Part shown: positions 1-64,000 of the stretch, in pieces
Layout: each line of letters starts with the position of its first letter
Position numbering within the stretch: the stretch's first letter is position 1
Origin: Octopus sinensis
Lineage: Eukaryota
Direction: 5' to 3'
Assembly: GCF_006345805.1 (NCBI RefSeq)
Contig: NC_042999.1
Coordinates: 142,352,001 to 142,416,000 of the forward strand
DNA length: 64,000 bases
Made by a program: the position numbers and the translations under genes
The notes under the pieces: generated by a model
What the model saw: the letters and a program-made list of their open reading frames with translations, nothing else
Told to the model about the DNA's origin: nothing
The model's database searches: none

Positions 1-18
1 ATGTATATGCAATTAAAA

Positions 19-443
19 AAGTGATCTTTTCGGTTTGAACAGCAGTTTTTTAAAATAATTTCCATGTAACTGAACACTTTTAAACTTCGTATACTGGTAG
101 AATGTGTTTATAAAACATCTTTTTCTCTTGGCTTTATTGAGAAAATTCTATAGTTTGTAAGATATTTGTTGTTTTTTTTCTTCAATTTCTGCAATTTCAA
201 CCAATCAATGACGTCTATTGAGGTAAAAAACATTCTGTGCCATATGAATATGTCCCTCGTTTAAGAAACAAATTGGGTTTATTTATATTTGTGCAGAAAA
301 AAGATACCCTTCCACCCACCCCTAACCCTAACCCTAAAACAGATTGAAATGCAATAGATCGATACTAGGGTCATAAATATAGGTGACAATTTCATATGAC
401 ACCGCTAGAAAAAACTGCCGTTCAAACCGAAAAGATCCCACTT
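19..443. mobile_element. MITE with about 30-bp terminal inverted repeats
   Basis: GATCTTTTCGGTTTGAACAGCAGTTTTTT (about 23-51) pairs with AAAAAACTGCCGTTCAAACCGAAAAGATC (about 409-437). Contains an internal (CCCTAA)3. No ORF. Confidence 0.7.
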
Positions 444-1699
444 CTATATTTAACTATGTGTGTATATTCCTTATTTTTGCTTCTGGTGTCTTCTGCCTTT
501 ATATTAGGAACGTTTACCTGGGAATTTATTTAAAGTGAAAAAAAATCGTATGCAACAAATAAGTTGTCTTAATAACATATTTCTGTGTACCAGACCTTTA
601 GTTGTTTTTAGCATGTGTTTTCTGGTAAGGGCTTCATTTGTCTTCATTGCCTGTTTGTTGCTTCAATAGAAATCTACGGATGCACAAATGCACAAAACGG
701 AGAAAATGCAACAAATATGCACTTGTTCAGAAACACCCACGAGTAGGGAACAGTTCTCAAAAACAGGCCCCAATTGTTTTCCCCCAAAAATGCCTATGTA
801 CTCAGAATCTACATGAATTTGTTTTTTTTTGTAATAATTCATTCTCGAATTTCCCCCTTTCTCTATTGGTATACTAAACATTGTGCACAAAATGTATAAA
901 TTCAACATAACCCTATGCATGCCTCACCAAAATATTACCATGCTCCACCAGTGGGGCATGTGTCCCACATTGGGAATTGCAGGAATAGACAATAGAAAGA
1001 AAAGGCAACATGCTCAGACTGTGCAATATCACTAGAAGCCTGTTGTGTGTGTATATGTGTGTGTGTGTTTTAATATTGCCTGATGGTTGTAAATGAGTGC
1101 CATTGTCTTACAAGTCATTCACTTCCAATCTTCCATGAAAACCTGTCTAGCTACGGAGAAGTATTACCTTACTTGGAAATAGGTGAAGGTTTGTGACAGG
1201 TAGGGCATCAATCCATAGAAATCTGCCTCAATAAATTCCGTGTAACCCATGCAAGCATGAGTAAGTGGATGCTAAAATGATGTTGACAACGATGATGATG
1301 TCATGGAAAAAAAGAAAAAAAACAGGATGTGAATTTATCTAATCTTATCTAAAAAAACAATATAACTTTTGTTCCCGAGAACTCTGGATAATTTTTAAAA
1401 TTGTCTAATCATTTGTTACTTATACTCTCTTTCTCTCTCTCTATTCATTTCATAAATCACTGTAGGTTTGAGTGTACAGTGTGGTGTACAGTAAGGTGCA
1501 GGCCTAGACTATCTGGAACAATGGACCTGTGAATAGTAGTAGTAGTATGGAAGTATACATTGTAGTAGCACATTGCTGCATTCACCATTTGTTGGTGATT
1601 CTTTATTACTCCTGACAGATGACACCTTTCCACCATCAGGCAACAACCCTTTAACCCATGTGTCTGTTTGGGTAGTCATTGCTGGTGAAAGTTTTAAAA

Positions 1700-2130
1700 A
1701 TAATAATAATAATAATAATAAACATTGTGTACAGTGCTCAGGTGCACTACAACTCATCCAAAGGGCATATATAATCAGGTGTAGTTTCGACGGATTTCGG
1801 AAAGCATGAGGGCCTTAAAGGATGCAGTGTCATGGCAGTCAACAACTGACACAGGCAGTTTATTCCATGCTTCAGCAACTCTGAGCGTGAAGAAATGTTT
1901 CCGAAAGTCATGGGAGCTGTGTTGTTTTCTGACTTGTAGGCATGTCCACGTGTGTTAGACACATGGAGATCAAAAAGGTGTTCAGTGTTGTTATTGGTGA
2001 GGTGGTTGACAACTTTGTGGGCGTTTACCAAGTCCGTCGCTTCAGTGAATCCATGCCCAGGGAAGCAAGGTGCTCAGAATATGGTAGGTGTCTGATGGAG
2101 GGTATGCGTTTGGTTGCACGTCTGAGGTAA
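1700..2130 (-). mobile_element. 5'-truncated CR1/L2-clade LINE, 3' end
   Basis: The minus strand gives RRATKRIPSIRHLPYSE.LASLGMDSL...SNTRGHAYK...HFFTLRVAEAWNKLP...SFK, the typical CR1 ORF2 C-terminus, followed by a (TTA)n tail at about 1700-1722. Confidence 0.85.
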
Positions 2131-4389
2131 GGAGTGCAAATCCTACCTTAATTTCTTTTAGTTGTCTTCTACAAAACACAGTGTAAATGTTGGGGCTATT
2201 CTTTGACATGCCTATCCTCGCATAACACTAGAGTAATGTGAAATGAAGTGTTTTGCTCAAGAACACATGCCACTAGGTCTGGAAATCGAACCCATGATAT
2301 GGTGATCATGAGTGTAACACCCTAACCAATAGGCCACATGCCTGTGAATAACAACCAATAATTTGATGAATCAGGTCACAGTTGGGGATGAACAAGAAAT
2401 ATTCCCAGATATTTTAAGCTTTAACTCCTTGAAAACAATCAGTTGCAATGGTTCAAACACTCATTTGAAATATTTTCTTTATATTCTGACATTATAAAGA
2501 AAAGAAAGACTGTTGAGCCTATGAGACTAACTGCAAATGAAGTAGGCTGGGAATGGGAATTAGTAGACAATGTCTCTAAGAATATGGCATAAATCTGAAG
2601 ACACTGGAAACATCCCTGCAGTAAATATATGATGATCATAATGAGTAAGCTAATTGATCAGTAACATTTGACACAAACTGATTGGCTAAGCATCTTATAT
2701 TTCTATACCTCAAGGTGTTATGTATGATTATTTCTTATCATTGACATAACAAACCAGCTAAGGAGCCTCAACATGGCTGCTCAACCTACTAGAAATAGCA
2801 ACCAAATCAATCTCACATTTTACTTAACCATCTTTAAAATGGACATATTTGATGTATTATGAGATAAGCCAAGTTTGAAAGGATAGGTAATATTTTAGCA
2901 GAAGTCTGTTCAATTAGGAATAAACACCACCAACAACAACAACATGGGAAAATATATGGTAATCAGAAACTAAATTTCTATGAAAAGGAATGTAAAATAC
3001 TTATATACACATGAGATGGGTGTAAAAGCACTAGAACACAAGATGTTTGAATGACAGCTAGTTTTATATACATAGCAGGAAGTAATATGGTGTTATATTT
3101 TTTTCCTTTCACATTTATTTAATTCAAGTAGTTTGTTTGTCTTATGTAGTTTACTATGTAATCTAAAGAAAATGCTATTTCATACTATGTATGAGATGCG
3201 TTTAAAAAGTATCTGACTTTATTTTTTCCCATCAAAAATAATGCTGTGTAGGCAAAATCCTTTGGGTGGGAGATGTGACCATTCCTGCACATGCTTGAAA
3301 ATTTTTGTGCCAGTGGACCATGTGAATTCCCAACTGCCTAGAGTACAGATATATAGTGCAGATATACTCATGCAGCATCTCACCGCAGACGTCAGTTGCC
3401 TTGCCACCTATGTGGCACGATACATGGCCATTCATCTCCTGAAAGTGCAGTACTGAACTGACTTTGCCCTCTATTGGCACTGCCATTAGTGGTAGCACTC
3501 CACTCACTACCTCCTCCTTCCACAGAATAAGGACACCCTCCTTAATCCATCTCTCTATTTCAATCTTACAATATGTAAGAGGAACAGAAAAATACGCAAA
3601 ACTTTTCTAAGCTTAAAATGTGACACAGTTTTTCTTATCTACATTCCAACGATGGAGCTTTGGATCTTTGTTAGAAACCAGCTCCTTCCTCAGGGGAAGA
3701 ATTTACGTAATTAAAAACAGAATAAACAAATAAATAAGCAAGCAAACATGCATGTATATATATATATACACACACATGATGCATTTCTTTAATTTTCTGT
3801 CTATCAAATCCATTCACAAAGGTTGGTTTGGCATGGAACTATTACAGTAGAAAGTGCTTGTCTAAGTGTCACACAAAGGGATTGATCTCCAAACCATATG
3901 GCTAGGAAGCAAACTTCTTAGCCATACACCACACTATTAATCCCATCTGTCATGAGTTCAGTTTCAGAAGGCATAAAAATGCTGGAATCAGAAAAAAAAT
4001 TACTTATGCTTAGAGTCATTACAGAGTAAAAAATCTGTATATGTATTTGCCTCTAATGACTGGCTTAATTTTAAGAGACATAATTGGTTGAAGAATTAGA
4101 GAAGAAACTCCAAAAGTGGAAACAAAGTCTAAAAAATTGTGAATTAAACCTAGCAAAGACAAATGCTTTAGTTGTGAGGACTCAGCAGTCATCTTGGAAG
4201 TAATCATGTTAGATATGCAGAAAAGAACAGTTAGGAATCTTATACAGTGCACATAATGTAAACCATGACTGCACTAGAAATGCAGTAAGATTATAAGCAT
4301 ACCAACAGAGAAAGACTTCCTATGTAGTAGATATATAGGATAGTTAGCAGTAACTGCAGCCACAAAAATAATTTTTTTCAAAGGCCTTG

Positions 4390-4810
4390 AAGGCAGTCTA
4401 GAAGTAGTTGACAGCTTCTGTTACCTTACTGAAATAATCAGCAGCAGAGCTGTTCTGAAAGCAGAGAACCCAGAATAAGGAGAAGGTAGAAAACAGTTCA
4501 ATCAACAATTATTTCTACTGGCAACAAAGGGATTTGCTCTCTAATTGTATGAAGCTAGTGTATGTGGTGTGATATTATATAGCAGTGAAACATGGGAGTT
4601 GAATGAAGAGGAAATGTGAAGGCTGGAAAGAAATGAGGTGAACATGCTCTGCTGGATGTGTAATGTCAGCATGCATGAATGATGAAGCACAAATGTGCTA
4701 AGAGAAAGCAGATTGTGCACTTGTGATATGGAAGAAGATAACTGGTGAAGAATTGTCAAGCAATCCAAGTGGGAAGAAGCAGTAGAAGAGGAAAACCGAG
4801 GGAGACAGGA
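4390..4810 (+). mobile_element. RTE-clade LINE relic
   Basis: Degraded VVDSFCYL...LYSSETWELNEEEM.RLERNEVNMLCWMCNVS matches the RTE post-RT YGSETW region. Many stops and indels. Confidence 0.75.
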
Positions 4811-5389
4811 CTTGGACTGTCTTCTTAACTCTATTTACCTAAACATACATGATTAAATAGACAAAAAAAAAAAAAGAAGATATTTTTGATAATTACTACT
4901 CAGATCAACAAGACATTATTATAGTAGTAGTAGTTCTAATAGTTATACTGACGTCCCGACTTCTGCTGAGTTACATATAGTTTGTATGCTTCAGAGTTTT
5001 CGAGTTTTAATTAAAACAAAACAGAAATAAAAAAAATAAACAAATGAAATAAAGAAAATAGAGACACTGAACAAGTTTGTGAAAGTAAGTTTTACAAGAC
5101 AGAAAATTTATTAAGATAGTAAAAAATATACAGGAAGATATATGAATAATGTAAGTTAATGTTATAAAATTGTGTGTGAACTTATGATGTTTTTCTTCTT
5201 TAATCCTTTTGTTACCATATTTCTGTTGATATACACTGCCTTTGTTTAAATTAATTTTGAAAATAATGATGAATAAAGTTCAACAACTTTGTGTTTAGAA
5301 CAGCATGAAATTTTGATGGAAGATCACTTCAAAACTATGAAGTTTAGATAAAAGAAAGCATGGGAGGAATTTAAATAATTTTAGTTCAG

Positions 5390-6925
5390 TCAACGAATAT
5401 TAGCATTGCTGAAATAGAAATTCTCTTGGGAACTGTGCCTGGGGAAATTACTAACAGAAGTTGCACAGTGGCCTTGAGTCATAGGAGGAGGATAAGAAGA
5501 GAATGGTGTAGTAGAAGGTAAGTGATAGGTCATTGCTGATCGAGTCCAGTCATCTTTGAATATTTGAATAGTCAGTTCAGAGACTAAGTTAGACAAACGA
5601 TTGTATACATGGGCCAAAACCATTTGCTCATCTGCATCACGACGGACTCGCACTTGTAAAGTCCCAGCCTAAAATTTGGAGAAAGAAACAGAAAAATACG
5701 TTACACAGTTAAAAATGGTAGTTTTCCATAAGAAAATATTGGTTTAAAATTTTGGCACAAGGCCAGCAAGTTTGGAGGAGGGGGATAGTCAATTACACCA
5801 ACCCCAATGCTTAACTGGTACTTATTTTAGACCTAGAAAGGATGAAAGGCAAAGTCAACCTTGATGTCATTTGAACTCAGAATGTCAAGATGGGACAAAA
5901 TTCTGTTAAACGATTCTGCCAGCTTGCTGCCTTCTTTTTATAAGAAAATATTGAAACTTAAATAGACCAATCCACTTCCAATTCATCTTTCACTGTTAAA
6001 CGATTCTGCCAGCTTGCTGCCTTCTTTTTATAAGAAAATATTGAAACTTAAATAGACCAATCCACTTCCAATTCATCTTTCACTGTTAAACGATTCTGCC
6101 AGCTTGCTGCCTTCTTTTTATAAGAAAATATTGAAACTTAAATAGACCAATCCACTTCCAATTCATCTTTCACTGTTAAACGATTCTGCCAGCTCGCTGC
6201 CTTCTTTTTATAAGAAAATATTGAAACTTAAATAGACCAATCCACTTCCAATTCATCTTTCACTCCTACCATTGACCACCTATTAGTATAGAACTTCTTC
6301 ATCCCCATATCCCAGTGACCCCCCTCCACTCCTATTTACAATCAGCTACCTCCACCTCTATTCTTATCCATCACTCTCTCTCTCCTCATACTCTTCTAAC
6401 AGTCACCCTCTCTTCCTGATTTTCCTTCTGTCACCACTCACTCTTCCGTTCACCTTCTTGGACACATGACTAATCTTCAATAAGGACATTTTCTTAGTAT
6501 TGCAAGGTTATGACATAGTTATTGATGAAATAGTGTTTTTGGCCTTTGCACCAGTTACATCAGTCTAACCAATCTATCTGTTTACATTTAAGTCAACTGA
6601 GCCAGCAAGAGTGAACTAGTTAAATATTTGCTCATGGGTTTATCATAGCTGATGGAAGATAGGCTCTTTGGTAGTTAGGTGAACAAATTCATTCAGTTGG
6701 CAGTGACTTCACTGAGTGCAGAAGTGGGTGAGAAAACACAAACATGAAAATAGGGGGGGAAAAAAAGTGTTGACTTACCAAAACTCCAAAAGATACAGTC
6801 CAAAAGTGTTCATGACGAAACTCAAGAACTCCATCTAAAGTAGAAGCTTCTCGGAGAAGCTTGTCAAGTTGACCAATTATGTGTGAGGGGCTAGTCTGAA
6901 GAAGTGAACAAAGAAATTACGTATT

Positions 6926-6964
<39 letters not shown>

Positions 6965-7326
6965 ATATAAAAAATAAATAATATATAAATATATGCATAT
7001 ATACATACATATATGTATATATACATGTGCATATATGGGTACAGGACATTAAAAAAATGTAGACAAAATGAGAAACGAGAACATAAAAAAAAAATATAGA
7101 AAACGAACATTTTTCGAACAACGAAAGAAACACACACACACACACACATATATATATGTAAAGAGAAGAAAACGAGCAAACTTTATAGATCAGGATGGAA
7201 TAAAGCTAATTTAACTTTACTGTGAGTTATTAGTCCCTTATCAGGATGAAAATAAATCAATCCCTGCAAGACTGGAGCTAAAAAGATGGGAAGCACTATA
7301 AAGTGAATACAAGAAACACATTCTCT

Positions 7327-7361
<35 letters not shown>

Positions 7362-10300
7362 TTTTAACATACACACACACTAACATGCAAACAAAGCAAT
7401 GCATGTACCTGAGACACATTGAATTGTGTAGCAAGAGGTATTAAAATTGATTGAATGGATAAATTCTAATTCAAAATGTAATAAGGTAAGACTAAATACT
7501 GCAGATTATAAGATTATAGTGGAAAAAGGTTATAGGTTGATCTACTAAAGGAGTTTCTCTCACAGAGAAACTCCTTTGGTAGATGGGTGAAAAAGAGACT
7601 GTTTGATACAAACTTACCTGTAAAAGTATCTTGCCTGTATACATGCTCATAGGAAACATTGTACCCCATGTCATTAAAGCAATTGCTACAGCTGCCCATG
7701 TATCGGCAGAATAGTACATTCTGAAAATAGAAATACATATATATTTGCTTAGCTGATAATAAAGTGTCAATAATCTTTTAATTAATTTACTTGATGGGCT
7801 GTTGCCAGCCTTGTCTGGCCCCCGTGCCGGTGGCACTAAAAAGCACCATCCGATCGTGGCCGTTTGCCAGCCTCGTCTGGCACCTGTGCAGGTGGCACGT
7901 AAAAAGCACCCACTACACTCATGGAGTGGTTGGCGTTAGGAAGGGCATCCAGCCGTAGAAACACTGCCAGATCAAGATTGGAGCCTGGTGCAGCCATCTG
8001 GCTTCCCAGACCCCAGTTGAACCATCCAACCCATGCTAGCATGGAAAACGGACGTTAAAGGATGATGATGACGATGATAATGATGATCTGTTCTGATTTA
8101 TGCTGTGTTGTGCATGTATAGATATTATTTTGTGTCAATAGCATGAAAAAAAAAGCACCCAATACACACTATAATGTGACTAGTGTTAGGAAGAGCATCC
8201 AGCCATAGAAACCATGCCAAAGCTGATACTGGAACTTGGCATAGTACTGCAGCTCACTGGATCCAACCAAACTGTCCAACCTATGCCAGCATGCAAAATG
8301 GACATTAATTGTTGATATTGATGAAGATGAAATGTTAAAATCACAAGTGTGCAGTGTGTTAGCTAATCTGATTACTTCGTGGGTAGCTAACTTGTGCTAT
8401 TCACTGGAAAAGGAAGATGGATATGTCTTCTCTGAGGGACAGCCAACAGACTGCGAAACAGTCTATTAGGAGGCTCTATCCTGTTATTCTACACATATTT
8501 CAAGTAGGAGCTTGCATTCTTATTCTTACTTAACCCTCAGTGAGGCTTAATAATATCTAAGTTTACTTCAGTTTTCTGATTTACACTGTGTTGTATATAT
8601 ATACATAGATACTGTTTAAATATCTATGTGTGTGTGTGTTGAACTTAGGTATAGTATGTATCAACTTGAATTAACAGTAACACACACTTGTTTCCTGCAA
8701 AGTGGGACTGAACTTGGAACTATGTGGTTATGAAGCAAACTTCTTAACCATACAGCCATATTTCAATTTAATCCTTGGATAACCAAAGGTAGTACCAGTA
8801 ACTTGAAACAGCCTCTGATGGGAATCAAAACCAGTGTTTCCCACTCTTTATTAGCTTATTTATTTTGACATGATGTAACTTCTTGAATTCAATTTTTTAA
8901 ATGAGCAAATAAGTGAATACTTACTTTGCATCAATGAGTACATGGGTGCTGAAAAGAGCAATTGCACCGGCAAATGCAATTAGAGCAAATGGATTGAGTC
9001 GAGGAAGGAGGAGTTTACTCAGTCCTGGTATCACATGGCATAAACTGTCAAAAGAAGAATGTAATTAAACAATTTTAAAAATTCCACAAAATATTCTGAA
9101 GCAGAACACAAAGTTATTGACAATTGTTAAATCCTTGTTATTATTTTGATTTTTATATAATTTTAAGTGTTGTTGTTTAAACCTAGTAGTCCTGACTGAG
9201 CAAACTGATCAAAGACATTCAGCCATGACCCCCTCGCCTCTTCTTGGGAAGAGGTGGGGTATTGCATCTATAACTGAATTATCAAATGTGTCCTCCTTTC
9301 TTAAGATTATAGTGTAATTTGATTGCAATTTTTAGCAGGATGAGTAACTACACAAAAGCTCCTCATCTTATCATAATTAATGTTATTGGCCACTTAGTAT
9401 ATTTATTTTGTACAAACTTTAGTATATTTGTAATAAATGCAATATATATATTTGGAATATACTGTATGTGACACATAGTATAATGTATATATTTCTAACA
9501 ATTACTCTAGTGCCTTGGGCAGTGAGCTGGCAGAATCATTAGCATTTTAGCCGTCTTTATGTTCTGAGTTGAAATTCTTACACATATATGGACATTTGAC
9601 CAATATCATCATGATCCTTTAAAAATATTTAGCCATGTTGTTTAAATATATTTGACCATGAATTTGGATAAATCACAATTTTCTGACGTTTCTCTATCTC
9701 ATATCATAGTAGTAGGTTTAGTATAACTGAATTTACTATATTCAGTAAATTCAGTTATATTCATATAGTAAACACAATTGTAATATCCCTGTTCCTAACA
9801 TTATATTTTGAAATTTTGACACAAGATCAGCAATTTCGGGGGAGGGGTAGGTCGATTACAACTGGTTTTTAATTTATCGACCTCAAAAGGGGGCTTTTAA
9901 ATATGTTCGGTGAGACCACGTAAAGTTGGATAAACAGGCTGAAGTTGAGGTATGCCTGTATATCGTTTCAAGCAGAGCCCTTCATCGAAGAATTAAGTCG
10001 ATTCCCCCAATAAGCATTGGTAATGTTCAAAAATACTTAGTCGTCTCCCTTGAAGTTAGGGAACGCAACTCTTGAAATTGTGACAAACAAGTAATTTACC
10101 TTTCACTCATATCTGTCATATGTTCTTGAAGCCAACTGGAACTAGAAGCAGCAACGACATGATTCATTGCACGGTTGTTGATGCTATATGTAACAACCAT
10201 ATGTACAACAAATGCTAAAATTGTACCTAAAAGGAGACGACCGCTGCAAAAAAAAAAAAAAAAAAACTAATCAGAAAAGATTATATATATATACTTCGTT

Positions 10301-13300
10301 TTTGGATTTGGTTTGCAAGATTCTTTATGTGAGTTCGTGTGTTGAAATGAATTTTGTTGTTTCTGGGGGGAGTCATTCTCTTTTAGTGCCTTATTTAACA
10401 CACTCACTGGTAAAGTTTCCACTCATGAGTAAATAAGTGGAAACTTTACCAGTGAATGTGTTAAATAATAAGACACTAAAAGAGAATGACTCACCCCAGA
10501 TACAACAAATTACACACACACACATACATATCAGCACCATCATCATTTAATGTCCACTTTCCCATGCTTGCATGAGTCAAACGGAATTTTGTCAAGACAA
10601 GACTGATCCTTGTTTTCAAGAGAGGCAATATTTCCCATGGTCTGATATGCTTTCTACAGAAGACTGGAAATGAATAACACCTCTTATATGACAGTGATGC
10701 TCCTTTACAACCATCACATGATGTCAAGACAAAGGTATGCACACACACATACGCATGACAGAATTCTCTCAGTTTCCACCTACCAAATCCTCTCACCAGG
10801 CTTTGATCAGCATGGGGTTATAATAGACATCATTTGCACAAGATGCTATGCAATGGGACTGAACCCATGACCACATGGTTGGGAAGCAAGCTTCTAACCT
10901 ACATACTGATGACTGCACCAATATATACAAGTTCCGAGACTAGTTCTGTAGAGTACCAACAAATGGCAGCACACGGTTGTGTGCACAGTGAGACCTAGCA
11001 GTGACCTTCACGAGGCAGTGTGCTGAGTGACATCGCTGTGTTTACTTTGGGAAATTTGTGATTTTGTAATCACATGTATGTTGTAGGCTGCAATTTTGTC
11101 ACGGACAAGAAGTTGGAACAAGGAGCCAATGTGAAATTTTGCTTGAGCATACTTCAGCAAGCTTACAGTAATGAGGCAATAGATTGTACACTATGTTTCA
11201 AGTGGTATGGGTACTTCAGAAGTAGAAGAACATCCCTGGAAGACGATGAGTGATCTGGAAGATCTGCTACCAGTATCATACTTGGAAATGTGGCGAAAAT
11301 TCATCAGCTTGTGCATGAGGATCGTTGGAGGACAATCAATGACACTGCTGATGTTGTTGCTCTGTCATATGGATCTGTACAGGCAATCCTAATATCTGGA
11401 TTCTTCACAATGCCAATGCACCCTGTCACTGAATTCTCCTCACTCATGAGTTTCTCACCAAAAACAACATGGTATCACTTCTGCACCCACTCTATTTGCC
11501 AGATTTAGCATCTGTAGACTTCCATCTCTTCCCCAAGATGAAAATGCAGCTCAAAGGTCACCATTTTAACACCGTTGTTGAGATCAAGAGCAAATTGCAG
11601 AAGGTCCTTGACTTGATAACAGAAAACAACTTCCAGGCTAGATTCCAAAAGCGGCAGGAACACTGGGGCTAGTGTATTGCTGCTCATGGTGATTATTTTG
11701 AAGGAGATCATGTGAAATCTTAGGTAAATAAGTTATTTTTTTATTAAACATAACTAGACTGGGAACTCTTTTACACCACCTCTTCCAAGTTAATGTATGC
11801 TGCATAAAAAATAAAAAAAGATTCAATCATAATTTCTACTTCTCTTCCCAATAAGTCAGAGACTTGATTCACATGTTAAGAATCAGAAAGATTTAAAATA
11901 TGAAAAACAAGAGTTAATTAACTATTGAGTATGATGATAATGATCATCATCATCACCATTTAATATCTACTTTTCCATGCTTGCATGAGGCAGATTTTCT
12001 GTCTTCCTGTCACCAACTGTCACCTGTTTGTTTCCAAACAAGATAATATCATGACGAAGAATGCATTAATTATCAAACAGTATAGTGGCTGAGAATTAGA
12101 AGTAATGTTTTACAGTATTTAGTTTGATAAGTTATATCTCTGTATCAAAACTCTTTTACAAAATTAGCTTTGTAAATTTTTAAGATTATGGTTTTCTGGA
12201 CTGTTAACCTCATCCTCAGTGTATTTTAACAATATCTACATTAAGTTTTTCATTCATTTAATATCTGACAATCATCAGCTGTCTTATTCTTGGATATGCA
12301 CATAAACCAAGATTGGATTCAAACAAGGAACCTTTATTTCTAAAGTGAGGTTAGTAATGTCTTTAAACAGGAAGTCACTAGATTAAAAGAAAAACGTTTT
12401 GAATGTTTTGATCCCTGATCCTGTAATCTCAGAGACACAGCAACCTAATGTAATAGACATTGTACCATATATTGCAACTAGAAAACATTCTTGTTAGACA
12501 CACATGCAATGACAATTCTATACTTAAAATATGAGGTTTGAAAAATAAAATATATATCTAAAGAAACTTACGTATGTATCTCAGGCTGCATAATAAATCT
12601 TTCAATGCTAAGAAAGAAAGAAACAAAATTTACCAATTTACCAATGTTACTATCAACATTAAGCAAGTGTTAAATAATACCAATATTAATCACAATATAA
12701 AAATCACACAACATATTCTACACAATCTCTGCCTCACACTGAAATACATAACAATCACACAGAATATGTAAAATGCAAACATCAACCAAGGAAATAATAC
12801 ATTCCACACTGCACATACTCTACATGATAGACAAAGTACTAAAATAATATCAGAAACAACAAACCAAACCCCAGAACAATGTAAAAATTAGGTAGCATAT
12901 AAACATAATTCTATGATCTTGAAAGATAATACTGCATATACCTAAGGAATATGAAGGTGTAGTAGAAACTTGCATAAACATGTTGATGATGATGATGATG
13001 ATGTTTGTAATTTAGGCACAAGACCAGTAATCTCTGAGGGGAGGTATTTTATCAAACCTCAGCCGGATTTGAAGAATGTAAAAAGCTGGGTCAAATATCA
13101 CAAAGCATTTTAACTGATGCTCTAACAATCCTGTCTATTCATCACCCTGGATTGACACTTTTTTATCAACTTGCAAAAAAGGATGAAATGCAAAACTGAT
13201 CTTGGTAGGATTTGAACTCAGACCACAGAGTCAAACAGATACAGTGAGTCATTCAATCTGATGCCTTAAAGACTTTGCCAAGTTGCTGAAGATTGTATAT

Positions 13301-16300
13301 GTTGTAACAGGTTACCTGGAAGAAGGACTAGTTGAAATTGTTAAGGAAAGGAAATGGCTGAAGCTGTCAGACTCAGTAGTAATTGTGGAATAGATTCATT
13401 CATAAAATATTTGCAAGAGATTGACTTATCCAGGAGAAAAACCAGAATGGTTGAGTGGATGTCAGCAGCCTCACAGTTGAAGAATTATGTATTGAAATCC
13501 ACTTACTGACTCTATTATAAACCGAGGACAAAGCATTTAAAACTTTCTACTGCACCTATCTGAAAGCAGAGTAGGCAAGTGCTTGCTAGTTGTTGTGGTA
13601 TACTAGTGGCTATAGGCTGTGCAATATAAAACCTTTCCAATTAGCTAGAAGAAGTGCATGTAATAGAAGAGAAAACAAAAATGACACAAGGTTAAAGTAT
13701 CAAAATAACTGGAAATTGACAAAAGGATTAGTGACTTCTAATGTTGAAATATTTCAGACAAAACTGGATGAATGGTCAAGAGAAAACTGTAACTGATATT
13801 TTGCATCAGAATAGTAAACAGAGTTTAAGTACAAAAACAATTATCAACGTCACAATAACATATTATGTACAGTTGTCTTGTTTAAATAATTTAGTGATAT
13901 ACCTTTCTTTGATGATGAATAACGCACCAAGTTGTGCCAGCATGGTGCTAGCAAATACAGCTAGGACAACAAAGCGGTCATACCTAGAAGGAATTACATA
14001 AGAAAAAAGTAAATGATAATTATATAACCAAAGTTGATGCTTTTCTTAAATATTATTTTAGAAGAGGTTTATCACCATTGACAATAATTTTCTACAAAAT
14101 GGAAAACAAACAGAAAAGTCTTTCAGTCATTGAAATTAAAAGATATAGTGACCAGTAGCAGAAGAATTCTATGAAAGTCACTTGAGACAGGATCAATATG
14201 ACCTGGAATGATATTATGAAGTTTTAGCCAAATAGTAATTTAACTGTCATCAGATCTACTTAATTTCTAGATTATTTGGGCTCTTTGTGTCTTGTCTGTC
14301 ATAATTGGGATATGATCTCAAAATACAACATTATGGTACGATAACCATGATGTAACCAAGATATATTTCATACTTTATCATATTTCAAGAAACTCACAAC
14401 ATTATTTAAATTTCAGTTTTTCATATTCGTTTTTCATTTTTTTAAATAATTTTTATAAAGGTTAAGTATAAAATATATTTGACAAAGAGATTAAATGAAA
14501 CTCCAAGAGCTCAAAGTTTGCAACACATCTAATCAAAACATTTATACTTCTATAACTATACTCTAGCAAAGGACCCAGTCATGTGGCTAGCAGCACTAAT
14601 TTGAAAGCTACTACTACTAAAATGGATATTTATATTGAAAGGTATTTGAGAAATGATGCACTAATGAGCATTCTCAGAATTATGAAAAGAAAAATTATTC
14701 ACACAACATGATATACATAATGTTTATAAAGAAGTTTACTATGTTTACAATACTTACTTTGCAAAATGAGTACCAAAAATAAGGAGAAAAACAAACAAAC
14801 CCTTACCCAAAAGAATATATAGAAGATGATCGCTGATATTGAATCCATAGTGTAAGCAGACATGTTAACAAACTGGAAAAAAAATTGAAATCACATTTAG
14901 ATAATCCCAATCAGATCACTGTTGTATCATATAATGAGGAAGATGGTGGTGTAAAAAGTTTTGAATATGAAATGTTAAAAACAAAAGAAATCTTACCTGA
15001 AAATGTCAAATATTGTAAGATAAGTGTAGGCTGTGAGAGCTGTAAGAATAAAATAGATAGGTGCAGGTTGTGAGCGATGTAACAGCAACATAGGTTTAGT
15101 AACTAGAAGAAGATTTAATGCTTGTGACAGTATAATGTGTTGGCCTTATGATAAAGAAAACACGGTCTAGGTTTTGCATTTTTGTTGTTGCGTAGCTCTA
15201 GCCCTGATTGAGTTACTTTATAATTAAAAACATTCCAGCAGTAACTGTCTGATCTTTTTTATATTGAGACCAATTTCTATTATGGCATATTGGAGTTGAC
15301 TAGCCTTTTATAAGCTCTGCACACTAATCTGTAGTGATTGCTCATCTGACCTATCAAGTGAGTTTGGAACATTGGTTGAGTCCTGTGCTTTGATTGGTCA
15401 AGTATTGCACAGGATATGGATCAAGGATCCAATCATGTTGTGCATAATACATTCTCAAACAACTAACCTGAATCAACATTGGAGTCTACATCTATCTGTA
15501 TATTGTTTTAACAAAACATCTATGACAGAGAGGTGAGCGATTTTCATGAAGGCAAGTCATGTTATTTTTCCTGCTATTATAATGAAGCACAAGTAATCAA
15601 CAATGGCCAGAGCAGAATTATCCAAACAATGGATGATGTGTTTATTTTGTCCACTGTTTTATTTACTAGAGGAATAAAGTCTCACTTTAAAGTTTGTTTC
15701 TTGTATCATCTCCACAAGTGAATATGCAACATGTTATATAATGGTATGCAAGATTCTGTAGTAAAACCAAGGAAGACTTAATACCAACACAGCTAAATAT
15801 CTAAGACTACACTGTCCAATGTGTTCTTCCTATGTTATGATGGTAGGGTGTAATTTTAGAGAGATTTATTTAGCTGGTATTTCTTGTAGGTTAAGCAATC
15901 ATGAAGAGATGTCTTACTTTTTAGTGAAGTTTACTGTTACAAGCTTTTGGACCACTAGTTGTACCCATGCAGGCTCCTCTGCCTTCCCCACTCTCATAGT
16001 AATTTCCTCATCAAACATGATGCTCAGCTACCCTAGGGCTCATAGTCCTGTGAACCGCATGGCAACCTCAATAGTGAAGGTAACATGAAAAAAGCACTCA
16101 GTCCACACTGTAAAGTGGTTGTTTTAGGAAGGGCATCCCGCTATAAAAACAATGCCAATGTAGATATTGGAGCTCGATGCAGTCTTTGGACACATCAGTT
16201 CCTGTCAAATCGTCCAACCCATGCCAGCATGGAATATGGATGTTAAACGATGATGATAATATCACAATCTTTTAAGGCTGATTCCCATTGTGCTTTGCTG

Positions 16301-19300
16301 TGCTTGGTGCCACTATTTGTCAGAGAGTATATATGGATAAGTTCTCCTAGCTGAGGATTACCATCAGATGATAAAGAGGTTAAGTTCCATGGTAAACCTC
16401 AAGAGGATATTCAATCAGTTGGTACAGCATTCCATTTCCCTGTCTCTTTGTTGCTTCACTTCATTATGTACTATATTTTGAAAAATAGAGAAACCTTCCT
16501 ATGACCACTGACATCTAGCTGGGCTACTTACAGAGATTGAAAAATGGCTTAGTAACACCCGATGAATCATAGTCTCCTCCTCCTTCATCAACAACAAAAC
16601 CAAAACCCATTCTGTTTACACAGAATGGAAGAAACACTGTAAATGTGCCTGTATGTAGTAGCAGGGACTCTCAGGATTGGAGATTGCTGTGATGACAAAT
16701 TGTGCCCTTTGCATATCCAAGAGCTCTTTTATTTCTAGTATTTTGTTTCACCGAGCTGGTGGAACCTTTGTGGAACCTACTATGGTATGAAGTGCAATGT
16801 TTTGTTCTTTTGTAGTTTATGATATGTTGTGGAGCATAGGGTAAGAGTTGGGGGTGCAGGCAGGTTAGGTATAATCCCTGATGGATCAAATTTTTGTTTG
16901 TACACTTATGTTATTGTCTCTTTGTGATGCCAAATGTAGGGCTTGTGAAGACTCAGAATATGTTTTATGTTGTTTATCATGCCTTCTGCATATTCTATAA
17001 ATGTTGTAGAGGTGTTTTCATCATCATCATTTAGCATCTGTTGTCCATACTGGCAAGGGTTGAACAGAAACAGACAAACATTGAAGAATCCAAGCATTTG
17101 TCTGCTTTTGTCCAACCCATGTATGTATGTACAATCATAATTCTTTCAAAAGGGAATGCCTTAAAAGTAACAAAAACATACCCATGCTTCCTGTAGAATG
17201 ACACCATAGTAACAAGATGATGGTTCCAATAACATTTATAGCACCAACTAAGAGAATTTTCTGAGCCTAAAACAGATTTGAGAAAATGTATCAATTTTTT
17301 GGGGGTTTAAAAACCATAATTTTACAATCAATTTCTCTTTGAACAAAAATAAACTTAAATCATATGTAGGAACAGTAATAGAACAAAGGTAAGCACTACA
17401 CTAAAACCTTATTTTGATGGGTGTGTTAATAACATGCCCTCAGGAAAATGCAATGATTAATTCCAATAATCAACAACTGGCATAATTATCTTCTCGTTAT
17501 AGATTATTTTTCCTTTTCTGAATAGTCACATCTAAATATTATTTAGAAATTTATGAACTGTTTTTTCCCCAACACAGAATATCATTAGTTTTCTTGGATT
17601 CTGGGTTTTATTTATTTTAATATTAATTCTGGTCATTCATAACCAAAATAAAAAAACAAAAAAAACAAGAAATATAGAATGACCTTAAAACTTACTTTTT
17701 TATTTTTCAATATGTCAGATAATTCTTTCAGAAGAACTTCTGGTATAGAATGTGGAGTAGTCAAAAAAGGATATATAGTTCCCTAAAATATAAAAGAAAG
17801 TTTTATTAAGGTAAATAAACAAGAACTTCAAACAAATTTTTAAAAATAAATCATTTGACCCTTACTCTCTTAAAACCCCACCACCAAAAAAAAGAAACAA
17901 AAAAAAAACGATTTTGTTGACAAAAATCTTTTGTTAGAGGTCTAAAATTTTAGAGGTTAGTTGAAATAAGATTTATGTCTCACTTGCAACTTCTTCTTTA
18001 TATTCTAGAAGAAAAAAAAGAGATACAAGAAAATAAAGCTGTGTTTATCACATAAAGTCCAACTTGAGTTAAATAAAGAGATCAATAGTTATTGCTCAAA
18101 AGTTGCAAAAGTAATTCTAAAATGACTGCAAATAAATAATATTGGCACAAAACTACATTTATAGAAGATTTGTATAATTACTGAAGTTCTTTGTACATAT
18201 TTATTGATACTGGAGGAATGAAATGTAAGATCAACTGCATTTAGTTTAGTAACCTACCACCATTTTGGCAACTCCAAAGTCCTGCAATACTAATAAAAAC
18301 AATGATAAGTAACTTATGACACATATCTACCTTCTAAAACTGAAGATATTAGAAATTATGTTAACCATGACTGAGTACAGAAAAAAAGCCATGCCTCACC
18401 AACCTACCAAACTGTTTTTGCTTCATTTACTGTTCTCTGAGTCCCAGTTAGTGAAACAATTAGAATGCTAGCAGAAGAGTTAATTGTTTCTAAATTTTGT
18501 TTAATAGTTACTATTGGCCCAAAATATTTCTATATGTAAAAAAACCTGTTGTCTACAGATCAAGTTGCTCCATGCTGACAATGCAGCACTGATGAGGTTC
18601 AATAAGTCTGAAACATGTCTATTGCTGTCATTCTCCCAACTGATCTTTCCTTTATGTATGAGACTTGAATTTGTTTTTAATTCCTAATTACCTTCCTTTT
18701 TCTTTGTAAGTTGCTAATGATTACCGTTAGGTTTTTGTTTTCTTTCCCCAGCTATGAGAAGAATCCATTAAAATTTTTTTTACATATGTTATTCAGTACC
18801 TACTTGATTTATCTTGTCCCTGACACTTTGCTGAGTGAGAAAAGCTCATAGAAATTAATTGTGAAAACACTCTATCTTTGATAAGTATTTTTGAGATGGC
18901 TTACATTGTTAGGATGTAATTATTGCATTAACTGGAGGAGAGATGTAGGATATCACCTTTAGAAATATTACTTGACATGCCAAAGAGAGTAGCATGATTT
19001 CTTTCTGAAATAGAAGTGTTGTTGCAATGCCATTTACTGTTCTGAGATTGCTGACTGTATAGACTTACAGTTCAAGCCCAATCAAAAAACTTTTTACAAC
19101 ATTTATCTCTGCATTCTAACCCTCAACCTACTAGAAAGTTGCCACCTCAGGATATATACACTAAACAATAGATACAGACACAGACCTTCTCGCTCAAATG
19201 TACACTACCTCACAACTACCTTACTAGCTTACCTGTTGCAGAAATTACTCTTTCTTCAGAGATAACATCACTCAAATCATTGTTACAAAACTCACTGCTA

Positions 19301-21350
19301 CAAAAATATTAATTACAAGACACAAGAATTGTGAGTCTAATCTTTTAAAACTACCAATCAAATTGTCATGATTTCAAACCTCATTGCATGGCTCTGGCAC
19401 ACATAATTCTGTTCCAATTTTCCTGGCCATCAAATATTAGCACGCCGGGTGAAATGCTTAGCTGTATTTCGTCTGTCTTTATGTTCTGAGTTCAAATTCC
19501 GCTGAGGTCAACTTTGCCTTTCATCCATTAAGGGTCGATAAATTAAGTACCAATTGCATACTGAGGTCGATCTAATCAACTGGCCCCACCTCCCCAAAAG
19601 TTTTGAGCCTTGTGCCTAGAGTAGGAAAAAAAAAAAGAATTTGCCTGGCTATATTCCTATTTAATACTTGAGTATTCAAAGCTCCAATAAAATCCATTTC
19701 GCTTATCACACACTGAGAAAAAAATTTGTGTTTCTTGTACTTACAAGTGGTTGATACTTTGGTACTATACAACTGGCAGATTCTTTATTTCCTAGAACTG
19801 AAAACAAATCGAAGGGAACATATGTAAGGACATTTAAAAAAAAAATTTTTCTAAGTGATAATACAACTGAATTAAACACAGATATAATCAGTAAAGTTTG
19901 GATATCAGGATGGTAGTTTCATGAATAGTAAGTAGAAACAGAAGAAAGAATCTTCGTAAGGGAAAAACTAAACCAAAAATAATTACAGAAGAGAGTAATG
20001 CCTGGTGTTCAGAGATGCAGCTTAAAAGGTGATGTTTAACCAGTTGGTTTATCAATTAGTTGGTGCTTTGAGTCAGATTAGTTCTTCTGTAGCTAGGAAA
20101 AGATACCAGTAAATGGATGTGGCAGTCAATATATTTTTGATGTTTAATACGACCAAATTGTGAGAAGGTCCACAACTAACATAGAAAGTATGTAGAAATT
20201 TAAATGGCTTTGAGTAAATGTTGGACACACACACGTGTGCAGGTATGGATATGTTGAAGTCCATTTCCCAACCAAGTGGTTTCACAATACCACTGCGCAA
20301 CAACTTGGGAAAGCGGCTTCTACTACGGTCCTAGACTGGCCTTGTGAGTAAACTTGGTAGACGGAAACTGAAAGAAGCCCGTCGTGTGTGTGTGTTACTG
20401 CCTTCTTATCTTGTCATCACATGATAATTGGAAGCGAGTGTCTCCGGCATGCAAGCTGCGTCCTTCGTTTCCAATCTTCCGAGACATGTCTGGTCACGCG
20501 GAAATATTATTTTGCTCGGAAATTAGGTTATGGCACGCGACAGGATGGGCATTCGGCTGTAGAAAATTTGCCTCAACAAGTTCCATCCGACCCATACGAA
20601 CATTGAATAAATGGACATTGGAAATGATGATGAAGTCTAGCAACATATTAACTATTCAAAACTTCATACATATTGACTAGTATTCGGCATAAGCAGTATC
20701 AACTGTATCTCTCGAAGTGGCATAAACAATATTTGGATATCATTCGACATTTACTTTTTATGGTGTTTGTGTGCAACGTTGGATCATTGGGATCAAGAAA
20801 ATGAAGAGTATAGTTAACTGAGTTATGATTTAGAAGTTGTTGATAGCCACATAACATTTAGTTTTAAAATGACAAATACCTGGCAACACTAGATCAAGGA
20901 TGATAGACAATTATGTCGCAACACTTCCATTAGGGACAGATACGACACATTTCAAGTTGTGTGGCGTTCTATCATTCCAAGAATTTAGAGGACCGGTCGA
21001 TAACCCTGAACCTATCATATGGAATATTCTTCCAATAATTTCTTTTGGATTTTACGTAACTAAAATAAAAAAAAATGAATTCATGTATTATAAATCTGCC
21101 TGTTTAACTATTAAATGAACTCTACTTAAACGTTTATCATTTGGATAAATAAAAAATTCCCGTTTGAGATAAACATTTCAACTTTCTATTCATGCACTTG
21201 ATGAACTTATCCACTCAACTCACCGTTGTAACCGGAATTAGAAATATCCACAGTAACACTGCTGCTGATCAAATCAGGCATTATGTTATGGTTATGAGCA
21301 CTCATTTTCCCGACAGTTAATTAGACTTTAAAAAGCTCACAGCAAGACAT
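5390..21350 (-). CDS. SLC30A6: Zinc transporter 6 (ZnT6, CDF/SLC30 family), 13 coding exons, 407 aa
   Basis: Exons in transcript order, all GT-AG and phase-consistent: 21341-21350 (MSC), 19745-19797 (FLGNKESASCIVPKYQPL), 17696-17782 (GTIYPFL...KNKK), 17182-17266 (AQKILLVGAINV...WCHSTGSM), 14997-15039 (ALTAYTYLTIFDIF), 14807-14872 (SLLTCLLTLW...IYSFG), 13903-13983 (YDRFVVLAVFASTMLAQLGALFIIKES), 12572-12607 (IERFIMQPEIHT), 10100-10243 (GRLLLG...SSSWLQEHMTDMSES), 8925-9044 (LCHVIPGLSKLLLPRLNPF...), 7618-7720 (MYYSADT...MFPMSMYTGKILLQ), 6779-6895 (TSPSHIIGQLDKLLREASTLDGVLEFRHEHFWT), 5390-5668 (AGTLQVRVRRDADEQMVLAHV...QIFKDDW...stop). Total 1224 nt. The peptides match the vertebrate ZnT6 sequence as I recall it along nearly the whole length. 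The first two exons are less certain. Confidence 0.95.
5903..6264. repeat. 90-bp tandem repeat, 4 copies
   Basis: CGATTCTGCC recurs at 5911, 6001, 6091 and 6181. The copies are identical apart from one substitution in copy 4. Confidence 0.95.
7793..8085 (+). mobile_element. RTE-related SINE-like repeat with (GAT)n tail (representative copy)
   Basis: Core TGGCGTTAGGAAGGGCATCCAGCCGTAGAAAC...CCAACCCATGCTAGCATGGAAAACGGACGTTAAA(GAT)n. Further copies at about 16090-16260, 28250-28400, 33606-33757, 33791-34040(-), 39840-40035, 44714-45190(-), 48538-48690(-) and 58020-58190. Confidence 0.8.
10925..11785 (+). mobile_element. Internally deleted, degenerate mariner element
   Basis: Broken transposase pieces: N-terminal ANVKFC...FKWY...SLEDDE-SGR and IHQLVHEDRWRTI; C-terminal HPLYLPDLASVDFHLFPKMKMQLKGHHF (the HPPYSPDLAPxDF motif) and CIAAHGDYFEG. 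Degenerate TIRs: aagttccgagactagtt near 10930 and aactagactgggaact near 11751. Confidence 0.85.
19445..19628 (+). mobile_element. MetaSINE-like SINE (representative copy)
   Basis: Core GAGTTCAAATTCCGCTGAGGTCAACTTTGCCTTTCATCC..GGGTCGATAAATTAAGTACC. Further copies at about 5745-5930(-), 13010-13230(-), 22370-22570(-), 45900-46070(-), 50540-50700(-), 58950-59110(+) and 59150-59350(+). Confidence 0.7.
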
Positions 21351-21621
21351 AATTCCAATAAGCACATTTCGTTGGCAAAGTACCTATGTGGCACTTGGTT
21401 TCGTACACACAAGAGTTCCAATGTTTTTGTTAGTATGAATAACGTCCCTTGTCTACTCCCAATCACAACAATCATTTGTCATAAAGTTGCGGCTGTAAAG
21501 CAGAACAGACGACAAATATGTAAAAGAAAAGTTTGAACGAAGAAATAGACGTTTATTTTTCTAATTATTCTATAAAAAACACACGTGTTTGATATAACTA
21601 ATCCTCTTTGACAGCAAGAAT
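21351..21621. promoter_or_regulatory. Putative bidirectional promoter and 5' UTR region shared by SLC30A6 and the YeeE-like gene
   Basis: Divergent ATGs at 21350 (-) and 21622 (+) are 271 bp apart. CpGs look more frequent around here than in the gene bodies. ttgacag at 21608-21614 may be a 5' UTR acceptor. Transcription start sites were not determined. Confidence 0.55.
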
Positions 21622-24600
21622 ATGTGGTTAGGCCAAAATAAATTTATTTCCAGTGGCCCTTTCAGTGCCATTCTTTTAGGAATGGTACTTGGATTACTTC
21701 TAGAGAAATCGAAAGGTACTCTAATGTTTTGTTTATGTTTAATTATTTAAATATTATTACATGATTTATTGTGGAATGTTTTCTGCTAGGCCAGGTCCTT
21801 AACAATAACTTTAAACTTATAAAGTTTTTAATCTGTAATCTCTTAAAACTCAGTTTTTCTAATCCGTATTTATTACATTTATATATCCGATTAAATTCTA
21901 GCATCTCTTCTGGTGATCACATTTTCTCACTCGTGTTTGACAAATTAAGTGTTTGTAGGACAATGATGGATTAGACTAGAAAATATAAACACGAATTACG
22001 CGGGATTGCCATGAGAAGTGACGACTAACGTTTCGATCAAGGACTTTAACAAAAAACTTTCATCTTATATATTACTACTTCTCAGTACACACCCAACTTT
22101 TGATTATGTCTTTTAGAAAAATAAATTTGCCAAGTTCCTTTTAAACTGTCTAATTCTAGCTCTATATGATAAAGCTACATAGAACGCACCTTGTGGCGGT
22201 TGTCGTGATGCATTGGCCAACAAGTTCCGGTATAACCCTTCATAATGCCCGGCAGTGTTGGCATACCCCGTGTGTAAGATGACGGGATAATATAGAGCAG
22301 ACAATAGACATTCAAAAGAGTTCAAATCCCACTGGGATTAACTTCGACTTTAATCTTTCCGGAGAGAATGAAATATTGATTTCAAATTTTGGCACAAGGC
22401 CAGCAATTTCAGGGGAGTGGGTAAGTCGATTACATCGACTTCAATACTCAACTGGTACTTATTTTATTGATCCCGAAAAAAAAAAAAAAGGCAAAGTCGA
22501 CTTCAGCGGACTTTGAACTCGGAATGTAAAGATGGAAGAAATAACACTAAACATTTTGCCCGGCCACCATGAAGTGAATAAAATTACTATCTGTGAAGTA
22601 TTGGAGTCAAGAAAATCGACTTTTCCCTCCCACAAAATTTCTGACCTGGTGCCTATGCAAGAAATCAATTTAATTTCATGTTACATTTTTAATGAGGTGA
22701 ATAAACTTAGACCGATCTTCTAGGCACCGTCTCAATTGATAATCTTGAGCGAAATTTGTTTTTGGTTATAAACTTTGCTGAATACCTTTTTCACAGCGTT
22801 AAGTAGATGAGAACAACAAAAGGTTCCCAAAACATTTTCTAGACACGAGTTTAGTTGGTTGTGATTACTTCAAAATTCCAGTATTTTTACAAACCTCTTG
22901 TACCATCGGTATTTCTCTTGCATACCCCTTATGGAGAATCTGGTATATATAAGCGTACCCATCCACCTCTGACTTTGTTTCATCGTAACTTTCAGGAAAA
23001 TGAATATTTCTACGAATGAAATTATCTACGAATACATTTCAGACTGAGTAGATTACGATTACATTGGAACTTATTGAGAAAACATTTTTCTATTGAGTAG
23101 GGAAGTTTGTTCCCTCATAACTGTCAGAAAAATTGATCAGATGGCTAGATTACGGTTCTGTCAGAATTCAATGAGAAACAACAACAAAAAATTGGTGAGC
23201 GGACATACATACGTACTGATACGCATCACATGTATATCTACAAAATGAACTATGAAATCGTAACTTAATCATCTGAATGGTATATGTAGAAAATTTCATT
23301 TAAAAATATCTATTTTTCTGAAAGTTACGAGGGAACAAATGTCGGTTAATATAGGGCGTAACAAATATCAGAAAATCAAAAAAAAAATGTGTGTAATAGG
23401 TGTAAAACAACTTCCTATGAACGAATATGAAAAAAAAAATTCGCGCACGCGAAAGGGGGGTGGGGGAGAGGCCTCGGAAAATTCACATCGGGAAGTTCCG
23501 AAAGCGTCTGAGGGGCTGACCCGGGCACCAAAACAAAAAAAAAAATAGTGTAATATGTGTAAAACAACTTGCTCTAAACGAATATGAAAAAAAAATGCGC
23601 TCTCGCGAAAGAGGGGTGGGGGAGAGGCCTCGGAATATTTATATCGGGAATTTCCGAAAGCGTCTGAACCGGGCACAAAAACAAAAACAAAAACAGCTTG
23701 CTCTAAACGACTATCATGAAAAAAATGCGCGCTCGCGAAAGGGGGGTGGGGGAGAGGCTTCGGAAATTTCACATCTTCAGTCCACGGCCTTTAAACTAAG
23801 AAAAAATAGTGTAATTGGTGTAAAACTACTTGTTCTAAACGAGTATCAAGAACACACACTCACACATGAATCATAAACTCCGTATTTCGCAAAAAAAAAA
23901 TAAAGAGAAGAAATTCTGGAAAAAGTGAAGAAATGTTGGATCTCCGCCATGTGAATCAAAATACGTGTCAGAAACATCTTGAAATACTACAGAAATTATG
24001 TTACGAAAATGATAATGTATACATACCTCTTTGAGTGGTCCATCGATAATGATGATAAAGAAATGAGTTGGATTTGAACTCAGAATATTGACTAACACAA
24101 CTACATACTACAAGACTCAAAATATTCAGCCAAGTCACCACCCTTAACTAGCAATAATAATAACATCAATAACATAACAGCCAAAAGATTTATTTGTTCT
24201 GAAAATAACAATCATAGTAAATAAATATGTTCTTTAATATTCACATTCATGTGCACTGCAAATTATAAAGATAATTAATTGCTTTACTAAACAGTGTTGT
24301 AAAGGTGAAAGAATAAATTTGGGAAAAAAATACACGCCAAAACTAATTAATAAAGGATAATTAGGGAAGGATTGACACAAAATAATAATTTTTTCTGTCT
24401 CTTTTTTTTCTGATAAATGCATCTTAATAAGTGAAAAGAATTGCATATATCTGAACTATTTCAAAGAAAAGCATAAATTTAATGTTTAAAATAGCTTTAA
24501 CCAAGGAATGAGATCCAACATTTCTTCACTTTTTCCAGAATTTCTTCTCTTTATTTTTTTTTTTGCGAAATACGGAGTTTATGATTCATGTGTGAGTGTG

Positions 24601-27600
24601 TGTTCTTGATACTCGTTTAGAACAAGTAGTTTTACACCAATTACACTATTTTTTCTTAGTTTAAAGGCCGTGGACTGAAGATGTGAAATTTCCGAAGCCT
24701 CTCCCCCACCCCCCTTTCGCGAGCGCGCATTTTTTTCATGATAGTCGTTTAGAGCAAGTTGTTTTACACCTATTACGCTGTTTTTGTTTTTGTGCCCGGT
24801 TCAGACGCTTTCGGAAATTCCCGATATAAATATTCCGAGGCCTCTCCCCCACCCCTCTTTCGCGAGAGCGCATTTTTTTTTGTCATATTCGTTTAGAGCA
24901 AGTTGTTTTACACATATTACACTATTTTTTTTTTGTTTTGGTGCCCGGGTCAGCTCCTCAGACGCTTTCGGAACTTCCCGATGTGAATTTTCCGAGGCCT
25001 CTCCCCCACCCCCCTTTCGCGTGCGCGAATTTTTTTTTTCATATTCGTTCATAGGAAGTTGTTTTACACCTATTACACACATTTTTTTTTGATTTTCTGA
25101 TATTTGTTACGCCCTATATTAACCCAAATGTCATCAGGGCACACTTGTGTAGCTATGTTGGAGAAACCTTACAAATTTTATGAAAACTATAATTAAACAC
25201 ACTAAAAGTGTTTTTGTATATAAGTCCTTCTTCGCTAACGGTGTTGAACCAAAGTTTCATTAGTTAACTTAAAGAGACTTAGCAACGGGCCAATTACTTT
25301 TTCAGATGTGTTATACTACTTCATATTAGTTATTGCTATCGATCACAATTGGTGCATAAGCATTGTGTATGAAGAGTTCCCTGCTAACAGAGAATAAGGG
25401 TTTTGAGACAAAAATAACTTAAATAGTTCACTGAGAACGATGAGGGTGAGTGCGTAAAGAGAGCAAGAGTATTATGGGAATTTCACATAAGGCAAATAAC
25501 TTTATATTGTACGGTGTCAAAAATATGAAACATATTCTGCCACAATAAAGAAACCATTAAAAGTAACAATTGTACTCTAGAGTTTATGTCGACTGGGGCA
25601 CAGTATACAATACACACGAAAACTCTCTCCCAATGCGACAATAAAAATGCTGCTTGGTAAGGACTGCTTCTTTCAGCCAGACGAGCTATTCATTAGTTTC
25701 CACTAACAACCCAGTCAAAAACAAAAACAAAAAAAAAGGACAGAAATCCATTTAATTGAATATTGTCAGTTGACTTAATGCATCTCTGTGTTCTTTTGAT
25801 CAGACATTCTATACTACAAGTAATAATTAAATTATATGCCAATAATTTCATTGGTTGTATATGCATATATTTTGCTTAAGAGATATAATGACCGTTTTTT
25901 GAATATCATGTATCAAATGATTCGTACAAGCGAAACCCGTGGATATTCCACAGGCGAACGCGCGCAGCTACACACACACTTTTGCAAAAATTAAGAGTCG
26001 TCAACTACATTGTGCTTATGGTATAAGCTTTTAAAGTGCTCGAATTCCATCCATGCTCGAGCTCTTTATATTCTGAATTATTAAACGATAGAGTGTCACC
26101 CAGTTTAACACCACCATATAGTCTTTGGGTCCCTTTAGTTGAGTTCGCTTTGTTCCAAGTATTTTGGCTAGTTAGCCAGCTTCCGTGTCATTTCTCCCCC
26201 AACAGTCGGGGACAACTTTCAGTCGAACGAAGTTACTTCGTTCATATTTCGATTGTTATGACATTATGCCAAAAGAGTGTTAGAGTTATTGCCCTTTGAT
26301 TGTAATGGGCATCTTCATACGATTCCTATTTACCTGAGTAAAACTGCTTTAGAGAAGTCGTATAATGCTATTATTATTACGTTATTGATATTATTTCTGT
26401 ATATGTGATGGATTGGCAACATCGATCGAATCCAGATGAATTGCCTTTTAGTGAAAAATATGTCATAAAATAGGCTCAGAGATTAAATATTTTCAGACAC
26501 TAAAGAGAAATGAGATTTCTCTTTAGGCTTTATTATGTAATTTTCTTACCATGAAATGTAAAAATGTTTGTCATTATAAAATGTCAACAGTCACTGGAAG
26601 GTCAAACATTTGTTTTGAGAAAGTGATAATGTACCCAAATGTATGTATATACGTCTGTCTGTCATTGTTTATTTCAAGATTTCTTGCCAGTAGAGAAAGA
26701 GCCTATTTCTAACCTAGATTCAAGGCTTCTTCATTGGAATTTCTACATCAACAACTGGGTATTTTTGTTTGTTTGTTTGTTTGTTTGTTTGTTTGTTTGT
26801 TTGTTTGTATGTATGTATGTATGTATGTATGTGTGTGTGTGTATATTTTGCTTTATGTATGTATTCTCGTACATATAGTTGCATACCTAGACATGCTGAT
26901 ATAGATTTAGATTATAAACTTCTGGAAAGTTTTACAGATTTTTACAGTTCCAGTTATACTGGTAGTATAATGGATACTTTTATCCTTTAGACAGTTATTC
27001 CAACCTCTAACTCTACCTACCTTATATATATAGGGGGTGCAAAATTAGTAACAAGGACAAAATGAGTAACTTCTGATTTCTCATTATTTTCTCCCTACCT
27101 GTTTGAAATCATCACATTGCAAGTATTGCTTCATTATTTTGTACTGTTGCATCATATTTAGGAGTAAAAATTGGTCAGCATTGTTGTTTTTCTTCAATTT
27201 TGATCTGTTTGTAATTGAGGTTACTAATAAAATATCTGGATAATTTTTGCTGTTTATCAATCAATATTCTATTCTTTGTTGGATTCCAAGTCAATTTTTT
27301 TCCTATACTAATGTCTAATTTGATAATTTTCAAATTTCTATAAAAATGATGCCTAAAATGGGCGTAAAATGAGTAATGTCTAATTTCCATAAATTCTTCT
27401 CTTTAACTGCATGGTGAGTAAATATATCATGAAGAAGACACTCCAGTAGATCGTCAAGAAGCTAGAGAACATTTTATGTTGAGTGAAAGTATTTTTGGAT
27501 TATTGTTGTAAGTGTAATTAGAAAGAAAAAATTATTTATTGTAAATCACCAATTTATAATTTGTTACAAACACACATGTTCTATATATGTGTGTGTGCGT

Positions 27601-29594
27601 GTGTGTGTTAACTGCAAATGCAGACTTCAGTTTTTGTCTACTAATATTGCAGAATTCCATGCATAATGGACATTATGATTTTGGGGCCTAAATTCTCTCA
27701 TAATACCTTGTTCAATATACACTGTTGAACAATTTCTACAAGAGTAGATGATCTGCTATAGTCTAGTGTATTTTTAATATTTCATTTTATGTAAAACATA
27801 TTGATATATAATAAAACCAATAAAGCTTTATTAATAAAAGTGGATGGTAGAACTTAGCAGCTTTACACCCTGTACTACATTTACCCCTAATTTTGCCTTT
27901 AATGATTTTGTCTTCTACATGAAATTTTACAGTAATTGTAGTTAAGGTGATATGCGATTGTTTGGTGCAGTAATAAGATAGGGATTGAATAAAAGTTTAT
28001 ATTAAATACTTACGGTGATTAGGTATTATCACATAAGCATCCTTGTGAGTTGTACTTGGAATTACTCCATGTCCTATTTACTGTGGAAGTCTGTTTCTTA
28101 TTTAGTGTATAATGTTCAGTATATTATTTTCAAGTAAGAATTTGTATCTATTTTAATCACATTTGATTTAGCACACATTCATTAAAATATGATATTAATT
28201 TTATATTTTACACATCTTCAGCACACACTGTTTTAATGCCATTGTTCTGTAGAATGGTTGGTGTTAGGAAGGGCATCCAGCTGTAGAAACCAAGCTAAAA
28301 GGGACTATGGAACCTGATGTGGCTCTTGACCTTGTCAGCTTGCATCAAACCGTCCAACTCATACCAGCATGGAAAATGGATGTTAAATCATGATGATGAT
28401 GACAATGTTATATATATGAAATTGCTGAGCAGACATCTAAATATTAAATCGAAACAAAACAAAAATATCTTTGCAGTGTTTGATCCAGAGATTGTCCAGA
28501 AGCAGATGTTGTTTGAGAACTTTGTGATGTTAAAGTTTTTCCTCTCCACTTTGGCAACAGGTAAGACAAACAGAAAAATTATCTCACTATATTTCAATAT
28601 ACCCTTCTCTCTTTCTCTCCCCCACTCTCTCATACACACAATACTACATTTAATATCCTTTCCCTTACTTCACAACTGCTGCCATTTTCCTCTTTATTGT
28701 TATTATAATTATCATCACCATTACCAGTGTTTTGTGCTAAGATGTAATCAGCTAAAAACCCATCATAGGATATAGATTCCCCACTCTTCCACGTTCAATC
28801 AACCTTTGTATCATTACATGCCTAATGATTATAATTTTTAATACACCTATTCTGTATTAAGATATAATGTTATACAAAGATGGACCATATCTGTACATGA
28901 ACAATATTAAAATAAAATTTAGGTTGAGTTCTTAGAAGGAGGGAGAGAGAGAGAGTGTGTGTGTGTATGTGTTTGCGAGTGGACATTAAATGTTGATGAT
29001 ATATAAATAAATATATATATATAGACACATACATACATATATATGTATCTGAATGTTTCATTTGGTGGTGTTAGTGCAATAATATGAGCAAATAGTTAAA
29101 TAATACACTAAACACCAAGTATGTTTATTCTAAGTGAAATCTTTCTTGCTCCCTATTTCACTTATGAGGGATTTTAACCAAGAATTAATTTATAGCAATA
29201 GTTTCACATATACATAATTAAGTAACTCCTTTAAAGGATTTTCATAATTGTTGTAATGATGATATTTGGCTATATTTCAGGCATGTTTCTCTGCTCAATT
29301 GCAAGCATGCTTCAAGGACATGGTGGAGCTGTTGAAAATACCTTGATCTACTATTCTGCTAATCTGATTGATCAATCCTACTTGTGTGGCATTCTTGGAG
29401 GGATGTTTATGGGAGCTGGTGTGGCATGTGCTGGTGCTGTAAGTCTCTAAAATCTCGATAATAACACTGTCTTTTATCTTTTTCTTGTTTTAATCATTGA
29501 AGAGTTTACTCGAACAAATCTTGGTACTTACTCTATCTCTTTTGCTGAAATACCAAGTTACAAGGACATACACAAAGTAGAGCAGTGGGGTGAT

Positions 29595-29632
<38 letters not shown>

Positions 29633-32600
29633 ATATGTGCTTCAACACAGTTTCCACCTACCAAATTGCCCAGGGTTCTAGTAGAAGACACTTGCTCTAG
29701 GTGTCATGTGATAGGATTGAACCCAAAACCTTTTGTGGCTGCAAAGTGAAATTCTTAACAATACAGTCATGCCTGTACCTATGAAAAATACAGTCATGCC
29801 TGTACCTATGAAAAACAGATTTTTTTAAAAGTTATCTTTTAAAGTATTAATGATCTTTGTAGAAGAATGTATTGAGATAGATAAATTTTTTTTATATGGT
29901 TTTGAGATGAAATCCTACCTTGATCAACTTAGCTTTCTTAACATCAGTTGTCACTTTTGTTAGCATCAGTTGATCATTGATCATGTAAATCTGTGCTCAA
30001 AGTCATTCAATTACTTATCATAATAGCTTACCTTTTTCTGTCAGTGTATCTAGAAATACATTATCCAATGTGTCCTTTCTTTTCTAAATTGTGAACAGTG
30101 GACCAAATTTAGGTCATATTAAATATCTAGCCCATTGCTGTGTCATATATGCCTGTGTCAAGTAAATTGTGAGAGAGCATCTTCCTGGTCACTTAACCTG
30201 CTAGAAATAGAAATAAAAATCTTCTTTAAATCACACCTTATTGCCTTATAAAATGACTTATTGGATAATGTAATCATAGATACACTACCTGGCAATAAGA
30301 TGAGATGAAATCAGAACATAAGGGACCAGAACAAATAACACAAGGTATTCTGTTCAAGGCCCAAAAGATTCTACCAATCCAACATCCTATAACAATAACA
30401 GTAACAAACTAACAAATTAAGACAGGAAACTAATTTCATTTTATCTTTTCACATTTTCTCCAGTGTCCTGTTTCTATGTTTGTTCAACTGGGTTCAGGTG
30501 TACCCCATGCTCTTTATGTATTCCTTGGGGCTTACTGTGGCACAGTTTTATATGATGTTATTCCTCCTCTTGCTGCTAAAAGTAAAACATCCAGACAAAC
30601 TTAGTAAGTAACCATATAACATTTTCTAAGACTTTTGTTGTCTTTGTATCATTTCTTTACTTGCATTAGTTTTAGGACAGACAGGCTTCCAAACAAGAGG
30701 GTAGCAATAATGAGGTAAATTATAATGCAGTTAATTTTTAAGTGGTATATTGTTAGTGCTATATTTTATTTTGAATTGATCGCTGAACTCTATAAAATGG
30801 TAGGAATACCAAGTTTTAGCTGTAAATTAGAGCAGTAAAATAGCAGAATTCAGTGAAACTAGTGATGTTTTACATTGACAAAAAGTTAAACAAATTTTGT
30901 GTTGTGAAGAATAGAATTCTAGAATTTCAGATACTTATCTTTGAGGAGAAAGAAAAATATAGAAATGCAGTAGCTTAGTTCTTAAATCACAAATGAAGAA
31001 GTGAATAAAGAAGAGAGTAGTCAAGGATGGTTAGTGTTGGAAGAGAAGAGAAAAAAACGAGAACTGATGTGAGTAGGTTGTGAGCTAAGCTGTAGGGGTG
31101 GGAGGAAGTAATATAAAAGAGAGGGGTAGAAGAGTTTGTGACAAGATTCAGATCAACTGAAACGAGAGGGAGGTGGTTAGGACCAGGTCAAATGAAGTGG
31201 GGGAAGTGAGAAAGCAAAGTGAGATATGGCCAAATGGAAATATATATATATATATATATATACGCACAACACACACACACACACACACACATGGGAGAAG
31301 AAATGAGATGGTAAAGGCAGTTAGCAGAGAAATGAGATCTGTGATCATTACATAATAGTTATTATTACACTTATGATCATTGGTCTGTATGTAAAGAATT
31401 AAATGTTTGTAGAAATGGAGGGAATGATAAAGACAAAATTGTTCAGAGGAGGGATGGACAGATATGTATAAATCTCTGTGACAAGAGAGAAGAAAATGAA
31501 GATGGAAATGATAGACACATCATCATCATCATCTGTTTTTCATGCTGGCATGGGTTGGATAATTTGACAGGAGCCAATGAAGGATTACACCCAAACTCTA
31601 ATGTCTGCTGTGGCATGATTTCTGTGGCTGAATGATCTTATTGCCAACCACTTCACAGACTGTGCTAGGCACATCTTTTTTAGATGGCACTTGCACAAGT
31701 GAGCTCAGCAAATAACTCGTAAGATATGACCCTTCAACTGAGGTGAGTGTAGTGTTGAGTGGGGGTGTATTTATGCAAGGTAATGAAAGTTTAAAGTATG
31801 ATAGAGAGACAGGAACAGGTATCTTGCTGTAGAAATGATACATGGCTACCTTAGTTGGAAAAAAAGAAAAGATGGTAGTGTGTGTCAGGGCATATCCTCA
31901 AGTTACAGGAAAGATTAATATGAGAGAAGTAGTCCAGAGGACTGCACAGGGTAAATAGGTAGGTAAGTTTATTTAGGTAATTATATTTAAAACATTTGTA
32001 TTTCATCCTATTTTGAATTAATTTTATACTTTTTAAAAAATTAATTGGATACAAAAAGTATTTTAGCTAAATAGTTTTGTGTCTCATATTAAGAATCAAA
32101 GAGTAGCATGTGCATTGCAAGACTGAATTTGATCATATGTTATAAATACCTATTTTATATCCATTTAGAAATTATAGTAGAATCACACTTTAAAAAAATA
32201 TTAATTATTTTTTATTGTAGTTTACATTACTCTATGTCGACACCTTACTTCAATGTGGCAATGCCTTTAGCTGTAATCCTGGCGACTGTAACATTTTTCT
32301 TAGAGCTTGATAAGTCTTGGCGGAATGAATATTTGGTAAGTGTCATTGTTACATTGAAATTTAGTGTTACAACTTTTACTCTTGATAGTTTATTCATTTT
32401 TATATTTCTTGGAAAAAAAGTTTTCTCAAAGCTGAACTTTTAATAAAGAATAGCTCCAAAGATAATTTAAATTTATATGAAATATCTTCACAAAGACTAG
32501 CTTTTGATATGGAAATTATAAGCATAAACTATCACATATGCATGTATATAAGTAGTAGTGATAGGTAAGTCTCATTCCTGTATGTATTCATAATATTTTA

Positions 32601-33391
32601 TCTTCAGACTTCTATCCACACCTAAGTCTGATGTTATTTTATATAAATAATTTTACAGCTTGCTGTTGTGTTTAAAGTAAAAAGAAAAAAAAGCTGAAAC
32701 AGTCCCAATACAGTCTAGTAAAGTCCTAGAACCTTAGATATTTGAGCAACAGTGAACTAGAACAGATTAACTTGAGCTTTTAAATTATAACTGATTGACT
32801 GACAATATATACAGCTTTTACTGGGTGTTAGGATTACAGTCAATGAATAAAGTCAGAGTTTTGCACATTTGCACATGTGGAAGGTATGTGTATGTGTGTG
32901 TGTGTAATATGATTCTTTTCAGTTTCACACACCAGATCTGTTTTTCTTTGAAAATTTTTATCACATAGATGTAAAACAATAGATAATGCAAAAAATAAAA
33001 TAAAAAACAATTGTGAGGAAAACTTGTCTCCGAAAATAAAATCTAATGGCAAGTGAATGTAGCAATCCTGACTTCTGGCATGTTGGAAATCTACTTGGCC
33101 GAAATTCAAAAACATTCCAGTTTTAACTTATATTTAAATTCTTGCTTCAGATATTTCAATGCGGTCATGCTGGGGCACAGACTTGAAGTATTTAGTTGAA
33201 CAAATTAACCCCAATACTTATTTTAAAGCCTAGTGCTTATTCTATCAGTCTTTCTGAACCACTTAGTTATGGAGTTATTAAGTAGTGGTGGTGGGGAAAC
33301 AACACAAAGACACACACGAATATATAAATATATATATATATATGTATGTATGTATGTATATATATACATATATAGTATGTATGTATGTATG

Positions 33392-33428
<37 letters not shown>

Positions 33429-33547
33429 ATATATACATATATATATGTATGTATGTATGTATATATATACATATATATATGTATGTATGTATGTATATAT
33501 ATACATATATATATGTATGTATATATATATACATATATATGTATGTA

Positions 33548-33609
<62 letters not shown>

Positions 33610-34801
33610 CGTTAGGAAGGGCATCCAGCCGTAGAAACACTGCCAGATCTGACTGGGCCTGACGAAGCCTTCCAGCTTCACAGACCCCAGTTGACTCGTC
33701 CAACCCATGCTAGCATGGAAAACGGACGCTAAACGATGATGATGATGATGATGATGATATATATATATATACACGCACACACACATATATATCATCATCA
33801 TCATCATCATCATCATCGTTTAACGTCCGTTTTCCGCGCTAGCACGGGTTAGACGGTTTCGACCGGGGTCTGGGGAGCTCGGGACTGCCCCAGGCTCCAG
33901 TCTAGTCTGGCAGTGTTTCTACAGCTGGATGCCCTTCCTAACGCCAACCACTCCGCGAGTGTAGTGGGTGTTTTTTACGTGCCACCTGCACAGGTGCCAG
34001 AGGGGTCTGGCATCGGCCACGTTCAGATGGTGCTTTTTATGTGGGGGGGGGTGCAGAAATATAGGGGAGCACCAGTGGGGAGGGGTGGTTCAGAGAAATG
34101 ATGACAGGTTCTAGGCAAGTAGAACGTAGGATATCGAGAGAGGGGTAATGCATGGTGAAATAGCGTATTGAAGAGGGGGGTTCGAAGAGTAGACACCTAT
34201 AATGGTGGTGGGAGAAGCGACATCCGGTATAGATGGAGCAAAATATAGAGATATCCAGTATTGGGGGTGGGCAGGGCGGGTGCACCGCGAAGATACGAAG
34301 TTTGATTTTAGACGAATGAAGATAGATAGATAGATAGAGAAATTTAATAAATAGTTAGACAGATAGAGAAACATAAGAGGGAGTATCCGGTGTAGATGGT
34401 GAGAACAGTGTTCACCGGTATTGGTGGTGGGGGTGGGAGGGCGGGCGCACCGCGCATTGGGAGAAGATGAGGTTTTTGGGAGAAGATGAGTTTTAGGCGG
34501 CAGAAAGAAGACAGGATTGAGATGAAATGCTTTGCGGTGGTGTGAATAAGTTTTTGTGAGTGAAAGTTTTTATGCTTCAGCTAGCATTTGAGACGAAAGA
34601 CAACGATAACGCTATTAGATGGGGATACAATAATAATAAGGCTTGCAAAAACAATGAAAAGAGGAAACAGGTCGGGAACTTAGCTTGATGTTTTTCATCC
34701 TGCGGTATTGGCTAAGCCTGTGGAAGCGAGTGAAGGTGAGATATATACCGAGAGAGAGAGAGAGAGAGACAGTGAAAACAGAGGGAGAACCGACACCACA
34801 T

Positions 34802-34835
<34 letters not shown>

Positions 34836-35957
34836 TGACACCGCGCATTGGGAGATGAGGTTTTAGGCCGCAGAAAGAAGACAAGATTGAGATGAAATGC
34901 TTTGCGGTGGTGTGAATAAGTTTTTGTGAGTGAAAGTTTTTATGCTTCAGCTAGCATTTGAGACGAAAGACAACGATAACGCTATTAGATGGGGATACAA
35001 TAATAATAAGGCTTGCAAAAACAATGAAAAGAGGAAACAGGTCGGGAACTTAGCTTGATGTTTTTCATCCTGCAGTATTGGCTAAGCCTGTGGAAGCGAG
35101 TGAAGTGAGATTATCCGAGAGAGAGAGAGAGAGAGACAGTGAAAACAGAGGGAGAACCGACCCACATAGCGGAGAGAGAGAAGAGAGGAGAGAGAGAGAG
35201 ACATAGTGACACCGCGCATTGGGAGATGAGGTTTTAGGCCGCAGAAAGAAGACAGGATTGAGATGAAATGCTTTGCGGTGGTGTGAATGTGTGTGCGTGT
35301 GTGTGTGTGTGTATTCAAATATGAATTAGAAGCAGCTCAGGTGTTGTAATCAATATAGAACACACAAACACAATGTATGTACTTTGTTGCTTTGTTAGTC
35401 AGATGTGATTTGAAGTGTTGGAGATGGCTCTTAAAGTGCTGGGTGTTAAAACACCTGAAAGTAAGTCATAGACAGGTGAGACAACTCATGCCAAGTTCCA
35501 TTCAGGAGCGATGGCCGTTGATGTTTTGTCCTTTTTGTGACTTTTCAACATCATGTAACTGAACTGAACCTGAGGCAAATTGAATAGCCTGTCTGTGTGT
35601 CTGTGTAAAATGAATCACAATGGCTGGTATGCCTGAACGATGCATACATAGGAATAAATCCAAACGTGAATTAGAAGCAGCTCAAGTGTTGTAAACAATA
35701 TCGAACACATACACAATGTATGTGTTCTGCTAGTTTGCCAGTTGGCTGTGATTTGAAGCACTGGATGTTAAGACATTGATGTCCATCACTCCTGAACAGA
35801 ATTTGGCATGAATTGTCTCACATGTCTATGACTGACTTTCAGTTGTTTTCACACCTGGCACTTTTGAGAGTTATCTCCAATGCCTCAAATTGCAGCTGAT
35901 TGGTGAACTAGCAAAGCACATATATTGTGCATGTGTGTCCAATATGTATGTACGTAC

Positions 35958-35988
<31 letters not shown>

Positions 35989-38900
35989 TGCTTGTATGCA
36001 TGTATACATGCATGTATGTATGTGTGCTTGCACACAAGCATGCACACTCACACACACACACACATGGCCTAGTGGTTAGAGCGGTGGACTCATGGTTGAG
36101 GGATTGCGGGTTCGAATCTCAGACTGGGTGATGTGTGTGTTTATGAGTGAAATACCTAAGCTCCACGTGGCTCTGGCAGAAGGTAATGGCGAACTTCTGC
36201 TGACTCTTTCACCACAACTTTCTCTCACTCTTTCCTCCTGTATCTTGCAGCCCACCTGCGACAGACCGGTGTCCTGTCCAGGTGGGGAACCTATACGCCA
36301 AGAAAACCAGGAAACCGGCCCTTATGAGCCAGGCATGGCTCGAGAAGGAACAAACAACACACACACACGCCAAGCTTCCTCATAGTTTCTGTTTATCAAA
36401 ATTTATCAACATGGTATTTGTTGCCTTAGTGTTGTAGTAGAAAACACTTGCCCAAGGTACCATGGTATCAAGGTTCCAAGGACTGATCCTGAAGCCTGAA
36501 GCCACATGGTTGCAAAGTGGGTAGAATGGAATTCTGCTGAAGTAGCCATCTTTGTTTTTGTACATGATATCACCGAAGTATCTGCATTTGCAATGCAGAT
36601 ATTCATATAGAGTAAATAATGACATGTCTAGCCTACTCTATGTATTCAGACGTTTGCTGGTGTGTGTTTGTGTATGTTAATGTATGCTATGAATTCTAAA
36701 CCCAGAGCAGGTTATCAGTAAATAAGTCACATGTTTTTTTAATAAGATAAACTGCAGATTATTCTGTTTTTACATGCATTTTTGAAAGATCTTTTTGTTA
36801 GTAACACACAAATTTTTAATTCCTAGCCTTGTTGAAAATAGCTGCCACTCCCTCCTCTTACTACTATGAGGAAAAGCCTGATGTTTTAAAAGTGCATAAG
36901 AAAAAAGTACAATATATCACCCATAGACAAAAATAAAAATATACAATATAGATCCAGAAATAGTTTATTTTGAAATATGAAGAAAATGAAATGATAGGCA
37001 GAATATATGAACCATTGAAACTAAAGATATAGATTGTATTTAGATGAGTTTAGTAGCTATTTAGAAATGAAACTTACTGAAAGTTGTAATCAGTTAAGAA
37101 AACTTTGATATATATCTGAAGATTATTAAAAAATGTTGACACATAACTAAACAAATGCTGAATGCTAGACAGAAGTGGTAGCTGAAGTAAGGAGCTAACA
37201 AAGTAGAGCTGGGAGAAAGAACTATGCTCTTGTTTATTTTTACCAAAATATGATCTTTTTCACATTTTTCTTTTACTTGTGTCAGTCATTAGACCGTGGC
37301 CATCCTGGGGCACCACCTTGAAGAATTTTAGTTGATCGAATCATCCCCAATACTTTTTTTTTAAAGCCTGGTGCTTATTCTATTGGTCTCGTTTGCCAAA
37401 CTGCTAAGTTACGGAGACTTGAGCACACCAGCATTGGTTGTCAAGTGCTGGTGGGGTACAAACATATTTAAGAAATGAATCTCATAGTGAGTCTATGTTT
37501 GGGGACAATGAATTTAATGTAGGATAAACTGTCACACTCCAGCCTAAATTAGACCAGGGTGCATAATTAAAATGGAGACAATCCCCAAATTGTCTAGCCA
37601 TTAAGGAAGCTGCTGTGGCTGTTGAAGCTTCTTACTTTATTCAGTCTTTTAGAAATCTTGAACTCAGCATTGCAATCTAATAAAATATTCTTTCATTATA
37701 CGGTGCTCCTACACATTGTAGTAATAAGTGGTATCTATAAATGGTTACTGTTTACAGCTTGGTGGACTTAACTAGTGAAAATTAAGTTTCTTGGCCACAA
37801 ATATTGCCCAGTAACAATGGTGAGACACAGACTGTTTGGCTTCTCAGTAATCCAGCACTTTATTGATTCAGTCATTTGTCACTTCTGTCTTATAAGCAGC
37901 TGGAGTTAACATACTTATTAACAAAAAAGAAAGCTAAATAAAATATAAAGATTATGATGTAACTTTAATGATTTGATATATTATACATTCTTTTTTATTT
38001 AATTAGGTTAGATTTGGTGTTGGAAGCTGGTTATTTGCTCCAGTTTGGTCTCCATATCTCATTGGAATTTCAACTGCCATTTTGCAACTAATTCTTATAG
38101 GATGTTTTAACAAAGTTATCAGTAAGTCTCACCTTTTCTGTTGTATTTATATTTTTTGTTATGATCTTTCATGTTTAAATGAGATATCAGAGTCAATGGC
38201 TTGGAGAGAATGTGGGGTGCTACTCTTGACCTTTACAGGCCCTCCTAGTGTAGTGGGTTTGATATGATTGGTGTTCAGTTTGAATCTCTAAAGGTTGATG
38301 CCTCCAGGAAAATTTAAGCGTGGAGTGTATTTCTGAAGGTCATATTCTGGTTGGAAGGATTGGAAAAATTGTCTGGATGTGGTGAATGAGATACAGTGCT
38401 GTGGGTAAGAGGAATAAAGAGACAGATGTGTCAAATAGGCATAAGGAGTCTGCAGCTAAGCAGTTCCAAGACAGGCAATTATAGTAGCAACAACAGAGAC
38501 AGAGAATGGAAACAGCTCATCTTTTAGTCAGTGGTTGTAGTGTGTTGGTGAGTAAATTTTTGTAAATCAATCAAATGACCTATTTTGGGGTGTAATTTAA
38601 GATGTTTGTGTAACAACATCACTGTTCTAGATATGTTAGCTGTACTCTAATGTAGGTCTTAATAGGTCAGCAATTAATCAGAGTTGAAGTCTTTTATGGC
38701 CTTGAAGTGGCAGATTTATCTCAGATGCAGTTTTGGCAGTTATATATTCAGCTGTGAGGCCTGTTATCCTGACTTTGTTATTCATGTGTAGAGAGTGCAA
38801 GACTGTTTTTCTTGATGGGTGTAGTGATTATGTCTTTATTCTGTTGAAGATTAAGTTGCTAAGTCTTCTTTGGAAGATGTTTGCGGTTTTTGTTTGTGGA

Positions 38901-41900
38901 AGTAGTGTTGTTCTTGCATGAGGTGTCTAGGTTACATCTAAATAGTGCTTGTGAATGAAGGATGCATATTAACGTGAAAAATAGATGCCTGTCCATTTTC
39001 TTGGTTGAAGGATTAGCTTTAAATACAATCCACATTGTGACAAAATATATAATAAAAAGAATTGAATTTGAATAGCTTTCAATATTGAATGATACTGAAA
39101 AATATATACTTGTGTAATAAATATTTATAACAAACTGACACACATTTACAAAGAACAAACAAACAAATACACACTCCCATAATGCAAATAACACACACAA
39201 ACACACACACTCACTCTCTTACATATTTAAATTTCTTTTATAGCAAACAGTGAAGTTTTTACTGTTATCAATAAAACATTGATGAGTATTTTTAAAAAAG
39301 GAAAACTTCCATCAAAGTCTTCTAAAATTTCAACTGAGTACTTCTGGGTGAGTCCTGCTTTTGACATTTAATATAGAAATTATCTACTCTTTAGCTTGGC
39401 AGTTTTCAATTCAGCAAACATCAGACATGTTTTTGTAATTTTAGTTGAATTAGAATGATGAAATTCAAATATTGATTTAAATACTGTATTTTATGTATTG
39501 AGTGCATGAGATGGAGAAGTTGACATAACATTCATTCATACCTTCTTCCATATTATTAACAATGGAATAAATGTTGTTGTTTAGCTCCAAGTTATACCTA
39601 AGTAAGCTAACCTCTGATTGATATTTTTACGGGCATAATGTATCCAAGATTACATTATTCAATGTGTCCTTCCTTTTTTTTAAGATGTTAGGATGTTATT
39701 TGTGGAGACTTAGCTGCTATTTTGAGCAAGTTGTGCAAACACATAGAGGCTTTCTCATTTGGTATCTTCTTATCATTGGTTATATTATATGAATGAAAAC
39801 CTTTCCACTCTGTGCATATACTAAATATCCCTTCCACCAAAAGCACTGGTGCTGGCACCATGTAAAAAGCACCCAGTACACTTTATAAAGTGGTTGGCAT
39901 TAGGAAGAACATCCAGCTGTAAAAACAATGCCAAACAGACAATGGAACTTGGTATGGCTCCTGGCTTTGCCAGCTCCTCTCAAACTGTCCACCCTGTGCT
40001 AGTATGGAAAATGAATGTTAAATGATGATGATGAAGACGACAATAGTTATTGTCATAATTGAGGTAAAGAAGCTATGTTGACCATTGGTTATAAACTATC
40101 TAACCCAGTGAAATGTAGTGGTTCTATGTGGAAATTGAGATGGGTTGGCCCACTCTATCCACCAGGAACTTGCCTCCACAAAAGGTATGGCTATTTGGTT
40201 AAGAAGCTTGCTTCCCAACCACACGATTTCAGTTTCAGTTTTACAGTTTGGTACCTTGGGCAAGAGTCTTCTACTATAATCCTAGGCTGACCAAAAGCAT
40301 GTCAGTGGATTTGCTCCATGGAAACTGAAAGAAGCCTATTGGCTGTGTGTTTTGCTTTGTCTTGATATTACATGGCAAGTTGTGAGTGTCACTGTCATTC
40401 ATTTCCAATATTCTATAGAAACATGTCTGGCCATAGGGAAATATTTCCTTTCTTGGAAACAGGTGAGGGCCAGTGACAGGAAGGGTATCTGGCTGTAGAA
40501 AGTCTGCCTCGATAAATTCTGTCCAACCCATGTAGGCAGTGGGAAGTGGGCATTAAAACAATGATGGTAATGATGATGATGATATTGTTTCACCAGGCAT
40601 ATGATGTATTTTTGTTGTGAATTGATTTCTTTTAATCATGGAAATGTTAATGACTAGCATGAATTTGGATGAAACTAATGACTGTTAAAATACCATTATT
40701 TTTACTAATCATAAAAATATTTTAACTAGTACACTACCATTTTTTCCAACTCTGATAGTCTTTATATTATTAGTATAAGATCTTGGAGAAACCAGATGGC
40801 TTAATGGTTAGAGTATTCAGCTATTGATTGTAAGGTTGTGAGTTCAGTTCCCAGCAGCTTGTTGCATCCTTGAACAAGACACTTTATTTCTCATTGCTCC
40901 AGTTCACTCAGTTGGCAAAATTGAGCTGTACCTGCAATTCAAAGGGCCAGCCTTTTCACATTCTGTGTCACACTGAATCTCCCTGAGAACTATGTTAAGA
41001 GTATGTGTGTCTGTGGAGCACTCAGCCACTTGCATGCTAATTTCACAAGCAGGTTGTTCCATTGATCAAATCAACTGGAATCATCAAATTTGTAATTGAC
41101 GGAGAGCCAGTATTAGATCATCCAGTAATCATGTTGTAGTTCTAACTTTAACTATTGTATTCTATCTTAATCTATAGTAATAACTCACCATATTATTTCT
41201 ATTCTGCAATAATTTTCAGATATTTTTTAGTCTTGGAGTAATACTTGGAGCTTACTTTTCATCATTTCATTCATATAATTATGAATATAGTCAAGTTACA
41301 AGAAACCAAGCCTTTGTTGGTGGTGTTCTAGTATCTTGGGGATCAAAGATGGCTGCAGGATGTTACATGTAAGTATAGTTATATTTATCTTATATTACAA
41401 CATGTGACCAAAGCATTGTTGGTTATGAGTTTCTGTTGGACGAACCACAGATTCACTGCATTTACAATGGCATCAGTGACCAGAGTTGTTGTTATAATTT
41501 GGGTGATAAAATACCATTAAGAGTTTTTGTCTCTAAGCATTGGTTATCAGTTGTTCTTAATATTTACATCTTTTGCTGAAATACACATATACACATGTAT
41601 GCACACCCCTTTAATTTTTACATCTGTTTTTCCATGCTAGCGTGGGGTAGATGAATATATTATTGCAACATTGTTTTATAGCTGAATGCTTGTTCTGTCA
41701 CTAACCCTGTGAATGATTTGTTGAAGGAGATATGAGAACATCAACACTTGTAGCTCAGCAATTTTCAAAGAACACAAATGTAAATATATATATATATATA
41801 TATATACTAGCAGTATCGCCCGGCATTGCTCAGGTTTGTAAGGGAAATAACTATATAAGCATTTTTAGAGAGTTACTTCCCTTATAGATGCCAATTCGAG

Positions 41901-44900
41901 CTTTCTTAACCATTTCTGTTTTGGTGTCTTCAAGCCATGAAGTCGTTGTTCTAAAAGAACGCTGGTCTCCTTGACAACGCTTTACGACGTTGATTTCCTT
42001 ACACTCCCTTCCCCACAGCTTCACGAGGGAGGGAAGAAGGGGGAGAAGCAAACAGGTGCAGGTGTGACCATGGACTCCAACTCCGCCGCCATCGACACAC
42101 GAAAAATTATGCATTAAAATGGAATAAAAAATGATGTTAAATTATTTTTAAAATCGTAGACGCGCGCTAATACTCAGACGGGCTTGATATTAATCACGAC
42201 TATAAGATACCCGGTTTTGGTTAAACTGCACCGCAAAATGTGGGAGTAGTTAGGAATCTAAATCGAAGGGGACAGACACTCACACAACTACAGTTTTATA
42301 TATATAGATATACACAGTGGCGGCCAAAATGTTCAGAATGGCATTGTTTTCGTCAGAAAAGTAGATATAATTTTTTATCAAAGTTGTTTTATATTCTATA
42401 ATTTTCACAGACAATAAATACGATATTATTTGTTATTGCCTGAGATTTTGGTGTAATTTGAGAGGATAATACAAAAGTTATGGATGATTTAGTGATTTAC
42501 TGCAAAACCCATGGTGGCTAAAATGATCAGAACGGTTGCTTTTACTCTGTGTTTTAGTATATTTAACTGGCGAACTCTAATGTTTTGAATTTGTTTACGT
42601 GACAGTTCGTTTACTAAACATTAGTAAGAATATTTGCATTGTACTTTGTTAATATAATGCCACTTACTCCGTTACCAATTCGTCGGCAGATTATTAAACT
42701 TCGAAGGAAGGATAATTTAAGTATTGGATCTATTGCAAAGATTGTTAACAAGTCAAAAAGTGTTGTACACGGTATTCTTAAGGTCTACGATGATTGTGGT
42801 TTGTGTGAAGCAAGAAAGTTTACAGGTAGGCCAAGAAAAACGACCAAGAGAGAAGATCGTGCTATGGTAAAGTTGGTTATAAAGGACAGATTTAAAACTG
42901 CTGCTGCTGTTTCTCGGAAAATGAGCATTGTATTGAAGAAAACTTTATCTCGAAAAACTGTGTCTCGTCGTTTAGTTGAACATGACCTACAAGCAAGAGC
43001 ACCTGCAGTGAAGCCACTGATCAGCTCCAAGAATAAAGTGTCGTCTTACCATTGCAACCAAAAATGTGTTGTGGTCGCAAGAAAAATGGCAAACGGTGCA
43101 TTTCAGTGATGAATCTAAGTTTATGTTATTTGGCTCAGATGGGGAAAGGTACGGTCGTAGAAAAGTAGGTGAAAAATTGTCGCCTAAATGCCTTAAGACT
43201 AGTGTTAAATTCGGTGGAGGAAGTGTCATGGTTTGGGGGATGATATCTGGAGATGGTGTGGGCCCTTTGGTGCGATTACATGGAAAGGTAAATGCAGGAG
43301 TTTATAAACAACTTGTAAAAGATCATGTCTTGCCTGTGCTGAGAAATTCAACTAAGCGACCACCCATATTCATGCAGGACAATGCCCCATGTCACAAGGC
43401 TAAGGTGGTCATGAACTTCCTCAAGGCTGAAAAGGTTATTGTTATGGATTGGCCTGCTCAAAGCCCAGATCTCAATCATATTGAAAATGTATGGAATATT
43501 CTAGAACGGTCGAAAGCCAGAAATCCTAAAACAACTGAGCAATTATGGAATGCCCTTCAGGAAGAATGGAATAAGATCACCCAGCAAGAAATTGAAAATT
43601 TAGTTTCCTCATGCAGTCAAAGATGTCAGAGTGTGATTGAAGCTAAAGGGCTTCACACTAAATATTAAATAATTCCAGTATTCTCTGTCATTTTTTATTA
43701 TTTTGTTGTTTTTTCAACCGTTCTGATCATTTTGGCTGCCATGGGTTTTGCAGTAAATCACTAAATCATCTATAACTTTTGTATTATCCTCTCAAATTAC
43801 ACCAAAATCTCAGACAATAACAATTAATATTGTATTTATTGTCTGTGAAAATTATAGAATATAAAACTACTTTGATAAAAAATTATATCTACTTTTCTGA
43901 CGAAAACAATGCCGTTTTGAACATTTTGGCTGCAACTGTATATATATATATATATATATATATAATTTAATTTAATTTATGCAGTGTTTAAGATAAGAGC
44001 TATTAATAGCTTCTTGCCACTGAGTCATTGAGATTAAGCAGATTTATATAACATGCCTTGTGTCTCTTCATGGCCACTCTTGCACCCATTTCCAGGTAAG
44101 AAATGCTTCTTTATATAAACAGCTGTTAAGCGTTTATGGTTGATCAACTTCTGCTGCTGTGGCTGCTCTCTATGTTTTTACCATTAACACCACCACTACT
44201 ACTACAACAATAACATTCTGTTACTGATTTGTTGTCTCTGCATTCAGTCTTGTCAGAGTAAGTTGATGTTTATGCGATGCCTTATTCAAGGAGTGAAGAG
44301 TAGATATGTTGAGAAAAAGAATTTTTTAAATATTTTATATTCTAATTATAGTGTCCTGTGTTACAGGTTTTCAATGAGAACTTTTTTTTTATATTCTATA
44401 TTCTAATTATAGTTTCCTGTGTTACAGGTTTTCAATGAGAACTTTTTTTTTATATTCTATATTCTAATTATAGTTTCCTGTGTTACAGGTTTTCAATGAG
44501 AACATTTTTTTATATTTTATATTCTAATTATAGTGTCCTGTGTTACAGGTTTTCACTGGTTCACTGCACTTATGACAAGAGTAACTAAGGAATGTCACCA
44601 ATTTTTCCTGTTTCATACATACACACACCAATTATAGAGGGAGCCATTATGTTTTCCATATCAGTTTATGATTGCTAAAATTTATAGTTATTGCTTCCCT
44701 GTTCTTATAAACATATCATCATCATCATTTAACATCCATTGTCCATGCTGGCATGGGTGGGACAGTTTGACCAGGGCTGGTAAGCTGGAAGGCTGCACCA
44801 GACTCCACTCTGATTTGGCATGGTTCTCTACAGCTGAATGCCAACCACTCCAAGAATGTATTGGGTGCTTTTATGTGCCACCAGCACAGGTGCCATTTGC

Positions 44901-46351
44901 ATGACACCGGTATCTGCCACAACTGCAATTTTGCTTGGCTTGAAGGTCTTCTTCTCAAGCATGACATAATACCAAAGTTCTCGCTCATTGCCTCTGTGAG
45001 GCCCAACACTTGAAGGGAACTCAGCCACTTTACCTCCATGAAGCCTAATGCTTAAAAGGAACTTGGCCACTGTGCCTCCATGAGGCCTAATGCTCAAAAG
45101 GAACTCAGTCACTTTGCCTCCATGAGGCCTAATGCTCAGAAGGAACTCGGCCACTTTGCCTCCATGAAGCCCAACACTTGAAAGGAACACATATAAAAGA
45201 AAATATGTGTGTGTGTATTATATGTATATATTCTATATATCATCATCATCACTGTTGTTTTAACATCTACTATTCTTGTTTGCATGGGTCAGATGGAATT
45301 TGTTGAGATGGATTTTCTACAGTTTGATGCCCCTGCTGGGCTTCTTTTAGTTTGTGGCCTGTGGCTAGAGTAGAAGATACTTGTTCAAGTCCAACATGCA
45401 GTGGGACTGAACTCAAAGCCATGTTGTTGGAAAGCAAACTTCATATATACCGGGCTGACATGAAATTTCATTATTTCTTTAAGTTTGAATGTTTAACAGT
45501 AGGAAGGACATCTGGTAGTAGTTATCCAAAATACAAAATCTGTATAAGACATTCTTCCTATTTCTTATTATTTTGATGTTTTTCAATACAAATAATAATT
45601 TATTTGACCCTCAGAAAAAATGCCTTATAACATTTGTTCTGATTCTTTACTTGCTGAGTTCAAATCCTGCCAAGGTTAACTTTACCTTTCATCTTTCGAG
45701 GTTGTGGACTACTGCCTCCTTCTGCTAAGACCCTTTTCCTCCTCCTCCTCCTACAATAACAACAACAAACATTGGGGAAAAGCATAGCTCTCCAACCTGT
45801 TAGATCCCAGCCAAACAACCTACCCATGCTACATTGTAAGCAAATTTAAAAATAACGAAATGGATGTGCTTTCACACTCATGAAACTTTTAAGCAATGTA
45901 TAAGTCAACCCTTCCTGCACATATATTCTTTTCTACTCTAGGCACAAGGCTTGAAATTTTTGGGGAGGGAGCCAGTCGATTAGATTGACCCAGTATGCAA
46001 CTGGTACTTAACTTATCCACCCTCAAAAGGATGAAAGGCAAAGTCGACCTCAGCGCAGAATGTAAAGACTTCCCCCACATATACTGTAGCATGATGCAGT
46101 CCTTGAACGCATTAGATTCTGTCAAACCATTCAACCCAAACCAGTTTGAAACATATATGTTAAAAGATGATGATGATGATATATGTAAAACAAAAATTGC
46201 ACCTCAACATGTTAAAGTAATTCTAAATTTTTCTACTTGCAGTGGTCATGGCATATCTGGTATAATGCTTCTCTCCAAATTATCATTTGCCGTTGTTCCA
46301 GCTCTGTGGGCTGGTGGTTTTATTGCCACATCACTTCTACAATATTTTTAA
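21622..46351 (+). CDS. YeeE/YedE (TsuA-like, Sulf_transp) family multi-pass membrane protein, putative thiosulfate/sulfur-compound transporter, 9 exons, 355 aa
   Basis: Exons, all GT-AG and phase-consistent: 21622-21715 (MWLGQ...[14 protein letters not shown]), 28477-28560 ([28 protein letters not shown]), 29281-29438 (GMFLCS...[17 protein letters not shown]), 30464-30603 ([12 protein letters not shown]...[10 protein letters not shown]...), 32221-32335 (...[12 protein letters not shown]), 38007-38121 (...VWSPYLIG...LQLIL), 39244-39347 (least certain), 41220-41368 ([12 protein letters not shown]...[19 protein letters not shown]), 46243-46351 ([16 protein letters not shown]...WAGG...stop). Total 1068 nt. 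Two GG-x-x-x-G-x-G-x-x-x-A-[GA]-[GA]-C motifs and GCxxGHG are YeeE/YedE hallmarks. Confidence 0.85.
23344..25124. mobile_element. Non-autonomous foldback DNA transposon with about 600-bp terminal inverted arms and an 8-bp TSD
   Basis: Arms 23344-23944 and 24510-25124 are near-perfect reverse complements. Termini are GGTTAATATAGGGCG...CGCCCTATATTAACC. CAAATGTC flanks both ends (23336-23343 and 25125-25132). The spacer is 565 bp with no recognisable transposase. Confidence 0.9.
33320..33605. repeat. Compound (TA)n/(TATG)n microsatellite; similar tracts at 6925-7030, 26765-26842 and 35946-36015
   Basis: Visible directly in the sequence. It explains the Y/I/M/V-rich spurious ORFs in the ORF track. 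Confidence 0.95.
34447..35287. repeat. About 370-390-bp tandem repeat, about 2.2 copies, with (GA)n tracts
   Basis: CCGCGCATTGGG recurs at about 34449, 34841 and 35211. The long intervening blocks are nearly identical. Confidence 0.9.
36064..36358 (+). mobile_element. tRNA-derived SINE
   Basis: A-box TGGCCTAGTGG and B-box GGTTCGAATCTC followed by a non-tRNA body and an AAC-rich tail. A more decayed tRNA-headed SINE lies at about 40796-41110. Confidence 0.75.
38170..38530 (-). mobile_element. Old CR1/Jockey-like LINE 3' relic; similar relics at about 3240-3530 and 13300-13500
   Basis: Minus-strand remnants resemble YYN.CS.EL...RT.LY..SFF...W..LP, but are heavily mutated. Confidence 0.45.
41806..42309 (+). 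mobile_element. Helitron/Helentron-associated non-autonomous element (HINE/DINE-like)
   Basis: 5' end TATACTAGCAGTATCGCCCGGCATTGCTC. 3' end ...CAGACACTCACAC...CAGTTTTATATATATAGAT. Both resemble recalled DINE-like termini. No ORF. Confidence 0.55.
42315..43938 (+). mobile_element. Tc1-family DNA transposon (DD34E), IR/DR type, full length (1624 bp), transposase frameshifted
   Basis: 224-bp TIRs at 42315-42538 and 43715-43938 begin CAGT. The right flank is TA, the left is CA within a TA-rich tract. Transposase runs from ATG 42657 (HTH region, GRPRKT) to stop 43668 and contains [20 protein letters not shown] and [12 protein letters not shown]; there are 34 residues between D and E. One frameshift lies near 43036. 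Confidence 0.95.
44330..44555. repeat. About 61-bp tandem repeat, about 3.7 copies
   Basis: TCTAATTATAG...TGTGTTACAGGTTTTCA recurs at 44341, 44402, 44463 and 44523. Confidence 0.9.
44998..45188. repeat. 39-bp minisatellite, about 5 copies, at the end of a SINE-like repeat
   Basis: Unit approximates GAGGCCTAATGCTCAAAAGGAACTCAGCCACTTTGCCTCCAT. Confidence 0.8.
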
Positions 46352-49300
46352 CATCAGCCATCAATCTTTATTCTGAATAATAATTGACTGTTGAATTTTT
46401 TCTGTTTTTCAATTTTGGACATTCAACTCACCTTACTGTGATACCTTTATGCATTGTTTAGGGTATGGGCTTAGAACAATTCTCTTATCAGTGCAATGTT
46501 GGAAAAAACATACATAATTGCTGATATTCATTTATTCAAATAACATTATTTCCCCCAAGTAAAAAACAATATTCTGGTTCTTCATAATATAATCTCCCCA
46601 AACACGTTTCATGTATAACAAAGCATATATGAATGTGTGTGTGTAGTGTGTCTTTTGCTGTGTGAGGAAAATGAAAGCTTGTATATCATCTTTACCTATT
46701 CATGTTTTGAGCCATATCACTTGTTGCAGAAACCCTTGAGAAAGGAATGAGCTGCTTGCAATCCCATTTCTCTTTCCTATAACAATGAAATCATATAGCT
46801 GTGTAAATATGATTACACTTTGCAGGACAGAACTATAGGGTAAAAAGAACAGTTATTTTACATTTACATCACAAATGAATACCTTTTGGTGCAAATACAA
46901 ATTTTATTTACCTTATAGCTTATACCTGTACAAGAAACTAACATGTAATGTTCACCCCACATGCAATGAACTAATTATTGACATTCAAATTTCCCAGTGT
47001 AATTGTTTAATATTATATAAAGTAATAGTAAACCAAATTAATGTAGCATTGCACTAACTGAAGAATTGATCATTCATAAACTGTATATTGGTTAATATTT
47101 TTAATGCTCACAACACCCAGCTATGAATAGGTACATTTCACTGATGCAAAGACTCAGAATATCATATAATTGATGTTTCATTCGATGTCACTGCTAAATT
47201 TAAGACCCTTGAGCAGCTTGGCCTGTGATAGTTCTTTGCAATGATACCAAGTTGGACTTGATAAGGAGAATAACCAGATAACATGGAATCCAGGTTGAAA
47301 TGTAAAGTTAACTGAGAATGTCTATTGTATTGATGTTTTCTTGGCAGTATCACCTATATTTTGAAGTCTTATACTAAGCAATACATCAATTTTGTAAATA
47401 TTATCAAATTGGTGTGCCTACAGTCATACATCAGCTCTTCTCCTTGGACATGTACATAGACTCATCAGTATTGTTTTAACATCTGTTTTTCTATGCTTGC
47501 ACAAATCACACAGAATTCATTGAGACAAATTTTCTATGGCCAGATGCCCTTCCTGTTGCCAACCCTTGCTTACAATTATCATGTGATGTCAAGATGAGGA
47601 AGCACAAACATTGTGGATTCTTCTGTTGGCTTCAATGCATGAAGGTCTAATGGTATTATAGTTGTTAGACCTTCATATGCATACATAGCAAGCTTCTTTC
47701 ATTTTGTCTATGAAATCCACTTCTTCAGTTGGCTCAGGGTTATAGTAGAAGACAATTGCTCAAGGTGTCACACACTGGGACTAAACCCAAAATTACACCT
47801 GGAAAGTAAACTTCTTAACCACACAACTAATGAGACATCCTATTTATGCAATAACATACCAAAATAAAGCTGACTGTTCATCAGTAGACAGTCACTTTAA
47901 TAGCTTGACTGGCAACTTTTGTTAGGTTTACTAATTGATGGATTTCTTTTCTTTGTGTGATCATCCTAATGAAATTATTTTTAATTTTCCACCACTATTG
48001 ATTCTATTGGCTCACAAAGTACCTCTTATCACAGTCTTTTTCTCCTAGTTTGCTAAAAAGACATAATTGAATCAGTTGTTTTGTATCTAGATTTCATCTT
48101 GGATCTTTTCAGTTGCTGTCACAGATTTCGTATTTTTTGTTTTGTTTCAGTTGTTTTCGAATTTGGAATCCCAATTTAATTTTGTATGCTAATTGTGAAA
48201 ATGACATTCATTTTTGCCTAAAATTAATAAATAAAAAGTTAATAGCTTTTTAAAATTTGCAAGTATTGGGTAATTTTAACCAATCAAAAATTACCATTAT
48301 ACACATGATCATAAATCTCACATTAGTAACAAGCAAAACTGAAGTTTGATATTTCCACTACTGCAACTTTTGATGAGTGATATTTTGTGCCTGTGTTATT
48401 TCTGTCAGTCATTTTGTAACACAGAAAATACTGGTTTTCAATTCCTGTTTTCTGATTGGATTAAAAACCATCGAACTTTGAACCTTGATAACATTTCTCT
48501 AAATTTTTCTGGGAATAAATCCTAAATGTAGATTCATCATCATCATTTAACGCCCGCTTTCCATGCTAGCATGGGTTGGACGGTTCAACTGGGGTCTGGG
48601 AAGCCAGAAGGCTGCATCAGGACCAGTCTGATCTGGCCGTGTTTCTACAGCTGGATGCCCTTCCTAATGCCAACCACTCCGTGAGTGCTTTTTACATATC
48701 TATATGTATCTAAAATCATATATTCACTTACATCCATTTCGCCAAGGCTAGCATGGGTTAGATGAATATATTTTAGGCATTGTTTTACAACTGGGCAGTC
48801 CTCCCCAAGTAGACTGCTCATTTGATTGAGTATGAAAAATCACATCAATATACCAAATTTGAAAATTTTCAATTCATTTTAAAATTTCCAAACCTGTGAT
48901 GACAACGAAAAAGATTTCACTTTCAGACTTTCCACTTGCAAAGCTAGCTATAACATTACTTATCTTTTGGAGGTGAGTCCTCGTTTATACTTCTACTCAC
49001 TCATTTAATTACCTGAAAATATTACCATAACACCAGTTTGTTGGTGTTAACTTGAAGTGTTTTCTATTTTTGTTGAGTCTACTTACCTGAAAAACAGACA
49101 TTGGTTTCATTTTTTAACAAAACTAGAGCTAAAAAGGTCATTCTGCTTGTACATTACTTACCTTCAGAATTCACGAACATCTTTGAATTTGCAGTTATGT
49201 AAAACCTATAGCCACATAGTGTACAAAGTATTTCATTAGCCTAGACATATTTTACTTGTGTCTTCAAAATTCATCAGAAATATTTATGTATTGAATTAGA

Positions 49301-51644
49301 CAGGACAGTGGCCAAGGGAATGAAGTTCGATGCTTTATAGAGGTCAAAGTTTGAAATATTTCAGTCCAATTTTCAAACACTGTCCAACAGTCAAGTTTTG
49401 TAAGTTAAATAAAATACCAGTTCAATGGTAAGAAGCAGTTTTTAAATTTGTCTACTCACTCACATATCTATCATTGTTTTAAAATCCATTTTCCTATTCT
49501 GGCATGGTCAAACAAAATTCATTGAAGCAGATGTCTTTCCTGTCACTTGCAAAGTGAGGTAATATTTCCTCATGATCAGACACATTTTCATGGAAGATTG
49601 GAGATGAAGAAAACTGTTTGTATGACAGTGATACCCATTTATAACTATCACATGCTGTCAAGACAAGGAAACACAAACACACACAACATATATATAATTG
49701 TATGACAGGCTTCTATTAAATCATCCACTGCAAAGCTTTGGTTGGCCCAGGGCTACAGTAGAAGATTCATGTTAAGCTTAAGACACCAAATTAATGATTG
49801 CAAAACACAAATTCAATTACATTTGACTTTTGGTTTCTGATTTTATATTTATAAAAAGAAAAACGAAAATCAAGAGAATTTTAAGATTTAATTTTATAGA
49901 TTTTTTTAAAAAACAGGAATATCAATTTCAAATTACAAATATGTTTCCAAGAATTCAGAATAAATAAAATACTAAATGTCATGTAGAAACTAAAGTGGAT
50001 GCATTTATCTTTGATTTACAAAAACAAATCAAAAGAAAATAGTAAAATATTTTTTTAAATTTCTGTTGGTTATGTCATCCTTGTATTTATATTTTAACCA
50101 TCCATATGGTTATTCAAATTGATTTTTGTAAATTGTTAATTAAATATTCATGTGCTTAATTAGGTGTGAATCATGGAGATGAAATAGTTGTGGAGTTTGG
50201 GTCTTTCCCAAGTAGATTATCATGGTCAATGAAGCTGTACCAACCAGAATTTTAGACAAGTCATGGATTCTGTTAGCTATGCATTCAACATTGAACCATG
50301 CCTCATATAATAAAGATTTCTTACATTGACACAAAGCTTCACTATTGTAGAAGAGGTATACATTGAACTAACCCCTATACACAAGTACTTACTTTGTCAA
50401 TACCAAGTGAAGTGAAAGACAAAAAGTGTCCTTCGCAGGATTTCAACCCAGAATGAAGTGAGACATAGTTAAATACTGCAAAATATTTAGTCCAGAGCAT
50501 TATTTCTGTAATTTCTCCAATCTATTAATAATGTTTTCTAATATAGGTACAAGGCCTCAAATTTAAAGAATAGGTATAATTTTAATCAAACCCAGTACTT
50601 GACTGGTACTTTGTCACTCTAAGAAGGATGAAAGGCAAAGTTGACTTGACTCTGATCATATCTGAACACAGAATGTAAAGAACCAGAATTAAAAACTGAA
50701 AAGTATTTTGTCTGATGCTCTACTGAATTAATAAAAGGGATTTCTAACATTAACACATGATTAGAAATTTCTTTAGGGGATGTGTGTGTGTGTTTGAGGA
50801 GGGATACAGTCAATTCAATACCAGTATATTACTGGTGCTCATTTTATCAACCCCAGAAGGATGAAAAACAAAACTGACCCCAAATTTCAAACACTAACAC
50901 ATAGCCAGAATTTATAATCAATTAAATCGAACCAATTACTAGATTGGCATAGCATTTTATTGATTTCCAGAGGGATTGTAGCCCAGAGTGCAAAGAAACA
51001 TAGTTAAATAAGCATAAGGCATTTTCCTCAGCACTCTACTGATTTTGCCAATTGCAGCCCTTATTTCAAAATAATAAAAGCTGGAAAGTGTGGAGACAGT
51101 ATATCAAAACATATAAAGACACATGACATATGTTTGGAAATGGTTTAGGGAGGGATGGAATAAATCTTAATGAAAATGTAACAATGATGTGAATAATTAA
51201 TTTGAAATTTTGTTGATGAGACAAATTGATCAAATGAGCTTTGGAACCTCTAATTCATTGGCACTAAGATAGAATCCTTGTTAGGATATCTCCAAAGACA
51301 AAACTAAATAGCTTTTCCATCTTTCACTGAGTTATTATACATTTATATTTTTCTGCATATATTTTATCTCCTCGTTACAAGAAGATTTAGATTTCTTATT
51401 AAATAAATAAACTGATGTACTCTGTCATCCTCAAATATAGATTTTGTGTCAAAATTTAATGATTTTCTTATTTGTTTTAACTTAGTTCTTATTGTTCTTT
51501 CGCTTATAACCGAGAAACATTTTATGTATGTATGTATATATATATATACATACATACATACATACATACATACACACCCACTAAACTGTAATTTGGTAGT
51601 TCCAGTGACCAGCACTTGTTTGTTGGGGTCAAGGCTCAGGTCAT

Positions 51645-54600
51645 CTAGATCTTATATATATCCGTTTGTATAGCTTGAACAACACCCTCCCCTGAGAGAC
51701 TATGTTCTGATCCTGTTTTCAAACTTGTGTTATGTAATAAATGGCTTCCACCATTTGATTCACTTATTGTGTCCGTATCTTCACCTTGGCACCCTATCAA
51801 TGAAAAAATAAATAAAGATAAAATACAAATTTCTGATAATTTTCAGCCTTCATTTAGTTATAATTACAGTAATTCCAAACTATTCCAAGCAAAAAGACAA
51901 CCTGAAAATACCATTTAATTCAAAACTCTACCTTCACAAGATGCAATTTTTCTTTGCCGTTTATGATCGCATGGTTCATGCCCATGTAAAGATGTCCGAT
52001 GTCTCATCTGTAAAGCACTCCATTTTTGCTGTTCCTGTAGAAATCTTGACATGGAATACCCAGGAATCTAGAAATAAAATAAATCACAAAGAAAATTGAT
52101 TAATAACACAACTATGTAACTGGAGAAAGAAAAAATAAGCTATAAATTAAATCTTGTTTACTTTGAAACTTTATTCTAACTTAAATGATATTTGAGGCGT
52201 TACAAAACGCAACTTGATGAGGCACAGATATTTAGGTTAAAGAACAGGTAAAAATAACCAAGGGAAAGAGAAATAGTACATGAAAGGATTTGCAAATTGA
52301 GGTCTAGTTTTGTAGTTTTCAGTTTCAGAATCAAATCATCATGAATCAGAATGAAAGGTCACTCATGTACAACACAAATATACATGAAAAAATCTATATG
52401 CAGTTGCTCACTTTGCAAGAAATAGCAACCAAACTTCCCCAACTATTGTAAAAAATAGGAGACATTCGACAATGTAGTTTGGACACATCCCCAACTAAAG
52501 AGGCTATAATTCTGTATCCCAATGATATCGAAAGCAAGAAGTTAATATGATTTTACCTTTCCTTTTAATTTTCTTCGCCCTGAACGGATTTGTCTTCCAC
52601 ACTAAAATGTACATAAAAAAAAAAAGCTATCAAAACAGCATTGGAAAAGAAATAAATAAATTTTTCTCTCTAGTTTTTACATATATGAGATAAAATGAGA
52701 TCAAATTGATTGGACAGTTAAACTCACTGATGATATTTAAATATTTAAACTCGCTGATGATATTTAAATATTTAAACTGGAACCTTGTGATTTTCATTAA
52801 CAGGTTTGTGAGTACAGTTCTAACCCAAGAGAAGATGAATATATAAACAAGTAAAGCAGCTGAAGTGATCAGATAATATATCAACTGAGATTGTTTAATA
52901 TAGAACAGGAAATTGGTACAAGACGAGCATTTTTCAGCAGGAAGCCCATGCCCCAAACAATTGGAAAAAGTACATATAGATAATTTCTTGTGTGCAGTTT
53001 TTGACATCTTTATTAAGAAACATTTCTCATGGTCCCAGCAGACAAAATGGAAAACGTGTTGCCCCAGAGGATGGCAAGGAATGGCCACTCTTACTCACAG
53101 GGCTTGCACTTGTAGACAGTCATCTCTGTCCCGACAGCAGTGAGTGGGAATATGGTTCAGGGACCAAGAATACCAGAGGTCTCCACTGTCATAGGCTTGA
53201 CCATAAACCTGTCAGAGAGCAACTAATACCTTGAGTAAATATAAATATATTATCATCACCATTGTCTAATGTCCATCTTTCATGCATGCATGGGTAGGAC
53301 AGATGACAGGCGCCTGCCAGGTAGAAAAAAATTATCCTAGGCTCCTGTGTCTGTTTGGCAGAGATTTTACAGTTGGATATCCTTCCTAACACCAACCATA
53401 CCACAGGAAAATGGAATTAATAGCATAATCAGTGTTTATGCTATTTTATTTACTACTTTATTTAATTTTAATAAAGTAGTATTTATAAATAGTACTTTAT
53501 TTAAGTTCTTATTAACACAGAGAACTTTTAATGTTGATAAACTAGAGTGGGCAGTGAATGTTTGAAGTTAAAATTTCAGGATAATCTTTTGCCTTCTACC
53601 ATTTAGTGATCAATAAAACAAGTAACGGTAACAGCTTTTATTTAATGAAACTCCACCACTCAATAAAATTTGGTCTTTTGTCTAATTAAAATCAATCAAT
53701 CAATAAAAGGAAATTATAAAAAAAGCAAATATCTAACTTTAAAATATGGAAGTTTAAAAAAATATTTGATTCAATTTTCTGATTAGAATTATAAAGAATG
53801 GTACATAAAGTATCTTGTGAACTTGCTACTGGGTCAGCCACTGCATCTTTGGGTGACAAATTGTTCTTGAATACTAAAGTTTAATATAAGTAGAATATGA
53901 AGAATTTTAGCTAGTGTTGATTCAACATGTTTCTAGGAATACTGGCTCTATATTGATAAGTATAATTACAAATGACAGCAACTGTCTTCAAAAAATTGTT
54001 GTCTACTATGGTACTCCAAGTGGACCAAGTTTCACATGAACTGTGTGCTCTAAGTACTGGTATTTTCAGCTGTGAAACTTGGATTGTATAAATTCAGATT
54101 ATCTGCTATTTGAAAATATTTGACAAATGGTGTTTGAAAAGAATATTGTGTGAGCCTTCCCTAAAACAGTAGCTTCTGCAAGAACAATAAAGCTAACATC
54201 TATACTTAAAACTCCCTCTGTAAGACTTCATTATGTTGCTGTTAATTTGAATCCATATTTAACTTGGATGGTGGACAGCTGAAGATATGGCAGGTGATCA
54301 AAGCAGATCTTATACTTGACAGCATGTTTAAATCTCTACATTCATCACTGATGAAATATTGACCAGCTTCAAATCCAGCCAAAAATGTGCACAATTTAAA
54401 GATGGTAACAAAGTTTGAACTCAGTAACCCTTGCATCAGTGCTCCAAAATCTTAATTTTTTTCTGATTGTATACCAGTTACAATACATGATACCAAATAT
54501 AGAGATGATAATATCTGGTTTTCTTACCATTAACTTTTTAACTCTGGCAGTATAACTTAGCTGTGAAGATTTTGGGAGATGTTCAAATGTCCCTGTGAAA

Positions 54601-57600
54601 ATCTTTTGAAACTCATCCTCTTTGTCTTCATCATCCATCTTATCTGTTTCCCAAATAGGAATAATGCTTGGTACTCCACATGCAGACCCTGGTTCATAGT
54701 AGAAATCACTCTGTTCGTCATCAGCTGTAATTAATAATAGGAAAATAGAATCAGTTCAAACCTGCTTGAATCCAAATTAACCCTTAATTGCACTTATGTC
54801 AGATAACCACTTTCATTTTCCAATCTAGTTTAGCTGGGGGTCTAGCAACAACCATGAGCAATATCCTTCCTTCTTTGTTGAACAAAAATATTAAAAGCTA
54901 TCCTTTAAAAACAATATATGGAGCAATTATCAATCTATGTATTTAACTCAAGTAAATATGATATATATATATAAAAGAAAAAGTTAATTGATAACTTTTT
55001 CCAGTCAGATGCATTCTTAATTGGTGATTAATACTTTTAATTTCAAGAGAAAATTCCAATGAAACACTTACCACTTCTATATATAGAATCAATTTATTCT
55101 TGTTTCATGGAATCTATCAATAGGAAAGTAGAACAGGCTAGCCACAATTAAGGAACTCTGACATAAGTAGAATATGAAGTTAGATCCTACATTGACACCC
55201 TATTACATGGTCAGCAGTAGCTAATGAAGAATTATACATTTATAATGGATTTAGGAAATAGTTTCATATGAACATGAACAATATAAACCTACCTTCCAAA
55301 TACTTAATAAAAAGGTTTCCTTTTTCAGTTTATTTTAGAATGCTACAGGTTTATCCAGTTACTGAAATAGTGTATCACACAAACCTAATATTATCTAGTA
55401 AGAAAAATAATAGTGACACTTAAACAATGGTACAACTTTGAAGTGCAGTCTTACCTTCTCTAGATTCATCATTGGTAATTAAACCTGCATCACTCTCGCT
55501 GCTACTTAATGAACTGCTAGTATTGTCACTGAAAGATAAAGAAAATGGTTTAATTTTACTAAGTTTAAGGCAACTCCAGAACAGATAAATATTAAGCAGG
55601 AAATTGAAATGTCTGCAATAGATTTGAATTCACAACCCATGAATTTGTAATTCAATACCTTGTCAACTTAATCATTTTTTCTTTCAAATAAATAAGTATA
55701 ACAATAAGCAGGTATGTTATTCATGTTTGCACAGGTATGGTGGTATGGTTAAGAAGTTCACTTTGCAACCACATAGTTCTGAGTTCACTCCCTCTGTGCG
55801 TCACTTTTGGCAAGTGTCTTTTACTATAGCCCCAGGCCACCAATGCCTTGAAAATGAATTCGGTGGATGAAAACTGCATGGATGTCTAGCATATGTATGT
55901 GCATGAATATTGACATTGTATGACACAGCTTGGCTCACCAAAATGGTGATAAGTTTACATTCCTTGCCTTGTTGATAGTATGACAGGTCACTTTGTGCTT
56001 CTGAAAACCTGTAGAAGAGAAAAAACCCTTACTTGAAAATCAGGTAAGAGTTTGCAACAGAAAGAGCATCTGGTCTTAAAATCCTACCTCAAATATGTTC
56101 CTTGGCCAATTCATGATATCAAAGAAAAACATATTGAATGCACAAATTACTCAAAGATATATAGTTTAAGTATAATTTCTTTTGAAGGATAAGCTGGCTG
56201 GCTTGATCACATCATGCTCTCATTTTAAAGTTTTGTTAAACATTTGTGGATAGAATGCATCATGAATTGTTAAGGGTGGGTACTTATAAAAGTGGTAGGC
56301 TAAGGAAAATGTTTCAGATTTGAAATTGTTAGACCCCCAAAATAAATGAATATAGGATGGAAATGTATGGAGAGATGTTTGACTAGATTTATCCAATCCA
56401 TTCCAGCACTGGAAATGAATGGTTGGAGAGGTAGATGGATGGATATTAAAACTTCAAGATATGAGTTCCAAGTATCACAATCTGCAGATTTTACCTTCTA
56501 TCTAGTGAATTTGCAAATTACCAAAACCAATTTAGTAACCATGTGTGGAAAAGACAATATGTATTCCTGACAATATGACTATACCTTCATTTTTCTAACA
56601 AATTCAAGAAAGAAATGAAATAATAAGAACATAAAGACAGATGAACCATCATGGCATGTTCCTAGCTATTTAATTTGCATTTATAGACAATATAAATTCA
56701 TTACTATGGTATACAACTAAAACAAAATGTATGACAGTTTTAATAATTACTGACCATAAACTAAGATAGGACCAATAAAGAAACCAATCTAAAGGAATGG
56801 TTATTAAGTATTTTTATATGTCAATATAAAATTAGTTGTGTTTTATTTATCACCCAGAGCAGTTTAGTATTCGTAATGACCTCGAGAATTCTAGTTGTGT
56901 GCTTTACATGTTTAGAGGGGATGGGATAAAAAATTGTTTTCTTGATATATGTAGTGAATGTATCTTTGGGCTGTTGAAGGCCCCAGGATTGGCTAATATG
57001 ACCTCATTGGAGAAAGTTTTGGAAGACTCTCTTTATCAAGTCATCGACAAATTTGTCATTAGGAGTCTTAGTCATATGTGGATGATGTTTGGTGCAGAAT
57101 GTGAGTGTAGTATCATCAGTACAAGTGTGAGTGTAGCTGAATGTAACAGCAGGGAGGTTGTTGATGCTATCATAATAATTTCAACAATATTCAACAATAG
57201 TAAGAAATAATAAGAGCATTCAGAGAGCATGAGACCTTTTGGTTTTCTCTTCTTTTAAATTCCAGCCTTCCTTTAGTATTCCTGTTGTTTTAGAATGATG
57301 TATAGATGTATGTATATATGTAAATATACTGTAAAGTGTTAATATGTATGTATAATATATTATAAAAATATGCTAGTGTTATTTAATTTTTGAACGGTTT
57401 CGCTACCATTTATTTATGTACTTTGATTTCTTTATCCATCAATTTCTACTAAGATAGAGATGTGAGTAAAATTAATAATAGACGAAAATAAAACTTTGGG
57501 AACAACCTAAAGGGAGATAATTGAGAAAAATTTGAAAGTTAACGCAAGATTGTAATCATGCAAAGTAAAGTAAATATAACAAATAATCCAGAATCTTTGT

Positions 57601-60600
57601 CTGGTACTGGATTGATCCCAAAATCTAATCAGTTCATGCCAGTCACAAGGCCAAATATCCCTGAAAGTTTCATCCAAATCTATCCAGTGGTTCTTGAGAT
57701 ATCTTGTCCACGGACAAACACACAAACATGACTGAAGACAATACCTTTGCCTTCACTAAGGCGGAGGTAATAATAACGATATTTAATAACCGACTTTTAA
57801 ACATTTACATATTTGTTTCACTTATTCAGGATATCCATGAACCAGAAAAGTACAAAAATAAACTTGAGTATTCCAAGTAAGCAAAACGAATTTGTAAATG
57901 TTTAAAAATCACTTTTTAGGAGCGATTATAATGTATTTCTCTCTTCAATTACTGAACAGCATAATTTTAGAGAAAACACTTCTTATAAGGATGAAAAAGT
58001 ATATTCAAAAGTATAGCAAACTGCATGGTGCCATGAAAAAAAAAGCACCCAGTACACTCTGTAAAGTAGTTGATGTTAGGAAGGGCATCAAACTGTAGAC
58101 AATGGAGTACAATGCAGTCCTTGGATCCATCAGATCCTGTTAAACCATCCAAACCATGCCAATATGGAACATGAAGATTAAATGATGCTAATAATGACTG
58201 TGAAATACAAAACATTTAAAACATAATGAGGGCTGTAGCATTAAGGATGTGTAGGAGGGTAGCTGATATTGTTGTCAGCTGGTTTTTAAGTTTTCCAGTA
58301 GTTACTTGGATCTGTGCATACAAAAGGAGATCAATTCTGATGTAAGCTCAAACCTGATCCAGTATGATATGTATGTACACAAGCAACAAACATTGACTGG
58401 ATAAAATATTCAAAAGAAGGTGCAGAGCCAAATATTTATTAAAAAGGTTGACTGTTCCTTTGTAGTTTGATGGAAGTATTTTTCGAAAACAATGTGTGTG
58501 TATGTAGAGGAGAGTGTTATCACGACAATTTCAATCTATTTTTTCCATGCTTGTATAGGTTTAACAGGTCTTCTTTAGCACACATACGACATGCTTTTTT
58601 TTTCAGTTTTCATCAACTAAATTCACTGAAAGTCTTTGGCAGTCTAGAGTTATAGCAAAAGACACCTGCCCATGGTGCTGCAGGGTGGAACTAAACTCAA
58701 AACACATGGCTGTGAAGCAAACTTCTAAACCAAACAGCTATGTCTGTGTCTAATTATACCAGGTTTTTGAATTATAAAGTAAGCTTCAGTTTTTGAATAC
58801 TATCACTAATTATAACATATTAAGAAAACATTTCTTTTTAAAGAATATTTTTGCTTATTTGTAATCATGTTTTAACGTTTCACTAACGAGATTGCTTTCA
58901 TGATAAAATGTGAAAGAATACTATTATACTTTCATTATTCTGGATCTTTACATTTTGAATTTAAGTCTTACTGAGGTCAATTTTGCCTTTCATCTGTTTG
59001 GGATTGATAAAATAAAGTACCAGCCTAGTACCAGGGTCAATGATATTGACTATCATCTCTAAATTGTTGGCCTCATGCATAAATCAGAAACCATTGCTGA
59101 ATATACATTACTTTTATCATTTGGCTCAGGAAGATTGTGATTTGGTGGAATCGTTAGACTGTCAGATTAATTATCTCATGATATTTGTTCCAGCCCTTTA
59201 TGTTTTGAGTTCAAATGCTACTGAGGTCAACTATATCATTTATCCTTTGGGGTGGATAAAGTAAAGTATCAAGTGTTAGTGTTGATGGTATTGACGTATT
59301 TCCTTCCCCTCAAAAGAGCAGACCTTATGCATTAATTAGAATCCATTATTTGGCTCCAGATAAAAAGTGAAAGATGTATCTGTAATGAGAAACCTCATCA
59401 ACTGATGAAGGTTGTCTGATGTGTGGTTATTGGAAACTGAAATTATTAAGTCTGAGTATTTAGCTCTGGAAAAATTCTCTGAAAGAAATTCTTCAAAAAT
59501 GAGTATTGAACTATACTAATGCTTTCGTTTCTGATTACATATTAGTTTAATTATTAGACTCACTAATTGACTTTTTTTTTTGTCTTGAAGCAAAAAGAAA
59601 ATCAAAATGCAACATTGAAGTTGTGAACTTTTTTTTTTTTGTCGGAATTATAGAAGCTAAAGAAATTTTCTTGGTAATAAATAATAATAATAATAATAAT
59701 AAAAGTGGAAGAATGTTAGTACGAAAAACAGAATAGTTAAATCCTTCACCCATCCTCATTCAGGCAAATTACGAGGATCAAAGACCCCTGTTTACATCCC
59801 GAAATAGATATGGTTAAGAATGAATAAGGTCAGTCCTCTTCTAAATATAGATATTGTTCAGAAGGACAGAGTATGAACTGAAAAATTCAACAGAATCAAT
59901 GAATGGATACCAGTTGTTGATATTTTGAAGGTTTCTAACATGAAAGTAAACGTTAATGAATGAAGTCACAACATTTTTCTTTTTGTTTTTTTTGTTTTGT
60001 TTTTGAGAGAGAAAGAGAGAACAGGTGTAGGCAATGAAACTCTACAACACATACAAAAAAAAAAAGGGAAAGGAAAATACCCCAACCCATCACGTATACA
60101 AACACGTGAGTAATTGGGAGAAGTAAACAAAAATAAAACATGATGGCTCGTGTTAACTTGCTGGAACCAGTTAGAGAGTTCCTTTACGGGTTCCAGTTAA
60201 CATTGCCCATGCTGGGGCACGATAACTCATGAAAACTTGTTGTCAACATATCAATAAACAAACACAGAATATACAAACAAATACAAGTAATCTTTCAACT
60301 TACTGATTGAAGGACGAAAGTTCGATTTTTCTGATATCACCACTGTTACTTCCATTCGTACAAAAAAAGTCATATTTGCGACTTCGTTTTCGTTTCCCCG
60401 GTAAAATGTTCATAGCGTCGTCTGACTCGGTTAAACATTTTAAATTCATGTTGCCATCGTGAAACATCCTCTGTCGCGTCGAGATCCGTGAACCCTTGGT
60501 TTTACATCGAGTCAAAGTAAAGTGGTCGCAGGAGATCGGGTCGACAGTCATACTGCGAAATTTTCTCCGTCTCCGTTGCGTGTCAGTCGGGGAAAAAGTT

Positions 60601-61016
60601 TCTGGTACGGAATCGGATTCCACAGGTGGAACCATAGCAGGAAGAGGAAGTCCTATTTGGGATAGATGTTTAACAACGTCCAAGTCATCCGAATCACTGT
60701 GCTGAACAACACTCTGGAGGTAGTCTTTAAAAGCTTCATCTAAACTGCTTTCTGAGGCTTCGCTGAAGTTGCCACTTTCCCATATCAAGTTGGTGTTCGA
60801 CCGCCGTTTTCGGGGTTTTTTCTTCTTGTAATGCCTTCTGATAATGGTCGGTGCCGAATTTTCTTCCCCATTGTTCCTGGATGTTTCTTCAAGAGCATTG
60901 GTTAAATCTTGAACTAATTCGTCCATTTTCTCTAAGTTACATGTAGACAAAACATGTAAGTTTTGGAACTCTCTTACGATGTAATTCTCCATTTGCTGCC
61001 TGCTTCCATCACACAT
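51645..61016 (-). CDS. GPATCH2: G-patch domain-containing protein 2 (GPATCH2/GPATCH2L-like), 6 coding exons, about 437 aa (407 aa from the MDELV start at 60926)
   Basis: Exons: 60304-61016 (MDELVQDLTNALEET...RKRRS...FSEASESSLDEA...SDSDD...ESDS...RRRRKF), 55455-55528 (SSSLSSSESDAGLITNDESRE), 54528-54724 (ADDEQSDFYYE...), 52557-52601 (CGRQIRSGRRKLKGK), 51932-52067 (IPGYSMSRFLQ...), 51645-51793 (G-patch-like segment, stop). All junctions are GT-AG and phase-compatible (1314 nt). The motifs match recalled GPATCH2/2L. An acceptor at 61023-61024 implies a 5' UTR exon further upstream. A missed small exon in the 4.8-kb first intron cannot be excluded. Confidence 0.88.
57490..57775 (-). mobile_element. 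Second HINE/DINE-like non-autonomous element
   Basis: The minus strand reads TTATTACCTCCGCC...GGTATTGTCTTCAGTCATGTTTGTGTGTTTGTCCGTGGACAAGATATCTCAAGAACCACTGGATAGATTTGGATGAAACTT, a typical DINE-like architecture with a short subterminal hairpin. Confidence 0.5.
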
Positions 61017-62297
61017 GTCAAACTATAAAACAAATAAAGAAAATCAAGAATATTCTAAAATTAGAAGAAGAAAACAAAAACAACAACAAAAAACAAAAAC
61101 AAAAAAAAAAAAACAAACGAAATAAACCCAAGAAAACTTTCCGAGCTATCGGATTGTTTTCTCCTCCTTATTTCAGTACGCAGAAATGAATCTCTACAAA
61201 AACATTACAAATAGATACTGAAGAAACCTCACAAACATTAAAACATGGAAGATTAAACAGACCACTTGCAGCAATCCAACATGCATAAACAAACACATGC
61301 ACCTACAACGATTAACCTCACCTCTTCATACAAATAAACATCAGTAAAGCGACCGACAAACGGAGAGAAAAATCTAAGCTGGTGTTTCATAACCTCTATA
61401 GTTTATCGTCATAGATATTACATAATAATAATAATAAAACGTATCGCACTATCTCCTTCATAAGCCCGAACTATTGCGACTGTAAGAAGTTGAAGGTGTA
61501 AAACGAATAAAATATTAGATTAATTGTAAGGGCCTTACACTCGATCATAGCACTATTATTGTTATAGAAAGTACAGCATCAGTGGTAAGTAGCAATAATG
61601 CACGCACAACTTCAAAAGAGATGCAATGTAAGCTCTATCTCCTCTCCATATGGTTATTTACGAAGACAACTAAATTCATACAAAGCTGGCCAATCGAAAT
61701 ACACAGCAGAATTCTTTATAGAATAGTTCAGGAATAACACGGTGGAAATCGAAGTTAACTGCTATTTGAAGCACTTTGCAAACTTGGAAAACCATTCAGA
61801 AAGTGTAAACATGGATGACTGGATTTAAGGTGAAAGTTAGATAATGACTGGATTTAGGACACTTGCTGCATTTATTCTTCACTTGACGATATACTTGACG
61901 GTAGCCTCAACGCGATCACTCGCCATGCTAGAAACAGTAGTCAAATCTCCCCATGATCATAAGATCATATTTGTAATCTTAGATATAGTGTTTTTAAATA
62001 AAAGAGGGAATGAGCACAGAACGTCCTTGATCAAAGGCTAAACAAGGGTGGGAGTCACTAAATGGTTGTACGATCAGCTAGAAAGAAGTAACATTAGATA
62101 ATGTGACCCGACAAAAAAAAAAAAAAAAAAAAGAGGGGGTGTTCAAGGCCAGATTATTTTTTATCATAACTTTTTCCAGTCCGACCTTGGGTCTAAACAA
62201 CAAATCATCCTTTGTATATCATGAATATTTGTGTCGCAAGCGAGGAAGCAGAATTATAGAAAACATTCCATATTAGAAAAGTTATAAAAAATTAAAA

Positions 62298-62725
62298 AAT
62301 TGCCGAATTTGTATAATATATATATATATATTTATATATATAGTATACAAATTCGACAATTATATATAGATACATATATATATAGGTCGCCCATACACAC
62401 ACAGAGAAATAAACACATTTTCTTTTAATCATTAGCGACTATTTTTGTCACTTGTCGAGCAAGTTCACAGGAGAGAAATAAAGAAACATTACATATTTCT
62501 CACGGATTGGACAAAGGTTTCACTTTTATATATATATAATATACAAATTCGGCAATTATATATACATATATAAATATATATAGATCGCCTATAAATACAC
62601 ACACACACAAATAAATACATTTTCTTTTAATCATTAATGACTATTTTTGTCACTTCTCGAGCAAGTTCACAGGAAACAAATAAACAAACATTAGATATTT
62701 CTCAAGGATTTCCTTGGACAAATGT
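62298..62725. repeat. 196-bp tandem duplication preceded by an 18-bp inverted repeat around a (TA)n loop
   Basis: TATACAAATTCG(A/G)CAATT at 62344 and 62540, with its reverse complement at 62298-62315. Confidence 0.8.
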
Positions 62726-64000
62726 TTTACATTTCACGAAATGTCGCTGATGAATTACTTTGGGAGAGGCACTATTATAACAAATCGCCTCTCTGTTGAT
62801 ATCTCAAACAAAAAGTTCGTCGATAGAAAAACAACTTAGCTTTAAAAATAACTCAAAATAAAATAGTTGTGCTGATAACATCGTTGATAACGATTTACTA
62901 TATAGGCATAAGATTTAGGGTGAGATGAATGAAATGCAAATAATGCCAAAAATCATAATAGTCGAAGAGAAACATTGGTAGTGAATGGTATTTATGTAAT
63001 TATCTTGAGAAATGAAAAACAAATTTGGCCTCGGTGACATCTGAACCGAGAAACCTATGATACTGAAAGAGAAACTGTTAAAGGATTTATTCCAGGTCGA
63101 AGTTATTTCATTATATAGACATGCAGTTTGAAAATTTTAAGAAGGTTTGACGTTCGTGTATTTCCCAAGAGTATTAGTGACGAAGTTGGAAGTTATAACA
63201 TGACATAAAAGAGACTTAAGCATTTTGGTTGGCATGGGGTGTTGTTGATTTAATCGCTTTATATCGATCCCTTTCTTCGATGAGATAGATATTTCGTACT
63301 GATATATTTTAGTCGACTGAAACTATTCCATTGTACATTCTTTCTGTTTAAGTACTATTTGTCTAATATTTACACGAGTGCGCGTGTGTATACATAACTA
63401 TCACCATAACAAAGAAAAAATAACGAATTAACACAGAAAGCCTCAATGATTATAATCTGAAGTCGGTATATCATTACTGATTAGTTAGAAAACAATTTAT
63501 GGAAAAGAGAACCCATTAATTCTTTACTACTTTTCGTTATAGAATTCCAGGCATTGAGTGTATGTTTCAAGGAGTACTTACACGCGCACAAACACATACA
63601 CGCGGGAGTGTACACACACACACACAGTTGTGGACAGATGCATTAAAACTAGTCACGAAATAAATATAGCTTCATCAAGTATCCAGTGCTATATTTTGTA
63701 TCAGTAAGCAAGCTTTGTACTCGCGATTAAAACTAAGGCATTATAAGCATGCATGCATATTCATACACACACATATGCTGCATACATCTGTCTATGAGCT
63801 TTCGATACTATAAGCAAAACACACTAATAATTGACAAGATTTTCTAATTAGAAAGGCGCCCTACATTTGCGATCTCTCGATGCGACGATATTAAATTTAA
63901 CTTATTGCAAATTTTTTAATGGGTAAACAAAAAATAGGGTCTGATCATCACTACTTCTCATTCCTTTCCCGCCCTCTAAATATCTCGAGTTTCATACCTG

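What the first reader, a model, noticed from the sequence alone, without database searches (positions are those of the whole stretch)
21622..46351. Spliced animal homologue of the bacterial YeeE/YedE (TsuA) thiosulfate transporter
Seen in the sequence: nine GT-AG exons, not recovered as a gene by the ORF track, join in phase into a 355-aa hydrophobic protein. It carries both internal-repeat motifs of the family: [16 protein letters not shown] (Cys113) and [20 protein letters not shown] (Cys318). Established: YeeE/TsuA imports thiosulfate in bacteria through a relay of conserved cysteines and works with the TusA-like sulfurtransferase YeeD/TsuB. I know of no vertebrate member and no functionally characterised animal member. 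Inference: the eight introns full of host repeats show this is a resident nuclear gene and not bacterial contamination. It may be an undescribed animal route for thiosulfate or reduced-sulfur transport, for example export of the product of mitochondrial sulfide oxidation, or Se/S-compound handling in a benthic animal.
Basis: partly seen in the sequence, partly recalled or inferred. Interest (0 to 1): 0.85.

Follow-up and report, generated by a model that had tools for sequence, protein, structure and literature searches.

The report
Octopus YeeE-family sulfur channel gene
This is a real, intact, nine-exon octopus gene for a membrane channel of the bacterial YeeE/YedE sulfur-transport family, but the same gene model is already in RefSeq under that name, relatives occur across many eukaryotes, and it looks more like a fused two-cysteine bacterial system than the thiosulfate importer TsuA.

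Summary
Nine + strand exons (21622-46351), all with GT-AG introns, splice in phase into a 355-aa protein carrying Cys113 (GACP) and Cys318 (GCYIGHG). The protein hits Pfam PF04143 end to end (104 bits). A confident AlphaFold model (pLDDT 89) matches only the S. thermophila YeeE structures (TM 0.64-0.72). The gene has identical exon lengths in O. vulgaris and Argonauta, dN/dS of about 0.3, conserved synteny, and a spliced mRNA in cuttlefish, so it is a resident, constrained nuclear gene.

It is not new. The product is identical to RefSeq XP_029634435.1, [quoted passage not shown]. Orthologues in abalone, scallop, echinoderms and sponges are already named "thiosulfate transporter TsuA-like". The family also occurs in ichthyosporeans, fungi and protists.

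It is not a TsuA orthologue. It scores about 30 bits against NCBIfam cut-offs of 350-645. The third cysteine (Cys22) and the YeeD/TsuB-contact residues are absent. Its nearest prokaryotic relatives are split two-gene pairs (DUF6691 + YeeE/YedE) in ArsR/BigR-type operons, some with rhodanese, MBL-fold or TauE genes.

The best inference is a fused, partner-independent, two-cysteine channel for a reduced inorganic sulfur species. Substrate, direction and location are untested.

The parts
21622..21715 (+). Exon 1 (ATG; residues 1-31 plus the first base of codon 32). It encodes TM1 and the start of the 'LLEKSKVFDP' motif.
   Evidence: donor AAAG|GTACTC; 94 nt in all three cephalopods
28477..28560 (+). 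Exon 2 (84 nt). It contains Phe33 (28479-28481), the position aligned to the third relay cysteine (Cys22) of S. thermophila YeeE.
   Evidence: acceptor TTTGCAG|TG
29281..29438 (+). Exon 3 (158 nt). It ends with ...[14 protein letters not shown], the helix that leads to the first central cysteine.
   Evidence: donor GCT|GTAAGT
30464..30603 (+). Exon 4 (140 nt). It starts with TGT, which encodes Cys113 (30464-30466) in the GACP motif, equivalent to StYeeE Cys91. It also holds Q120 and S123, in place of the YeeD-contact residues R98 and E101.
   Evidence: Cys113 invariant in 48 sequences
32221..32335 (+). Exon 5 (115 nt). It encodes the central helix (residues about 168-189) and the 'LE..WRNE' motif shared with the 197-aa bacterial subunit.
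38007..38121 (+). Exon 6 (115 nt). It marks the start of the C-terminal repeat, with the 'VWSPYLIG' motif shared with the 173-aa bacterial subunit.
39244..39347 (+). Exon 7 (104 nt).
   Evidence: donor CTGG|GTGAGT
41220..41368 (+). Exon 8 (149 nt). It contains Cys318 (41361-41363) in GSKMAAGCY, equivalent to StYeeE Cys293.
   Evidence: Cys318 invariant
46243..46351 (+). Exon 9 (109 nt including the TAA stop). It encodes ...IGHGISG and the last TM helix.
42639..43668 (+). Decayed Tc1/mariner-type transposase remnant inside intron 8 (an HTH_Tnp_Tc3_2 ORF and a DDE_3 ORF in different frames). It is host repeat content and not part of the protein.

Best explanation
The locus is the Octopus sinensis orthologue of a eukaryote-wide subfamily of the YeeE/YedE (PF04143, COG2391) membrane proteins. 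The product is a single polypeptide with nine TM helices. Its two homologous halves correspond to two separate bacterial subunits. One is a protein of about 197 aa annotated 'DUF6691', with the motifs ALEKSRVFEP...GACPG. The other is a protein of about 173 aa annotated 'YeeE/YedE', with W.PYL.G...GGCTSGHG.

Shown: family membership, the YeeE fold, conservation of the two central cysteines (Cys113 and Cys318), absence of the TsuA-specific third cysteine and of the TsuB-contact residues, and purifying selection.

Inferred: it acts as a passive, partner-independent channel or relay. A small reduced inorganic sulfur species would pass through the hourglass pore by transient interaction with the two cysteines. 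Candidate substrates are sulfane/zero-valent sulfur or persulfide, thiosulfate, or possibly sulfite. This matches what is described for YeeE Cys91/Cys293 and for the two essential cysteines of the YedE1E2 heterodimer. The physiological role is most likely sulfur homeostasis or sulfide detoxification, by analogy with the ArsR/BigR-regulated rhodanese, persulfide-dioxygenase and TauE operons that hold the nearest bacterial relatives. Substrate, direction and membrane are not established.
For: Gene model and identity: (exact match to XP_029634435.1).

Family: PF04143 at 1.3e-29, 104 bits, profile positions 7-310 of 310.

Fold: pLDDT 89.3, pTM 0.90. Foldseek against the PDB gives only 6LEO, 8K1R, 6LEP and 8J4C as significant matches, with TM 0.64-0.72 and probability 1.0; the next best has TM below 0.2.

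Cysteines: C113 aligns with StYeeE C91 and C318 with C293. Both are invariant in the 48-sequence eukaryotic alignment. Cys91 and Cys293 are reported as indispensable (PMC11582611).

Not TsuA: Phe33 sits at the Cys22 position, and Q39, Q120 and S123 sit at R28, R98 and E101. NCBIfam scores are 28-32 bits against cut-offs of 350-645.

Nearest prokaryotes are split pairs: 60 of 62 BLASTP alignments from proteins of 230 aa or less fall on residues 28-195 at 30-36% identity. The adjacent 173-aa gene carries the C-half motifs. The octopus N-half scores 89.6 bits on the 197-aa subunit against 14.8 on E. coli TsuA, and the C-half 36 against 19. The eukaryote profile scores 168 + 138 bits on the pair against 66 on TsuA and 36 + 47 on the short YedE1E2-size pair. 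An NJ tree joins the eukaryotes and this pair at 90% bootstrap.

Bacterial contexts: an ArsR-type regulator, the two subunits and a YgaP-like TM protein; ArsR, rhodanese and two pairs in Cupriavidus; ArsR, TauE, an MBL-fold hydrolase and a pair in Hymenobacter. Literature: YedE1E2 imports zero-valent sulfur and both cysteines are essential (PMC10812762); a BigR-regulated yeeE-yedE-pdo2 detoxification operon is described (PMC7315123).

Constraint: identical exon lengths, intact ORFs, and dN/dS of 0.29-0.31 at dS of about 0.65 between Octopus and Argonauta. The cuttlefish mRNA is collinear across all eight junction positions in four SRA runs.
Against: No functional data exist for any eukaryotic member, as far as my searches go. 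Substrate and direction are inferred only from bacterial relatives at about 30-35% identity.

Cephalopods are the most divergent members of the eukaryotic clade. They have GCYIGHG instead of GCTSGHG, they lack the 'YCT' cysteine found in most other eukaryotes, and the model has pLDDT below 50 at residues 319-322. Their substrate may therefore have shifted.

dN/dS of about 0.3 is only moderate constraint. Operon context does not transfer to a eukaryotic gene. The octopus neighbour is a zinc-transporter-type gene, not a sulfur-metabolism gene.

The similarity to the experimentally characterised short YedE1E2-size pair is weak (36 + 47 bits). No O. sinensis transcript data were available to me.
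Confidence: 0.6

Rival explanations
1. One reading: an animal TsuA/YeeE-type thiosulfate importer that uses a three-cysteine relay and hands thiosulfate to a TusA-like (YeeD/TsuB) sulfurtransferase.
For: It has the same fold and shares the two central cysteines. RefSeq automatic names say 'YeeE' or 'TsuA-like'. Thiosulfate is a plausible substrate for any member of the family.
Against: The position aligned to Cys22 is Phe33, and is Val or Phe across the eukaryotic clade. The YeeD-contact residues R28, R98 and E101 align to Q39, Q120 and S123, and E261 falls in an insertion with no octopus counterpart. The NCBIfam TsuA equivalog models score 27.8 and 31.9 bits against cut-offs of 645 and 400. 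E. coli TsuA is a much poorer match than the split pairs. There is no TsuB-like ORF in the window (best tblastn E = 0.83).
Confidence: 0.12
2. A YedE/FdhT-type selenium-handling membrane protein that supplies Se for selenoprotein synthesis.
For: There is a weak hit to NCBIfam selen_YedE_FdhT (27.9 bits). A YedE-like protein takes part in selenium transport in Methanococcus (PMC11582611). Selenium and sulfur chemistry are similar.
Against: The score is far below the 350-bit cut-off, and the hit places octopus residues 16-142 on profile positions 219-332, which reflects internal-repeat similarity only. No YedF-like partner and no selenium-linked context was seen. The nearest relatives sit in sulfur-detoxification contexts.
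Confidence: 0.05
3. A YeeE-fold protein whose role in cephalopods has drifted away from inorganic sulfur transport, for example to another small anion, or to sensing in the way SoxT1B works.
For: Cephalopods form a long branch, with altered residues next to Cys318 (GCYIGHG), loss of the 'YCT' cysteine, and dN/dS of about 0.3. SoxT1B shows that family members can act in signalling rather than bulk transport. The conserved head-to-head neighbour is a cation-efflux gene.
Against: Both pore cysteines and the surrounding glycine-rich motifs are strictly retained. The whole nine-TM architecture is predicted with high confidence.
Confidence: 0.18
4. An artefact: bacterial contamination, a recent lateral transfer into cephalopods, or a decaying pseudogene.
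For: The family is mostly prokaryotic, and the nearest prokaryotic relatives are alphaproteobacterial.
Against: The gene has eight spliceosomal introns with identical exon lengths in three cephalopod genomes. The flanking Cation_efflux gene is conserved. The ORFs are intact and dN/dS is well below 1. The best hits are other animals, holozoans, fungi and protists. Cephalopods nest among eukaryotes in the tree. A cuttlefish mRNA exists.
Confidence: 0.02

Closest known systems
RefSeq XP_029634435.1, 'UPF0394 inner membrane protein YeeE isoform X1' (Octopus sinensis), with orthologues CAI9720221.1 (O. vulgaris), XP_014774291.1 (O. bimaculoides) and the Argonauta hians protein P0002
   Same: It is identical in sequence to the window's spliced product. 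The orthologues have the same nine-exon structure, and the two with genomic DNA available (O. vulgaris, Argonauta) share the same neighbours.
   Different: Nothing differs: this is the same gene. The public name is an automatic similarity-based label and not a tested function.
Eukaryotic 'thiosulfate transporter TsuA-like' or 'Sulphur transport domain-containing' proteins (Haliotis, Pecten, Asterias, Apostichopus, Diadema, Amphiura, Oscarella, Corticium, Sphaeroforma, chytrids, Ascomycota, Goniomonas, Chrysophaeum)
   Same: They are collinear over the full length at 28-35% identity. They share the motifs EK.RVFEP, SGACPG and GGC..GHG.SG, the two invariant cysteines, and the lack of a Cys22 equivalent.
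   Different: Cephalopods are divergent: GCYIGHG instead of GCTSGHG, TNSEVFTV instead of GGSS.YCT, and no long N-terminal tail. None of these proteins has been characterised, as far as my searches show.
Split 'long' bacterial pair: a DUF6691-type subunit of about 197 aa plus a YeeE/YedE-type subunit of about 173 aa (alphaproteobacterial-like metagenome locus L003; relatives in Rhodopseudomonas, Variibacter and Hyphomicrobiaceae)
   Same: This is the best prokaryotic match to each half (profile scores 168 and 138 bits; 32-36% identity to the octopus N-half). Each half has one cysteine at the same positions. The central helix and the 'PWR.E' motif are also shared.
   Different: It consists of two polypeptides, and the gene order (C-type then N-type) is the reverse of the eukaryotic domain order. 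It sits in an operon with an ArsR-type regulator and a YgaP-like TM protein. It is itself uncharacterised.
YedE1E2 / PmpAB (Cupriavidus pinatubonensis, Sinorhizobium meliloti, Serratia sp. ATCC 39006): a zero-valent-sulfur importer
   Same: It uses the same two-cysteine logic, with one essential cysteine per half corresponding to Cys91 and Cys293. It has no third cysteine, and no TsuB-type partner is described for it in the papers I read. It is linked to persulfide dioxygenase and to BigR/ArsR regulators.
   Different: It is a heterodimer of four-TM subunits of about 135 aa without the central helix. Similarity is weak: the eukaryote profile scores 36 + 47 bits on a short pair of this size. 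The direction shown experimentally is import only.
TsuA/YeeE of Spirochaeta thermophila and E. coli (PDB 6LEO, 8K1R): a thiosulfate importer that works with TsuB/YeeD
   Same: It has the same fold (TM 0.64-0.72), nine TM helices in a single chain, and two central cysteines at equivalent positions.
   Different: Structural-alignment identity is 16-18%, and E. coli TsuA scores only 66 bits against the eukaryote profile. The octopus protein lacks Cys22 and the YeeD-interface residues R28, R98 and E101, and it fails the NCBIfam equivalog cut-offs.

Membership tests
YeeE/YedE superfamily (Pfam PF04143 Sulf_transp; COG2391) | A match to the family HMM above the gathering score, covering the whole domain | tested here: met
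   104.2 bits against a cut-off of 27, E = 1.3e-29, residues 35-347 on profile positions 7-310 of 310
YeeE/YedE superfamily (Pfam PF04143 Sulf_transp; COG2391) | The YeeE fold: nine TM helices with two pseudo-symmetric halves and short central half-helices | tested here: met
   AlphaFold model with pLDDT 89.3 and pTM 0.90. Foldseek hits only the YeeE entries, with TM 0.64-0.72 and probability 1.0.
YeeE/YedE superfamily (Pfam PF04143 Sulf_transp; COG2391) | Conserved central cysteines equivalent to StYeeE Cys91 and Cys293 | tested here: met
   Cys113 and Cys318 align to Cys91 and Cys293. Both are invariant across 48 eukaryotic sequences.
TsuA (thiosulfate utilisation transporter; NCBIfam NF041049 / NF052577) | A score at or above the curated equivalog cut-off | tested here: not met
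   27.8 bits against 645, and 31.9 bits against 400
TsuA (thiosulfate utilisation transporter; NCBIfam NF041049 / NF052577) | The third conserved cysteine (StYeeE Cys22), which faces YeeD Cys17 | tested here: not met
   It aligns to Phe33. The position is Val or Phe across the eukaryotic clade, within the EK.RVFEP motif.
TsuA (thiosulfate utilisation transporter; NCBIfam NF041049 / NF052577) | The conserved cytoplasmic YeeD-contact residues R28, R98, E101 and E261 | tested here: not met
   These align to Q39, Q120 and S123, and E261 lies in a StYeeE insertion with no counterpart (alignment; residues listed in PMC11073785)
TsuA (thiosulfate utilisation transporter; NCBIfam NF041049 / NF052577) | A dedicated TusA-like partner (TsuB/YeeD) | tested here: inconclusive
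   There is no TsuB-like ORF in the 64-kb window (best tblastn E = 0.83). However, adjacency is not expected in a eukaryote, and the rest of the genome was not searched.
TsuA (thiosulfate utilisation transporter; NCBIfam NF041049 / NF052577) | Thiosulfate uptake activity | not testable with these tools
   This needs complementation or a liposome assay.
YedE/FdhT selenium-metabolism membrane protein (NCBIfam NF033796) | A score at or above the curated cut-off | tested here: not met
   27.9 bits against 350, and the match is out of register (residues 16-142 on profile positions 219-332)
Split two-cysteine systems (DUF6691 + YeeE/YedE pairs; YedE1E2/PmpAB) | One conserved cysteine per half and no third cysteine | tested here: met
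   Only Cys113 and Cys318 are conserved. The other cysteines (64, 95, 109, 137, 230) vary among cephalopods.
Split two-cysteine systems (DUF6691 + YeeE/YedE pairs; YedE1E2/PmpAB) | Two separate subunits of about 130-200 aa encoded by adjacent genes | tested here: not met
   The octopus protein is a single 355-aa chain whose halves match the two subunits. It is therefore a fused derivative or relative, not a member in the strict sense.
Split two-cysteine systems (DUF6691 + YeeE/YedE pairs; YedE1E2/PmpAB) | Closest sequence relationship among prokaryotic YeeE/YedE proteins | tested here: met
   Profile scores are 168 + 138 bits on the long alphaproteobacterial-like pair, 93 + 79 on Hymenobacter, 73 + 90 on the long Cupriavidus pair, 36 + 47 on the short pair, and 66 on TsuA. 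The NJ clade has 90% bootstrap.
Split two-cysteine systems (DUF6691 + YeeE/YedE pairs; YedE1E2/PmpAB) | Zero-valent sulfur import that depends on both cysteines | not testable with these tools
   This was shown only for CpYedE1E2 and SmYedE1E2 (PMC10812762).

The most novel reading that the evidence does not exclude
The pan-eukaryotic fused two-cysteine YeeE-family protein, of which this octopus gene is a divergent member, may be the missing membrane pathway for a reduced sulfur species (persulfide/sulfane sulfur, thiosulfate or sulfite) in the sulfide-tolerance physiology of marine invertebrates, fungi and protists. It may have been inherited from an alphaproteobacterial split-gene system, and so possibly from the mitochondrial ancestor, and then lost in vertebrates. 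No eukaryotic member appears to have been studied experimentally.
Probability: 0.3. Interest if true: 0.6.

Novelty: already known. Interest (0 to 1): 0.3.

Why it matters
As an annotation, nothing here is new. The gene, its splicing and its YeeE-family label are already in RefSeq, and the existence of eukaryotic YeeE-like proteins is stated in the literature.

The part that could matter is functional. No eukaryotic member seems to have been tested. Meanwhile, how sulfane sulfur, thiosulfate or sulfite cross membranes during animal sulfide detoxification is poorly defined.

This analysis sharpens the hypothesis that should be tested. The automatic label 'TsuA-like thiosulfate importer' is probably misleading. 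The eukaryotic clade lacks the TsuB-dependent third cysteine. It is instead a fusion of a two-subunit, two-cysteine bacterial system that sits in ArsR/BigR-type operons, some with rhodanese, MBL-fold or TauE genes.

Tried and rejected

(2) A six-term literature query was too loose and returned nothing relevant. 'UPF0394' found only bacterial papers.

(3) No DNA was on record for O. bimaculoides isoform X2 or for the Rhodopseudomonas half-protein P0233.

(4) I tried to retrieve the characterised S. meliloti pSymA YedE1E2 from the plasmid collection with the 173-aa subunit as query. pSymA was not among the 40 of 41 records listed at E <= 1e-3. I used a Cupriavidus campinensis short pair of the same size as a proxy, so the comparison with characterised YedE1E2 is indirect.

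(5) Mitochondrial targeting was considered. The octopus N-terminus is too short, and most animal N-terminal tails are acidic and low-complexity, which is unlike presequences. Pecten and Oscarella are ambiguous. I treat this as not supported rather than excluded.

(6) Exon-finding for the flanking genes by cross-species tblastn gave hits on both strands, which reflects DNA-level conservation. It located conserved blocks but did not give clean gene models. ORFs 7492-7836 and 60300-61016 had no Pfam hit.

(7) The animal-only profile search added few taxa because of the word-index limit. Absence from vertebrates is therefore unproven.

Full report
OBSERVATION. On the + strand the two motif cores are present but split by introns. 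Mapping the database protein P0001 onto the window gave nine collinear blocks at 82-100% identity over the aligned stretches, with the mismatches confined to read-through past the exon boundaries. A boundary search restricted to GT/AG then gave a unique in-phase model. The exons are 21622-21715, 28477-28560, 29281-29438, 30464-30603, 32221-32335, 38007-38121, 39244-39347, 41220-41368 and 46243-46351. The CDS is 1068 nt and encodes 355 aa. Every acceptor is preceded by a pyrimidine tract, and six of the eight donors are GTAAGT. Cys113 is the first codon of exon 4 (30464-30466) and Cys318 lies at 41361-41363. The mechanical ORF list recovers only fragments. The introns hold microsatellites, minisatellites and a decayed Tc1/mariner copy.

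IDENTITY OF THE GENE. The spliced product is identical to XP_029634435.1, [quoted passage not shown]. The window is therefore O. sinensis, and the model is already public. A second RefSeq isoform (314 aa) starts at Met42 and lacks exon 1. The O. vulgaris protein differs at three residues.

The O. vulgaris and Argonauta hians loci were retrieved. Both have the same nine exon lengths (94/84/158/140/115/115/104/149/109), all-canonical splice sites and intact ORFs. Both also have the same upstream, divergently oriented Cation_efflux (PF01545) gene. Nei-Gojobori dN/dS is 0.29-0.31 between Octopus and Argonauta at dS 0.64-0.67. It is 0.15 between the window and O. vulgaris at dS 0.025. The cuttlefish orthologue occurs as an identical, uninterrupted 1086-nt ORF on contigs of 1.4-1.5 kb from four SRA runs. 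It is collinear with the octopus protein over residues 20-352, so it spans all eight junction positions. Contamination and pseudogene readings are excluded.

FAMILY AND FOLD. Pfam PF04143 matches end to end (104 bits). Sequence search of the PDB finds only S. thermophila YeeE (E about 1e-3). An AlphaFold model built from a 48-sequence alignment is confident (pLDDT 89.3, pTM 0.90). Foldseek returns only the four YeeE/TsuA entries as significant, with TM 0.64-0.72 and probability 1.0, and all other hits have TM below 0.2. In the alignment to StYeeE, Cys113 pairs with Cys91 and Cys318 with Cys293. These are the two cysteines reported as indispensable (PMC11582611).

WHY IT IS NOT TsuA. Three lines of evidence argue against orthology.
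- StYeeE Cys22, the "third cysteine" that faces Cys17 of YeeD/TsuB, aligns to Phe33.
- The YeeD-contact residues R28, R98 and E101 align to Q39, Q120 and S123, and E261 has no counterpart (alignment; residue roles from PMC11073785).
- The NCBIfam equivalog models for TsuA and for YedE/FdhT score 28-32 bits against cut-offs of 350-645.

DISTRIBUTION. An exhaustive phmmer search of 1.84 billion representatives found 986 relatives at E <= 1e-3, of which 33 had E <= 1e-30. Every one of the top hits that carries a name is eukaryotic. They are:
- molluscs: cuttlefish, Haliotis ("thiosulfate transporter TsuA-like") and Pecten ("UPF0394 inner membrane protein YeeE-like");
- echinoderms: sea cucumbers, sea urchins, starfish and a brittle star;
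- sponges: the homoscleromorphs Oscarella and Corticium;
- ichthyosporeans: Sphaeroforma and Amoebidium;
- other eukaryotes: chytrids, many Ascomycota, Goniomonas and a pelagophyte.

No chordate appeared among the named hits, but the named sample is small and the word-indexed searches are not exhaustive. The clade has its own signature, with EK.RVFEP, SGACPG, GGSS.YCT and GGCTSGHG.SG. Within it, Cys113 and Cys318 are invariant in the 48-sequence alignment. Cephalopods are the divergent members (GCYIGHG, no YCT cysteine). A 2024 paper already states that YeeE-like proteins occur in eukaryotes. I found no paper on a eukaryotic member.

NEAREST PROKARYOTES AND MECHANISM. The prokaryotic hits are half-size proteins. 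60 of 62 BLASTP alignments from hits of 230 aa or less fall on octopus residues 28-195 at 30-36% identity. These hits carry "ALEKSRVFEP...AGACPGT...PWR.E". In a metagenomic locus, the gene next to one such 197-aa protein encodes a 173-aa protein with the C-half motifs (AWSPYVAG...NWWQV...GCTSGHGLSG). The two genes are flanked by an ArsR-type regulator and a YgaP-like TM protein.

The octopus N-half scores 89.6 bits on the 197-aa subunit against 14.8 on E. coli TsuA. The C-half scores 36 against 19. The eukaryote profile scores 168 + 138 bits on the pair, 66 on TsuA and 36 + 47 on a short pair of 145 + 145 aa. An NJ tree (100 bootstraps) joins the eukaryotes and the pair at 90%. Cephalopods form a 100% clade nested among animals and protists. 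That tree is rough: it uses NJ, includes only one alphaproteobacterial pair, and the cephalopod branch is long.

Annotated plasmid contexts of related pairs show two arrangements. Cupriavidus has ArsR/SmtB, a rhodanese, and 'YeeE/YedE' plus 'DUF6691' genes. Hymenobacter has ArsR, TauE, MBL-fold hydrolases and a pair. This matches the published BigR-regulated yeeE-yedE-pdo2 detoxification operon (PMC7315123). It also matches the YedE1E2 zero-valent-sulfur importer, whose two cysteines are both essential (PMC10812762).

I therefore read the octopus protein as a fused, two-cysteine, partner-independent channel for a reduced inorganic sulfur species. Fold, cysteines and relationships are shown. 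Substrate, direction, membrane and physiological role are inferred. Octopus has no presequence-like N-terminus, and most animal homologues carry acidic, low-complexity N-terminal tails. A mitochondrial location is therefore not supported, though it is not excluded.

VERDICT. The gene is real and conserved, but it is already annotated under the YeeE name and belongs to a widespread eukaryotic family, so it is not a discovery. The useful refinement is that the 'TsuA-like' label probably misdescribes the mechanism. The remaining value lies in the complete lack of functional data for any eukaryotic member.

Noticed in passing
window 21216-21320 (minus strand) and upstream to about 7500; L001 1-9684; L002 1-9719: A Cation_efflux (PF01545, ZnT/SLC30-like) gene of 431-432 aa lies head to head with the YeeE-family gene. 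Its 5' end is about 300 bp from the YeeE-family ATG. The arrangement and the 21216-21320 block (88-91% amino-acid identity to Argonauta) are conserved between Octopus and Argonauta, which suggests a shared bidirectional promoter.
   Followed up: partly
window 42639-43668 (+), inside intron 8: A decayed Tc1/mariner-type transposon. An HTH_Tnp_Tc3_2 ORF (42639-43109) and a DDE_3 ORF (43066-43668) overlap in different frames, so the transposase is frameshifted.
   Followed up: partly
window 23378-23667 and 24680-25090, intron 1: Two minisatellite arrays with a period of about 156-157 nt. Their consensus units are reverse complements of each other, so they form an inverted pair of tandem arrays about 1 kb apart.
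   Followed up: no
window 33320-33606 and 35943-36023 (intron 5); 26764-26840 (intron 1): Long (TATA/TATG)n and (TTTG)n microsatellites. The one at 33320-33606 produces spurious ORFs of over 120 aa on both strands in the mechanical ORF list.
   Followed up: no
RefSeq isoforms: P0277 (O. sinensis X2, 314 aa), P0276 (O. vulgaris, 314 aa), P0003 (O. bimaculoides X2, 338 aa): Alternative products are annotated. A 314-aa form starts at Met42 and lacks exon 1 and TM1. An O. bimaculoides form is frameshifted after residue 273 and lacks the Cys318 motif. Both would be expected to be non-functional as channels.
   Followed up: no
P0007 (Phlyctochytrium planicorne, 689 aa): This chytrid protein is a tandem duplication of the whole nine-TM unit in one polypeptide. 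The two copies are each other's closest relatives in the tree.
   Followed up: partly
L007 (Cupriavidus campinensis plasmid NZ_CP043439.1) 660-6097: One ArsR-headed cluster carries a multicopper oxidase, a short YeeE/YedE + DUF6691 pair (144 + 144 aa), a rhodanese, and a long pair (175 + 199 aa). Two size classes of split YeeE-family systems therefore coexist side by side.
   Followed up: partly
window 51924-52067, 54483-54728 and 60300-61016 (minus strand): These are conserved minus-strand coding blocks of the downstream gene (79-90% amino-acid identity to Argonauta for the first two) and a 238-aa ORF. The ORF has no Pfam match, and the look-up of encoding contigs listings for the O. vulgaris and Argonauta loci show no Pfam family for the gene's product.
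   Followed up: partly
Diadema antillarum / D. setosum proteins P0012, P0027, P0278: Sea urchins carry several paralogues (355, 462 and 540 aa) with long, acidic, low-complexity N-terminal extensions. The family has therefore expanded in some echinoderms.
   Followed up: no
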